A stretch of 52,858 bases of DNA from a virus. Lineage: Duplodnaviria; Caudoviricetes. Under the pieces are notes generated by a model. It saw nothing but the letters and a program-made list of their open reading frames with translations, made no database searches and was not told the origin of the DNA. Numbering within the stretch: position 1 is the stretch's first letter; every line of letters starts with the position of its first letter. A program made the position numbers and the translations under genes. Below are positions 1-52,858 of the stretch, piece by piece. The stretch covers positions 1 to 52,858 of the IMG/VR virus record IMGVR_UViG_3300032213_003065. One strand, 5' to 3'.

Positions 1-8
1 GAATGAAT

Positions 9-155
9 TTAATTATTCAATAAACCTAAAACATCTGCTCCCCACATTGCAAAATAAACTAACATGGTTAGTGTTACTAAAAATACAGTTGACAATATTA
101 CTTCTTTTGGTTCTGATTTCCAATACTGAATAAGTGTGTTATTTGTTTTTTTCAT
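9..155 (-). CDS. small membrane protein (48 aa, below ORF-track cutoff)
   Basis: Manual translation MKKTNNTLIQYWKSEPKEVILSTVFLVTLTMLVYFAMWGADVLGLLNN*; one hydrophobic helix; promoter box at ~180. Confidence 0.6.
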   Translation of the reverse strand: MKKTNNTLIQYWKSEPKEVILSTVFLVTLTMLVYFAMWGADVLGLLNN

Positions 156-222
156 TTAACTTTTTATTTTAATTATACTTAAATATACAATAAATCTTTT
201 TAATTATAATAAAAGAATTTAT

Positions 223-432
223 TTATTTAAAATTAATATTTTCTAATAACTTTACTAAATATAATTCTAAAACTTTATATAATTCTTTATCATTATTCTT
301 ATATAACTCTTTAATACTATCTACATCTTCTAAAAAATCCATATTTTCTATCTCATCATCCCCAAATTCATTATATATTCTTTCTTCAATATCACCTATT
401 TTACTACAAATAATTTTTATTTCATTTTTCAT
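223..432 (-). CDS. hypothetical protein
   Basis: 69-aa ORF with own promoter box at ~456. Confidence 0.7.
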   Translation of the reverse strand: MKNEIKIICSKIGDIEERIYNEFGDDEIENMDFLEDVDSIKELYKNNDKELYKVLELYLVKLLENINFK

Positions 433-492
433 ATCTTAACTTTTTTATTAATACTTAAATATACGAAATATTATTTTAATCTAAATGAGGGA

Positions 493-1110
493 CTATTTAA
501 GTCCCTCAATAATTTTTTTCACTATATTTCCTTCAAATATTTCATCAAATTTTTCATCTAATACTTTATTATAATTTATTCCCCACTCTTTGTTCATGTC
601 AACAAACTTTCTCCAATCTGAAATTTCCATTCCCATATAGGTTTGGTTTTCAATGTCCATGAATTCAATACCATCAATATTACCTTCACATACAATAACC
701 TGAGCTATCAATTTTACTTTTAAAGGGCCTATTTCAACAGGTGCACTTAAGTTAAAGAATTCTAATTTACTTTCTAATTTAATACTGTTCATATTTTTAT
801 TTTTTAATTTACTTAAATATACAAAATCATTTTTAATTTCTACTTTAGGAAGATCATTTATAAAATAAATAAATTTATAAGATCTACCTTTAACTTCTTC
901 CCTTCTTATTTTACCTGAATACAAGGCACGTCTTAAACAATCAGCATATTTTTTATTTGATTCCCGAGTTGAACCTCTAAAAAAACCATATATGCTTCCC
1001 ATTATACTATTTTCAGGTGTGCCAGGGTTGTGTTTTAAGAAATCAACTATTTCCTCTTGGTTAACCATTCTTCTTTTAACACCAAATCTATTTGTTTTAA
1101 ATTTATTCAT
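493..1110 (-). CDS. hypothetical protein; apparent in-frame fusion of two genes (internal start at 792)
   Basis: 205-aa ORF with an internal promoter box (~814) and an A-rich leader before ATG at 792; N-terminal half looks winged-helix-like. Confidence 0.65.
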   Translation of the reverse strand: MNKFKTNRFGVKRRMVNQEEIVDFLKHNPGTPENSIMGSIYGFFRGSTRESNKKYADCLRRALYSGKIRREEVKGRSYKFIYFINDLPKVEIKNDFVYLSKLKNKNMNSIKLESKLEFFNLSAPVEIGPLKVKLIAQVIVCEGNIDGIEFMDIENQTYMGMEISDWRKFVDMNKEWGINYNKVLDEKFDEIFEGNIVKKIIEGLK

Positions 1111-1176
1111 CTTATTATCTTTTTAATTTATACTTAAATATACTAATAATATTTTTAGTAAGAGTAGAGGAATATA

Positions 1177-1371
1177 TTAAAACATTCCTCCTGCAATTAC
1201 TAATCTTCTTCTATAACCGATTTCAGTATCATAAACATTTTCTACATTAACATCAGTTTTTTCAATTCTGTTTACATAAACAAAATCTGTAGGGTCCATT
1301 CCTGTAACTACTACTTTTAAATTCTTGTTTTCAACTTTTTCTAATACTTCAATTAATTCTTGTACTGTCAT
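1177..1371 (-). CDS. hypothetical phage protein (MTVxELIExL N-terminus)
   Basis: 64-aa ORF with a common small phage protein start motif; own promoter. Confidence 0.75.
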   Translation of the reverse strand: MTVQELIEVLEKVENKNLKVVVTGMDPTDFVYVNRIEKTDVNVENVYDTEIGYRRRLVIAGGMF

Positions 1372-1437
1372 AACTTTATATTTTTAACTTATTAATACTT
1401 AAATATACGAAATAACTTATTAGTAAGAGTAGAGGAA

Positions 1438-1725
1438 TTATTTTATTTCTACTAAATTCAATTCTAAAGCTTTATTAATTCTTTCTAAAACATTATTGTA
1501 TTCACTTCCTTCACTATAACTTATTTCTATAGCAAAATCTTCAATTCTTTCAAACATGTTTTCTACATAAGCTCCTTCTACAAACATTTGCATATCAAAT
1601 AATAATTGATCATAACTTGAAAAATCATAATATAAATCAATATCTGAATCTTCTAATTGATTGTGAATTTTCAATAAATTATTGAATTCTTTTTCTGCTA
1701 ACTTTGTTAATACTAATTTTTTCAT
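1438..1725 (-). CDS. hypothetical acidic protein
   Basis: 95-aa ORF with own promoter. Confidence 0.7.
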   Translation of the reverse strand: MKKLVLTKLAEKEFNNLLKIHNQLEDSDIDLYYDFSSYDQLLFDMQMFVEGAYVENMFERIEDFAIEISYSEGSEYNNVLERINKALELNLVEIK

Positions 1726-1790
1726 ATCTTAACTTTTTAATTTATACTTAAATATACGAACGTTATTTTTAGATAGATATAAGGTAGTTT

Positions 1791-1937
1791 TTACCAATTA
1801 TACCATCTAAAACTTCCGCTACCACATATACATTTAAATTTTCTAGCCCATTTTTGTAATGTAAAATTATAAACACGGTTTGTTTTTTTACCACAGCTAT
1901 AACACTGACATTTTTTAATTTCTGTATGATGATTCAT
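1791..1937 (-). CDS. small zinc-ribbon-like protein (48 aa)
   Basis: Manual translation MNHHTEIKKCQCYSCGKK...FKCICGSGSFRWYNW*; CxxC and CxC pairs; promoter box at ~1959. Confidence 0.6.
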   Translation of the reverse strand: MNHHTEIKKCQCYSCGKKTNRVYNFTLQKWARKFKCICGSGSFRWYNW

Positions 1938-1996
1938 ATTTTATATTTTTAATTTAATTAAATATACAAACAAAATCGTTAGTAAGAGTAGAGGAA

Positions 1997-2398
1997 TTAT
2001 TTTACTAAATGTCCCCAAATATCAGTTCTTGAAACATCAAATTCCCTTACTTCAGAATCAAACCAACCATAATCTTCAAAACATTTTCTAACTTGTTCAT
2101 AAATGTCTTTACCATCAATTTCAATTGTTGGTTTTTTCATTTTAGGTTCATATGGTCCCCCATACATGTCAAATTCCCCATTTTGAATAACTGTAATATG
2201 TTTTTCTTGTTTTGTTATTCCTTCTATATTAAATTCATCTCCATCAAAATAAATTTCACCACTTTTAAGGTTAAGGTCACTTACAATTATTTCAGCTAGT
2301 TCTTCTACTGAATCATAACATTCACTTACTGAAGAGGAAATATCATATTCAATTTCACTAATAATTTCTTTAATTTCTTTTACTTTAATTACATTCAT
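1997..2398 (-). CDS. hypothetical protein
   Basis: 133-aa ORF with own promoter. Confidence 0.75.
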   Translation of the reverse strand: MNVIKVKEIKEIISEIEYDISSSVSECYDSVEELAEIIVSDLNLKSGEIYFDGDEFNIEGITKQEKHITVIQNGEFDMYGGPYEPKMKKPTIEIDGKDIYEQVRKCFEDYGWFDSEVREFDVSRTDIWGHLVK

Positions 2399-2438
2399 AA
2401 TTTAACTTTTTAATACTTTAAATATACGAAACATTATT

Positions 2439-2753
2439 TTAATTAGATGAGGGGAATCTTAACATATACTCAATTTCCCTTTTAGCATTATCTGTAATAT
2501 TTTTACTCATACCTCCAATATGCCATTCAATTTTTTCGTCATATCCTATTTTACGATATTCCTTCCAATCGTAAATTGTAACAACATCTTCATTGTCATC
2601 TTCCAATTCCCATTCGATATTTACTTTATCTTCGCCGTCATTGCTTTCATAAGTGGGTTCACCTATTATTTTAATTAATTCATTCACAGATGCTCTAACT
2701 GTTGAATAATGAAAACTTGTACCACTTGAACTTCTACTTGTTGATTTTAACAT
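2439..2753 (-). CDS. hypothetical phage protein (K-V-x-x-EW / TIYDWK / WHIGG motifs)
   Basis: 104-aa ORF; motif pattern typical of a recurrent small phage family. Confidence 0.8.
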   Translation of the reverse strand: MLKSTSRSSSGTSFHYSTVRASVNELIKIIGEPTYESNDGEDKVNIEWELEDDNEDVVTIYDWKEYRKIGYDEKIEWHIGGMSKNITDNAKREIEYMLRFPSSN

Positions 2754-2822
2754 AACTTTTATTTTTTAATTTGAGATGAATATACGAAATAAATCGTTAG
2801 TGAGAGGAGAGGAATTATTTTA

Positions 2823-3041
2823 TTAATCTAATAAAGGTTGATATTCAATGCAAGTTGTTAAAGATGCATTATACAATTTTAATTTAGGCTTATCTAAACT
2901 GATTTTTGCTTCTTCATTATTTGGTAAAATTACATGATAAATGATAGAAGATTTTGTATAAGTGATTTTTTGAATTTTGAAACCTGAATTTTCAATTTCT
3001 TGTGTTGCTAAAATTTCTAATTGTGATTCTAATTTTTTCAT
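2823..3041 (-). CDS. hypothetical protein
   Basis: 72-aa ORF with own promoter. Confidence 0.7.
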   Translation of the reverse strand: MKKLESQLEILATQEIENSGFKIQKITYTKSSIIYHVILPNNEEAKISLDKPKLKLYNASLTTCIEYQPLLD

Positions 3042-3103
3042 ATCTTAACTTTTTAATTTGCTTAAATATACGAACGTTATTTTACTCGTAAGTGGAGGAA
3101 TTA

Positions 3104-3340
3104 CTATAAAATAGCTTCATATTCCTCTACACCATATTTTCTATCTTTATTATCGTAAGAATATCTTACACCTAATTCTCTTACATTCTGTAACTGATAA
3201 AATTCAATAATTTCATTTAATGATGAAAATTGTTTACCAGGATCAGACCATGTTTGTTTTCCATAAGCATTAGGTGAAATTAATTTATAACCTTGCCATG
3301 TTCCATCTAAATCAAGAATTCTATTTATTAATACTTTCAT
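3104..3340 (-). CDS. hypothetical protein
   Basis: 78-aa ORF with own promoter. Confidence 0.7.
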   Translation of the reverse strand: MKVLINRILDLDGTWQGYKLISPNAYGKQTWSDPGKQFSSLNEIIEFYQLQNVRELGVRYSYDNKDRKYGVEEYEAIL

Positions 3341-3389
3341 AACTTTTTAATTTATACTTAAATATACGAATAAAACTATAGATAACGAC

Positions 3390-3730
3390 GGGGGAAGAAA
3401 ATATATTTCCTCCCCTTGTATCAATTTTATCTATTATATATTCAGTTTTCAAATCTTTTAATAGATTTTATCAATCCACCCCCCACCCCCCATCACCTCT
3501 ATATATAGGGGGGGAAGGGGGGTTCAAAAAAAAGTATATACTTTAAAAACTTTAAAAAAGGGTTGGGGGGGTGTGGGAAAGGGTTAGATCCCTGACCTTT
3601 CCAATTCCATACCACACCAATCGTTTTCCACATACATTTTCCGTTGTAATTATTTTGTGACATCCGTTCGTAAGTGTTTGTCATAGATTTTATCAATACA
3701 CCTTTAATGACTATTGATTTTATCAATCGA
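3390..3730. other. non-coding G/C-tract, palindrome and repeat island (candidate origin or packaging signal)
   Basis: Hairpin 3391-3415; C6-A-C6 ... CTATATATAG ... G7-AA-G6 inverted arrangement 3479-3522; palindrome AAAGTATATACTTT 3531-3544; G3T2G7TGTG3A3G3 3560-3583; GATTTTATCAAT x3 (~3464, 3686, 3716). Confidence 0.55.
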
Positions 3731-3746
3731 ATAGTTTTGAACCCAA

Positions 3747-3938
3747 TCACTTAAATCTCGAATAATTCCCTATCCAATTATCTAATTCAACTCCTCTTCT
3801 AATGTCGTAACCGGTATTAGCTTCTAAATTCTTTTCCATTGTCCATAATGCTAATTCCCTATACACCTCTTCTTTTAATACTTTCTTCCAATCAGCTAAT
3901 TGTTCATTTTGTATTTGAATACCTTGTTCTACTGTCAT
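3747..3938 (-). CDS. hypothetical protein
   Basis: 63-aa ORF with promoter box at ~3959. Confidence 0.7.
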   Translation of the reverse strand: MTVEQGIQIQNEQLADWKKVLKEEVYRELALWTMEKNLEANTGYDIRRGVELDNWIGNYSRFK

Positions 3939-3977
3939 ATTATTATCTTTTTATACTTTAAATATACGTTATTTTTT

Positions 3978-4062
3978 TTTCGTCGTCATAGAGGTCGTTT
4001 CGTAAGTTTCTTTCGTCAATATATTTCGTAAGAGTCCGTCGTCATTATGTTCGTAAGTGTTT
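3978..4062. repeat. cluster of CG-containing short repeats (TTCGTAAG x3, CGTCGTCAT x2)
   Basis: TTCGTAAG at ~3999, ~4025, ~4050; CGTCGTCAT at 3981 and 4037; the 14-mer GTTCGTAAGTGTTT at 4049 also occurs at 3666. Confidence 0.7.
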
Positions 4063-4094
4063 TTGTTATTACTGGATTATCTCTATTATATTTT

Positions 4095-4283
4095 TTATTC
4101 TCCTTCATCCATTATTTCATCTCCAATATCTAATATTAATTGGGTTTTATCATATTCATGTTCTTCTTCATCAAATGTTTCCATTGTGAATGTTATTCTT
4201 CCCATGGCTTCTAAAGCTTGTTCTAATGTCATTACTTTACCATAGAATTTTTCTAATTGGAATAATATTTGTATTTCTGTCAT
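4095..4283 (-). CDS. hypothetical acidic protein
   Basis: 62-aa ORF with own promoter. Confidence 0.7.
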   Translation of the reverse strand: MTEIQILFQLEKFYGKVMTLEQALEAMGRITFTMETFDEEEHEYDKTQLILDIGDEIMDEGE

Positions 4284-4346
4284 AACCTTTATTTTTTATT
4301 TATACCTAAATATACGAATGATTTTTTTAATATGATTGAGGGAATA

Positions 4347-4553
4347 TTATTTATTCTTTAATAATCTCTCTACTTCATTCATTATATCTTCTTCATAGTT
4401 TCTATTCATTACTTCTTTAGGGTAACCTTCAGGTAATTCATCTAAATTATCTAATTGCCAATCTAAAAATTGTTCAATATCAAACAAACCCCAATCATCA
4501 CTTATTCCTAATAGGCAACTAGCTGCATCTTTTATTTGTTCTTTCTTATTCAT
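4347..4553 (-). CDS. hypothetical protein
   Basis: 68-aa ORF with own promoter. Confidence 0.7.
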   Translation of the reverse strand: MNKKEQIKDAASCLLGISDDWGLFDIEQFLDWQLDNLDELPEGYPKEVMNRNYEEDIMNEVERLLKNK

Positions 4554-4595
4554 AACTTATTTATTTTATTTATACTTAAATATACGATCTATTTT

Positions 4596-4916
4596 TTACT
4601 TTAAAGTTGAGGAATTTAATAATTTAAACGTTTTTTCAATCAATTCCTCATTACTAAAATCTTTATTTATATCATACCCCAACCAATATAATCTTCTTTT
4701 AACTAAATTACCATTATCAAATATCTTAACAATAACTTTATGTTTAATTTTATCGTCCATTTTATGAGTAAATAAACCATAATCATCAGTTAATTCAATT
4801 ATAAAATTATCTTTTTCATATTTACTAACTTCAAGTCTATCAATTATAGTTTTAGTTTCATCTTCCCAATATGGTTTTTGAGTTTCACTTAATATTTTTG
4901 TTTCAATTAATTTCAT
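4596..4916 (-). CDS. hypothetical protein
   Basis: 106-aa ORF with own promoter. Confidence 0.7.
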   Translation of the reverse strand: MKLIETKILSETQKPYWEDETKTIIDRLEVSKYEKDNFIIELTDDYGLFTHKMDDKIKHKVIVKIFDNGNLVKRRLYWLGYDINKDFSNEELIEKTFKLLNSSTLK

Positions 4917-4968
4917 AACTTATTTTTTTAATTTACTTAAATATACGAACGATTTTATTAGATAAAAT

Positions 4969-4994
4969 AGGGGAAACTTTTGTTTCCCCTTTTA
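4969..4994. terminator. intrinsic terminator-like hairpin
   Basis: AGGGGAAAC-TTTT-GTTTCCCCT directly after the stop of 4995..5762; its arm doubles as the TTCCCC promoter element. Confidence 0.55.
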
Positions 4995-5762
4995 TTATTT
5001 AGCCAAATAATTAACTATTTCTAATTTATCTTTTGGTAATCTATTATCAATTTGTTTTATAATAGACCAAGTTCCATCTTCATAATATTTTATTTTAACA
5101 AAATTTGTATTTGAAAATGTAATATCAAGACAACTAATATAATAACCTCCGTTTCTCCCAAAACCCATTTGCCATTCTTCTTTTTCTTCAATTTTACAAT
5201 TTGGGTCCAAATTGATAAAATCTTTTTTTAAGTTTTGTTTAACTATTTCTTTTTTATTTTTAGCAATTTGTCTTTGTTTATAATTTTCAATAGCATCTTT
5301 TATTTTAACAAGTGCCGTTTTATAAGAATATTTTTGATATCTATTTGAAATACTACTTGGTAATTCAAATTTTAAATCATCAGTAACCCCCCAAATTGAT
5401 CCCATGTTATTTATAAATTCTATTCTAGCAGATGTTACTTGAATATCTTCAATTTTATCTTCTTCTTTCAATTTAAACTTAGTATATGATGGTAAGTCAA
5501 AATTTCTACAATTGACTAAAGTAGTAAGCTCAACATAATCACCTAATCCATCTTCAACTAATTTATTGTATAAATTTTCAATGTTTTTGAATTCTCTTTT
5601 TATCTTTTCAATATCATTAAGAAAATGTTTTTTGTAATATTCAACATCTTTTTGATACTTAATTTGAGATTCAATTTCTATCTTTGCTTTTTCAATTCTT
5701 TCTTCTTCTCTTTTAAGTTCAATCATTTTGATTTCTGCTTCTGATAATTTAATTTCTGTCAT
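4995..5762 (-). CDS. hypothetical protein with coiled-coil segments
   Basis: 255-aa ORF, E/K-rich helical N-terminus. Confidence 0.8.
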   Translation of the reverse strand: MTEIKLSEAEIKMIELKREEERIEKAKIEIESQIKYQKDVEYYKKHFLNDIEKIKREFKNIENLYNKLVEDGLGDYVELTTLVNCRNFDLPSYTKFKLKEEDKIEDIQVTSARIEFINNMGSIWGVTDDLKFELPSSISNRYQKYSYKTALVKIKDAIENYKQRQIAKNKKEIVKQNLKKDFINLDPNCKIEEKEEWQMGFGRNGGYYISCLDITFSNTNFVKIKYYEDGTWSIIKQIDNRLPKDKLEIVNYLAK

Positions 5763-5825
5763 AACTTTATTTTTTTAATTTACTTAAATATACGAATAAT
5801 TTTTTAGATTGAGTTAAAGGAATTT

Positions 5826-6074
5826 TTATCTTATTAAATTAATTTTAATTCCTCCAATACATTCACTGCAATTAATTTTTAATTCATTACAAAACATTAA
5901 GAGTTTATGTTGTGTAATATCTATGTTTTCATAGAATGTATTTTTAATTGTAAATGTATTGTTTTTGTAATCTGTAAACATCATTGGGTATGCTTTAAAT
6001 TCATTATAAAGCAATTTTTTAAACTCTTTTAATGTGATGTTTGTATTCGGTAACATTAGATTATTTAACTTCAT
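5826..6074 (-). CDS. hypothetical protein
   Basis: 82-aa ORF with own promoter. Confidence 0.65.
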   Translation of the reverse strand: MKLNNLMLPNTNITLKEFKKLLYNEFKAYPMMFTDYKNNTFTIKNTFYENIDITQHKLLMFCNELKINCSECIGGIKINLIR

Positions 6075-6156
6075 AACTTTATTTTTTAATTTACTTAAAT
6101 ATACGAATTATTTTCTAAATAATATTAGAGGAAATAGTATTTTATAATAAAATGAG

Positions 6157-6552
6157 TTAATATGAATATTCTCTAAACCCATTTGGGAAAAAGAATCTCA
6201 TTACTATTTTTTCAGAAAATATAATTTGAAGATATAATCCTGTATATGTTGTATAATTTAACATTTCATGTAAATCATACTTATAACCTGCATCTGTTTC
6301 TGATGTGAATATTGGGTCAACTTGAGTTAAATGGAATGTCTCTGTTTGTCCATTTGTATATATTATCATTAATCCATTATCATTTTCATTAAATGATAAT
6401 TTTGATGGTTTGGGAAAATATATTGCCTTCTCCCCATATTCTTGAAATAAATATGATTTTGAATAATAATCCCAACCATGTTTTGTCTTAACCATTTGTG
6501 AATATGATGACATAGTTACCATCATCAATATTGATGTTATTAATTTTTTCAT
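6157..6552 (-). CDS. exported protein with Bacteroidota-type signal peptide
   Basis: MKKLITSILMMVTMSSYSQ: signal peptide ending S-Y-S/Q, typical of Bacteroidota. Confidence 0.75.
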   Translation of the reverse strand: MKKLITSILMMVTMSSYSQMVKTKHGWDYYSKSYLFQEYGEKAIYFPKPSKLSFNENDNGLMIIYTNGQTETFHLTQVDPIFTSETDAGYKYDLHEMLNYTTYTGLYLQIIFSEKIVMRFFFPNGFREYSY

Positions 6553-6590
6553 AACTTTATTTTTAATATATTAAATATACTAAATATATT

Positions 6591-6764
6591 TTAGTTTAAT
6601 GTGGGGGAAGAAGGAGCAACATTGTTATCACTTATCATGAATGGTTTTTCTTCTATATAATCTTCATCAAAACCCCATAACTGAAGTTCACCAAATATAC
6701 CTCCATTTATTATTTCTTCTAATTCTTCAAAAAATTTGTTAAAATCCTTGTTTTTATTTTTCAT
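6591..6764 (-). CDS. hypothetical protein (57 aa)
   Basis: Manual ORF MKNKNKDFNKFFEELEE...; promoter box at ~6787. Confidence 0.55.
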   Translation of the reverse strand: MKNKNKDFNKFFEELEEIINGGIFGELQLWGFDEDYIEEKPFMISDNNVAPSSPTLN

Positions 6765-6811
6765 AACTTTTATTTTTTAATTTACTTAAATATACGAAAT
6801 TAAACTCTAAA

Positions 6812-7024
6812 CTAATTAGAGGTCTTAAACCATTTAGATAATTCCTCTATTGGGAATAGATGTTCTTCATTTTCATCATCTATTATTACAATACAGTCAT
6901 TATCGTTATCATCTATAGTGAGATCAATAATTTCATATTCTTTACCTACAATGAGGGATTCTATACCTGTGCTTCTCATTACACAAGGATCAATTGCTTC
7001 TAATTTTTTTCCAATTTTTATCAT
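6812..7024 (-). CDS. small SH3-like beta-barrel protein
   Basis: LIVGKEYEII...IVIIDDENEEHLF pattern of small phage SH3-fold proteins. Confidence 0.65.
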   Translation of the reverse strand: MIKIGKKLEAIDPCVMRSTGIESLIVGKEYEIIDLTIDDNDNDCIVIIDDENEEHLFPIEELSKWFKTSN

Positions 7025-7072
7025 AACTTTTATTTTTTAATTTTTAATTTACTTGAATATACGAAATATATT

Positions 7073-7345
7073 TTACTTACTGTTGGAGGAAGGTTTTGGT
7101 TTGTTATCAATTTCACTTGCACGTGAACCTTTAATTAATGAGGTAGGTTTTATAGTATTATTCCATTCCATCATATTTTCATATTCTTCTGTTAAACATT
7201 CAATAGCATAATTTTCATCAATTGGGTCTTCATCTTCAAAATATCCTATATCTTCAACATAATCTTTCCAATTTCTATAACCTATTTCATTTAAAAAAAT
7301 AAATAACTTTGGAAATCTTTTTTTGAATTGATTGTTAGTTAACAT
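7073..7345 (-). CDS. hypothetical protein
   Basis: 90-aa ORF. Confidence 0.7.
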   Translation of the reverse strand: MLTNNQFKKRFPKLFIFLNEIGYRNWKDYVEDIGYFEDEDPIDENYAIECLTEEYENMMEWNNTIKPTSLIKGSRASEIDNKPKPSSNSK

Positions 7346-7399
7346 ATTTTATTATTTATTATAAATACACAAAATGTATTTTAAATGACCAAATAGAAA

Positions 7400-7470
7400 A
7401 TTTGCTTGTCTTTCCAAGCTGTCAACTAAAATTTCTTGGTAGTGGCACCTTTACACAGCCAATTAGTTCT
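7400..7470 (-). ncRNA. candidate structured RNA 3' of the tRNA-like gene
   Basis: Minus strand AACTAA-TTGG...CCAA-GAAATT-TTAGTT stem followed by GACA and hairpin GCTTG-GAAAGA-CAAGC. Confidence 0.3.
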
Positions 7471-7478
7471 ACTTGTGA

Positions 7479-7564
7479 TGGTAGTCAGGACAGGAATCGA
7501 ACCTGTATCTACGAGATGGCCAATTCCAGTAACTCGTTGCTCTAACCAATTCCGCCACCTGACT
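7479..7564 (-). tRNA. tRNA-like gene with non-canonical 17-nt anticodon loop (no assignable anticodon)
   Basis: AGTCAGG/CCTGACT acceptor stem + A-CCA; TGGCGGAATTGGTTAGAGC D-arm; ACGAG/CTCGT stem enclosing TTACTGGAATTGGCCAT; T-arm ACAGG-TTCGATT-CCTGT. Confidence 0.8.
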
Positions 7565-7618
7565 TATTTCTTATAATATAAATATACAAAATTTATTTTA
7601 AATGACCAAATAGGAATA

Positions 7619-8041
7619 TTAAATATCTAATTCGTTTATTTCTTCCAATACAAAGTCATCTTCATTGATCTCAAACGAACCACTTTCCTCCGTTTTAAAC
7701 CAGTTAATTGGTTCATCAATATTCTCCTCATCTTCCTTGAAGAACTTGGAATTTACAACGACTTTACCGTTATCATCCATTCCTTCTAATAGACCTGCGT
7801 TTTCATATAAATTCCATACACGATCTTTCCAAACATCTAATTTAATTCCTTCAACAGTTTGCTTATAACCACCTTCAACTGTTAGTTTAGCTAATTCTAA
7901 TAAAAATTCCTGACATAGTATGTCTAATTCACCTCCTATTGGAAAATTTTCACCATATTTGGTTCTACCATTAGTACCTGCTTTATAAATTGATTTAATT
8001 TGATTGAATTGATCAGTAATTGGTTTAATTTTCTTTGCCAT
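7619..8041 (-). CDS. hypothetical protein with acidic C-terminus
   Basis: 140-aa ORF with own promoter. Confidence 0.75.
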   Translation of the reverse strand: MAKKIKPITDQFNQIKSIYKAGTNGRTKYGENFPIGGELDILCQEFLLELAKLTVEGGYKQTVEGIKLDVWKDRVWNLYENAGLLEGMDDNGKVVVNSKFFKEDEENIDEPINWFKTEESGSFEINEDDFVLEEINELDI

Positions 8042-8089
8042 TATCTTTATTTTTTATTTATGAATTAAATATACGAACTATTTTTTTGA

Positions 8090-8392
8090 TTAGAGTGAGG
8101 GAAGAGCTAAATACTCATTAGTATCTAAAATAACATTGTTTATAAAGTCTTGTAGTTGTTTTTCTAATTCTCTACTTCTTTCATAACCGTTCTCGTTTCT
8201 TACTTTATGAGTAATTATATCAAAATCATTTCTACTCATATCAAATCTATATTCTTCATCATTGTCAATGATTGAAAATGTAAAATAACCATGTCCTTCT
8301 TCATCATTAAAATCATCTCCTATTGTAAAGATATTTTTAACTTGTAAAATAATTTCTTTTGTTAATAATTTTTTCTTTTCTGTTTTTGTCAT
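8090..8392 (-). CDS. hypothetical protein
   Basis: 100-aa ORF flanked by 27-bp identical promoter repeats (8065-8091, 8413-8439). Confidence 0.75.
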   Translation of the reverse strand: MTKTEKKKLLTKEIILQVKNIFTIGDDFNDEEGHGYFTFSIIDNDEEYRFDMSRNDFDIITHKVRNENGYERSRELEKQLQDFINNVILDTNEYLALPSL

Positions 8393-8454
8393 AACCTTTA
8401 TTTTTAATTTACTTAAATATACGAACTATTTTTTTGATTGGATGGGAGGAAGAT

Positions 8455-8628
8455 TTAATCTTCAACATATACATCTTTTATATCACAAAAAGGAAAAAAT
8501 TTATTAAATACCCTCCTTGCTTCATCTTCACTTTTAGCTGTGTGAGTTGATTTGAATTCTTTTCCTTTATGTTCAGGATTTCCTAATGGGGAATTGGTTG
8601 TGTATATAATTATAAATTCTTTGTTCAT
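8455..8628 (-). CDS. hypothetical protein (57 aa)
   Basis: Manual ORF MNKEFIIIYTTN...AKSEDEARRVF...; A-x-S-x-x-E-A motif common in small phage proteins. Confidence 0.55.
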   Translation of the reverse strand: MNKEFIIIYTTNSPLGNPEHKGKEFKSTHTAKSEDEARRVFNKFFPFCDIKDVYVED

Positions 8629-8632
8629 TGTC

Positions 8633-9067
8633 TTATTTTTTAACTATAATTAAATAACCTTTATCTACTGATTTGAATTGTTCAATTTTCATTCCTTTAA
8701 ACGAATCATCAAAAGATCCTAGATCTAGATGTTCACATAAATAAGGACCACCTGATGGGTCTATCATATCGATTATATTTGGGTTTGAGTAAACTAATTT
8801 ACCATATTTAGAACATATTTCATGTTTTATATAATTACCATTTGTATCATAAAAACCTTCATGAACTAGTTCTTTAAATTTTTCAATTGGAATTTGCTCA
8901 CTTATATCAGTGGTGTCATTTCTATATGCTTCATAAGCATCTTCGTAAACATTTGGATAGCCCATTCTCATATATGTAAAAGGGCCTTTTATTAAGACAT
9001 TACCATCTTCTGTTTTACTAAAGGTAAATATATTACCGTAACGATTTTTATATTCTATTTTACTCAT
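8633..9067 (-). CDS. hypothetical phage protein (NRYG...DPSGGP motif family)
   Basis: 144-aa ORF; KNRYG and MIDPSGGPY motifs. Confidence 0.8.
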   Translation of the reverse strand: MSKIEYKNRYGNIFTFSKTEDGNVLIKGPFTYMRMGYPNVYEDAYEAYRNDTTDISEQIPIEKFKELVHEGFYDTNGNYIKHEICSKYGKLVYSNPNIIDMIDPSGGPYLCEHLDLGSFDDSFKGMKIEQFKSVDKGYLIIVKK

Positions 9068-9106
9068 AACTTATTTATTTTATTTATACTTTAAATATAC
9101 GAAAGA

Positions 9107-9499
9107 TTATTTTAAACAACCGAGAGACTTTAAATATTTTATACATTCTTTTGTATAATATTGTTGTATATCGTTTGCTTCTATTTCTTGAGGATGATCT
9201 TCATATCCGAATTCTTTTAACAAAGAATAATAATAATTCATTTTTTTATGATGGTTCAATTGTAAATGATGTACATATTCATGTATAATAGTTTCAATTA
9301 AATTCTTTACAGATGGAATATTATATGGGAAAAGAACAATAATTCCTACTCTATATTCTCCAAATCTTGTCTTGTATCTTCTATCAAATATTAAATTAAT
9401 TTCAGGACGTTCTTTACTATCAAATTTCAATTCACAAAAATCAATAACCTTTTCAGGTATTACATCTATTAATTCTAAAACTTTTTCTTTTGATGTCAT
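9107..9499 (-). CDS. zincin-like metallopeptidase (HExxH)
   Basis: TIIHEYVHHLQ plus downstream HPQEIEA glutamate. Confidence 0.75.
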   Translation of the reverse strand: MTSKEKVLELIDVIPEKVIDFCELKFDSKERPEINLIFDRRYKTRFGEYRVGIIVLFPYNIPSVKNLIETIIHEYVHHLQLNHHKKMNYYYSLLKEFGYEDHPQEIEANDIQQYYTKECIKYLKSLGCLK

Positions 9500-9752
9500 A
9501 TTTTCTTATTAATACTTAAATATACGAAAATAAAAGTACCTCCCAATGAAGGAAGATACTTTCGGTTTATAATTAGTTTGTTGTCGGCTTACTTATTTTT
9601 TCGATCCCTTACCCAAAATATTAATGTAATAAATGTTATAATTAGTATTGATATTATTTCCTTAATTTTAAATTCCATTATTTTATTTTTAATTTACTTA
9701 AATATACGAATCAAATTTTAAATTACAACAGAGGAAAATATAAATTAATTTA

Positions 9753-10301
9753 TTACTTTATATCTTTTGTAGAATTCATTAAGTTTTTAACATTTTCCCT
9801 ACAAAACCCTTCTTTTTCTCTTGTTATAAATTCATATATTATCCCGGTTAATTCTGAAGGTTTAGTAAATACTTGAACCAGACCAGGACATCTTAATGGT
9901 TCATCTGTTGTAAATTCAACATAACCTAATTCCTTAAGTTCATTCATTTTATCTTCAACCGAATCTACTTGATAAGCTAAGTGATGGATGCCTCCTATGT
10001 TACCTCTTTCCTCTACCCATTTTTCAACAATAGATCCTTGAGAACCATCTGAAATAAAAATTTCAGGTGCCATATGGTAATTTATAAGTTCACCTCCAAA
10101 GTATGTTTCTGTTAACCAAGGATTGTTATTAAGTTGTTCTGGTGGAAGTAATACTAAACATTTAGCATAACTGCCATCTTCAAATTGAATGTCAAATCCA
10201 TCAGGTAAATCCTCAGCAATTCTATAACCAAATGATTTTATAAAAAAATGTGCTGTTTTAAATCTGTCTTTAACTCTGTATGCTATGTGATCTAATCTCA
10301 T
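9753..10301 (-). CDS. VOC-superfamily metalloenzyme resembling the catalytic C-terminal domain of 4-hydroxyphenylpyruvate dioxygenase
   Basis: LDHIA, GGIHHLAY, LVQVFTK, IYEFITR and GF-x3-N motifs give a His/His/Glu metal triad. Confidence 0.7.
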   Translation of the reverse strand: MRLDHIAYRVKDRFKTAHFFIKSFGYRIAEDLPDGFDIQFEDGSYAKCLVLLPPEQLNNNPWLTETYFGGELINYHMAPEIFISDGSQGSIVEKWVEERGNIGGIHHLAYQVDSVEDKMNELKELGYVEFTTDEPLRCPGLVQVFTKPSELTGIIYEFITREKEGFCRENVKNLMNSTKDIK

Positions 10302-10313
10302 AATAAATGTAAT

Positions 10314-11621
10314 TTAATTTGATAAAGGGGCTTTAATTGTTGGGTGTGATTGATAGTTTTCTATAATAAAACAATTAGGTGACCATATATGTAAATTATC
10401 AAGTATAGATATTTTTTTACCAATTGCTGGTTCAAAAATGTTTAGTGTTGGTAATGGATATGGTTCTCTTGTTCTACGAGGTACTCCAAAATCATCTAAA
10501 CAGGACATTTTACCATCATCACTCCAAACTGGAGTGTTTGGAAAATTAGGTAAATTAACTATACCACTACTAAATTCATTTTGTATTTCCTCAGAAACCA
10601 TATTAAGTCGTTCCTCTAATGTATAATCTCTACCAATTTGTTCTTTAGCTTGTTCAATATGGTTAAGATAAAGGTGTGTGTCGCCCAAGTTACCAATCAA
10701 TTCATCAGGAACCATATTCACTTCTCTAGCAATGATTTCTAATAATAAAGCATAACTAGCAATGTTGAATGGTAAACCTAAGAATGTATCTACTGAACGT
10801 TGATTCCACATTAAAGAGATTGCTCTGGTTGGAATGTTTAAGTCACTTAATAAATCATGTCTTTCTACATCATCAGGTCTTTGGTCTATGCCTCCAGTGT
10901 AAATTGGGTTATTAAAAGAGTGTGTATATAAGTCTTGTCTAATTTCTTTATTGATTTTATCTGCCAATAATAATCTTTCTTCCAAACTCAATTCTCTTGT
11001 ATAAACTTGAAATCCATAATGACAAGGTGGAAGAACCATTTGGTCTAATTCACCTACATTCCAAGCATTAACCATTAATCGTCTTGAGTCTGGGTTTGTT
11101 TTTAGGTCGTTGATTAGGTTTGCGATTTGGTCTATTCCCCAAGTATGATTAGGATTTACAGACCAATCTCTCCATTGTGACCCGTAAATTTTTCCTAATT
11201 CACCCCACGTTTTAGCAAATTCATCAATAGTTTTAATTCTTTCAATAAACTCTTCTTTAGTAAACAATCTTTTATCGGGATGTAAATCTAATCTTGTATA
11301 TAACTCAAAATTAACTGGGTCAATTGGATTACCCCAATGTGTTACATATCTCTTATACGCATCACCATCCCAAATGTGACAATTGTTATCAACAAGGAAC
11401 TTAATGTTTGTATCACCACGTAAGAACCATAGTAATTCAGTCACCATTGTCTTCCAAGCCATTTTCTTGGAAGTTAACAATGGAAACCCATCTTTCATGT
11501 TATGCCTAATTTGTCTACCAAATACACTTATAGTCCCAGTTCCTGTTCTATCTGTTTTAGTTACCCCATTATCCAAGATATCTTGAAGTAGTTGTTGATA
11601 TTGTTTATCTAATTTATTCAT
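10314..11621 (-). CDS. thyA: thymidylate synthase with large insertions
   Basis: DRTGTGT, ELLWFLRG, PDSRR, LPPCH (catalytic Cys), QRSVDTFLGLPFNIASY, DTHLY; 435 aa versus ~264 aa typical. Confidence 0.95.
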   Translation of the reverse strand: MNKLDKQYQQLLQDILDNGVTKTDRTGTGTISVFGRQIRHNMKDGFPLLTSKKMAWKTMVTELLWFLRGDTNIKFLVDNNCHIWDGDAYKRYVTHWGNPIDPVNFELYTRLDLHPDKRLFTKEEFIERIKTIDEFAKTWGELGKIYGSQWRDWSVNPNHTWGIDQIANLINDLKTNPDSRRLMVNAWNVGELDQMVLPPCHYGFQVYTRELSLEERLLLADKINKEIRQDLYTHSFNNPIYTGGIDQRPDDVERHDLLSDLNIPTRAISLMWNQRSVDTFLGLPFNIASYALLLEIIAREVNMVPDELIGNLGDTHLYLNHIEQAKEQIGRDYTLEERLNMVSEEIQNEFSSGIVNLPNFPNTPVWSDDGKMSCLDDFGVPRRTREPYPLPTLNIFEPAIGKKISILDNLHIWSPNCFIIENYQSHPTIKAPLSN

Positions 11622-12043
11622 TATTTAATAATTTTTAAATTCATAATCGGATGTATTTCCGTAATATTATGACCTTTATCAAAAACATAAGGACCTTCAA
11701 TTTTTATACTATCACCTTCTTTAGGTAATGTTATTTCATTTTTATAAAACCAACAAATTGGAAATACTGATGGTACAGCACATACAATTTCACCTACCAT
11801 ACATCCATTTTCATCTTTATAGTTATTTTTTACCAATAATGAACTATCACCTATCTTTAATCTTATATGTATATCACCATCAATATCCGATTCAATTTTA
11901 TCCACTTTACCCACTAATACTTTACTACTATCTAATAAAACTAGTCTTTCGGGATGATGAACTCTATTACATGGGCAATCTTTTATCGACACTAAACCTA
12001 ATAAAAATATAATCGATAATGTAACTAATAATGTTGTTTTCAT
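11621..12043 (-). CDS. membrane-anchored or exported OB-fold-like protein
   Basis: N-terminal hydrophobic segment; DGDIHIRL, GEIVC, VFD-GH-x-TEIHPI motifs. Confidence 0.6.
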   Translation of the reverse strand: MKTTLLVTLSIIFLLGLVSIKDCPCNRVHHPERLVLLDSSKVLVGKVDKIESDIDGDIHIRLKIGDSSLLVKNNYKDENGCMVGEIVCAVPSVFPICWFYKNEITLPKEGDSIKIEGPYVFDKGHNITEIHPIMNLKIIK

Positions 12044-12100
12044 ATTATTTATTTTTATAATATAAATATACGAAAAATTATATTAAATCCAAAAGAGGAA

Positions 12101-12295
12101 TTAAATATTTTCCCCAATTTTTTTAATTTTATATCTGTAACCTGAATCAGAATTTACTTCAAATCTAGCTCTCATTTCTTCAGCTTCTTCAACTGTAGTG
12201 TATTCCAATACATCACCATGAGTGTCTAAAATTACAACAGGTAATTCCTTATCTGATTTTTGGTCTTTAATTAGTTTGATGATAATATAACTCAT
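12101..12295 (-). CDS. hypothetical protein (start revised to MSYIIIK)
   Basis: The track ORF 12101..12361 overlaps an upstream gene; ATG at 12295 with an A-rich leader is more plausible. Confidence 0.65.
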   Translation of the reverse strand: MSYIIIKLIKDQKSDKELPVVILDTHGDVLEYTTVEEAEEMRARFEVNSDSGYRYKIKKIGENI

Positions 12296-12297
12296 TT

Positions 12298-12477
12298 TTA
12301 TTTTCTTTTTAATGTTACAATTATAAATGTATCTTGTTGAGTTGATACAACATATCTCCAACCTCTTTTAGTCATGTATTTTACATCACTATCAAATGTT
12401 TGTTCTGTTGTTTGTATATAAATTTCTTTACCTGACCCACAACTATACATTAGTGCTAATAATAATAATTTTTTCAT
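12298..12477 (-). CDS. small putative lipoprotein (59 aa)
   Basis: Manual ORF MKKLLLLALMYSCGSGKE...; lipobox-like Cys after hydrophobic core. Confidence 0.6.
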   Translation of the reverse strand: MKKLLLLALMYSCGSGKEIYIQTTEQTFDSDVKYMTKRGWRYVVSTQQDTFIIVTLKRK

Positions 12478-12540
12478 GATCTTTATTTTAATTTTGTATA
12501 TACGTATTTAGGGAGTGTGGTGGGTATGTGAAGGCAAAAT

Positions 12541-12687
12541 TCAATTTTCTTTTAACCATTTTTTATCTTTTCTTGAATATATTTTTCCATCACCATGATC
12601 TTTTTGGAGCATTTTTCTTCTTATTATTTGAGCTATTTGACCTGCTTCTTTACTTCTTCTTTTATTTTTTACCTTTTTCTTTTTCAT
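12541..12687 (-). CDS. small very basic protein (48 aa)
   Basis: Manual ORF MKKKKVKNKRRSKEAGQIAQIIRRKMLQKDHGDGKIYSRKDKKWLKEN*. Confidence 0.55.
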   Translation of the reverse strand: MKKKKVKNKRRSKEAGQIAQIIRRKMLQKDHGDGKIYSRKDKKWLKEN

Positions 12688-12714
12688 AACTTGAATATAC
12701 GAAGAATTTTTTTG

Positions 12715-13038
12715 TTATTCAATAAGGTCTAATATCCATTCTAAAAAAAATATTCTTTGTGATTCAATACATTCAATCTTACCATTTTTATGATAAATTG
12801 TTTTATAATAATATGTTGGGGTTTTTTGGATTAGAACTCTTTGATTTTTTGTGTATAACATAGTTTCACTATAATTTTCATTACCATCAACCCACATTGC
12901 ATTTACTTTACATAATGTGTCATCAATAACAATGTTTCCTAATCCATTAAATCTCCATTCAACTATGTTTAATTTTAATTTTGGTTTTTGAGAAAATGAA
13001 AATAGAGGTAATAATAAAATTAATATAAACTTTCCCAT
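12715..13038 (-). CDS. exported protein with signal peptide
   Basis: MGKFILILLLPLFSFSQ. Confidence 0.7.
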   Translation of the reverse strand: MGKFILILLLPLFSFSQKPKLKLNIVEWRFNGLGNIVIDDTLCKVNAMWVDGNENYSETMLYTKNQRVLIQKTPTYYYKTIYHKNGKIECIESQRIFFLEWILDLIE

Positions 13039-13057
13039 AAATTTTTTTTAAATAAAT

Positions 13058-13086
13058 AAAGGGTCAATTTCTTGACCCTTTTATTT
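13058..13086. terminator. bidirectional intrinsic terminator
   Basis: AAAGGGTCAA-TTTC-TTGACCCTTT with A/T tails on both sides, after 13104..13322. Confidence 0.75.
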
Positions 13087-13103
13087 GTTGACTTTAGAAT
13101 ATC

Positions 13104-13322
13104 TTATGCTACAGCTCTTTCACTGTTTTTCATTCTACGTCTTGAAATGGTATACATTTCATTAGCTAAAGTTTGAGGAACTGATCTACGACCTGCTAAT
13201 ACATTAGCGATGTGAGATGTTGAATACCCAGTTGATTCACTCAATCTGAATACGTCACCTTGTCTTTTTCGTGCATTAAAAAATGTTAATTTTGCACTTC
13301 TGTTTAATTTTGATTTTGCCAT
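13104..13322 (-). CDS. small basic HTH (XRE/Cro-like) DNA-binding protein
   Basis: RLSESTGYSTSHIANVLAGRR helix-turn-helix pattern. Confidence 0.7.
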   Translation of the reverse strand: MAKSKLNRSAKLTFFNARKRQGDVFRLSESTGYSTSHIANVLAGRRSVPQTLANEMYTISRRRMKNSERAVA

Positions 13323-13387
13323 AATTTATTGGTTTTAATTTTTAATGATATTAATATACGAATGTTTTTTTATAAAGCCAAATGAAC

Positions 13388-13675
13388 TTATCTTTTTCTT
13401 CTTTCTGGTCTTATATAACCTGGGAGGTAATTGATTTGATCTACTACTTGGTCTTGAGGTACTATTTTATTTGAACCAAAATAATATATTGGGCCAAGAT
13501 ATTCTTCATATACAGGGTTGTTTCTGTCTTCAACATTTAAGATACGTCTATTTCCACCCCATGATCTAAATTCATTACATGTTGTTCTGTAAAATACTCC
13601 ATTACTTTCTACTTCAGTACTATAGACCGTATTGAAATCATACTCTAGTTTTTCTAAGTGTCCCTGTTTTTCCAT
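13388..13675 (-). CDS. hypothetical protein
   Basis: 95-aa ORF (EFRSWGGNRRI). Confidence 0.75.
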   Translation of the reverse strand: MEKQGHLEKLEYDFNTVYSTEVESNGVFYRTTCNEFRSWGGNRRILNVEDRNNPVYEEYLGPIYYFGSNKIVPQDQVVDQINYLPGYIRPERRKR

Positions 13676-13679
13676 ATTT

Positions 13680-13919
13680 TTAATTTAAAATTTCGGTTTT
13701 TAATTCTTTCAAGAACATACTTTGTTCAGGTGTCATTTGAAGATTATCTAACATAAAATTGACATTATGATAAGATGATGATTTAGCTAACACCATTAGA
13801 TAATCTAATCTATGTTTTTCCATAACTTCATCTCCTGATGGAATAACTTGGACTTTTAAAAATTGATTAAGATTAACTCTAATCAATTCTTGGGCTTGTT
13901 CTTTAATTGTTGTTTGCAT
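13680..13919 (-). CDS. hypothetical protein
   Basis: 79-aa ORF with own promoter. Confidence 0.7.
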   Translation of the reverse strand: MQTTIKEQAQELIRVNLNQFLKVQVIPSGDEVMEKHRLDYLMVLAKSSSYHNVNFMLDNLQMTPEQSMFLKELKTEILN

Positions 13920-13975
13920 TTGTTAAATTTATACCTTAAATATACGAATAATATTTCTAGAATCCAAATAGGAAT

Positions 13976-14001
13976 AAAAAAGAGGATGCAATGCATCCCC
14001 T
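13976..14001 (-). terminator. intrinsic terminator
   Basis: Minus strand AGGGGATGCA-T-TGCATCCTC followed by T run. Confidence 0.55.
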
Positions 14002-14029
14002 TCAAATATATAAAAAGTAAATTAGTGTA

Positions 14030-14272
14030 TTATGATCCCATTTTATCACCAACATAGTTTTCAAAATCTTCGATAAAATCTTCTTTAGTAAAATCTTTAT
14101 AATCATCAGCATTAGTTTTCATGTCCATTCTTAATGAGTTGATATATGCTTCTACTACATCTTCATCTCCACCATTATCCATTAAAAGATCTTTTAAAAT
14201 CTCAGATGAATATGAAAAATGTTTTTCTTCATTTATAAATTGATTCCATTTTGATTGGTATGTCTCTATCAT
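14030..14272 (-). CDS. hypothetical acidic protein (KWNQFINE N-terminus)
   Basis: 80-aa ORF; N-terminus resembles head-cargo leader peptides. Confidence 0.7.
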   Translation of the reverse strand: MIETYQSKWNQFINEEKHFSYSSEILKDLLMDNGGDEDVVEAYINSLRMDMKTNADDYKDFTKEDFIEDFENYVGDKMGS

Positions 14273-14310
14273 TTTAATTTATTTAATTGTTTATTATAAA
14301 TATACAAAAT

Positions 14311-14601
14311 TTATTTTAGGATACCAAGGGCCTTTGCTCTAGCATATCCAACATATTTACCATTTATTTCATTGAAAAATTGTCTTTTAGTAAGTGGTAA
14401 TTCTGCTTGTTCTTCCTCAAATGATTTATGTTTCTTAACATGTTTCATTTCAACACTTACTGGTCCATTTTGGGTTATTTTACTATTAAAATGCCATATT
14501 TCACTGCTTCCATCCTCTGAAATATATTCTCGAGTGTATTTAATTGGTTTATCTTCTATTGAGATGAGTGCTGGTCTACCTCTTCTTGATTTATTTTCCA
14601 T
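14311..14601 (-). CDS. hypothetical protein with N-terminal AT-hook-like RRGRP (start revised)
   Basis: ATG at 14601 overlaps the stop of the upstream gene; MENKSRRGRP. Confidence 0.7.
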   Translation of the reverse strand: MENKSRRGRPALISIEDKPIKYTREYISEDGSSEIWHFNSKITQNGPVSVEMKHVKKHKSFEEEQAELPLTKRQFFNEINGKYVGYARAKALGILK

Positions 14602-15055
14602 TTTGAACTTCTTTAATATGTTTACAAATTCTATCTTTTGAACGATACACTCCAGGACAATTACATTTATATGTTTTACCTGATAATCTAACAGTATAAA
14701 ATTGTCCAGGTGAAGATGATGATTCAAATTCCCATGTTGTTGGAGATTGTATTGGTTTTGGTTTATTATATACTATAACTCTATTAATAGGATCTATTTT
14801 AATCCATTCAATATCATCCATTGTAGTTTCAAGAATAACTTCTTGATTGGAAGGCAAAATGTATTTTTTACCATTTTCAATATGTAATGTTGGAGGTGTA
14901 GTTGGATGTTCATATGTGTACTTAAATAATTGAACATGAACAAATCCACCATATGCTTTAGGATTATCAACTACAAACTGAGTTGTAGGGCGATGTAATA
15001 TCCTAGTACGAATGTTTCCGTGCTTGTTGCGATGTGCGAACTTAAATAATGCCAT
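14591..15055 (-). CDS. SWIM zinc-finger protein
   Basis: SSS-x4-YTV...CNCPG...CKHI. Confidence 0.8.
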   Translation of the reverse strand: MALFKFAHRNKHGNIRTRILHRPTTQFVVDNPKAYGGFVHVQLFKYTYEHPTTPPTLHIENGKKYILPSNQEVILETTMDDIEWIKIDPINRVIVYNKPKPIQSPTTWEFESSSSPGQFYTVRLSGKTYKCNCPGVYRSKDRICKHIKEVQNGK

Positions 15056-15112
15056 AACCTTTATCTTTTATGCTTAAATATACGAAAGCAAATTTAAAAT
15101 ACCAAGGAGGAA

Positions 15113-15253
15113 TTATCTACCTTGACCTTTATATGTTTTTTTATAGTTTTTGCTTGATGGGTTAGAGCTTGTTTTCTTTTTTGCGTGTATTCCTTTTCCG
15201 TTTACTTTAACTTTTGGGATGAAAGAATTTACTTGTATTTTTGATTTTGCCAT
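15113..15253 (-). CDS. small basic protein ending in YKGQGR (46 aa)
   Basis: Manual ORF MAKSKIQVNSFIPKVKVNGKGIHAKKKTSSNPSSKNYKKTYKGQGR*; preceded by ATATTTATT. Confidence 0.7.
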   Translation of the reverse strand: MAKSKIQVNSFIPKVKVNGKGIHAKKKTSSNPSSKNYKKTYKGQGR

Positions 15254-15280
15254 TTTTTAAGGTTTTTTTGATAATAAATA

Positions 15281-15844
15281 TCAAAATATACCCTTTAGTT
15301 TCTCTTTTTCTATAACCATTTTAATCTTAGCTACATAGTTTTTATCCTCTGCATAACTGGCACTTAAATAATCAAGGTATTCTGATTCTGATTTTATTCC
15401 TCCAAGGTATCTACTTTGATAAAATGCATAATCATATACTGATTGATACCAGTCTTCATAATATGCATGTCCTCTTTCAGTACCTGAGGATGTTGTTATT
15501 CTAACACTAGCTTCTTTCATACCAAATAGATTATGGTTTTCTTTGAATATGGGGCTAGTCCATTTTCTTGTTTCAATAATGGATTGAGCCATTACTATGT
15601 GTGGAAATTTAATGTTTAGTCGTTTTATTTCATTTACTAATTTATCTTTAGTAAATTTTTTCTTTTCAGTTTCAAGATTAACTATTAAAAGCTCGTGTTC
15701 ATATTTATCTAAAGCTTTAAATCGTGCTAATCTTCCTATACTGAAGGAAGTTATTAGTAGAAATACTATTGTTCCGACTAAAATTTTAAAACGAGTTTTA
15801 TTTAATTCTAATCTAAGTGTTTGGGGATTGAATTGATATAACAT
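15281..15844 (-). CDS. GH73 glucosaminidase-family peptidoglycan hydrolase with N-terminal TM helix
   Basis: AQSIIET (catalytic Glu), NLFGMK, YAEDKNY. Confidence 0.85.
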   Translation of the reverse strand: MLYQFNPQTLRLELNKTRFKILVGTIVFLLITSFSIGRLARFKALDKYEHELLIVNLETEKKKFTKDKLVNEIKRLNIKFPHIVMAQSIIETRKWTSPIFKENHNLFGMKEASVRITTSSGTERGHAYYEDWYQSVYDYAFYQSRYLGGIKSESEYLDYLSASYAEDKNYVAKIKMVIEKEKLKGIF

Positions 15845-15897
15845 AACCTTTATTTTTATTTACCCTAAATATACGAATATTAGGATAGGAAACCAAA

Positions 15898-16194
15898 TTA
15901 CTTTTTAAGTTTGGCAATAAGTTGTTGAATTGCATAGCAACCTTCAAAATCTTCATGATATTCATGAACTTTTAAATTTAATTCTAATGTACTTTTAAAA
16001 TCTTCTCGATTGATAGATAGTATAATTACTTCCCCCTTATCTTTAATATAAACCTCAGCAGCTGGGATTATTTCATCTATAGTGTGGATATTTTCAGTTA
16101 TAATCTTTACTATTGCTTTAGATAAATCTAAATTCTTTTCAGCTATAAGATTATTGAATTGTTCTACATTGTTTAATTTGAGTTTATATATCAT
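15898..16194 (-). CDS. hypothetical protein with C-terminal UVR-like helix pair
   Basis: EDFEGCYAIQQLIAKL. Confidence 0.7.
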   Translation of the reverse strand: MIYKLKLNNVEQFNNLIAEKNLDLSKAIVKIITENIHTIDEIIPAAEVYIKDKGEVIILSINREDFKSTLELNLKVHEYHEDFEGCYAIQQLIAKLKK

Positions 16195-16199
16195 AACCT

Positions 16200-16367
16200 T
16201 TAAAATAAATTTAAAAAATCTTTACCTATGTTTTTGTTTTTTAATTTTTCGTTTTTTTCATCCCTTTTTAAGATGTCACTAGCTAATTTTTCAAGATGTT
16301 TTGATTTTATTTTATCATAGTCTCTAACTATGGCATCATGTTTTTTTGATTTTTTGAAATTTTTCAT
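16200..16367 (-). CDS. small basic protein (55 aa)
   Basis: Manual ORF MKNFKKSKKHDAIVRDYD...; ATGA overlap with upstream stop. Confidence 0.55.
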   Translation of the reverse strand: MKNFKKSKKHDAIVRDYDKIKSKHLEKLASDILKRDEKNEKLKNKNIGKDFLNLF

Positions 16368-16993
16368 TTTCTAGCTATTATATCATATTCTTCTGGTTCT
16401 TCATCTCCGAGTCCCAATTCTTTCAAACGTTGTAAATGGTAGTCATCTAATTCCCATTCCACCTTACTTAAACTAACTGAGACATGGTCTTCAAGTCCTT
16501 TAATTTGCCTATCAGTGAACATATCACCTTGATAAATAAAATAACAGTTATAACATAGTAATTCTATATTTTCCTGTCTATAATTTTTCTTATTTTTATC
16601 TTTAAAATTAAGAAGTAAAGGCATTTTATAGTCTAATACTCGTCTTTCCTTGAAACCACACTCAGCACATTCCTCTAATAAATATCCTTCAGTGACAAGT
16701 CTATATTTCATCTTTTCAGGTGAAAATGAAGCAGCATTAACTCTACCTTCAATTATATCTATTAAGGCATGATGTTTTTTACCATTATTTAAAAATTTTG
16801 GAATACCTTTACCTGATTGGTTTATATGAAGTTCAAATAAACTTTTACCTGTTTCTTCGTCTTTATAGAACTTAGCCCATTTTTTATAGTGCTGGTATGA
16901 GCAATGGAGATATCTTGCTGCTGCCCTGTTTGACTGGGTAACATTCATTGCTCTTACAATGTCTTCTTTTAAGAATGGTCTTGCTTTTGGCAT
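16364..16993 (-). CDS. HTH plus zinc-binding HNH-like protein
   Basis: N-terminal SNRAAARYLHCSYQHYKKW HTH; CAECG ... LLCYNC; the expected catalytic His appears replaced (LLLNFKD). Confidence 0.7.
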   Translation of the reverse strand: MPKARPFLKEDIVRAMNVTQSNRAAARYLHCSYQHYKKWAKFYKDEETGKSLFELHINQSGKGIPKFLNNGKKHHALIDIIEGRVNAASFSPEKMKYRLVTEGYLLEECAECGFKERRVLDYKMPLLLNFKDKNKKNYRQENIELLCYNCYFIYQGDMFTDRQIKGLEDHVSVSLSKVEWELDDYHLQRLKELGLGDEEPEEYDIIARK

Positions 16994-16994
16994 G

Positions 16995-17282
16995 TTATTC
17001 TTCTACATTTGACGGGCCATCTTCAAGGAATATCTGATCGAAATTAGAAATGGTGGGGATACCATTCATTTCAGCTACTTTTCTTTCGGTTCTCATATAC
17101 ACATTATATTCATTTTCAGACATGATTTTTGTTTCCTGCCATGTATCTTCACCTTCACCACAAGTAATGGTTACTGATTTATATGCGCCTGTAGTTGAGC
17201 AATTTACACAGGTTACTGTGTGGGGAAGCGCCATAAGGCGTTTTTCTGGGATTTCGATATTACATTTTATACAATTCTTCAT
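16995..17282 (-). CDS. TraR/DksA C4-type zinc-finger protein
   Basis: CIKCNIEIPEKRLMALPHTVTCVNC. Confidence 0.85.
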   Translation of the reverse strand: MKNCIKCNIEIPEKRLMALPHTVTCVNCSTTGAYKSVTITCGEGEDTWQETKIMSENEYNVYMRTERKVAEMNGIPTISNFDQIFLEDGPSNVEE

Positions 17283-17330
17283 ATGTTATTCTATAATTTC
17301 TAATTTTAAAATAAATATACGAAGGAGATG

Positions 17331-17741
17331 TTACTTTTCCAAGTCTTTATTAAAGATGGTTTTTTGAAGATAATTCCATAAATCAATAGGTTTATTTAGA
17401 ATGATTTTATTTTCTTCTTCATCTTCTAATGCTATAACATTATTATCTTCATCTAATCGTTCCATCAAATACCACATTATTAACTCTGTGGCTTCTTCTC
17501 CATAAATTAATTTAAATTGATTTTCAATTACAAACCATAATGGATCTGTTATTTTAGTAATATCAATATCCATTTCACCTAACTTATCTTCTAAGTTTAA
17601 TGAATCATCTGCTTTTTGGATTAATATTTCAAATACTGTAGATTCTGTAGCTTTAATATTATCTTTAACTATAGTATTAGCACCTAATACAGTATCAAAT
17701 AATTTTTTTATATGTTTTATTTCTTCTGGTCCTTCGAACAT
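17331..17741 (-). CDS. hypothetical protein
   Basis: 136-aa ORF. Confidence 0.75.
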   Translation of the reverse strand: MFEGPEEIKHIKKLFDTVLGANTIVKDNIKATESTVFEILIQKADDSLNLEDKLGEMDIDITKITDPLWFVIENQFKLIYGEEATELIMWYLMERLDEDNNVIALEDEEENKIILNKPIDLWNYLQKTIFNKDLEK

Positions 17742-17879
17742 AATATAACTTTAAATATTTCTAAAAACGATTCCAATGGTAATCTTTTAATCCCACTAGC
17801 TATTATTTGGGCTTCATCTAAACTTTTAGCTTTAACTATACCTATTGTTTCTTCATTTTGATCATTAACATGACAATAT

Positions 17880-18215
17880 TTATACTTTTTCATACACAGA
17901 TAATTTATTTATTACGTCTTGGATTTCTATACATTTATCAAAATCTTCCAATTGTGAATAATGTTCTTGGATTTTCTTTAATACTGGGATGTATTGAGTT
18001 GAGTCTATTTCAACTATTAATGACAGATTAACTATATTAAATAGTTCAATTTTATCTTTTTTATCTTCAATGGATTGGAGAATAACATCTAAACTTTTTT
18101 GCAATGCAAATCCTGTAAAATCCTCATTCTTTGATATTGCTTTTAAATCTTCTTTATTCTCATATGATATTTGAAGATTAATGATACCCTTTTTGGTTTT
18201 GATATCTTGTTCCAT
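17880..18215 (-). CDS. hypothetical protein with C-terminal UVR-like helix pair (paralog of 15898..16194)
   Basis: EDFDKCIEIQDVINKL. Confidence 0.7.
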   Translation of the reverse strand: MEQDIKTKKGIINLQISYENKEDLKAISKNEDFTGFALQKSLDVILQSIEDKKDKIELFNIVNLSLIVEIDSTQYIPVLKKIQEHYSQLEDFDKCIEIQDVINKLSVYEKV

Positions 18216-18248
18216 AGGTTGAGGGTTTTATATGTTCAATAATAAATA

Positions 18249-19571
18249 TTAGATAAATTTAAAATTATCCACATTATTAATTTGATATGGTTTTGGATTC
18301 AAGTTTTCAATATTAATATCCTTTAAATTATTGATTTTTATTAAAAAATTTCCTATTTGATAATCCCCCACATATGAATCTTGTTGAAGCATGTTATTAA
18401 ATATTTCATTACTTTTTGAAATAAAACTATGCATTTCTTGAGAATTTATATTAGTCATTAAATCATAAAATGATGTCTTTATAATAATATCACCTTCTAC
18501 ATATGAATCTAAATCAGAACAATATTCAATTCTTTTATCAAAATCAACTATGTTAAAATCGTGTTTAACTTCATCCCAATGTTTAGAAGTATAACCCCAT
18601 CTTTTATTGGCATAATAATAATTTTCGAAGTCTAACTGGTGTTTTAATTCTTGAGTTACATCTAAATCGTTTAAGACTATTTTGCTAAAATAAGGTTCAA
18701 TTGATTTTATAATATTAATATCTACCCCAGTATCAATGTTTATTAATAATGTACTATTATATTTTGGTTTATAATCATGACCAAAATATCCCCATTTTCT
18801 TATGAATCGTTTTAATTCTTCTTGATCTGCTTTTTCTTGTAGTAAATTTTTTCTTTTTGCTGAGTTGTTTTGTTTAAACCAATCATTTCCACGGCTGGAA
18901 ACACAAGTAAAATGATAGACACATGCATTCCATGATTGGATAGTATTTAAACCACTCATTTTCATTCTTAATATTGTATCTGAATCTTCTCTTGAGCATC
19001 TAAATTGAACATCAAATCCCCCTAATTGTTTAAACCATGTTTCTTTATACACAGCAAATGGAGCAAAATGACCATCCATATTTGGTCTGTTTTCTTTTTG
19101 CAGTTCATCTACAAACTTATTAAATTCATCAAATTTAAACTCATCTGGGGTAATACCAAAATCCATTACAATTTTTTCAGGAGAACCTGGATGGAGAGGA
19201 GGTTCAATTCTAGCACAAGATAAAACTGTATTTTCACCTATATTTTCAGAAATATGTTTATCCAAATCCCTACCAGCAACCATATCAGATTGTAAATAAC
19301 ATACAATAGGATTAGTAGCATGATGAAACATGATAGAGACATTACGTTGACTCCCTATAGGAAATTCAGTTTCATTCCTATATATTTTTAAATTAGGAAA
19401 TGTAGGTTGTAATTCAGATAGATGTTCATATGTATTTTGATTATCTGAATCAATGAATATTAAAATTTCATGATTTTCTAGTTGGGTATGTTTTTTTAGA
19501 GAGTTTAATAGTAATGTAGTATAATCTTTTTCATTTTTAGCTGATGCTATACAGAATGTTATGTTTTTCAT
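18249..19571 (-). CDS. glycosyltransferase family 2 with C-terminal extension
   Basis: GT-A N-terminus ITFCI, YLQSDM, GGFD...REDSD, VYHFT. Confidence 0.85.
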   Translation of the reverse strand: MKNITFCIASAKNEKDYTTLLLNSLKKHTQLENHEILIFIDSDNQNTYEHLSELQPTFPNLKIYRNETEFPIGSQRNVSIMFHHATNPIVCYLQSDMVAGRDLDKHISENIGENTVLSCARIEPPLHPGSPEKIVMDFGITPDEFKFDEFNKFVDELQKENRPNMDGHFAPFAVYKETWFKQLGGFDVQFRCSREDSDTILRMKMSGLNTIQSWNACVYHFTCVSSRGNDWFKQNNSAKRKNLLQEKADQEELKRFIRKWGYFGHDYKPKYNSTLLINIDTGVDINIIKSIEPYFSKIVLNDLDVTQELKHQLDFENYYYANKRWGYTSKHWDEVKHDFNIVDFDKRIEYCSDLDSYVEGDIIIKTSFYDLMTNINSQEMHSFISKSNEIFNNMLQQDSYVGDYQIGNFLIKINNLKDINIENLNPKPYQINNVDNFKFI

Positions 19572-19575
19572 TTTA

Positions 19576-20361
19576 TTATTTTAATATATTATAAACTTCT
19601 TTAATTCCTTGTTCTAATCCTATTATATTAAAAGGCATAATATTATGAGTACCACAATATGCTTTACCTTCAATTTTATTTTCTATTTGTATTTTTACTT
19701 GATAATCATCTAATGAATTAATTATCTCAGCAATTTGGATTAAATTATATTTTTTTAAATAACTACAATTAATTTCTTGGATGGGGAATTTTTCTTTGTG
19801 GTAATCAAGTAACCATTCAATCATAGAAATCAAATCTTTCATATAAAAGAAATCCATCTGCTTATTTTGATGAATACTTAAATTTTCTTGATTAATATAT
19901 TTTAAAATATTATTTTTAATAAACCTAGTGGATAATTCATTTTCATCAAACACCGCATAAATTTTTATATTTATACTTTTTGGATCTAATTTCATTAATT
20001 GGTTTATAATATGTTTACTGAATCCATAAGGGGTATTTGCATCTTCTTCTGCACCTGATCCAAAATGGATTAATCGGGAAAATTTATCTCTACAATACAT
20101 TAAGTTATCATACATTAAAAGATTTTCTACTACAACTTCTGGTCCTTCAATTGGGTTTAATCTACTACCTCCTTTTACAGCGGTGTGGATTACTACATCA
20201 AAATACTTATCTGAGAAATAATGTTGGGTTTCTTCTCTTTGAGTAAGATCAAAGTCATTTCTAGATATTAATGTTATGTCATATTTTGAATATAGATAAG
20301 AATGTATACTTTTCGCTATATAACCATTCGCTCCAGTAATCAATATTTTTAATCTATCCAT
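19576..20361 (-). CDS. NAD-dependent epimerase/reductase (extended SDR)
   Basis: ILITGANGYIA, FGSGAE, YGFSK. Confidence 0.9.
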   Translation of the reverse strand: MDRLKILITGANGYIAKSIHSYLYSKYDITLISRNDFDLTQREETQHYFSDKYFDVVIHTAVKGGSRLNPIEGPEVVVENLLMYDNLMYCRDKFSRLIHFGSGAEEDANTPYGFSKHIINQLMKLDPKSINIKIYAVFDENELSTRFIKNNILKYINQENLSIHQNKQMDFFYMKDLISMIEWLLDYHKEKFPIQEINCSYLKKYNLIQIAEIINSLDDYQVKIQIENKIEGKAYCGTHNIMPFNIIGLEQGIKEVYNILK

Positions 20362-22076
20362 TGTATATTTTTTAATTCACCAGGAATAAATTTACCATCT
20401 TCTCCTAATTTAGCTACTACTTTAGGTTCATGAAATTCTTCAGGATCAGTAAACACCTCTAAAACTGCTGGGCCTTCATATGATAAAAATTCTTCTAATG
20501 TAGGATGAATATTTTGGTTATTTTTAATATTATAATAAGGTAAATCGTATGCTTTAATCAATTTTTCAAAGTTTGGAAATGATACACCACTACTTTTTTC
20601 AGATGCTACAAAACGTCCATTAAAAAATGCTTTTTGAGATATCTTAATTGAAGTATACCCATCATTGTTAAGTAAAATAAGTTTGATAGGTAAATTATAA
20701 TGTTTCATTGTTTGTAACTCATGAATATTTAAATGTAAACTACCGTCTCCTTCAATACAAACTATTTTATGATTTGTAGCTGCTCCAAGTGCCGCTGGTA
20801 ATCCATATCCCATTGGGGCACATCCTGTATTAGTGATTAATCTTTGATTGCCTTTAAGTTTCATGACTTGCATAGTTACTACATTTGCTGAGCCATCACT
20901 AGTTACAATATGATGATCTTGAGGGAAAACTTTATGTAATTGTTCTATAAACGCATAATGACTTGCATATTCAGTTTTATTTCTATGTTTAGGTAATACT
21001 GTAGGTTCATAATACCATTTAATACATTCATTTAACCAACTTGTATTAGTTTCAGGAAGATTTTGAGAATCTAATACTTTTAAAAATTCTTTAGCGTCTG
21101 AATGGATTTTTAAATCTGTAAATAAAGTTGGTTTATTTAATTCATTTTCATCTACATCAATATGAACTTTATATGCTTGTCTCGCAAACCCTTCAAAATT
21201 ATATCCAGTTTGTCTAACATACAATCTACTACCTATTGTTAAAAGAAAATCACATTCACTCAATAAATTATTCGCTCCAATTTGAGCATGAGTTCCAAAT
21301 CTACCACAATAATATTCATAATCATCATTTACAATATCATTTCCATTAACCGCTGATATTACAGGTATTTTTGTTTTATCTAATATTTTATATAACTCTT
21401 CAATACCTCCACTTAATCGGATACCATTACCAACAACCATAAGTGGTTTTTTAGCTTGATTCCATTTTTCTAATAAAGAATCCATTTCTAATTGAGATGG
21501 AGATAATAACTCCATAACCTCATTATATCCATTTAATTCATCAGGTTCAATATTCATTGATTGGATATTTAATGGAATATCAATCCAAACAGGTCCTGGT
21601 CTTCCTGATGTGGCTAAACTACATGCTTTTTCCAAATGATATCTAATTTCAGAAGCATCATTTACTTGTACAGCATATTTAGTCATGTTTTTTACTGAAT
21701 CAATAATATTGAATTCTTGATCACCTAATTGTCTTAAAGGTAAACCTGTATAATTTGTAGTCATTTCTTTATTAACTTGACCACTAATATAAATTACTGG
21801 GATAGAATCTAACCAATTACATAATGTACCTGTTATAGCATTTGTTCCTCCAGGTCCACTTGTAATAATACATGCTCCTAATTTATTATTCATTCTTGCA
21901 TAACCTTCAGCTGCTATTGATGCTGCTTGTTCATGGTGAGTAGCTACATATTTTACTCCCTCAGTTGTTCCTAGAGAATCAATCAAAAATATACATCCTC
22001 CTCCAGATACAGTAAAAATTGTATCAGTTTTGTATTTGTTTCTTAAAAATTGGATAACATAATCAGATAATCTCAT
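20349..22076 (-). CDS. ThDP-dependent acetolactate-synthase-like enzyme (YerE-type sugar C-branching candidate)
   Basis: HHEQAAS, TSGPGGTN, GRPGPVWIDIP, GDG-x25-NN ThDP motif; embedded in a sugar cluster. Confidence 0.9.
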   Translation of the reverse strand: MRLSDYVIQFLRNKYKTDTIFTVSGGGCIFLIDSLGTTEGVKYVATHHEQAASIAAEGYARMNNKLGACIITSGPGGTNAITGTLCNWLDSIPVIYISGQVNKEMTTNYTGLPLRQLGDQEFNIIDSVKNMTKYAVQVNDASEIRYHLEKACSLATSGRPGPVWIDIPLNIQSMNIEPDELNGYNEVMELLSPSQLEMDSLLEKWNQAKKPLMVVGNGIRLSGGIEELYKILDKTKIPVISAVNGNDIVNDDYEYYCGRFGTHAQIGANNLLSECDFLLTIGSRLYVRQTGYNFEGFARQAYKVHIDVDENELNKPTLFTDLKIHSDAKEFLKVLDSQNLPETNTSWLNECIKWYYEPTVLPKHRNKTEYASHYAFIEQLHKVFPQDHHIVTSDGSANVVTMQVMKLKGNQRLITNTGCAPMGYGLPAALGAATNHKIVCIEGDGSLHLNIHELQTMKHYNLPIKLILLNNDGYTSIKISQKAFFNGRFVASEKSSGVSFPNFEKLIKAYDLPYYNIKNNQNIHPTLEEFLSYEGPAVLEVFTDPEEFHEPKVVAKLGEDGKFIPGELKNIQWID

Positions 22077-23079
22077 AAATTTGTTTTAATGTTTCTTGTA
22101 ATATACGAACATTTTCTATGTTTTCCAAAAATGGTTTATCATCTATTAAAACCATTGTTAATTTTCCTGTACTTTTTTTATCGGATTTAATAATTTCAAG
22201 AAGTGGATTCAACTCAAACCATTCTTGTTTAAATTGTAATTTACTATTTTTAAGTAATAATTTACCTTTTTCAATAATAACATCATAATTAACAACATCA
22301 TACCCTAACTCTTTAGATATCATCACTGCTATCATACTTCCTATAATAACTGCTATACCATGAGGTATTTCATGTTTTGAAGTTGATTCTAAAGCATGTC
22401 CAAATGTGTGCCCAAAATTTAAAAATTTACGTTCACCTTTATCAAATTCATCTCTAGATAAAATATCAATTTTATATTTTAACCCGTCATAAATCATAGA
22501 TTTAATAGGGGATAAAGGATCAAAATTAAGTATTTTATTCTGTAGTATATGGAATTTATATATTTCTCCTAAACCACTAATATAGTCTAATTCAGGTAAA
22601 GTTTGAGTAAATTCAGGGTATATTAGAATTGATGATGGTGGGTAAAATGTTCCTAATAAATTTTTTCTATCATGAAAATTAAGTGATGTTTTACCTCCAA
22701 TACAGCTATCAGCTTGAGATAATAGTGTAGTTGGAACTAAAATATATTCAATTCCTCTACTATAAATTGAAGCACAAAACCCAACTAAATCCTGTAAGAT
22801 ACCTCCACCAATAACTACTAATTTAGTATTTATATTAGCTTTTTTTATAGATAATACTTCAATAATTTTATCTACTTCCTGTAATTCCTTATTTTGTTCA
22901 ATACAATTAATTAAAACTGCATCAAAAGTATTTAATTCAGGATATAGATGAGCAACATTGTCATCTATAAAAGTAATAGTATTAGGTTGCTGAACTATTT
23001 CTGTGATGTAATTTAAAGATTCTATGAATTTTAGTTCATAGTTATTAATTTTTGATGATATTTTTAATATGTCGTACAT
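22063..23079 (-). CDS. 3-dehydroquinate-synthase-like sugar-phosphate cyclase
   Basis: IGGGILQD, PTTLLSQADSCIGGKT, LNFGHTFGHALE, IPHG. Confidence 0.85.
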   Translation of the reverse strand: MYDILKISSKINNYELKFIESLNYITEIVQQPNTITFIDDNVAHLYPELNTFDAVLINCIEQNKELQEVDKIIEVLSIKKANINTKLVVIGGGILQDLVGFCASIYSRGIEYILVPTTLLSQADSCIGGKTSLNFHDRKNLLGTFYPPSSILIYPEFTQTLPELDYISGLGEIYKFHILQNKILNFDPLSPIKSMIYDGLKYKIDILSRDEFDKGERKFLNFGHTFGHALESTSKHEIPHGIAVIIGSMIAVMISKELGYDVVNYDVIIEKGKLLLKNSKLQFKQEWFELNPLLEIIKSDKKSTGKLTMVLIDDKPFLENIENVRILQETLKQIYEII

Positions 23080-23699
23080 AAATAACCTCCGTCTATTTTA
23101 ATGTTTTGTCCTGAAATGTAAGTGTTTTCTATGCTAAGTAGATATACTAATTTAGCTATTTCACTAGGTAATCCTAATCGTTTGATAGGAATATTTTCTT
23201 TTAATTTTTCTAATTCTTCTGGGGTATTATTTTGGGTTGTTAGATCTGTTAAAATAAACCCAGGTGAAATAGTATTAGATAGAATATTATATTGGGCATA
23301 TTCAGCAGTTAATGCTTTAGTTAATGAATGTAAAGCATTTTTACTAGCACTATATGCTAATCTACCCGGTTTGGCAAGATCAATCCAAATACTTCCTATA
23401 TTTATAATTCTACCATATTTTTGATGAACCATAAAAGGTAAACACTGTTGTATAATTTCAAGAGGAGATAAATAATTTACTCTCATTACATCTTCATCTG
23501 ATATTTCTGTTATTGATTTAATAGGGTTAATACCTGCATTATTAATTACAATATCAAATTCATTAGATTCTAAAGATACTTTATCCGATAAATTAATATC
23601 TTCTCTTGAAGGTGAATATACAATATGTCCATGTTTTTCAAATTCATCAACAATTGATTTTCCTATACCTCTTGATCCTCCTGTAATGAGTACTTTCAT
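23064..23699 (-). CDS. short-chain dehydrogenase/reductase
   Basis: TGGSRGIG, NNAG, YSASK, PG. Confidence 0.9.
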   Translation of the reverse strand: MKVLITGGSRGIGKSIVDEFEKHGHIVYSPSREDINLSDKVSLESNEFDIVINNAGINPIKSITEISDEDVMRVNYLSPLEIIQQCLPFMVHQKYGRIINIGSIWIDLAKPGRLAYSASKNALHSLTKALTAEYAQYNILSNTISPGFILTDLTTQNNTPEELEKLKENIPIKRLGLPSEIAKLVYLLSIENTYISGQNIKIDGGYLCTTY

Positions 23700-24499
23700 T
23701 ATTTAAAAGAGATAGATTGATTAATTCTGTCTTGAATCATTTGAATTCTTTTAATATCCTGGTTAGCTAATGTAGTGTAATATTCATTTTTAGATTTTAG
23801 CCATTCATATTCAAACATTTGTGCTTTAGATAACGCTCTAGATAAATTTTTCAAACTAATAGATGGATCAAAAATTGCATATCTGGTTTCAAATTTATCT
23901 AATAATCCTTCAGAATGTAGTTTTTTCAAAAAGTTAAGAGAATCTACAGAAACTGCTCCACCTAAACAAGCTTTAAGACCTTTTTCTTTTGCTTTAGTAA
24001 ATACGGTTTTAGCCATTTTATAAACTTCATCACTATTTACATAATTTCTATCTTTTCCCATTGATGATACTAAATCAACTCTTCCTACTGTTACACCATA
24101 TAAATCCTCAGATTCAGGTGTTTCTAACATTTTTGTAGCATTATTAATGGCAGTTACAGTTTCGATATTTACATTAAGTTGAAGTGAAGAACGGATATCT
24201 TCAGGAATATATGTTCTAGTAGCTTGAATGAATTTTTTTAATCCAAATTCTGATTCAACCATAGGAGCTACTAAACCTTTTACTCCAATAATAGAGGAGT
24301 CTTTTAAGTCTCTAATAGCTTCTGGTCCACCTATTTTTAGAGTTATTTTGGTTTTAGCTTGATTACACACTTCTTTTAAACGAACAGTCTCATTAAATAG
24401 AGCACCTTCATCTTCAAAACTTGTTTTAATACCTATTAAACCTTCATTTTCAATAAGGTCTGTAAGGATTTTTACGCATTTAAATTCTCTTGTATTCAT
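23699..24499 (-). CDS. HpcH/HpaI aldolase / citrate-lyase-family protein
   Basis: KIGGPEA, APMVES, NIET, GRVDL. Confidence 0.8.
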   Translation of the reverse strand: MNTREFKCVKILTDLIENEGLIGIKTSFEDEGALFNETVRLKEVCNQAKTKITLKIGGPEAIRDLKDSSIIGVKGLVAPMVESEFGLKKFIQATRTYIPEDIRSSLQLNVNIETVTAINNATKMLETPESEDLYGVTVGRVDLVSSMGKDRNYVNSDEVYKMAKTVFTKAKEKGLKACLGGAVSVDSLNFLKKLHSEGLLDKFETRYAIFDPSISLKNLSRALSKAQMFEYEWLKSKNEYYTTLANQDIKRIQMIQDRINQSISFK

Positions 24500-24530
24500 A
24501 TAACTTGTTTTTTATGAGTTTTATTTATTG

Positions 24531-25505
24531 TTACCATATAAATTTATTTTTATAATGATTAATTATACGAACAATTTCTTCAGAAAACACGCTTTTTGGC
24601 GACCATCCTAAAGCTCTTATTTTAGAATCATCTAATGCATAACGAACATCTTGTCCTGGTCTATTACATGAAAAATCTATATAATCTTTATACATTATAC
24701 TAGCTTCTTGTGGTCGATCCTTAACATTAAAATATTCGGATATTATAGCATTAACTGTGTCTATATTTTGTTGTTCAAAACCACCAGCAACATTATATAT
24801 TTCACCGATTTTACCGTTTTCAATCAAAGTAATTACTGATTCTGCGGTATCACTAGCATGTAACCAGTTTCTATAAGGTGTACCATTATTATGTAAAGGT
24901 ATTTTACGACCTAAACTTAAACATTTAACTGCTTTTGGTATTAATTTTTCAACATATTGTCCTATACCATAATTGTTTGTTGGACGAATAATCATATAAG
25001 GTACATTGTGTGTTCTACCCCAAGCCATTACTAACATATCAGCAGCTGCTTTAGTTGCTGAGTATGGATTACTTGGTTTTAATAAATGATCTTCAGTATG
25101 AGCTCCTTCATCTATATCACCATAAACTTCATCAGTACTAAAATGTAATAATACAGGTTTTTTACTATTTTCTCCTCTATGGTTTTTGATTAATTCAAGT
25201 AAATTATGAACTCCATCAATATTTGACTTAACAAATTCAACACTACTAGCAATTGAGTTACCAACATGAGTTTCAGCAGCTGTATTAATTACATAATCAC
25301 AATCATATAAGAATTTTAAATCATTAATATCACTGTGAACAAATGAAAAATTTGGATAAGATTTAAATTCATTTAATAGGTCTTTATCAGCAGCATAAGT
25401 CATTTTATCTACTCCTTTTACATACCATCCTTTTTTTAAACATGCTCTTGTTACATGAGAACCTATAAACCCGCAACATCCTGTTATATAAACTACTTTT
25501 ATCAT
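24531..25505 (-). CDS. rfbB: dTDP-glucose 4,6-dehydratase-like
   Basis: GCCGFIG, AAETHV, STDEVYG, NPYSATK, EKLIP, RPGQDVRY. Confidence 0.85.
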   Translation of the reverse strand: MIKVVYITGCCGFIGSHVTRACLKKGWYVKGVDKMTYAADKDLLNEFKSYPNFSFVHSDINDLKFLYDCDYVINTAAETHVGNSIASSVEFVKSNIDGVHNLLELIKNHRGENSKKPVLLHFSTDEVYGDIDEGAHTEDHLLKPSNPYSATKAAADMLVMAWGRTHNVPYMIIRPTNNYGIGQYVEKLIPKAVKCLSLGRKIPLHNNGTPYRNWLHASDTAESVITLIENGKIGEIYNVAGGFEQQNIDTVNAIISEYFNVKDRPQEASIMYKDYIDFSCNRPGQDVRYALDDSKIRALGWSPKSVFSEEIVRIINHYKNKFIW

Positions 25506-25513
25506 ATTATTTA

Positions 25514-26146
25514 TTATTTTTTTATTAAACCTACTTGATATCCACTAAATAAAGCATCATAAAAATCTTCATAAACATTATAGAAACAATTAATAGCTAA
25601 TTCTGGGCTATTTGTTGGGGAAAGATTATTTGGGTCTTTCCAAAGAAAATCATCAAATATCATAACTCCACCTGATTTTAATAATGGGTGAGATAAAATA
25701 GCATCAGCTAAAACATCATAAGCTGTATGAGACCCATCAATATAAATGAAATCAAACATATTATTATTAAATTCTTTTTTAAGAATCTCACTTGAATATC
25801 CCTGATGGATAAACACTTTTTCTTTATGGTTTGAAATATTATGATTGAATTTATTATATAAATTACTTAAACCTAAATTAATATCAGATGCAGACATACC
25901 TATTTCATTCGTAGATCCTTGAAAAGTATCTACAACATGAATTATTGAATTATCTCCAGTTAATATATTTTCAAGCATATAATTTGTAGCTCTACCTTCA
26001 AAACATCCAATTTCTAAAAATGTAAGGTTATCTTTTCCTTTGAGATTGGTTTTTGAAAATACCATTTCCCATACTGGGATGTTGTTGCTAAACCAGTCTA
26101 CACTGTACATAGGTTCTTTTATTTTATTTATCATATTTTTTAACAT
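25514..26146 (-). CDS. class I SAM-dependent methyltransferase (Methyltransf_24-like)
   Basis: LEIGCFEG, FDFIYIDGSH, LKSGGVMIFDD. Confidence 0.9.
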   Translation of the reverse strand: MLKNMINKIKEPMYSVDWFSNNIPVWEMVFSKTNLKGKDNLTFLEIGCFEGRATNYMLENILTGDNSIIHVVDTFQGSTNEIGMSASDINLGLSNLYNKFNHNISNHKEKVFIHQGYSSEILKKEFNNNMFDFIYIDGSHTAYDVLADAILSHPLLKSGGVMIFDDFLWKDPNNLSPTNSPELAINCFYNVYEDFYDALFSGYQVGLIKK

Positions 26147-27006
26147 TTATTATTTATATTAATCCAAGTTGGTGGGTAATAATTTCCATTAATCCAGGAT
26201 GATTGATGGTTTGATTTTAACCAATTAGTTGGACAAATTATTTTTTTATTAGGATTTTTACATAAATAAGCACCCCACCAAGAATAAGAGCTGTTTGCAG
26301 TAATATGATGATCACATAAACTCATTAAAGCTAAATCTTCTTTTTCAGAATCAGAACATATTTTTTCTCCTCCTACAGGATCAATAAAGTAAATATTATC
26401 ACCTTCAAAAAGTGCTTTAGCATATGAAATATCATTAGAGAAAATCAAAAAATTATAATCTTCAATAGGAAGAAAGTGATCTACTAATGCTTTTGTATAA
26501 TATTCATTATCTAATTCACAAAATGAATGATGAGGTAACAAATAATCCCCTCTTCTAATATGGATACTCACAATAGGATTATCATTTCCTAACTCTTTTT
26601 TAATTTCTTCCATCCTACGATTAGCTTGGGATTGAATATACGGTTGATAATTCCATAATTCAACATCTTTCCCAATATCATTATACCAATATGTGTATAA
26701 ATCAAACCTTCCAATTAAATTATAATTAATATCAGATTGAAGATTAAATAAAGTTTCATCATACCTAGTTGTATGAAAATTTATTTGTTTATTTTGAAAT
26801 GTTTTAAAAAATTCAAGTGGTTTAATTTCATACTTTAAATCTAATAAATCAAATACTCTAATCCCCACACCATGTTTTAACATTTCCTCAGCAAACACTA
26901 CAGTTTTATTGTTTGCTTTAGCAACTGCCAATAAACTTGAATAAATTTGTAGTTGGGAACAAAGCCCACCTGAAGATCCTAATTCGGCTAATGTGATATA
27001 ACTCAT
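26140..27006 (-). CDS. glycosyltransferase family 11 (alpha-1,2-fucosyl/colitosyltransferase-like)
   Basis: GGLCSQL, HIRRGDY, FSND, ANSSYSWWGAYL. Confidence 0.9.
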   Translation of the reverse strand: MSYITLAELGSSGGLCSQLQIYSSLLAVAKANNKTVVFAEEMLKHGVGIRVFDLLDLKYEIKPLEFFKTFQNKQINFHTTRYDETLFNLQSDINYNLIGRFDLYTYWYNDIGKDVELWNYQPYIQSQANRRMEEIKKELGNDNPIVSIHIRRGDYLLPHHSFCELDNEYYTKALVDHFLPIEDYNFLIFSNDISYAKALFEGDNIYFIDPVGGEKICSDSEKEDLALMSLCDHHITANSSYSWWGAYLCKNPNKKIICPTNWLKSNHQSSWINGNYYPPTWININNKC

Positions 27007-27007
27007 T

Positions 27008-27979
27008 TTATTTTTTTAATATGCTCATCCAATATTCAATCATTTCATCCATCATACTTTCAAATGTATATGTTGGTTTCCATCCTAATTCTTCTCTAAT
27101 TTTTGTTGAATCTCCTTTTAAATATGGTAATTCTTCAGGACGTAAGAATTTTTGATTTTGGATTACATATTCTTTATAGTCTAATCCCAATTTTCCAAAC
27201 ACATATTCACACATGTCTCGAACTGATCTTGTTTCACCTGTTGCTACAACCCAATCTCCAGGTTTGTCTTGTTGAAGAATTAAATACATAGCTCTAACAT
27301 AATCATATGAATGACCCCAATCTCTGTAAGCATCCATATTTCCTAATTCTAGTTTATCTAAAATACCTAACTTAATTTCAACAGCACTTTTAACTACTTT
27401 ATTTGTTACAAAATTAGATCCACGTCTTGGTGATTCATGGTTAAATAAAATACCATTTGAAGCGTGTAATTTATAGGCATTACGATAATTACGTACAATA
27501 TTATATCCAAATACTTTAGTACATCCATACGGAGAAACTGGGTTCATTGGTGTTGTTTCTCTTTGGTATCCATCTGCATCAACACTACTACCAAACATTT
27601 CTGATGAAGATGCTTGATAAAATTTAGCATTAGGACATGAACGTCTATATGCTTCTAATATATTTAATACACCTAAAGCATTTGTTTGAGCTGTAAATTG
27701 TGGAATATCATAACTAATTCTAACATGAGATTGTGCTGCAATATTATAGATTTCATCTGGTTGGATTTTATCTAATAAATGTTCAATGCTTGATTGATCT
27801 AAAAGATCTCCATAATAAACATGAATTTTATCTCTTAATGATTCAATTCTATTTTGTTGATGTTCTGGGGTTGAATTTCTTCTAATTATACCATGAACTT
27901 CATATCCTTGTTCAACTAGATATTCTGCTAAATAAGAACCATCTTGTCCTCCTATACCTGTAATAAAGGCTTTTTTCAT
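27008..27979 (-). CDS. gmd: GDP-mannose 4,6-dehydratase
   Basis: ITGIGGQDGSYL, AAQSHV, QASSSEMFG, LFNHESPRRG, RDWGH. Confidence 0.95.
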   Translation of the reverse strand: MKKAFITGIGGQDGSYLAEYLVEQGYEVHGIIRRNSTPEHQQNRIESLRDKIHVYYGDLLDQSSIEHLLDKIQPDEIYNIAAQSHVRISYDIPQFTAQTNALGVLNILEAYRRSCPNAKFYQASSSEMFGSSVDADGYQRETTPMNPVSPYGCTKVFGYNIVRNYRNAYKLHASNGILFNHESPRRGSNFVTNKVVKSAVEIKLGILDKLELGNMDAYRDWGHSYDYVRAMYLILQQDKPGDWVVATGETRSVRDMCEYVFGKLGLDYKEYVIQNQKFLRPEELPYLKGDSTKIREELGWKPTYTFESMMDEMIEYWMSILKK

Positions 27980-27994
27980 ATAACTTATTTTATT

Positions 27995-28585
27995 TTAATC
28001 TTTAAAAATATCCATTTGTGTTAAATCTGGCCAATCTTTTATGGTCCATTGTACAGGTTTTATTTCTATTGCTTTAGGTAATTTATCTAAACCCAATTGA
28101 GCTGTTTCAGGAGTCATATAATAATGATATCCTATCATATCAATATTTTGATCTCTCCATAACACATTTGGATCTCTACCATCATATGACATCTTCTTTA
28201 ATATTTCTGCGGCTTTTTTATTATCTGTTAATATAACACCTCCTCTACCTAAAGCCAAATGCTTCCTAAATTGAAATGAAATATTCATGTAAGTTCCAGG
28301 AATATAACTATTAGGCTTCCAAAGTACAGCTGCATCAATTATTTTATCTGTTACATAATAATAGTCAACCCAGTCTTCATATCTCCATTCTCTATTAATA
28401 TTTAATTTTTCAGCTAAAAACGGGATGGAGAGATATGTATTTTTAGGAACACTTATGTGATCTGATTTTGTGTATCTTAAACATAATTCAACACCATGAG
28501 TGCAGCAATCTACTGCTACCGCATATGGTGATCCAAAAAAATCAGCTATTTTATTTTCAAATTCTGTTATTGTATTAAAACTCAT
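27995..28585 (-). CDS. short DegT/DnrJ-family PLP protein
   Basis: FENKIADFFGSPYAVAV, DAA, SFQFRKHLALGRGG; only 196 aa. Confidence 0.8.
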   Translation of the reverse strand: MSFNTITEFENKIADFFGSPYAVAVDCCTHGVELCLRYTKSDHISVPKNTYLSIPFLAEKLNINREWRYEDWVDYYYVTDKIIDAAVLWKPNSYIPGTYMNISFQFRKHLALGRGGVILTDNKKAAEILKKMSYDGRDPNVLWRDQNIDMIGYHYYMTPETAQLGLDKLPKAIEIKPVQWTIKDWPDLTQMDIFKD

Positions 28586-29087
28586 ATCCTAATTGTTTAG
28601 CATTTTCTATAATTTTGCTTCCATCTATTTTTTTCTTTAATACGGCTGGGTTACCTTGGTATACTCCCCATTCTTCTGTATCACCCATTAATAAACTACC
28701 TGCGGTTAATAATACTCCTTTTCTCAGTCTAGAACCGGGAAGTACGATTGCATTTGTTCCAATATTAGAAAACTCTTCCATAATTACATGTTTTATAATT
28801 TGGGTACCTTTTAATTCTTCTGGAATCATTGCTCCAAATAATCCACTTCCATCAAATCTATCTGAACCACAGATTATCCTGGCTCCAGCCATAATATTAT
28901 TAAAACCTTTACATTCAAATTGTCCATTTTTACCTCCTATGATTGTTACATAAGGACTTATATGTACATAATCTCCTATAGTAGCATTCACAGTACAATA
29001 TGCTCCTTTATCGATTGCAATGTGATCACCTAAAATAGGATCTATTTTGAATTCAACATCACTATGTATGAATACATCTTTACTCAT
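28575..29087 (-). CDS. hexapeptide-repeat (LbH) acyltransferase
   Basis: IGDYVHISP, IGTNAIVLPG, YQGNPA. Confidence 0.9.
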   Translation of the reverse strand: MSKDVFIHSDVEFKIDPILGDHIAIDKGAYCTVNATIGDYVHISPYVTIIGGKNGQFECKGFNNIMAGARIICGSDRFDGSGLFGAMIPEELKGTQIIKHVIMEEFSNIGTNAIVLPGSRLRKGVLLTAGSLLMGDTEEWGVYQGNPAVLKKKIDGSKIIENAKQLGYEF

Positions 29088-29502
29088 TTATAAAGGTTTT
29101 ATCTAAAGATTGACCTTCATATGGGCCAGTTTTATATTCATAAACTAGTGTATTATCTTCTAAAATTATATAATTATGACCACCTTCAAGAGTAAATGAT
29201 GCATCACCGGGGTATAATATAGGTTCAGCGATTATTTGATCATCAATATCATAAAATATACATTTTACACTTCCTTGGATTACAATCCAACTTTCTTGTG
29301 CGATAACGTTTCTAGTTCTTTCTTTCCAAATATGTTTATGAGGTTTAAATGTTTTACCTTCTTCCATATTCAAAATTGCACATTGAATAAAATTATCTTC
29401 AGGTACAACTTCACTTCTACCAGGAACTAAATCTTCTTTTCTTACTATTACATGTAAGAGTTTATCTGATTCTACTTTACTATATATTTTTTCCATTTTC
29501 AA
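29080..29502 (-). CDS. WbuC-like cupin metalloprotein
   Basis: PHKH, QESW, GGHNY, YEYKTGPY. Confidence 0.8.
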   Translation of the reverse strand: MKMEKIYSKVESDKLLHVIVRKEDLVPGRSEVVPEDNFIQCAILNMEEGKTFKPHKHIWKERTRNVIAQESWIVIQGSVKCIFYDIDDQIIAEPILYPGDASFTLEGGHNYIILEDNTLVYEYKTGPYEGQSLDKTFINE

Positions 29503-30634
29503 AAAACTCTTTTATTTTATCACAAACATAATCTACATCTTCAACAGTCATTCCATGATGTGCTCCCAATAAAAATCCATTTTTCATAATTGTATCTGAA
29601 TTTTCAAATGGTTGAAGATATTCTCTATAAATTGGGTGACGAGTTACGTTACCAGCAAATGTTACTCTTGTTTGGATGTTATTATTTTCTAAGAATGTTA
29701 ATAATTCTAAACGTCTTTCTGTCTGTAATGGAATTGCTAACCAATTTGGTTTAATACTATCATCAGGTAATACAATTTCACTTACATCCTTAAGATTTTC
29801 TAAATAACGCTCAAAATTAGCTCTACGAATATCTTCAAATTTCTTAAAACGTTCTAGTTGTATTAAACCAAATGCTGCACTCATTTCAGAGCATTTAAAA
29901 TTATATCCTAAAACACTATATAAAAATTTATGATCATAAGGAATACCATCTACACTATGATTAAAACGATCATCCATAATTTCAGAGTTATCACCCATAC
30001 GACCCCAATCCCTATATTGTAATGCTCGGTCAACATGTTTTTTATCATTGAACATTACCATACCACCTGTTCCACCAGCTGTAATAACATGACTAGCATA
30101 AAAACTAGTAGTCGCAACATCTGTTTCTTCAGTATATGTAATTGTATCAGCTGAGTCTTCGATTACTATAATATCTTCTCTTCCAATTCTTTTTAATTCT
30201 GAACGTAATGCTTTCCAGTCTGGTTTGTTTCCAATTAGGTTAGGAATCATAATTGCTTTAACGTCATCAGTAATTACATCCATTACATCTTTAACTAAAG
30301 GAACATATGCTGTTAAATCAACATCTACAAATACAGGTTTAAAACCTAACTGAATAATAGGGGCTAATGTTGTTGAGAATGTACAAGCAGGAGTAATTAT
30401 TTTGCATCCCTTAGGTAAATCTAAAGCTGCAATAGCTAATAAACATGCTGAAGATCCAGAATTAACAAACACCCCATATTTTTTACCAAAACGTTTAGCT
30501 ATTTTTTCTTCAAATTCTATAGAACGAGGACCAAATCCAGCTAACCAACCATCTCTAAGACATTGTTCTACAGCTTTAATTTCTTCTTCTCCATAAGATT
30601 CAAACTTATTGGGAGCATACCATACTTTTTTCAT
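29480..30634 (-). CDS. DegT-family PLP/PMP-dependent NDP-4-keto-6-deoxyhexose 3-dehydratase (RfbH/ColD-like)
   Basis: VNSGSSA, EDSAD, SFYASHVIT (His at the Schiff-base Lys position), YDHKFLYSVLGYN. Confidence 0.8.
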   Translation of the reverse strand: MKKVWYAPNKFESYGEEEIKAVEQCLRDGWLAGFGPRSIEFEEKIAKRFGKKYGVFVNSGSSACLLAIAALDLPKGCKIITPACTFSTTLAPIIQLGFKPVFVDVDLTAYVPLVKDVMDVITDDVKAIMIPNLIGNKPDWKALRSELKRIGREDIIVIEDSADTITYTEETDVATTSFYASHVITAGGTGGMVMFNDKKHVDRALQYRDWGRMGDNSEIMDDRFNHSVDGIPYDHKFLYSVLGYNFKCSEMSAAFGLIQLERFKKFEDIRRANFERYLENLKDVSEIVLPDDSIKPNWLAIPLQTERRLELLTFLENNNIQTRVTFAGNVTRHPIYREYLQPFENSDTIMKNGFLLGAHHGMTVEDVDYVCDKIKEFFENGKNI

Positions 30635-30643
30635 ATTATTGTT

Positions 30644-31267
30644 TTATAAATTATTATATAAATTATTCTGTTTTTCTTGTTTCTGAATTGTTTTATGATG
30701 TTGTAAAGATAATGATGGGTCTTCAGGAAGCCAAGTGTATGTAGAATATCCTACTATTTTTTCATGTACTTTTCCTTCCCATTGAATTTTTGGGTAGTCT
30801 TTTTTATATATTCTCCATTGATAATCAGGCCAGTTTACCCAACCTTCAGAATTAACTCTCCATCCCCATTTTTGGATATGTTCATCTGTTAAACCATCTA
30901 CAGTATTAACTCTTGGAACTAAAATAACATCAATATCATTTGTAGATAATATTTCAGGTAAATTTTCCATTAAACTGGTATGAGGAATTTCATCTGCGTC
31001 TATTTGGAATATGTAATTTCCAGAGCATAATGCAGTTAGATAATTTTTTAATTCAGCAAAGTTGTTATTAAATGAGTAAGGATACCATCTAAATTCATTA
31101 TTTACAGAATGGGTTTGAAGAAATTCTTCTACTCCTTTACTCCCATTTATAATGTCGTACACTATAACTATTTCATCTTGTTTACGTTTATATTTGAGTA
31201 AATGTGAAACTAAACGTTGAATTTCAACAAATTCATTACAAACAGTAATAGCATAACTTATTTTCAT
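30644..31267 (-). CDS. glycosyltransferase family 2
   Basis: ISYAITVCNE, IFQIDADE, PDYQWRIY, VHE. Confidence 0.85.
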   Translation of the reverse strand: MKISYAITVCNEFVEIQRLVSHLLKYKRKQDEIVIVYDIINGSKGVEEFLQTHSVNNEFRWYPYSFNNNFAELKNYLTALCSGNYIFQIDADEIPHTSLMENLPEILSTNDIDVILVPRVNTVDGLTDEHIQKWGWRVNSEGWVNWPDYQWRIYKKDYPKIQWEGKVHEKIVGYSTYTWLPEDPSLSLQHHKTIQKQEKQNNLYNNL

Positions 31268-31268
31268 A

Positions 31269-31517
31269 TTAATATATGTTTAATATTTGTTGGTTTTTAT
31301 CATAAAGGTAGGTGATTTTAAAGTTGGAATCATAGTAATCTTTAACGGTATCAACATTAAAACCCCCAAACCCCATATACTGCATAAACAATTGTTGGAA
31401 TGTGTTTATATCAAAAGTAAATGATGTATTTTTATTGAATATATTATAATATTCATATATTAACGATATATCAAATCTATTTATTTTCAACATTTCAATA
31501 TATTGTTCTCTACTCAT
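31269..31517 (-). CDS. hypothetical protein
   Basis: 82-aa ORF with class-B promoter at ~31533. Confidence 0.65.
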   Translation of the reverse strand: MSREQYIEMLKINRFDISLIYEYYNIFNKNTSFTFDINTFQQLFMQYMGFGGFNVDTVKDYYDSNFKITYLYDKNQQILNIY

Positions 31518-31551
31518 AACTTATTTTTGGATTGAATATACGAATAATATT

Positions 31552-32019
31552 TTAAGAATCCAAATTTGATTCGAACACACCAATGTATTCTAATGCTTCT
31601 ATGAAGTCTTTTTCTTCAAATTCTTTTAGTGTATTCATATCCATTCTCCACTCATAGTATTCTCCTTTTTTATGTGGATTTGGATATTTGGTTTTTTCTT
31701 CTTCCTTAACAGGAACTGCTTTAACTGCCGCCCATTTCCAATTAATGGAACTTGAACCATTAGCAAAAACCATACCTTGAGAAGGGACATTGATTGTTGT
31801 AGGCATCCAAACTTTTCCACTTTCATCTTCACCCATCAATTCTTTATATAGGTTTGGAAGTGTTTCCATTTGTTCTTTTAAAAATTCCGAATCAGCAGTC
31901 ATTACTGTACTGGATTGGAATCCACATCCATAGCAAAAGTGATTTTTGATTGTTTCGTTTACTTCAGTAACATAACAAGCATCACTTCCACATCTATCAC
32001 ATATTATTAAATTATCCAT
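31552..32019 (-). CDS. zinc-ribbon-containing hypothetical protein
   Basis: CDRCGSDAC ... CYGCGF. Confidence 0.8.
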   Translation of the reverse strand: MDNLIICDRCGSDACYVTEVNETIKNHFCYGCGFQSSTVMTADSEFLKEQMETLPNLYKELMGEDESGKVWMPTTINVPSQGMVFANGSSSINWKWAAVKAVPVKEEEKTKYPNPHKKGEYYEWRMDMNTLKEFEEKDFIEALEYIGVFESNLDS

Positions 32020-32039
32020 TTGATTCTACTTTTTTTAAT

Positions 32040-32582
32040 TTATTTTTTAGTTACATACCAGGTATTATCTTCTTCAAAATAGCCCTTATTAAATTCAAAT
32101 TCACCTTTATTTAATTTTCTAAACATGTTCTGGAAGTAACTTAATCGATCATCTTCAAGGCCATCTCCATCATATGGTTCAAATTTTATACCTTCACTTT
32201 CCGTGGTTTTTAAGAATGGAATAATCTCACTATCCATTACTTTTTGTAAAAATAAGGCTTTGGGTAAACGATTAGGATCATTATCATCCCATTTAAATTG
32301 ATCTTCGGAGTTGGGCGCATTTAAATTTCCAAACTTTAATTCCCAAAAATTATCATTTGGATCATAAACTAATCTAACTTCAAAAGGAAAACTATCATTA
32401 GTTCCTTTAAATTCTTTTGGTTTAAATATTATAGTATTTCCTTGATTTAACTTTCTTATACCCCATTGAGTTATCTCAGTAAGAATATATTGTTTAGTAG
32501 CCTCTTTTCTTTCTGTTAAATTAGGGTATTGTTTTCCTAATTTCTGGTATATTTCATTAGCTAATATTGTTAATACTCTCAT
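32040..32582 (-). CDS. hypothetical protein (possible head cargo; LANE/LTE motifs)
   Basis: 180-aa ORF; N-terminal ILANE, LTE, ILTE. Confidence 0.7.
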   Translation of the reverse strand: MRVLTILANEIYQKLGKQYPNLTERKEATKQYILTEITQWGIRKLNQGNTIIFKPKEFKGTNDSFPFEVRLVYDPNDNFWELKFGNLNAPNSEDQFKWDDNDPNRLPKALFLQKVMDSEIIPFLKTTESEGIKFEPYDGDGLEDDRLSYFQNMFRKLNKGEFEFNKGYFEEDNTWYVTKK

Positions 32583-32590
32583 TTTATTTT

Positions 32591-33904
32591 TTATTTTATT
32601 TTTTTCAATTTAGGTAATTCAATTTTTTTAAGTTGAGGTAATTTTAACTCGACTTTTTTAGCTATTTCAGGTACATTTTTAGATAAAATACCATCCAATT
32701 GTTCTTTCATTTTCTCGAAACTAAAATTATTTCTACTATAGTATCCTTGACGTTTACCATTTACTGTCCAATCTTTATAGTTCTCAAATACTTTATTCAT
32801 ATTATATCCTATTTGGCCAAAATCAGGAGTAAACCATTGAGATCCTTCAATTAACATATCTTTTACTTGAGCTGATGGATGGATTGGTTTTACTTGTCCA
32901 TCTATTAAAGCTGTAAATTCTGGGTTTAGAAAATCTAAATGACCTGACCAGTTTGAAGCTATAATTGGTTTATTTGTTAAACTAAATTCAAGTAATGGTC
33001 TTCCAAATCCTTCACCTTTAGTTAAGCTAACCATAGCTTTTACTTTAGGGTGATTATATAATTCATTTATTTCAGTATCTGTAAATTCACCACATAATAG
33101 ATAAATGTTTGGTAGGTTTTTACTTGGAACAGATTTACGGATTGTATCTATTCTTTTTTGTATTTCTCTTCTATCCATATAAGAAGAACCAACCATGCTT
33201 GTTTTTAAGATAAGTGCAGGTGCATTTTTTTTATTTTTAAACAATTCATAAAATGCTTTGATTAACAAACCAACATTTTTTCTATCTTCACCTATATCTC
33301 CTTGCATCCAATGTCCTACAAATAAAAAGGCAAATGATTCTTTAATTGAATTTATATCTGTTAATAAATTTTTCTCAGTTATTTCTCCAATTTTTAATGG
33401 TTTGTATGTATCTAAATTAGCTCCTTCAATTAATACTTCAACTGGAGTAGTTAATTTGATTTCACCTTGTTGTCCTGTTTGAGGATTTTGGAAATTGAAT
33501 TTTGTTTCTTGAAATACTTTTTTAGAATGTTCTGATGATACTAAAACAATATTCATTTTATTACATCCTTCTAACCATTGTGGAGCACAAGCTGTAGTTT
33601 CAATGCCAGCTGTTAATCCTATATTGTATTTTCCAATTGCTTGAAATTCATTTGGTACAGTGATTTGACACCAAATGTCAGGTTGTTCAGTTAATTGTCC
33701 ATTAACTAAATGTTTAGATAGAAACCCCCATTCTTCTTTATGGTTTTCAATAAACCCAAATGGTGTACTACCCCATCTCTGAGGTAATACTTTAACATCA
33801 TATCTATCTAATTCTATAAGTGATTTAACGAAATCTCTTGAACGTGCACCATAACCTGAATATGTGTCTATAGGGCAACTTACATAAAATGTATTTTTAT
33901 TCAT
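32591..33904 (-). CDS. GT-B glycosyltransferase (GT4-like)
   Basis: TYSGYG, DRKNV, GEGFGRPLLE, SGHLDFL. Confidence 0.9.
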   Translation of the reverse strand: MNKNTFYVSCPIDTYSGYGARSRDFVKSLIELDRYDVKVLPQRWGSTPFGFIENHKEEWGFLSKHLVNGQLTEQPDIWCQITVPNEFQAIGKYNIGLTAGIETTACAPQWLEGCNKMNIVLVSSEHSKKVFQETKFNFQNPQTGQQGEIKLTTPVEVLIEGANLDTYKPLKIGEITEKNLLTDINSIKESFAFLFVGHWMQGDIGEDRKNVGLLIKAFYELFKNKKNAPALILKTSMVGSSYMDRREIQKRIDTIRKSVPSKNLPNIYLLCGEFTDTEINELYNHPKVKAMVSLTKGEGFGRPLLEFSLTNKPIIASNWSGHLDFLNPEFTALIDGQVKPIHPSAQVKDMLIEGSQWFTPDFGQIGYNMNKVFENYKDWTVNGKRQGYYSRNNFSFEKMKEQLDGILSKNVPEIAKKVELKLPQLKKIELPKLKKIK

Positions 33905-33912
33905 ATAACTTA

Positions 33913-35343
33913 TTAATATATTAAAGCGTGTTTTAATGTTCTTGGTTCAAAATCGGTGTCTTTTAGAAATTCATATTTTTCTCTTGGTTTCCAAGTTGAA
34001 AATAACTCATCCATTCCTTCAATAATTCTATTAGACATTTTTATAGATGTAAATCCTGCTTCATCTCCTGTAGCCCATTCTTTACCTGCTGCTCCTCTTT
34101 CTTGTCTTTCTTCTTTACTCATATTGTAAAGATTTAAAATTTGTTCAGTAGCATCTTCAGGACGACATCTATCATCAAAGATATAAGGGGTAGGTACAGA
34201 GCCAACTAAAGACATATTACTTGGAAATACTGGTAGAGCCCATTTACCACATAATCCAAATGTACCTCTGTGGTTTGAAGGTATTTCTGGAGATGGTGTA
34301 AACCATTTTCCATCTGCATCTATGAATCTCATTTGATCTTGCATTCCACCTGTTACGTTTGCTATAATAGGTGTTCCTGATAGTAATGCTTCAGTTAATG
34401 CTAATCCCCATCCTTCATTTGATGTTAATAAGATAACACCATCTGCTATATTGTATAGGAAGTTCATTCCATTACCATCAAATTTACCATTAGTAAATTT
34501 AACATTACAATATTCTTCAGGACACAAATATTCTATTACTGCGGGTAGATCAGTTCCATTATCATCTACTGGGTCTGTATGGAGTAAAAGTAAACATTTT
34601 TTTGCTTTTTCTTCTCCAATTTGATCACAAAATAATCTCCAAGCTAAAATTGTATCTGGAATTGATTTACGTCTAATGTTTCTTGAGTTAAATAACAAAA
34701 CAAATTCATATTCTTCATTTCCTAAAATTTGTTTTTTAAATTTAGCTAATTCTTCATTTTTAGGATCAACTGGTTTGAATGTATGTTCATTTAAACCATG
34801 AGGAACATATTTAATTACTTTATTTTTAGCTTTATCACCTAAAACTATTTCATTGATATTTACTGTTTGTTTTGAAATTCCAAACAATGCATCACAAGAT
34901 TCATAGAATTCTTTATTATACATTGGAGCTGGATAGTCATCCCAAATGTTAAGATAAGCAATTGGAATTTTCTTTCTAATTTCATTTTCAATTTGAAATA
35001 ACCAAGTAAAATATCTTGGATCTGTAATTAAGAAAATGGCATCAATTTTTTCCATTTCCATGATTTGTCTAACTAGATCTGGATTTCCATACCCATCAGT
35101 AGGATATAGTATAACTGAAGCATCTTCTATACCATTCATTTTCCCAGTATCTCCAGATAAATCTAAACGTTTACCTTTTTCTGGGTGATTAATTGCTCCA
35201 GCTAATTGAACCCAATTGTATCTATGGGATGTGTGAATAACCATTTCACGGGCAATATGAGCTACACCTGAGTGTACTCTTATGTCATCTGTAAGTAACA
35301 AGATTTTTTTACGATCCTCTCTTTTAATGTAACCTTCTTTCAT
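33913..35343 (-). CDS. GT-B glycosyltransferase (GT4-like)
   Basis: HSGVA, VPHG, RNIRRK, NEGWGLALTEA, TGGMQDQ. Confidence 0.9.
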   Translation of the reverse strand: MKEGYIKREDRKKILLLTDDIRVHSGVAHIAREMVIHTSHRYNWVQLAGAINHPEKGKRLDLSGDTGKMNGIEDASVILYPTDGYGNPDLVRQIMEMEKIDAIFLITDPRYFTWLFQIENEIRKKIPIAYLNIWDDYPAPMYNKEFYESCDALFGISKQTVNINEIVLGDKAKNKVIKYVPHGLNEHTFKPVDPKNEELAKFKKQILGNEEYEFVLLFNSRNIRRKSIPDTILAWRLFCDQIGEEKAKKCLLLLHTDPVDDNGTDLPAVIEYLCPEEYCNVKFTNGKFDGNGMNFLYNIADGVILLTSNEGWGLALTEALLSGTPIIANVTGGMQDQMRFIDADGKWFTPSPEIPSNHRGTFGLCGKWALPVFPSNMSLVGSVPTPYIFDDRCRPEDATEQILNLYNMSKEERQERGAAGKEWATGDEAGFTSIKMSNRIIEGMDELFSTWKPREKYEFLKDTDFEPRTLKHALIY

Positions 35344-35399
35344 TTAATATTTTATTTTAATTTAATATACAAAACATTTTTTAAGTATCCAAATATTGA

Positions 35400-35597
35400 T
35401 TATTCTTCTATAGAATCTGCAATGGTTGTATTGTGGATCATTTTTCTAAAATCTTCATTTGTTAAATACAAAAAAACACCTCTATCAGCTAATTTTTGAA
35501 ATGAAAATTTTCTTTTAACACATTGAATTTTGAATTCTTCAAACATGTCACTTTGGATTTTTACACTTGTTAATGTTAATTCTTTTTTAGTACTCAT
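35400..35597 (-). CDS. small ribbon-helix-helix-like DNA-binding protein
   Basis: LTSVKIQSDMFEEFK beta-alpha-alpha pattern. Confidence 0.65.
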   Translation of the reverse strand: MSTKKELTLTSVKIQSDMFEEFKIQCVKRKFSFQKLADRGVFLYLTNEDFRKMIHNTTIADSIEE

Positions 35598-35647
35598 AAT
35601 ATTATATTTATTTTTTAATTATATACGATGATACATATATAAAGATT

Positions 35648-36595
35648 CTATAAAGATGCAGAGCACAATTCTTTATTATCTTTATATGGACAAAAGAAAC
35701 AAGTTTTTTGAGATGGGGTAGGTGTATGGGATTTGTTTTTATACCCATTTTCATCAAATACTTCTTCAATAAAATCATTTAATGCAGTATTGGCTTTACT
35801 TAATTTTATTTTACCTGAAGGTGGAATAAAGTCTTGAATTCTTGAGATAGGGAAATCAGCATTTTCATATATTTTTCTTCTTAAAATGAAAAATTTAATA
35901 CTAATACTATCTATTGGAATATTAAATTGAGCCGAAAGGAATTGTTTATACAGTATTAATTGAAATTGTTTATCCTCATCTTTTTTAGTATCAGCATCCC
36001 AGCCTCTAGTACTGGTTTTAATGTCGATTATTTCAAATGTATTGGTTGGTTCATGATATAACACGACATCCAAGAATCCCTGATATATAACATTATTAAA
36101 TCCAGGGTGTGGTGTAATTGATATTGGGACTTCACATCCTACTAGATAATATCCTTTTTTAGAAAAATATAAGTTACGTTTTTTCTTTAAGTAAGATAAT
36201 ATTTTAAGACCATCCTCAAAAAATTCTCTCAATTCTTCAGATGAACTAAAATGTTGTTTTTTATTTTTATCATATTGAGTTTTATATTCGTTTCGATATG
36301 CTTCTTCAAATATAGATTCAATATCTTCTCTATCAGCTTCTGCTCCACTTTTTTCATACATAACATCTAAATAATGTTGAATGGCAACATGAAGTGCAGT
36401 TCCAAACACAGTATGAATAGTTGAAGTAAATACTTTATACCCGTCTTTATATTGAAGAGACCACCTGTGAGGACAACTTCTATATAAAGATAGTTGGGAA
36501 TAAGAAATGTTTTTTTGAAAGGAGTAGTCTATTTCTCCTTGTTTAAAACTTCTTATTTCCTTAACTATTTGAGGTATTTTTTTACTTTTAGTCAT
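35648..36595 (-). CDS. PD-(D/E)XK nuclease (Cas4/RecB-like exonuclease)
   Basis: SYSQL-x4-CP, FGTALH, GFLD, IIDIKT, QLILY, C-terminal CFFCPY...C. Confidence 0.9.
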   Translation of the reverse strand: MTKSKKIPQIVKEIRSFKQGEIDYSFQKNISYSQLSLYRSCPHRWSLQYKDGYKVFTSTIHTVFGTALHVAIQHYLDVMYEKSGAEADREDIESIFEEAYRNEYKTQYDKNKKQHFSSSEELREFFEDGLKILSYLKKKRNLYFSKKGYYLVGCEVPISITPHPGFNNVIYQGFLDVVLYHEPTNTFEIIDIKTSTRGWDADTKKDEDKQFQLILYKQFLSAQFNIPIDSISIKFFILRRKIYENADFPISRIQDFIPPSGKIKLSKANTALNDFIEEVFDENGYKNKSHTPTPSQKTCFFCPYKDNKELCSASL

Positions 36596-36597
36596 AT

Positions 36598-36834
36598 TTA
36601 AAATTGTGGATCATATTCAGCTTCTTCTATTTTTTTTCTATTTTCTATTTCTCTGTTTAGATACCAGGCTGCTTTTTCAAGTTCTTGGATTTCTCTATCT
36701 TTTTTTCCACATCTGGAGATATATTTTAAAACATTTCCTATATTAAAATTAGCATTCCATGCTTCTATTACTTTAATAGCTTCATATGGATTACTTTCTC
36801 CCCCATAATGTTTTGGATGATTTACTTTGTCCAT
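36598..36834 (-). CDS. DUF3310 protein (T7 gp1.7-like nucleotide kinase domain)
   Basis: VNHPKHY, GNVLKYISRCGKK, LEKAAWYL. Confidence 0.9.
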   Translation of the reverse strand: MDKVNHPKHYGGESNPYEAIKVIEAWNANFNIGNVLKYISRCGKKDREIQELEKAAWYLNREIENRKKIEEAEYDPQF

Positions 36835-37289
36835 TATTTAATACTTAATTTAGCTTTTTTAATTAATTTATCTGATTCTTTAGATTCAATTCCCATTTCA
36901 TTCAATATTTCTCTAACACCAGTACCTCTTAGAATATCAATATAATGTTCTGCTTCTCCAAGAGAACAGTCAAAATATTTTGCTACATATTCTTCTAATT
37001 CTTTTTGTTCTTTTTTAGCTTCGTTTTTAATATATTTGAGCCACATTTTTCTTTTAGGTATCATCTCTTTATAAATTGAATATATTTGTTTTTTATTTTG
37101 GGGGTTGATCTTTTGTACAAGATTAACAATATCAATATAATCTTGATTCATACTCACATAACGATGAATCATGTAACTATTCCAAGTATCCCATGACTCG
37201 TCTGAAATGATGTCTAGAGGAGACTTATTTACTGTTATCTCCTCTAACCATCCAAAAATGTTTTTAATCTGTTTCTTAGATTGTGTCAT
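36834..37289 (-). CDS. clamp-loader small subunit (T4 gp62-like)
   Basis: YMIHRYVSM, IPKRKMWLKYIK, VAKYFDCSLGEAEHYIDIL; near the RFC ATPase. Confidence 0.75.
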   Translation of the reverse strand: MTQSKKQIKNIFGWLEEITVNKSPLDIISDESWDTWNSYMIHRYVSMNQDYIDIVNLVQKINPQNKKQIYSIYKEMIPKRKMWLKYIKNEAKKEQKELEEYVAKYFDCSLGEAEHYIDILRGTGVREILNEMGIESKESDKLIKKAKLSIK

Positions 37290-37515
37290 TTTTGTATTCT
37301 TCTCTCAATTCTGTAGGAATAGTACTTTCTAAAATTTTACCAGAAACTGGATCATAGAATACAGGAATTGGCATTACTGCATCTTCTTTAGCTCCTACTA
37401 CAAACTTAGATACTTTTCTAAGCAATACACCTTGTTGGAATATTTTGTTTCCATCTGGTGTTTCAATTGATGTTGTTGACTTTAAGTCAATGTTTACTTG
37501 TGGTTGATTTTCCAT
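37276..37515 (-). CDS. conserved hypothetical protein
   Basis: 79-aa ORF translationally coupled in the replication operon. Confidence 0.75.
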   Translation of the reverse strand: MENQPQVNIDLKSTTSIETPDGNKIFQQGVLLRKVSKFVVGAKEDAVMPIPVFYDPVSGKILESTIPTELREEYKNDTI

Positions 37516-37517
37516 TT

Positions 37518-37712
37518 TTATTTGTTTTTATGTTGTTGTTTATAATCTAAAAAGAATCCTATTGCTACTATAATATTCATTCCACAGGATGCTAATATTT
37601 CATGTATATCTTCATAGACAGTGTGCATTAAATGAATATGACCTACTGTCCAGAAAGGTACGGACAAATTTTGAGAAATCCAAATAATTAGGTATCTAAG
37701 GAAATTTATCAT
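37518..37712 (-). CDS. small membrane protein
   Basis: 64-aa hydrophobic ORF, coupled. Confidence 0.65.
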   Translation of the reverse strand: MINFLRYLIIWISQNLSVPFWTVGHIHLMHTVYEDIHEILASCGMNIIVAIGFFLDYKQQHKNK

Positions 37713-38632
37713 ATTACTTTAGGTTTCGCTAATTCTATTAACTTTGAAATCAAAGCCATACAATTTATCTCTTTGTCTATTCTGAATGTTGATTGAAATG
37801 AATATTCATTTATATAATATGCTACCATTCCTTCATTTCCACTAGCATAGTGTTCAGCATTGTCAAATAAGAAACGATATAGTTCTTCAAAATCTTGAAC
37901 ATTTGCATTAGCTATAATCTGTCTAATTTCTTTCCAATCCGGTTTTTTACCGCATAGTAATTTGAGAATTTGCGTCATATAGTTGGATGAAACGAGTATC
38001 GATTTATCTACAGTAAGTGTATTGTTATGTGTAGATAATTGAATAGTATTAAGAATTTTACGTAGATCTGGGTAGAATTGATTTACAATTGTAGCTACAT
38101 CTTCTAATTCAAATGATATTTTTTCTTGATCTAAGATCCAAGCAGCATGTTTAGCTACATCTTTTTTAGTTGGGGGTACAATTTTAAGTACTTGACAACG
38201 TGATTGAAGTGGATCGATTATTCTCTCTACAAAGTTACAAGTTAATATAAATCTTGTATTTCTAGAAAACGTTTCAATTACATTTCGAAGTGATGCTTGA
38301 GCTTGAATAGTTAAGAAATCAGCCTCATCTAATATTACTACTTTGATAGATTTGAAAGACATTGTACTTGCGAAACCTGATACTTTATCTCTAATAGTTT
38401 CAATACCTCTTTCATCTGAAGCGTTTAGGAAAAGATAGTCACAATCTAAATTTTTAACTATTAATTTAGCTAGGGTAGTTTTCCCAGAACCAGGAGGACC
38501 ATAGAAAATCATGTTAACTAGATCATTATTATCTAAAAATTTTTGAATTTGGGTTTTGATATGTTCATTTCCTACAAAATTTTCTAATTTTTGGGGTCTG
38601 TACTTCTCATTCAATAATCCGTGATCTTTCAT
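37709..38632 (-). CDS. clamp-loader AAA+ ATPase (RFC / T4 gp44-like)
   Basis: EKYRP, GPPGSGKT, NASDERG, LDEAD, LQSRC. Confidence 0.95.
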   Translation of the reverse strand: MKDHGLLNEKYRPQKLENFVGNEHIKTQIQKFLDNNDLVNMIFYGPPGSGKTTLAKLIVKNLDCDYLFLNASDERGIETIRDKVSGFASTMSFKSIKVVILDEADFLTIQAQASLRNVIETFSRNTRFILTCNFVERIIDPLQSRCQVLKIVPPTKKDVAKHAAWILDQEKISFELEDVATIVNQFYPDLRKILNTIQLSTHNNTLTVDKSILVSSNYMTQILKLLCGKKPDWKEIRQIIANANVQDFEELYRFLFDNAEHYASGNEGMVAYYINEYSFQSTFRIDKEINCMALISKLIELAKPKVI

Positions 38633-38644
38633 AACTTGTTATTT

Positions 38645-38917
38645 TTATACTCCTTGTTTAAATTCACCGTAAAAACTATATGTTTTAGGCTGTTCTACTG
38701 GTATTTCAACTTCTGTAGTTAGGATAGCATATAATTTACTATCTAGTGGTTCTAATCTATATGGACCCTTAAAGTGTGTTTCATCAAAATATGCTTGAAG
38801 AGTATCAGTTAGAGATTTATGGATAGACCCATTAGGCCCATCCATAACTAATCTCCAAGTATCTCCACCTTTTACTCTAGTAGCAATAAGTATGTTTTCT
38901 TCTTGCGTAGTTGTCAT
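38645..38917 (-). CDS. hypothetical protein
   Basis: 90-aa ORF in operon. Confidence 0.7.
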   Translation of the reverse strand: MTTTQEENILIATRVKGGDTWRLVMDGPNGSIHKSLTDTLQAYFDETHFKGPYRLEPLDSKLYAILTTEVEIPVEQPKTYSFYGEFKQGV

Positions 38918-38918
38918 C

Positions 38919-40565
38919 TTAATACATTGGCATTTCAGGTGATTGATCTTTCACTTCAGGGTGTTGAACTATAATACATTCTGTGATTAGGATTGATCCT
39001 GCAACTGCAGCTGCATTTTCTAATGCTGTACGAGTTACTTTAGCTGGGTCAATAATTCCTGCTTCTTTCATGTTTACTATAGCTTCTTTTTTAATGTTGA
39101 AACCAAACCATGGTTTTGAACCACCTTCACCTTGTTCTCCTATTTCACTTAGGATTGGATAAATTTCACTATCATTTAATCCAGCATTTTTAAGAATTTG
39201 TTCGAATGGTTTACCACATGCTTTATAAACAATATTTTTACCTAAATGAACACTACTATCTCTATCTTCTTTAGTATATGTAATAGCTTCACGAGCATAC
39301 AATAGAGCAGATCCACCACCAGGTACAATACCTTCTTCAACAGCTGCTTTAGTTGCATTCAAAGCATCATCTACACGGTCTTTTTTCTCTTTCATTTCTG
39401 TTTCAGTGAATCCTCCAACATGAATGATTGATACTCCACCTACCATTTTAGCTAAACGATTTTGAAGTTGTTCTCTTTCGAATGGTGTTTTAGCGTTGTC
39501 GATTTGTTTTTGAAGATCTTCTATTCGGTTGTTGATAACTGTTTCATCTCCTTTACCATCTACAATTGTAGTTTGTTCTTTAGAGATAGTAACTGTACGA
39601 GCTGATCCAAACCAATCCCAACTAAATCTATCAAGTTTCATTCCTTTATCTTTATCAAATACAGTTCCACCTGTTAGTGTAGCGATATCTTCAAGGATAA
39701 GTTTTCTTCTATCTCCAAAATCAGGAGCTTTAACAGCACATACTTTGATACTTCCTCTTGCTTTGTTTACTACTAATGTAGCTAAAGCTTCACCATCAAT
39801 ATCTTCAGCAATTACCAATAGAGGTTTGTTTGTTGTTGAAACATGTTCTAGGATTGGAAGCAAATCTTTTACTTGAGTAAATCTTTGATCTGCAATCAAA
39901 ATAAAAGGATCATTTAAAGTACAAGTCATTGTACTATTATCTGTAACAAAATATGGGGATTTGTATCCTCTATCAAATTGCATACCTTCTACTGTTTCAA
40001 GATATGTTTCATCTGATTTTGATTCTTCGATGTGAACTACACCATCTCTACCTACTTTTTCAATTGCAGTAGCAATTAATTTACCTACTTCAGAATCGTT
40101 ATTTGCTGAAATAGTAGCGATTTGTTCTAGTTGTCCTTCATTTGATATATCTTCTGCTACTTGTTCTCTAAGATGCTCAACTACTTGTTTAACAGCAGCA
40201 TCAATACCACGTTTTACTTCTACTGCGTTTACACCATTGTTAATATGTTGTAATCCAGCTTTTACCATTTCACGTGCTAATAGAGTTGAAGTTGTTGTCC
40301 CATCTCCAGCTTTATCTGCTGTTTGCATTGCTGCTTGACGAACCATTTTAACTCCTAAATCTTTAATTCTACCGTTAACATTTACGCTTTTGGCTACTGT
40401 TACACCATCTTTTGTTGATAGTGGAGATTGTTGATCGTTTTCAATCAATACGTTTCTTCCGTTTGGACCTAAAGTACAAACAACTGCATCTGCAAGGATA
40501 TCAATTCCTTCCATTAATTCTTTTCTGGCTTCTGGGCCTAATTTGATTTCTTTTCTTAAATCCAT
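38919..40565 (-). CDS. groEL: chaperonin GroEL
   Basis: TLGPNGRNV, TKDGVTVA, GDGTTT, EGMQFDRGY, EEGIVPGGG, IIDPAKV. Confidence 0.97.
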   Translation of the reverse strand: MDLRKEIKLGPEARKELMEGIDILADAVVCTLGPNGRNVLIENDQQSPLSTKDGVTVAKSVNVNGRIKDLGVKMVRQAAMQTADKAGDGTTTSTLLAREMVKAGLQHINNGVNAVEVKRGIDAAVKQVVEHLREQVAEDISNEGQLEQIATISANNDSEVGKLIATAIEKVGRDGVVHIEESKSDETYLETVEGMQFDRGYKSPYFVTDNSTMTCTLNDPFILIADQRFTQVKDLLPILEHVSTTNKPLLVIAEDIDGEALATLVVNKARGSIKVCAVKAPDFGDRRKLILEDIATLTGGTVFDKDKGMKLDRFSWDWFGSARTVTISKEQTTIVDGKGDETVINNRIEDLQKQIDNAKTPFEREQLQNRLAKMVGGVSIIHVGGFTETEMKEKKDRVDDALNATKAAVEEGIVPGGGSALLYAREAITYTKEDRDSSVHLGKNIVYKACGKPFEQILKNAGLNDSEIYPILSEIGEQGEGGSKPWFGFNIKKEAIVNMKEAGIIDPAKVTRTALENAAAVAGSILITECIIVQHPEVKDQSPEMPMY

Positions 40566-40566
40566 T

Positions 40567-40866
40567 TTATTGTTCGTTTTTAATTTTTGCTAAAATTTGG
40601 TTTTCAGGACCAACATAATATTCTTCACTGTCATGTTCTAGTTTAGTAAATCCCATTGTTGGTAAAATTACAACATCTCCTATTTGGATTTGAGTTTTAA
40701 TAAAATCCCCAGTGATTGTGTGTTTACCTGGTCCAACAGCCACAACTGTTGCTTTTTCATTTTTTTCTTTCCCCATATCTGGGACGATAATGTTACCGTA
40801 AGATTGTTCTTCTGCAGATAATGGTTTTACAATAACTGCATCAAATAGTGCTTCTAATTTTGACAT
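40567..40866 (-). CDS. groES: co-chaperonin GroES
   Basis: LFDAVIVK, GNIIVPD, VVAVGPG, GDVV, ILAKI. Confidence 0.92.
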   Translation of the reverse strand: MSKLEALFDAVIVKPLSAEEQSYGNIIVPDMGKEKNEKATVVAVGPGKHTITGDFIKTQIQIGDVVILPTMGFTKLEHDSEEYYVGPENQILAKIKNEQ

Positions 40867-41183
40867 GCGTTTAATTTATTTATAAGGTTTTGTGTTTCTT
40901 GATTAATTAATTTTAATTCATTCATGTATTCTTTAAGAGAGGTATAAGAATCACATTTGGTTATTTTTTGTCTAGATACTGCTTCTATGGCATTTCCTAA
41001 TGTAGAATAATATCCAATAGCTTTTTCATATGTTTTTCCATTAGGATCTAATTCAACAACAGCATCTTTTTTTCTACGCCCTTTTCCACTTAAAGTAGCA
41101 GGTACTATTTCAAATACTGTATAGTTGTGTTTGTCTTTTCCTATGTAATAAGGTTCTAAAATGGGGTCTTTGATAATGGTCAT
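40854..41183 (-). CDS. hypothetical protein
   Basis: 109-aa ORF with class-B promoter at ~41207. Confidence 0.75.
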   Translation of the reverse strand: MTIIKDPILEPYYIGKDKHNYTVFEIVPATLSGKGRRKKDAVVELDPNGKTYEKAIGYYSTLGNAIEAVSRQKITKCDSYTSLKEYMNELKLINQETQNLINKLNACQN

Positions 41184-41244
41184 ATAACTTATTTATTTTA
41201 TTTACTTAAATATACAAAAGGGAGAGTGGGAAGCCAAATATTTT

Positions 41245-41979
41245 TTAAAAATTCGACTCCGCTTTTCTTACCATAAAATATTCACTGGTGGTAGTGGCAG
41301 TGGTAAATACCATTTGCATAAGACCATCTTTACTCATGTTCAAATATGCTGATTCCATATCTTTATTTGATTGGAGAATAGTTTTAAATATATCTGAATT
41401 GAATGGTATTTTAAGATTTTGTTCAGTTATATCTCCTAATATTTGATATGTAATTTTATTATTATGACCTGATTCATCTCCGAAGATAAATCTACATAGT
41501 GGTTCATCATCTAAACTTTTATCAGTTGTAACTAACATATTATCTATTCCAGATAATGCTGATTTTGCTTTGATAATGTTGTTTATATCTTCAATAGTTA
41601 AAATTAACTTAACAGCCCATTCAGGTACATTTACAGTACCTGCTTTACCAATCAATAATGGGTCTGATAGAGCATATGTTAAGTTAAAGTTGTTGTCTGA
41701 GATATGGAGTTTAGTGCATAGTTTATTGGTTTTTTCTACTTCTAGAAATAGATCACCATAGCATATACTGATAAGGTTAGATAATTTTTTAGTGTCATAG
41801 ATTGCTAATTCACAATCTTCAAATTTAAAGTCATTACATTTAACACTACCGATAACATCTTTGGTAGGCGTCATAAACCTTATCTCTAATGTATTATCAT
41901 TGATAATCCATTTAACGGATTCGTTTAGACCCAAATAGTATTTGTCTATTATAGACGTTAAAACCTGTTTATTTATCAT
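41245..41979 (-). CDS. DNA sliding clamp (T4 gp45/PCNA-like)
   Basis: 244 aa, AIYDTKKL...YALSDP pattern, position between polymerase and clamp loader. Confidence 0.75.
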   Translation of the reverse strand: MINKQVLTSIIDKYYLGLNESVKWIINDNTLEIRFMTPTKDVIGSVKCNDFKFEDCELAIYDTKKLSNLISICYGDLFLEVEKTNKLCTKLHISDNNFNLTYALSDPLLIGKAGTVNVPEWAVKLILTIEDINNIIKAKSALSGIDNMLVTTDKSLDDEPLCRFIFGDESGHNNKITYQILGDITEQNLKIPFNSDIFKTILQSNKDMESAYLNMSKDGLMQMVFTTATTTSEYFMVRKAESNF

Positions 41980-41990
41980 TTATTTATATT

Positions 41991-42254
41991 TTAGAATCTT
42001 GTATCTAATCCAGGTACTGTGATTATACCTGAATCTTTTAAGCCTTTAGAATTATATAGTTGTTCTTCTACTTCAATGCAAATGTCAACCCCATTCATAC
42101 TAAATCTTCCTCCCGCTTTAAGTATTTTTCTAAAGAATAATTCTTGTTTTTCATCCCAGTCTTTACTAAAGTCTAATACTTCTTGTTTAGTAACTTTTTT
42201 ATTATTGAATTTGATGATAACTCCTTTTCTAATTGCTTGTGATGTTAATGCCAT
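41991..42254 (-). CDS. hypothetical protein
   Basis: 87-aa ORF with class-B promoter. Confidence 0.7.
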   Translation of the reverse strand: MALTSQAIRKGVIIKFNNKKVTKQEVLDFSKDWDEKQELFFRKILKAGGRFSMNGVDICIEVEEQLYNSKGLKDSGIITVPGLDTRF

Positions 42255-42298
42255 GTTTTTTTGATTTAAATATACAATTTTTTATTTTAGATACCAAA

Positions 42299-45025
42299 TT
42301 AAAAGTTAAAGAATTTAGATACATGTTCGTTGAGTTGTAAACTCCATCCTAAATCTTGATACAAATTCTCTAGTTTATTTCTGATAATACTGTCAAATAA
42401 TCCTTCTCTGTCAATGTATTTATTTACAATTTCTAATATTTCAGGTGCATCGTTATAACCATTTAACCCTACTACTGTTAATTGATATGGGTTTGGTTTT
42501 AACATTGCTATATACATTTTATCTCCTAATGAAAACTCAGGGTATTGAACATTTAATTTTTTAAATCTTAAAATATCGTTTGTAGCTATAGCTGCTTTTG
42601 TATTTACAGGGCATTTTAGTTTAAGTTTAGAGAACAATTCACCTGATGTTGGTTTTCTTTCAATATATTCATCTAGTTTTTTAAGACCTGTAGGTTTTAA
42701 TAGTTGTTTCCAATCTATGGTTTTAAGGGAATCTTTAAATTTCATTACATCCTCATCTATTTCTGTTTTGGATTTACCAAACAAGATATTTTTTAACAGT
42801 TCTTCTCCAAAGTTTTTAAATAGAGGTGGGAAATTTGATTTCATAATATCTAAACCTTTCATCTCCAATTCTTCAATTTCAATCCCCTCTTTGTTTACAA
42901 TATACATTGCATATCTTCTTTTACCAGCCCAATATGCTTTTTCAGCAATAACTTCTTGTTTTAAAACAAAGTAATGTTTGTCTGCGATGTTGAACAGATC
43001 CTGGGATATGTTATTGAGATTCTCGTTTGATTTTGTTTGTAATTCGTCTGTTAATAGTAGTAATCGTTTAATTTTTTCTTCACGGTTACTATAATCTAAA
43101 TCAGGGTTACGGTGAAGTAACAATTCTGTTAATTCCATATAAAGTGAATCGGTATCACTTGCTCTTACATATTCTGTGGTTTCTTTTCCTAATTGATCTG
43201 AAATATACTGGTTTACAAATATGATAGACTCTTGAGTTAATCTTTGTCCACTATTAGTAATGGCAGCAGAACATATTTTAAATCCATCAGTAAACCTCCA
43301 AGAGTTAATAGCATATGTACCATATAAGGCATTCTGTAAGATCTTAAAGGCCATTTGATACAGGTCATATAGTTTATAATTTGCCCAATCTTCAGCTTTA
43401 CCTGCTGTTTTCTTAAGTGCTCTATAATGTTCCCTTTTATCGAACCAGTCTTCCAATACTTCACAAGCAATACTTTTAATGTCTGTTCTATAAAACGCTC
43501 CACTAGCTGAAATAGACCATTTATTTTCTTCGATTAGTTCTATTAGATCACTTATTTTGATTTTAGCGTCTCTTAATCTATATGTTTTTTTATCTAATCT
43601 TTGAATTGAAATAATTTCATCTTGAGGTTTTTGTTTTAACTTTTCAAGTGAATTGGTTTGTTCATAGTTGTTTTTTGTTACTATTCTTCCTACTAGTGTT
43701 TCAACACCTAAATTAAGAGATTTAATGATTGAAGGATATAGTGAGGTAAAGTCAAGATCGGATAAATCTGAATATAGTCCTGGTTTGGGGTCTAAAAGAT
43801 ATCCTCCAGCATATGAATCTTTCTTTCTAACTGTTTTTAAATATCTTACTACAAGTTGATTTGATAGAGTTTTAACTGTAACTAGGTTATCTTTTATATC
43901 GTATATGATACCTTCAACAGTTGGGGTGTTTCGTTGATGGGTTACATGATCCCCAATTTCTAACTCTTTGATTGAAGGATTTGTAGTGGTTGGTTTATTT
44001 GGGGCTATAATGTTTTTTCTTTTAAGATATGTTAATATAGCACCTTCATTTAATTCAGTATTGTAATATATTGATTCATATGGTGTATGACATAAGTGAG
44101 AGATAAGAACTGTTAACTCAACGAATTTAAGTTTTTCTTCTAATGCCTCTATAATCTCAACGTCTCGAATGTTATAGTCAATATACTTGTCTATATCATC
44201 TTTAAATAATTTATCTAACGATCCATTATACTCTACTTTACCTAACTTAGCATATTTGGTTCCTATATCACCTAACTTATAGGATTGTTCTTCTTTTGCA
44301 ATATACTTTTTAAGCAAAAGCATAAAGTCAAGACAGTTAACTAATCCTATTTTGATTGGTGAATTTGGGTTGGCAGCGTTTTCTTCAATTTTACCTATTG
44401 GAGATAATCTGTTAACTTCATCTCCTAGTACCTTCTGAATTCTATAGTAAAGGTAAGGCATATCAAAGAAATCACTGTTGTATCCTACTACAATTGTAGG
44501 ATCCATTTGTTCCCATTTGCTTAAGAATTTTTTGATTAGATCTTTTTCTGAAGAACAAGGTATAACTTGTTTTGTGCCTATAGAAATTTCTTCTAGTTTA
44601 TGCTCTTTATCTAAGATAAAACATATTTTTTCCTTCGAATTAGCATCCATTAAAGCAATGGCTGTTATTTCAGCTCTTGCTTCTTTAATAGTTACTGGGT
44701 TAAGTGGTCCTAAAATTTCAATCTCAATATCCAGATAAACTATATTATGATATTTTGGTTTATCATCTGTTTTATAGTATAAATCTCTAAGTAAAACTAA
44801 TTCTTTAGAAATATCTTTTTCGAGTATGGTAGGGTCTTTTCTATCATATTTTCCACTTACGGGAGTGCATCTGTCTCCAAATAGTGTTTCATATTCACCT
44901 TCATCATGTAATTTATAGACAGTAGGGAAATATTGAAAACATTTAATACCTTTATCATCATCACGGAGATAATAGTGGTATTGGTCAGGGCCAGGTTGAC
45001 GATTAAAAAATACACTTTGATACAT
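42299..45025 (-). CDS. polB: family B DNA polymerase with 3'-5' exonuclease
   Basis: Exo I DIE, Exo II YNSDFFD, Exo III YNIRD; motif A DFTSLYPS, motif B KILQNALYG, motif C DTDS; C-terminal clamp-binding-like VSKFFNF. Confidence 0.97.
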   Translation of the reverse strand: MYQSVFFNRQPGPDQYHYYLRDDDKGIKCFQYFPTVYKLHDEGEYETLFGDRCTPVSGKYDRKDPTILEKDISKELVLLRDLYYKTDDKPKYHNIVYLDIEIEILGPLNPVTIKEARAEITAIALMDANSKEKICFILDKEHKLEEISIGTKQVIPCSSEKDLIKKFLSKWEQMDPTIVVGYNSDFFDMPYLYYRIQKVLGDEVNRLSPIGKIEENAANPNSPIKIGLVNCLDFMLLLKKYIAKEEQSYKLGDIGTKYAKLGKVEYNGSLDKLFKDDIDKYIDYNIRDVEIIEALEEKLKFVELTVLISHLCHTPYESIYYNTELNEGAILTYLKRKNIIAPNKPTTTNPSIKELEIGDHVTHQRNTPTVEGIIYDIKDNLVTVKTLSNQLVVRYLKTVRKKDSYAGGYLLDPKPGLYSDLSDLDFTSLYPSIIKSLNLGVETLVGRIVTKNNYEQTNSLEKLKQKPQDEIISIQRLDKKTYRLRDAKIKISDLIELIEENKWSISASGAFYRTDIKSIACEVLEDWFDKREHYRALKKTAGKAEDWANYKLYDLYQMAFKILQNALYGTYAINSWRFTDGFKICSAAITNSGQRLTQESIIFVNQYISDQLGKETTEYVRASDTDSLYMELTELLLHRNPDLDYSNREEKIKRLLLLTDELQTKSNENLNNISQDLFNIADKHYFVLKQEVIAEKAYWAGKRRYAMYIVNKEGIEIEELEMKGLDIMKSNFPPLFKNFGEELLKNILFGKSKTEIDEDVMKFKDSLKTIDWKQLLKPTGLKKLDEYIERKPTSGELFSKLKLKCPVNTKAAIATNDILRFKKLNVQYPEFSLGDKMYIAMLKPNPYQLTVVGLNGYNDAPEILEIVNKYIDREGLFDSIIRNKLENLYQDLGWSLQLNEHVSKFFNF

Positions 45026-45050
45026 AACTTTTATTTACATAAAGATAAGA

Positions 45051-45079
45051 AAAAGCTTGTCGGAAGACAAGCTCTTTTT
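45051..45079. terminator. hairpin terminator overlapping the polB promoter
   Basis: AGCTTGTC-GGAA-GACAAGCT with A/T tails. Confidence 0.65.
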
Positions 45080-45096
45080 ATTTAAAATGACATTTT

Positions 45097-45612
45097 TTAT
45101 TTCAAAAATTGAGATAGATCGGGTTTAAAGTAATTTATGTTTTTCATTACCTTTCTATCACGAGTTCTATAAACAATAAAATGTTCTCCTACTTGTTCAT
45201 AGTGACATTTTTCACCTTGTTCTTTACTACGTTTTTTAACTGTAGTTTTTGCTTCTTCTTCGGTTTTACATGCTTTAGACATATTTGAAGCTTGAACTTC
45301 ATCATACGCAGGAACTATTTTATCTTTAAGACCATGTAACATAGCTCCATTACCTAATGAAACATAAGTGATATCACACAATGCATCTAATACTTCAACA
45401 ATATTACCTGTTTCACAGGCATGTTTATATTCTTCAAGTTCTTCAAGGATGAAATTGTATACAAACTCCCATTCTTTTCTATCTGGAATGTTAGGTGTAT
45501 AGTTGTTTGGTTTGTTCATTGTTGCATTGAATGTTTCTACTTCAGAAACAAATGGTACATATCCAACTCTATTAGACAACCATTTAATAAATTTTATAGT
45601 TATATTTCTCAT
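45097..45612 (-). CDS. MazG-like / PRA-PH-like nucleoside-triphosphate pyrophosphohydrolase
   Basis: ILEELEEY...EVLDALCDITYV...EVQASNMSK; true start may be internal. Confidence 0.85.
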   Translation of the reverse strand: MRNITIKFIKWLSNRVGYVPFVSEVETFNATMNKPNNYTPNIPDRKEWEFVYNFILEELEEYKHACETGNIVEVLDALCDITYVSLGNGAMLHGLKDKIVPAYDEVQASNMSKACKTEEEAKTTVKKRSKEQGEKCHYEQVGEHFIVYRTRDRKVMKNINYFKPDLSQFLK

Positions 45613-45615
45613 AAT

Positions 45616-45795
45616 TTATATTTTTTTAATTTGTTTTTGTATTTCTTTTACACGTTCTTCTAAAACACTAATAGCTGTATTATAACGTCCTGTTCCTTCA
45701 ATGTTAGGGTTATAATATATATCTTTTAATACTTTTATTTCTTGTTGAAGTACATTTAAATGTATATGTAATGTATGGGTGGATGAATCTATCAT
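45616..45795 (-). CDS. small coiled-coil protein (59 aa)
   Basis: Manual ORF MIDSSTHTLH...GTGRYNTAISVLEERVKEI... Confidence 0.55.
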   Translation of the reverse strand: MIDSSTHTLHIHLNVLQQEIKVLKDIYYNPNIEGTGRYNTAISVLEERVKEIQKQIKKI

Positions 45796-45796
45796 A

Positions 45797-46432
45797 TTAT
45801 TTCATTTTAGTTCCATTAACTTCAATTGCATGAAGGAATTCTTCTCTGATTAGGTTATCTTTTTCCATAAACACACCTGAAAATTTATTTGTAGTCATTA
45901 CAGATGGATGTTTAATACCTCTATGGGAGCAACAAGTATGTTTACAAGCAATACTAACTGCTACTGATCCACAATCCATTTTATCTGCAATATAATCATG
46001 AACTTGTTGAGTTAAAGATTCTTGCATTTGTGGTCTACGAGAAAACCATTCTACAATACGATTTAATTTAGATAAACCAATTACGTTTTCAGCAGGTACA
46101 TAAGCTACTGTAGCATATCCAGTGAATGATAAATTGTGATGTGCACACATACTAACAATTGGAATACCTGATTGGATTACTAATCCACTGTATCCTTCAT
46201 CATTTGGGAATACTGTAATGTTTGGTTCGTCTGAAATTGATCCTACAATTAGATCTTTTAGCCATGCTTTAGCTACACGACGAGGTGTATCTTCAGTTTG
46301 TCTATCTGCTTTATAGTCAAAACCAACAGCTGTAAGGAAATCTCCATATGCTTTAGAGGCTTTGTCTATCATTTTATCTATTTCTTTTTGTGTACGGGGA
46401 AGATTACCGTTTGACTTTTTTAATAGTTCCAT
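45797..46432 (-). CDS. folE: GTP cyclohydrolase I
   Basis: TPRRVAKAW, SMCAHH, GLSKLNR, RRPQMQE, HTCCSHRG. Confidence 0.95.
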   Translation of the reverse strand: MELLKKSNGNLPRTQKEIDKMIDKASKAYGDFLTAVGFDYKADRQTEDTPRRVAKAWLKDLIVGSISDEPNITVFPNDEGYSGLVIQSGIPIVSMCAHHNLSFTGYATVAYVPAENVIGLSKLNRIVEWFSRRPQMQESLTQQVHDYIADKMDCGSVAVSIACKHTCCSHRGIKHPSVMTTNKFSGVFMEKDNLIREEFLHAIEVNGTKMK

Positions 46433-46482
46433 TTTATAACTTTATTTATTTGAATATATGAAAAAATATTTGAGGGGCCAAA

Positions 46483-47265
46483 TTAGACACCACGACGAGT
46501 GTCATATGCAATAATATGTTCACGACCTGTGAAATTGTAACCATTTTCAGTACAGAAGTCAAATACCATAGGATATACTCTAATTAATTCTTCACGGTTA
46601 TCTCCTGGAGGCATTAACCATGTTTTAGATTTTGGTATTTCCATTTCAACTCTAAAGTTTTCAATTTCTTCCCATGTTTCAGCCATTTCAACTGGATTAC
46701 AAACTGGTTTGAAATGATAGTCTGTATGGTAAGCTAGTGTTTGTTTAATAGCTTCTTTATTTAATCTTAAACTATTGTGTTTAGCTACCATTTTTTCATC
46801 TGTTAATTCTCCTTTTGGTGTTGGAACTCCAATTTTAGGAACAGAATTTGAAAATTTAGGTGAAAGTGAAATCAAACCAATTGGAAAATCGGTTTCAATA
46901 AAATGTGAACCTTCAGTTTCTATTGTTATTACAATACCTCTTTCATTAGCAAAATGAGTTAATTCATTTACTAGATCAGGATGCATTGTTGGAGAACCTC
47001 CAGTTAACATCATTTCAGTAATATCTGGTCTATCATCGTACATTTTGATGATATCGTTAAATGTAAATGTACCTTTTTCTGGGTGTACTGAAGTATACCA
47101 TGAATCACACCATCCACCGTCTCCAAACCAACATCTGTGAGTACAGCCTGTTGTTCTGATAGCTACGGTTGGTTTACCTGCTCTTGATCCTTCTGATTGG
47201 ATACAATAATATAGTTCTACTATTTGTAATGGTTTATCGTAATGTTTTAATCTACCTGGTTTCAT
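46483..47265 (-). CDS. queE: 7-carboxy-7-deazaguanine synthase (radical SAM)
   Basis: IQSEG, RTTGCTHRC-x7-CDS (expanded CxxxCxxC), LTGG, ETEG, LSPK. Confidence 0.9.
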   Translation of the reverse strand: MKPGRLKHYDKPLQIVELYYCIQSEGSRAGKPTVAIRTTGCTHRCWFGDGGWCDSWYTSVHPEKGTFTFNDIIKMYDDRPDITEMMLTGGSPTMHPDLVNELTHFANERGIVITIETEGSHFIETDFPIGLISLSPKFSNSVPKIGVPTPKGELTDEKMVAKHNSLRLNKEAIKQTLAYHTDYHFKPVCNPVEMAETWEEIENFRVEMEIPKSKTWLMPPGDNREELIRVYPMVFDFCTENGYNFTGREHIIAYDTRRGV

Positions 47266-47273
47266 ATTTTATT

Positions 47274-47741
47274 TTAATTTTCTTGATAAATTGCTGTGTT
47301 TTTGTTATGCTCCATAAACTCTACTTTTGCTACTTTAACTCTACCATTTGTTTCTTCTTGAACAAATGTGTTTAATTTCTTGTAGATATATTTTGCAAAT
47401 TGTTCTGCTCCTGTAGCTGGGATTATTCTTAATTGGATAATGCCCATATCACTAGCTATTTTAAATGATTCTAGATATGGATCATCTTCAGCTATTATTG
47501 TAGTGTGGTCAAACATGTAATCCATCCATTCTTTAGGATTCTTACCATCAATATGACCATTAGCTCTTTTCATACCACCAAAATCCCATACCCAATTACG
47601 TTCGTCTAATTCACCTTCGAACCATACTCTAAATGATACTCCATAACCATGTAGGAATCTACAATGTGTTCCTTCTGCTTTCCATTGGCGAAACACTGTA
47701 CTGAAACCATCAAATAGTTTTGTTGATTGAAATTTTCCCAT
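47274..47741 (-). CDS. queD: 6-carboxy-5,6,7,8-tetrahydropterin synthase
   Basis: HCRFLHGY, WVWDFG, FDHT, GAE. Confidence 0.9.
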   Translation of the reverse strand: MGKFQSTKLFDGFSTVFRQWKAEGTHCRFLHGYGVSFRVWFEGELDERNWVWDFGGMKRANGHIDGKNPKEWMDYMFDHTTIIAEDDPYLESFKIASDMGIIQLRIIPATGAEQFAKYIYKKLNTFVQEETNGRVKVAKVEFMEHNKNTAIYQEN

Positions 47742-47747
47742 TTTATA

Positions 47748-47993
47748 TTATTTAAAGTTGCTTATATAAAAGTCTGCATTTTTTACTCCAGTGAATCTTT
47801 TAAGTTCATTATTACTGTTGTCTACTAAAATAACAGTAGGAACACTTCGGATGCCAAATCTTGATGACATATCCGGGTTAGAATCGACATCTATTTTTTC
47901 AACTGGGATTCCTTTTGATTTTACTTGTTCCATAATTGGAGATAAAGATTGGCATGGACCACACCATGCTGCTGAGAATTGTAAGTATTTCAT
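47748..47993 (-). CDS. trxA: thioredoxin
   Basis: WCGPC, IRSVPT. Confidence 0.92.
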   Translation of the reverse strand: MKYLQFSAAWCGPCQSLSPIMEQVKSKGIPVEKIDVDSNPDMSSRFGIRSVPTVILVDNSNNELKRFTGVKNADFYISNFK

Positions 47994-48006
47994 TTTATTT
48001 ATTTGT

Positions 48007-48213
48007 TTAATTAAAAAATTCGTTTTCTTCTATTAAGGTGCATTTTCCACTTAAGGTCAATAGTTTTGTATTGGATAAACATAGGGGTTTTGCTTCTTCC
48101 CATTTCGAGGAAAAAACAAAATTGCCACCTAATAATCCTATAAAAACTTCATCTAAATCATTCATAACCACATATTGTGGTTCTTTATTTTCTTGTTTTT
48201 TTCTTCTAGCCAT
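48007..48213 (-). CDS. hypothetical protein
   Basis: 68-aa ORF. Confidence 0.65.
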   Translation of the reverse strand: MARRKKQENKEPQYVVMNDLDEVFIGLLGGNFVFSSKWEEAKPLCLSNTKLLTLSGKCTLIEENEFFN

Positions 48214-48383
48214 TATACTAATTCTTCTATTATTCCTATAATTTCGCTAAATATAAGAACTCCTGTTGCAAATACCAAATCTATTGGTAAAAGAATGTAA
48301 CCTACTATTCTAGTTCCAGATTTAATAAAACTTACGATTTTATGCCATTTTTGATCAGGCATGTGATTTAAATTTTTATCCAT
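48213..48383 (-). CDS. small membrane protein (56 aa)
   Basis: Manual ORF MDKNLNHMPDQKWHKIVSFIKSGTRIVGY...SEIIGIIEELV*. Confidence 0.6.
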   Translation of the reverse strand: MDKNLNHMPDQKWHKIVSFIKSGTRIVGYILLPIDLVFATGVLIFSEIIGIIEELV

Positions 48384-48389
48384 GATTTT

Positions 48390-48812
48390 TTATTTTAAAT
48401 ATTCTTTTATGTTTATTCCTGTTTGTTTTTCCTGGTAGTGGAAATCTCTATGACAATTTGAGCATAAAGGGATACATTTTTTTAATTCTTCTTTTGTTAT
48501 TTCAATACCTCTTATAACAGTACCAATCATAAAATCTTTTTCCTTTGGGTTAATATGATGAGCATCTATTGTATGAGGTCTAGTTTCTCTGCATTTCTGG
48601 CAACCTTGGGATTTCCATTCTAAAATCAATTGGTTATATTTTTTGCTATGGTTTTTACTATTTTCTCTCCACTTGTCTTTATTATTTTGTCTATAAGCTT
48701 CAGTTCTAATAGCCATACATTTACGGCATTTACTTAAATTTCTATTTCGAGATTTATCATAAGTAAAATCAGTTAATGATTTTTTAATGTTACAGTCAGT
48801 ACAAGTTTTCAT
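48390..48812 (-). CDS. HNH endonuclease with N-terminal zinc finger (free-standing homing-endonuclease-like)
   Basis: CTDC...CRKC, CQKC, DAHHINP, LCSNCHRDFH. Confidence 0.85.
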   Translation of the reverse strand: MKTCTDCNIKKSLTDFTYDKSRNRNLSKCRKCMAIRTEAYRQNNKDKWRENSKNHSKKYNQLILEWKSQGCQKCRETRPHTIDAHHINPKEKDFMIGTVIRGIEITKEELKKCIPLCSNCHRDFHYQEKQTGINIKEYLK

Positions 48813-48826
48813 AATAGTATAATTAA

Positions 48827-48861
48827 TGGGTATTCACGATTATACATATGATGAATACCCA
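48827..48861. promoter_or_regulatory. 10-bp inverted repeat enclosing an ATATGTATAA box upstream of the HNH gene
   Basis: TGGGTATTCA (48827-36) / TGAATACCCA (48852-61) with 15-nt loop. Confidence 0.6.
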
Positions 48862-48871
48862 CTAAAATATA

Positions 48872-49726
48872 TTATTTTCCATTTTCTTCTAAAACTTTTT
48901 CTACATGGGCTTTAACTGTTTCCCAGGAAACAACTTTACCATTTTCTCCATAAGTTACAGGGTCAGGACGGCCTAATTTAATAAACGCCTCTACTCGCTC
49001 AACTGAGGATGCTGAACGGAAATCACTCCATCCTTCTGGGGTTGGTTTATAGGATGTATTTGTACGGGAGTATACTTCATTAAAATCAAGTCCTAGTTCT
49101 TTACATAGTACTTCTCCGTCTTTTAAGATATCAAACTTCATTCCATTAATATATGGAGTAAAATAACCTACTTTTTCAGCTCCCCAATTTCCTAAACGGA
49201 AAGCAGCATCATCCGCATCACGAAATTCAGCTCTACAATCTGGGTAGATTGAAAAGTCACCTGCATGGATTCCTAATGCAATATCACATGTTTCGCCTGT
49301 TTTTTGAGCTACAGATAACGCTACTGCTTGGGTGATTGAAGCAAATATTTTGTTACGGTTAGGAACAACTGTTGCTTTCATATTATCTTCAGCATAGTGT
49401 CCTTCAGGTACATCGTCTCCACCTGTTACCAAAGCTGAATCTAATAGATCAACTAGTCCATTTAATTGAATTTGACGATAGGTGATAGGGGTAAAATTCT
49501 CTCCTGTTACTGTGATTGTACCTAATTGGTCTTGTTCTGCTTTTTGAGAACAACCATTTAAATAATCTACCAATGATTGAGCTCTCTCTAGCTCAACTCT
49601 ATGTTTTTGACCATAGTCAAATGAGATAGCAGTTACACTATCGTATTCTTTTAGACATCTAAGCAACAATGTACTTGAGTCCATACCACCTGAAAGTGAT
49701 ACTACTACATGTTTTTTAGTTTCCAT
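48872..49726 (-). CDS. queC: 7-cyano-7-deazaguanine synthase
   Basis: SLSGGMDS, FDYGQKH, TVVPNRN, GIHAGD, YPDCR; C-terminal Zn-binding Cys cluster replaced (TSY...SASSVER). Confidence 0.92.
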   Translation of the reverse strand: METKKHVVVSLSGGMDSSTLLLRCLKEYDSVTAISFDYGQKHRVELERAQSLVDYLNGCSQKAEQDQLGTITVTGENFTPITYRQIQLNGLVDLLDSALVTGGDDVPEGHYAEDNMKATVVPNRNKIFASITQAVALSVAQKTGETCDIALGIHAGDFSIYPDCRAEFRDADDAAFRLGNWGAEKVGYFTPYINGMKFDILKDGEVLCKELGLDFNEVYSRTNTSYKPTPEGWSDFRSASSVERVEAFIKLGRPDPVTYGENGKVVSWETVKAHVEKVLEENGK

Positions 49727-49937
49727 TAAATATTTCTTTTACTTTAAAAAATGCATCTATTGTTTCTTTAGGGTATATTTCAATTTTCCCATCGTTATAT
49801 TTTGAATGTGGTACTATTTTATGTGCTTTAGGAGCACCTATAATACGAGCAAATGCATATAATTGTTTTCCTACACCGTCTGTGTCTCTGTGTCCTCTAT
49901 ATTCATATAGAGACATGAATGTTTTACTTTCTGTCAT
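49716..49937 (-). CDS. hypothetical protein
   Basis: 73-aa ORF coupled to queC. Confidence 0.7.
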   Translation of the reverse strand: MTESKTFMSLYEYRGHRDTDGVGKQLYAFARIIGAPKAHKIVPHSKYNDGKIEIYPKETIDAFFKVKEIFNGN

Positions 49938-50008
49938 GTTGTAAATTGTTTATATTTTTAAATAATAACTAAATATACAAAGAAAGTTTTAGGAAGCCAA
50001 ATTTTGTT

Positions 50009-51667
50009 TTATTTTTTTGGAATTACATATTGAGAATAAACTCGACCATCAGCAGTAGATAATGTTGGAATTAAATATTTATCAACTATATTTTTAGGCA
50101 ACATTGCTAATCCATCTCCTCTTCCCCAAAAATCATATTTTTTTAATTTTTTATCAATGTCTTCTATTTTAGATTGAAGTCCTAATTCTTCCCAAGTTTT
50201 AAATTTTATACTATCCTTAATTTTTTTAGATATAGGGTCTCTATAATCAGAACCAAATCTATATTCTTCTGCTTCTTTAAAATCTGGGTTGGATTTTTGG
50301 AAATCATATCCTGATTTTTCAATAACACGTACATAATAATCAGGGAATAATGGTGTTAAATCCCATTTTTCAAATATAAATGGGTTTCTATACATATATT
50401 GTTTTTTATCAGTTAATCCGGAAGGCTCATCTGGAAGAGGGTATGTTTTTGAGTTATTTGTAAAAGTATAAGTTTTAAAATTTGGGTATGGATGTAAATA
50501 AGCGGCATTAGATATTTTAATTTCTTGGGGTTTTGGATTATATTGTATCTGGGAAGGGTTTCCTTCTTTAGATTGTTTATAAGGAGTATTAGATTGGGGA
50601 GTACCCTGGTAAGTTTCAGAAGGTATATTCATTTTATTTAACATACCATTTAAAACTTCTAAATATTTTTGTTGTCTTTTATTAGGTTGTTTTTTTATAA
50701 AAATGTCTATTCTTTTTATATATGGAATAAGATAGAATTTTCTACCATCAGTTATTATAGCTTCTTCAGCATATTTACCTTTAGCACCTTTTCTTTTTAA
50801 AAAATTTTTTCTATCTTCATAATCTAAACCATCATCTCCATAAGAATTATCAATATCCGAAGGGTGTACAAATCCTTGAATTTTATATTTAGTACTAATT
50901 TTATCTCCATCTAGCATTATTCGACACATTATGTTATCATCTCCATGGGATATAAATCCTGTATCTGAGTTTGCGTATCTAGAAGTAGAAATTTGATTTT
51001 CATCATTAGGTACAATATGCTGAGATTTTAAAATATCAATACAATAATTTATTGGGGTAAAGTGATATAAATTTCCTACTTGTTTTGCTTCTAAAAGTAT
51101 TTCTTTTAATAAATTCATGAATTTCATAGGATTGATTTTATCTTTTATTTGGGATTTTAAAAAATCGAAATATTGTTGGTTACCTATAAAATATTTTTTT
51201 GCATTTCCTAAATCTTCATATTTAAATGTGATACTCCCATCAGAATTAACTGTAAAGTCGTTATCTCCAAATACTTCTTTTGGAATAAATTTAATAAGAG
51301 ATTTAAATAATAATGGTTTTGGATTTTTAAATCCTAATTTTTTCATCATAGGTAACAGGTCATTTGATACCATTCCCCAAATTGGTTTATTTAAAGAGTT
51401 AAGTTCTTGTATTCCTTTTAAAATACCTTTAGGGTTCCCCCCAACAATTGCCAACTTATATAAACCACTTTGTTGTATTCTTACAGCAACATATCCTGTT
51501 TGATCTCCATAAAAAGTCCAATTATCTGCTCTTTCAAAAAAATTATATTTATCCCAAGCTTTTCCAACACTTTTTTCATATGAATTTTTATATAAATTAT
51601 ATATATTATTTTGTTCTTCAGGTGAAAGATCTTCTATATAAAAAGTTTCATATAATTTTTTTTTCAT
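50009..51667 (-). CDS. two-module putative virion cargo protein; second module ADP-ribosyltransferase-like
   Basis: Internal MKFMNLLKEILLEAK leader then LYHFT...ISTSR...AEE; preceded by ATATTTATAA. Confidence 0.55.
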   Translation of the reverse strand: MKKKLYETFYIEDLSPEEQNNIYNLYKNSYEKSVGKAWDKYNFFERADNWTFYGDQTGYVAVRIQQSGLYKLAIVGGNPKGILKGIQELNSLNKPIWGMVSNDLLPMMKKLGFKNPKPLLFKSLIKFIPKEVFGDNDFTVNSDGSITFKYEDLGNAKKYFIGNQQYFDFLKSQIKDKINPMKFMNLLKEILLEAKQVGNLYHFTPINYCIDILKSQHIVPNDENQISTSRYANSDTGFISHGDDNIMCRIMLDGDKISTKYKIQGFVHPSDIDNSYGDDGLDYEDRKNFLKRKGAKGKYAEEAIITDGRKFYLIPYIKRIDIFIKKQPNKRQQKYLEVLNGMLNKMNIPSETYQGTPQSNTPYKQSKEGNPSQIQYNPKPQEIKISNAAYLHPYPNFKTYTFTNNSKTYPLPDEPSGLTDKKQYMYRNPFIFEKWDLTPLFPDYYVRVIEKSGYDFQKSNPDFKEAEEYRFGSDYRDPISKKIKDSIKFKTWEELGLQSKIEDIDKKLKKYDFWGRGDGLAMLPKNIVDKYLIPTLSTADGRVYSQYVIPKK

Positions 51668-51688
51668 ATTATTGTTTCGTTATAAATA

Positions 51689-52486
51689 TCATGAACGTTG
51701 TATATTGTTTATATTTTTAAATAATGTTAAATTTGCTTCTAAAAGATCAAAATCAATATTTTCAATGTTAATATTGTAATGGTCGTTCATGTTCGCTTTA
51801 GGTTTTTCAGTTAGACCTGAGATGTTATACATATTGCCTTCTAATGTAGCCATTATAGGATTTGAAGTATCAATAGATTCTATACAATTGATTCCTTGAT
51901 ACCATCCAAATTCTTGAGGTACAGCACATCCTAATAAATGTACTCTATCAAATTGAGATAAAACTTCTTGGTTTAATAACGTTGAAATTACATAAACACG
52001 TCCTAATGCTTTTCCTATGTTTTTGTTTGGATGAACGCAGATATCGTTATAATATGACGCCCCATATGAATAAGCTATTTTTTGATATCTTAAATCTTTA
52101 TATGTTTGAGTACATAAAAATGCTTCATGTAATGTTTTAGCCTGCACTACAGCTACTTTGGTTGTTTCTTTAGGTAATTCCATACCTGACCAATATCTGG
52201 CATTAACTACACTTTGAATATAGTTTTCCCAAACATCAGGTACTATAAATTCATTTGGTTTTAGTTCATCAATCCAGTGAAGTAAACGTTTAGTATCATA
52301 TGCTTTACCTAATTCATGAAGTGAATTATCCATTATAATATATCGACCTTGTCTTTTAGATTCTCTAAAAAATTCTAAATATTCAGGATCTTGATCAAGT
52401 AAATGGGGAAGACAATAGTCATAATCGTTGAATTGTCTACTTTGTTCTAATAAACATTTTGGTACTTCGTGACTAATTTTTATCAT
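51689..52486 (-). CDS. dpdA: TGT-fold transglycosylase, divergent DpdA-like
   Basis: IMDNS, VPDV, VVQ, HLLG, SIDTS motifs of the TGT barrel; linked to queC/D/E and folE. Confidence 0.75.
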   Translation of the reverse strand: MIKISHEVPKCLLEQSRQFNDYDYCLPHLLDQDPEYLEFFRESKRQGRYIIMDNSLHELGKAYDTKRLLHWIDELKPNEFIVPDVWENYIQSVVNARYWSGMELPKETTKVAVVQAKTLHEAFLCTQTYKDLRYQKIAYSYGASYYNDICVHPNKNIGKALGRVYVISTLLNQEVLSQFDRVHLLGCAVPQEFGWYQGINCIESIDTSNPIMATLEGNMYNISGLTEKPKANMNDHYNINIENIDFDLLEANLTLFKNINNIQRS

Positions 52487-52600
52487 AACTTCTTATTTAT
52501 ATTTATTTTTTATCTTCTTTTCAAGTGTGTATTTCAGTAATACTGCTATTAAAATAGCTATAAATCCATAAATTAATAAAACTGCTAATACTTTCATAAC

Positions 52601-52738
52601 CTATTTGTTTCTTTTTATTTTGTGTTTAATATACGAAAGAACAGGTAATGAACCAAATCCTCCCATTAAAAAAGTAAAAATATTTGGATGCCAATGTTCA
52701 CCACATAGGCCAAGAGAATGTTTTAAAATTTCTAACAT
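52601..52738 (-). CDS. small membrane protein (45 aa)
   Basis: Manual ORF MLEILKHSLGLCGEHWHPNIFTFLMGG... Confidence 0.55.
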   Translation of the reverse strand: MLEILKHSLGLCGEHWHPNIFTFLMGGFGSLPVLSYIKHKIKRNK

Positions 52739-52858
52739 AGTTTAAAATATTTTATCTAGAAAATCTTTTTTTAAAGCACGTGTTCTTCCTCTTTTTGATG
52801 TTTTAGAAAAACATTTTCCATTGATATAATGATACAATTCTTCTATCGTGCCTTCAAA

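What the first reader, a model, noticed from the sequence alone, without database searches (positions are those of the whole stretch)
36598..52486. 7-deazaguanine module wired into the replisome: possible pre-replicative G replacement
Seen: dpdA-like, queC, queD, queE and folE are followed immediately by a MazG-like NTP pyrophosphatase, polB, clamp and loader, and a DUF3310 protein. No queF, arcS or gat-queC lies in the window. Known: FolE-QueD-QueE-QueC make preQ0, DpdA inserts it into DNA, some Bacteroidota phages with divergent DpdA replace G extensively, and T7 gp1.7 phosphorylates dGMP/dTMP. Inference: the DNA contains dPreQ0 or a derivative. The divergent TGT (DNS rather than DSG/DCG), pyrophosphatase and kinase could make a modified dNTP and deplete dGTP, by analogy with Z-genome phages.
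Basis: partly seen in the sequence, partly recalled or inferred. Interest (0 to 1): 0.7.

Follow-up and report, generated by a model that had tools for sequence, protein, structure and literature searches.

The report
Phage 7-deazaguanine DNA modification module
A fragment of an uncultivated phage carries a known type of gene set for replacing guanine in its DNA with a 7-deazaguanine base, and its relatives show links to nucleotide kinases that reopen the question of whether the swap happens before or after DNA is copied.

Summary
On the minus strand, 36598-52486 encodes a DpdA-like protein, QueC, QueD, QueE, FolE, a MazG-like pyrophosphatase, PolB, clamp-loader subunits and a DUF3310 protein. 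No QueF is present. The "clamp" could not be confirmed.

The DpdA-like protein belongs to the published DpdA3 family. It is 37% identical to the DpdA of Flavobacterium phage immuto_2-6A, and a pLDDT 94.5 model matches TGT/DpdA structures at Z about 17. The window is a 33%-complete fragment of an immuto-like phage. Near-complete relatives also lack QueF, so dPreQ0 (or dADG) DNA is predicted.

- **MazG as dGTP depleter: not supported.** Relatives carry an ordinary dUTPase in the same FolE-PolB slot. The two were mutually exclusive in 8 of 8 records, and no HD dGTPase was found.
- **DUF3310 link: supported.** DUF3310, the conserved core of the T7 gp1.7 dGMP/dTMP kinase, is fused to DpdA3 in many metagenomic lineages.
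- **A second kinase link.** A P-loop kinase sits beside DpdA3 in Campylobacter and Bacteroidota phages, though not in this window's own clade.

Pre-replicative insertion therefore stays open at about 0.35. The module is a new member of a known kind. The kinase links appear undescribed.

The parts
51689..52486 (-). DpdA3-family guanine transglycosylase (265 aa), a minimal TGT-fold barrel
   Evidence: tblastn: 37% identity over 100% of the query, E 1e-49, to the annotated DpdA of Flavobacterium phage immuto_2-6A; 34-37% to Campylobacter CP220-group proteins. phrog_19058, E 1e-36. AF2 model pLDDT 94.5. All 50 listed Foldseek rows are TGT/ArcTGT/DpdA. VIA Z 17.4/17.1/16.9 with 233 of 265 residues aligned. 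Invariant D53-N54-S55, D84, Q115, D206-T-S-N-P.
50009..51667 (-). 552-aa ORF inserted between DpdA3 and its usual neighbour; probably not part of the module
   Evidence: No Pfam, PHROG or NCBIfam hit. Absent from this position in relatives. Atlas leads only, all under 0.9: GNAT-like N-terminus and ART-PolyVal/DarT-like middle part.
49716..49937 (-). 73-aa DpdA3-associated small protein ('unk73')
   Evidence: Present in 22 of 43 loci, usually directly after DpdA3. Fused to the DpdA3 C-terminus in P0123 and P0160. No family hit.
48872..49726 (-). QueC (7-cyano-7-deazaguanine synthase), 284 aa
   Evidence: Pfam QueC, E 1.1e-36. 82% nucleotide and 79% amino-acid identity to immuto QueC.
48390..48812 (-). 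HNH endonuclease, a variable insertion
   Evidence: phrog_2255, E 1.4e-26. Present in only a few relatives.
48007..48383 (-). Two small conserved ORFs: u56 (48213-48383, hydrophobic) and u68 (48007-48213)
   Evidence: u56 in 26 and u68 in 13 of 43 loci, always inside the Que cluster. No family hits.
47748..47993 (-). Thioredoxin
   Evidence: Pfam Thioredoxin, E 1.1e-15. Found in 24 of 43 loci.
47274..47741 (-). QueD (CPH4 synthase, PTPS family)
   Evidence: Pfam PTPS, E 2.3e-16. 73% identity to immuto QueD.
46483..47265 (-). QueE (radical SAM CDG synthase)
   Evidence: Pfam Radical_SAM, E 3.4e-7. 63% identity to the annotated immuto QueE.
45797..46432 (-). FolE (GTP cyclohydrolase I)
   Evidence: Pfam GTP_cyclohydroI, E 4.4e-47.
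45097..45612 (-). All-alpha NTP pyrophosphohydrolase (MazG-like, PRA-PH family); most likely this phage's dUTPase equivalent
   Evidence: Pfam PRA-PH, E 5.2e-9. phrog_671. 75-82% identity across relatives. Mutually exclusive with dUTPase/DCD-family genes in 8 of 8 records, with replacement in the same slot.
42299..45025 (-). Family B DNA polymerase (908 aa)
   Evidence: Pfam DNA_pol_B, E 6.8e-27, and exonuclease domain, E 1e-17.
41245..41979 (-). Putative sliding clamp (244 aa), unconfirmed
   Evidence: Follows PolB in relatives. No Pfam, PHROG or PDB-profile hit.
38919..40866 (-). GroES (40567-40866) and GroEL (38919-40565)
   Evidence: Pfam Cpn10, E 9.3e-22; Cpn60, E 3.4e-72.
36834..38632 (-). 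Clamp-loader large subunit (37709-38632) and small subunit (36834-37289), with two small ORFs between them
   Evidence: Pfam AAA and DNA_pol3_delta2. phrog_225 'clamp loader', E 1.3e-13.
36598..36834 (-). DUF3310 protein (78 aa), equivalent to the conserved C-terminal core of the T7 gp1.7 nucleotide kinase
   Evidence: Pfam DUF3310, E 2.2e-16. phrog_236 'nucleotide kinase', E 3.8e-25. 37% identity to T7 gp1.7 residues 119-175. Same domain type fused to DpdA3 in other lineages.
35648..36595 (-). PD-(D/E)XK nuclease, the constant neighbour of DUF3310
   Evidence: Pfam PDDEXK_1, E 1.7e-20. Adjacent to DUF3310 in 56 of 80 related loci.

Best explanation
The region is the replication and nucleotide-metabolism block of an uncultivated phage related to the Flavobacterium Immutovirus phages. 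It contains a DpdA3-type 7-deazaguanine DNA-modification module.

**Pathway (inferred from family functions).** FolE, QueD, QueE and QueC make preQ0 from GTP. The DpdA3 protein exchanges guanine for that base. It is a minimal TGT-fold barrel that keeps three invariant aspartates but has no zinc site.

**Predicted product (inferred).** No QueF, formyltransferase, methylase or decarboxylase homologue is present here or in near-complete relatives. The DNA base is therefore predicted to be dPreQ0, or possibly its amide dADG. All three DpdA3 phages whose DNA was analysed chemically show complete replacement, so replacement here is probably very high or complete.

**Stage of insertion.** I lean slightly (about 55:35) towards the published model, exchange on DNA after replication. 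Every characterised enzyme of this fold acts on a polynucleotide.

**Other components.**
- The MazG-like enzyme is most likely this phage's dUTPase equivalent. It is not a dGTP depleter.
- The DUF3310 protein is a genuine associate of DpdA3 systems. Its role is open: a nucleotide kinase, or an accessory to the transglycosylase.
For: **Shown here**
- Homology to the annotated DpdA of immuto_2-6A and to CP220-group proteins.
- TGT fold at high model confidence.
- Invariant D53, D84 and D206, spaced 31 and 122 residues apart. In bacterial DpdA the essential aspartates are D95, D130 and D256, spaced 35 and 126 (PMC10164549, section 30).
- A complete preQ0 gene set.
- The same gene order in 41 IMG/VR loci.
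- QueF is absent from the window and from 5 of 5 related records, 3 of them at least 90% complete. DpdA3 is present in 5 of 5 of those records.
- MazG-like and dUTPase-family genes are mutually exclusive in 8 of 8 records. The dUTPase-family gene occupies the FolE-PolB slot in G002, G005 and G006.

**From the literature**
- DpdA3 phages phiST, CP220 and immuto_2-6A have complete G replacement, and the authors propose post-replicative insertion (PMC10516641, abstract, Table 1 and discussion passages).
Against: - No chemistry exists for this phage or for any member of its QueF-less clade. The identity of the base and the level of replacement are predictions.
- DpdA3 activity has never been reconstituted. 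The authors' E. coli tests failed (PMC10516641 discussion).
- The post-replicative lean is weakened by the kinase links.
- It is also weakened by the report of free ADG nucleoside in CP220-infected cells, as cited in PMC10516641.
- From my own knowledge: other well-understood complete base replacements in phages are made at the nucleotide level.
- The dUTPase reading of the MazG-like enzyme rests on gene displacement, not on substrate data.
- A dUTPase-type gene is embedded in the deazaguanine module in several distant clades. That could mean more than housekeeping.
Confidence: 0.55

Rival explanations
1. Pre-replicative route. DpdA3 exchanges the base on a free deoxyguanosine nucleoside or nucleotide. 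Kinases then rebuild the triphosphate: DUF3310/gp1.7-like, plus the AAA_28-type P-loop kinase encoded elsewhere in the genome. The phage polymerase writes the modified base directly into DNA. A purine phosphoribosyltransferase, present in relatives, recycles the released guanine and pulls the exchange forward. The MazG-like enzyme plays no dGTP-specific part.
For: - DUF3310-type domains are fused to the DpdA3 C-terminus. 12 of 120 listed homologues carry PF11753. 22 of 32 long forms inspected have such tails.
- The domain matches T7 gp1.7 residues 119-183. gp1.7 phosphorylates dTMP and dGMP (PMC11897194 passage).
- A homologous P-loop kinase sits beside DpdA3 in CP220-group phages, amid tail genes. 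It is 37% identical to the kinase of a Bacteroidota-phage contig, E 7e-30.
- 19 of 20 DpdA3-positive isolate records also hold this kinase, against 72 of the other roughly 50,700 records.
- The kinase lies within 10 kb of DpdA3 in 13 of 13 lineages of the immuto superclade. It lies directly upstream of DpdA3::DUF3310 in 3 of 3 fused-clade records.
- It is present in 3 of 3 near-complete genomes of the window's own clade.
- HGPRT-like or XGPRT-like genes occur in 14 of 26 lineages.
- Complete replacement, free ADG nucleoside, and failure of DpdA3 in a DNA-modification test (PMC10516641 passages).
Against: - No TGT-superfamily enzyme is known to act on mononucleotides.
- No dGTP-removing enzyme was found: MazG-like is displaced by dUTPases, and HD domains scored 0 of 8 above cut-off.
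- In the window's own superclade the P-loop kinase is not near DpdA3 (0 of 11 lineages).
- DUF3310 is missing from one 92%-complete relative.
- The kinase, the dUTPase and ThyA could together simply be thymidylate metabolism for a 72% A+T genome.
- The same kinase family occurs in 70 Streptomyces phage records. In the one examined (Paradiddles), the ORF next to the kinase is not a DpdA3.
- DUF3310's constant neighbour is a PD-(D/E)XK nuclease (56 of 80 loci).
- It is not known whether the 78-aa domain alone has kinase activity. It lacks the first 118 residues of gp1.7.
Confidence: 0.35
2. Post-replicative exchange with an ATP-using helper. The P-loop 'kinase', and perhaps DUF3310, serve DpdA3 the way the ATPase DpdB serves bacterial DpdA. 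They would not act as nucleotide kinases.
For: - Bacterial DpdA needs the ATPase DpdB to insert preQ0 into DNA (PMC10164549 abstract).
- In the fused form the DUF3310 domain is a small three-helix unit on a flexible linker. That looks more like an accessory domain than a stand-alone enzyme.
Against: - The P-loop protein resembles small-molecule kinases: Pfam AAA_28, the NadR kinase domain, and thymidylate kinase 9wd2 at E 7e-4.
- DpdB is not known to me to be of this fold (recalled, not tested).
- gp1.7 has measured kinase activity (PMC11897194 passage).
Confidence: 0.15
3. Low-level, site-specific modification, as with DpdA1 or DpdA2 phages, rather than bulk replacement.
For: - Other phage DpdA subfamilies modify 0.1-30% of G (PMC10516641 discussion).
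- The window's DpdA3 is only 37% identical to the nearest protein from a chemically analysed phage.
Against: - All three chemically analysed DpdA3 phages show complete replacement.
- The phage encodes the entire preQ0 pathway, and relatives add purine salvage. That fits a heavy demand for the base.
Confidence: 0.1
4. The TGT-like protein modifies tRNA (host or phage), not DNA.
For: - It has a TGT fold.
Against: - Its closest relatives come from phages with proven deazaguanine DNA.
- It has no zinc subdomain and no PF01702 hit.
- It has no tRNA-binding extensions; it is a 265-aa bare barrel.
Confidence: 0.03

Closest known systems
[quoted passage not shown]
   Same: - DpdA3 homologue at 37% identity.
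- QueC 79%, QueD 73%, QueE 63%, MazG-like 76%, GroEL 59% identical.
- Same order: Que genes, FolE, NTP pyrophosphatase, polymerase, GroES/EL, DUF3310.
   Different: - immuto has QueF, the formyltransferase DpdN and a P-loop kinase next to DpdA3, plus a family A polymerase.
- The window has none of the first three near DpdA3, and it has PolB.
- The predicted base differs: preQ0 level rather than formyl-preQ1.
Campylobacter phage CP220 group (dADG, complete replacement)
   Same: - DpdA3 homologue at 34-37% identity.
   Different: - T4-like backbone.
- DpdA3 lies between an HD/P-loop protein and a P-loop kinase, amid tail genes.
- A QueC variant is said to stop before preQ0 (PMC10516641 passages).
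Cellulophaga phage phiST (dDG, complete replacement)
   Same: [quoted passage not shown]
   Different: - phiST lacks QueC and has the decarboxylase DpdL.
- Its DpdA3 was not reached by tblastn from the window protein at E 1e-3.
Bacterial DpdA/DpdB and phage DpdA1/DpdA2
   Same: - TGT fold; VIA Z 17.1 to 7ui4.
- Three aspartates with similar spacing.
   Different: - No PF01702 hit.
- No conserved Cys/His cluster for zinc.
- About 150 residues shorter than 7ui4.
- No DpdB.
- Those systems modify at most about 30% of G.
T7 gp1.7 nucleotide kinase
   Same: - The window's DUF3310 protein aligns with gp1.7 residues 119-175 at 37% identity.
   Different: - 78 aa against 196 aa; the N-terminal 118 residues are missing.
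- Kinase activity of the bare domain is untested.
Pre-replicative base replacement systems (T4 hmC; Z-genome phages with PurZ/MazZ/DatZ) - recalled, no call
   Same: - The concept only: complete replacement, a nucleotide-level modifying enzyme, kinases, and adjacency to the replisome.
   Different: - No enzyme that removes the canonical dNTP was identified here.
- The modifying enzyme is of a fold known only from polynucleotide substrates.

Membership tests
DpdA3 (phage 7-deazaguanine transglycosylase subfamily) | Sequence homology to DpdA3 proteins of phages with chemically proven deazaguanine DNA | tested here: met
   37% identity over 100% of the query, E 1e-49, to immuto DpdA. 34-37% identity, E about 1e-31, to the CP220 group. 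Same PHROG, phrog_19058.
DpdA3 (phage 7-deazaguanine transglycosylase subfamily) | TGT-type TIM-barrel fold | tested here: met
   Model pLDDT 94.5. All 50 listed Foldseek rows are TGT, ArcTGT or DpdA. VIA Z 16.5-17.4, rmsd 3.1-3.5, about 233 of 265 residues aligned.
DpdA3 (phage 7-deazaguanine transglycosylase subfamily) | Catalytic aspartates equivalent to D95, D130 and D256 of bacterial DpdA | tested here: inconclusive
   D53, D84 and D206 are invariant in 29 of 29 sequences. They sit at or just after predicted strand ends and have similar spacing. No residue-level structural superposition was available.
DpdA3 (phage 7-deazaguanine transglycosylase subfamily) | Co-occurrence with 7-deazaguanine synthesis genes | tested here: met
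   FolE, QueD, QueE and QueC lie within 6 kb. The same linkage holds in relatives.
DpdA3 (phage 7-deazaguanine transglycosylase subfamily) | Guanine/7-deazaguanine exchange activity and complete replacement in virion DNA | not testable with these tools
   Needs enzyme assays and LC-MS.
Canonical TGT / DpdA1-2 (Pfam PF01702) | Match to the Pfam TGT model | tested here: not met
   No PF01702 hit at E 0.01. Only DUF6610, at 17.2 bits and below cut-off. A profile of 29 sequences found no TGT among PDB sequences.
Canonical TGT / DpdA1-2 (Pfam PF01702) | Zinc-binding Cys/His cluster after the nucleophile aspartate (feature recalled) | tested here: not met
   No invariant Cys or His lies after D206. 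The only invariant Cys is C187.
MazG / all-alpha NTP pyrophosphohydrolase | Match to a family model above cut-off | tested here: met
   PRA-PH, 36.8 bits against a cut-off of 21.3. Atlas places it in viral PRA-PH clusters at 0.97.
dGTP-specific pyrophosphatase (MazZ-like role) | Specific role in removing dGTP | tested here: inconclusive
   Substrate preference cannot be tested here. The gene is replaced in place by dUTPase-family genes and is mutually exclusive with them in 8 of 8 records. That points to a dUTPase role.
T7 gp1.7 nucleotide kinase | DUF3310 core domain | tested here: met
   Pfam DUF3310, 60.1 bits. BLASTP to gp1.7 residues 119-175, E 5e-5.
T7 gp1.7 nucleotide kinase | Full-length architecture (196 aa) | tested here: not met
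   The window protein is 78 aa and covers only the C-terminal third of gp1.7.
T7 gp1.7 nucleotide kinase | dGMP/dTMP kinase activity | not testable with these tools
   Needs an enzyme assay.
Pre-replicative base-replacement system (Z-genome or T4 type) | Enzyme that removes the canonical dNTP | tested here: inconclusive
   No HD domain above cut-off in 8 of 8 records. The MazG-like enzyme looks like a dUTPase stand-in. An unrecognised enzyme is not excluded.

The most novel reading that the evidence does not exclude
DpdA3 may not be a DNA-modifying enzyme at all. It may be a deoxyguanosine-nucleotide (or nucleoside) transglycosylase. Together with a dedicated P-loop kinase and a gp1.7-like DUF3310 kinase domain (fused, adjacent or in trans), it would build 7-deaza-dGTP analogues for direct incorporation by the phage polymerase. 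Guanine salvage by a phage phosphoribosyltransferase would pull the exchange forward. That would be the first pre-replicative purine base-exchange pathway. It would explain why only DpdA3 phages reach 100% replacement.
Probability: 0.35. Interest if true: 0.9.

Novelty: new member of a known kind. Interest (0 to 1): 0.6.

Why it matters
DpdA3 phages are the only known phages that replace every guanine with a 7-deazaguanine, and how they do it has never been shown biochemically.

This window belongs to a large, uncultivated, mostly aquatic clade. The family profile found 3868 clusters at 50% identity. The clade pairs DpdA3 with a bare preQ0 pathway, so it predicts a DNA type not yet reported for this subfamily: fully dPreQ0-substituted DNA.

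The comparative results give concrete, cheap experiments that could overturn or confirm the post-replicative model:
- recurrent DpdA3::DUF3310 fusions;
- a DpdA3/P-loop-kinase gene pair shared by Campylobacter and Bacteroidota phages;
- embedded purine phosphoribosyltransferases.

The results also remove one tempting but probably wrong component, MazG as a dGTPase. Enzymes that make 7-deaza-dGTP analogues, or polymerases tuned to them, would be useful tools for restriction-resistant DNA.

Tried and rejected
- **Complex prediction of window DpdA3 (A1) with window DUF3310 (A3):** no verdict. Score 0.00 against a mark of 0.32, and controls were not run. This is not evidence either way.
- **Profile of DpdA3 against PDB sequences:** no TGT. 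Only de novo TIM barrels at weak scores.
- **Single-sequence PDB searches of DpdA3 and the MazG-like protein:** nothing meaningful.
- **The search for related loci with the single fused protein P0253:** nothing found. The alignment A2 worked.
- **AF2 model of fused P0253:** the two domains are joined by a linker of pLDDT under 50, with pTM 0.70. No reliable docking of DUF3310 on the barrel can be read.
- **Streptomyces phage Paradiddles:** the 'methyltransferase' beside the kinase homologue is not a DpdA3 (hhalign probability 0.07).
- **CP220 gp055 (HD + P-loop):** no detectable similarity to the DpdA3-adjacent kinase. I do not count it as a second kinase or as a dGTPase.
- **The 552-aa ORF against the GNAT-like tail of P0159:** no similarity.
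- **Putative clamp:** no support from Pfam, PHROG or a PDB profile search.
- **HD-domain search for a dGTPase:** nothing above cut-off in 8 records.
- **Isoelectric points of DpdA3 proteins:** mostly 4.8-6. Considered as a hint against DNA binding, but too weak to use.
- **Literature:**
  - 'DpdA' with 'pre-replicative': 0 papers.
  - 'DpdA3': 2 records of one work.
  - 'DUF3310': 22 papers, of which 20 were seen as titles and abstract starts. None concerns deazaguanine by title.
  - The main text of PMC10516641 has 0 occurrences of kinase, phosphoribosyl, dGTP, pre-replicat, DUF3310 or gp1.7.
  - Its supplementary tables could not be opened and may list neighbouring genes.
  - Crippen et al. 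2019 was not seen. It is used only as cited in PMC10516641.

Full report
**What is in the sequence.**
All ORFs of the region lie on the minus strand and are tightly packed. Read in the direction of transcription, they are:
- a 265-aa DpdA-like protein (51689-52486)
- a 552-aa ORF with no family (50009-51667)
- a 73-aa ORF (49716-49937)
- QueC (48872-49726)
- an HNH endonuclease (48390-48812)
- two small ORFs (48007-48383)
- thioredoxin (47748-47993)
- QueD (47274-47741)
- QueE (46483-47265)
- FolE (45797-46432)
- a 59-aa ORF
- a MazG-like PRA-PH-family pyrophosphohydrolase (45097-45612)
- PolB (42299-45025)
- an 87-aa ORF
- a 244-aa putative clamp (41245-41979)
- a phrog_154 protein
- GroES and GroEL (38919-40866)
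- clamp-loader large and small subunits (36834-38632)
- a 78-aa DUF3310 protein (36598-36834)
- a PD-(D/E)XK nuclease (35648-36595)

It omitted the interleaved genes, and its 'clamp' has no profile support.

The window is an entire IMG/VR record rated 33% complete. G+C is about 28%.

**The DpdA-like protein is a DpdA3.**
- Pfam finds no TGT domain.
[quoted passage not shown] It also finds hypothetical proteins of Campylobacter phages of the CP220 group at 34-37%.
- These are the phages in which the DpdA3 subfamily was defined. Their DNA has all G replaced: fdPreQ1 in immuto, dADG in CP220, dDG in phiST (PMC10516641, abstract, Table 1 and passages).
- An AlphaFold2 model built on 29 sequences has mean pLDDT 94.5.
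- All 50 listed Foldseek rows are bacterial TGT, archaeosine TGT or bacterial DpdA.
- VIA-align gives Z 17.4 (1iq8), 17.1 (7ui4) and 16.9 (2pwv), with about 233 of 265 residues aligned.
- D53-N54-S55, D84, Q115 and D206-T-S-N-P are invariant. The three aspartates are spaced 31 and 122 residues apart. The catalytic D95, D130 and D256 of bacterial DpdA are spaced 35 and 126 (PMC10164549, section 30). This equivalence is inferred, not superposed.
- No conserved Cys/His cluster follows D206, so the zinc site of canonical TGTs is absent.

**Relatives and the predicted base.**
The family is very large. There were 3056 hits in the word-indexed search and 3868 clusters at 50% identity in the exhaustive profile search.

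Forty-one IMG/VR loci show a conserved order: SSB, RecA, exonuclease, DnaB, RNR, DpdA3, unk73, QueC, u56, u68, Trx, QueD, QueE, (a phosphoribosyltransferase), FolE, MazG-like, PolB, clamp candidate. This matches the annotated layout of immuto_2-6A, except that immuto has a family A polymerase and also has QueF, the formyltransferase DpdN and a 'thymidylate kinase' beside DpdA3.

QueF is absent in three senses:
- absent from the window;
- not within 10 kb of DpdA3 in any of the 11 lineages of the window's superclade;
- absent from 5 of 5 related records, including three that are 92%, 93% and 100% complete. All five do hold DpdA3.

The window's QueC is 79% identical to immuto's QueC. That enzyme must deliver preQ0 for QueF (inference). 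The predicted DNA base is therefore dPreQ0, or at most its amide. That combination is not among the chemically analysed DpdA3 phages.

**The MazG-like enzyme.**
It is the best-conserved protein of the block. It shows 75-82% identity where DpdA3 shows 52-72% and PolB 36-54%, and 76% identity to immuto where DpdA3 shows 37%.

Of 11 loci that cover FolE through PolB, 9 have it in that slot. The other 2 have a dCTP-deaminase/dUTPase-like gene there instead.

Whole-record searches gave a clean pattern:

| Record | Completeness | MazG-like | dUTPase family |
|---|---|---|---|
| window | 33% | present | none found |
| immuto_2-6A | complete isolate | present | none found |
| G001 | 92% | present | none found |
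| G004 | 42% | present | none found |
| G002 | 67% | absent | two DCD-like copies |
| G003 | 100% | absent | PF00692 |
| G005 | 100% | absent | PF00692 |
| G006 | 93% | absent | PF00692 |

For the window, the DCD model was checked only by local BLAST. In G005 and G006 the dUTPase lies exactly between FolE and PolB.

That is 8 of 8 exclusive, with replacement in place. The simplest reading is that the MazG-like enzyme is this phage's dUTPase equivalent. No HD-domain protein scores above cut-off in any of the 8 records.

One caution. A dUTPase-type gene is embedded in the deazaguanine module in several distant clades:
- QueC, DCD-like gene, QueD in the QueF clade;
- FolE, dUTPase, QueC, kinase, DpdA3 in a clade with a DnaE-type polymerase;
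- a dUTPase/MazG-like gene beside DpdA3 in phiST (PMC10516641 passage).

Housekeeping is the likeliest reading, but it is not proven.

**Kinase links.**
Ten of the longer proteins among the 150 best profile hits were scanned for extra domains. DpdA3 was found fused to:
- DUF3310 (P0253);
- Formyl_trans_N, that is DpdN (P0165, P0176);
- the unk73 protein (P0123, P0160);
- GNAT-like regions (P0159, P0182; judged by eye, as Pfam found no family);
- homing-endonuclease modules.

A search with P0253 listed 120 homologues, and 12 of them carry PF11753. Among 32 long forms whose tails I printed:
- 15 have the same DUF3310 type;
- 6 have the window's own DUF3310 type;
- 1 has a third type;
- 9 have a different small helical tail (phrog_1485);
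- 1 has DUF6378.

This comes, classified by eye. PHROG or Pfam confirmation was run for P0290, P0287, P0238 and P0297 only.

The DUF3310 domain aligns with residues 119-183 of T7 gp1.7. That enzyme phosphorylates dTMP and dGMP (PMC11897194 passage).

Separately, a P-loop kinase of Pfam family AAA_28 accompanies DpdA3. Its best PDB hit is a thymidylate kinase at E 7e-4.
- In CP220 it is the gene after DpdA3, in an island between tail sheath and tail tube genes. It is 37% identical (E 7e-30) to the kinase next to DpdA3 in a Bacteroidota-phage contig, and 32% identical to immuto's.
- Among 50,697 isolate records, 19 of the 20 with a DpdA3 hit also have this kinase, in 18 of them within about 1.3 kb. 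Elsewhere it is found only as 70 distant Streptomyces-phage records and 2 extra Campylobacter segments.
- In metagenomic loci it lies within 10 kb of DpdA3 in 13 of 13 lineages of the immuto superclade.
- It lies directly upstream of DpdA3::DUF3310 in 3 of 3 fused-clade records.
- In the window's own superclade it is not linked to DpdA3 (0 of 11 lineages). It is nonetheless present elsewhere in 3 of 3 near-complete genomes.

DUF3310 is present in the window, in immuto, and in 2 of 3 near-complete relatives. It is missing from the 92%-complete G001. Its constant neighbour is the PD-(D/E)XK nuclease (56 of 80 loci).

HGPRT-like or XGPRT-like phosphoribosyltransferases sit between QueE and FolE in 14 of 26 lineages, but not in this window.

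**How it most likely works.**
- **Shown:** the genes, the fold, the homology, and the synteny.
- **Inferred from family functions:** GTP is converted to preQ0 by FolE, QueD, QueE and QueC, and DpdA3 swaps guanine for it.
- **Stage of the swap:** open. The published model is post-replicative and rests on the presence of a TGT homologue. DpdA3 activity could not be reconstituted (PMC10516641 discussion).

The kinase fusions and the conserved kinase pair, complete replacement, and the reported free ADG nucleoside all fit a nucleotide-level route. The phosphoribosyltransferases fit either model, as guanine salvage.

Against that route:
- no dGTP-removing enzyme was found;
- this fold is known only with polynucleotide substrates;
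- the kinase is unlinked in the window's own clade;
- dUTPase, kinase and ThyA (10314-11621) could together be plain thymidylate supply for an A+T-rich genome.

Bacterial DpdA needs an ATPase partner (PMC10164549 abstract). That offers a third reading of the P-loop protein.

My odds are: post-replicative about 0.55 (including the helper variant), pre-replicative about 0.35, other about 0.1.

**Novelty.**
The module is a new member of a known kind, the DpdA3 systems. It belongs to an abundant uncultivated clade with a predicted, not yet reported chemistry.

The following were not found in the literature I could search:
- the DpdA3::DUF3310 fusions;
- the DpdA3/kinase pair;
- the in-place MazG/dUTPase displacement.

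The supplements of PMC10516641 were not readable.

Noticed in passing
window 18249-35343 (minus strand): A roughly 17-kb sugar-nucleotide and glycan biosynthesis island. It holds GT2, epimerases, a TPP-dependent enzyme, a 3-dehydroquinate-synthase-like protein, an SDR, an HpcH-type aldolase, two GDP-mannose-4,6-dehydratase-family proteins, a GT11 fucosyltransferase, a DegT aminotransferase and two GT1/GT4 proteins. Whether it decorates the host surface, the virion or the DNA is unknown.
   Followed up: partly
window 50009-51667: A 552-aa ORF inserted between DpdA3 and unk73 in this lineage only. Atlas leads, all under 0.9, point to a GNAT-like N-terminus and an ART-PolyVal/DarT-like ADP-ribosyltransferase middle part. 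Two shorter ORFs with the same middle domain lie near RNR in L015.
   Followed up: partly
window 49716-49937; P0123, P0160: A 73-aa protein of no known family follows DpdA3 in 22 of 43 loci. It is fused to the DpdA3 C-terminus in two metagenomic cluster representatives. It is a likely DpdA3 partner.
   Followed up: partly
window 48213-48383: A 56-aa hydrophobic protein with an invariant C-terminal end is kept inside the Que gene cluster in 26 of 43 loci, across both DpdA3 superclades. No family hit.
   Followed up: no
L009:15701-16213, L011:14624-15040 and relatives: HGPRT-like (TIGR01203, E 1.7e-32) or XGPRT-like phosphoribosyltransferases are embedded between QueE and FolE in 14 of 26 DpdA3 lineages. 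They are absent from this window, where QueE and FolE are adjacent.
   Followed up: partly
L209 (Campylobacter phage CP220) 7862-10355: DpdA3 sits in a three-gene island between tail sheath and tail tube genes. The island is an HD-domain plus P-loop protein, then DpdA3, then a P-loop kinase.
   Followed up: partly
L012, L017, L027, L028, L030: PolB is split into two ORFs (about 570 and 310 aa) in several relatives. In three of them the 87-aa ORF that follows PolB in the window lies between the halves. The same small ORF turns up at other positions in other loci, as if mobile.
   Followed up: no
window 35648-36834 and L051-L130: DUF3310 and a PD-(D/E)XK nuclease form a fixed pair in 56 of 80 loci. 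The DUF3310 core is 67-88% identical across many different viral contigs, which is unusually conserved for a 70-aa phage protein.
   Followed up: partly
window 10314-11621: The thymidylate synthase is 435 aa, and the Pfam match is split into two stretches. This suggests a large insertion. The immuto homologue is 423 aa.
   Followed up: no
L131 (IMG/VR contig, 93% complete): A third backbone carries the module next to a DnaE-type polymerase. The order is QueD ... QueE, two ORFs, FolE, dUTPase, QueC, P-loop kinase, DpdA3::DUF3310, Pol III alpha (split by a GIY-YIG gene).
   Followed up: partly
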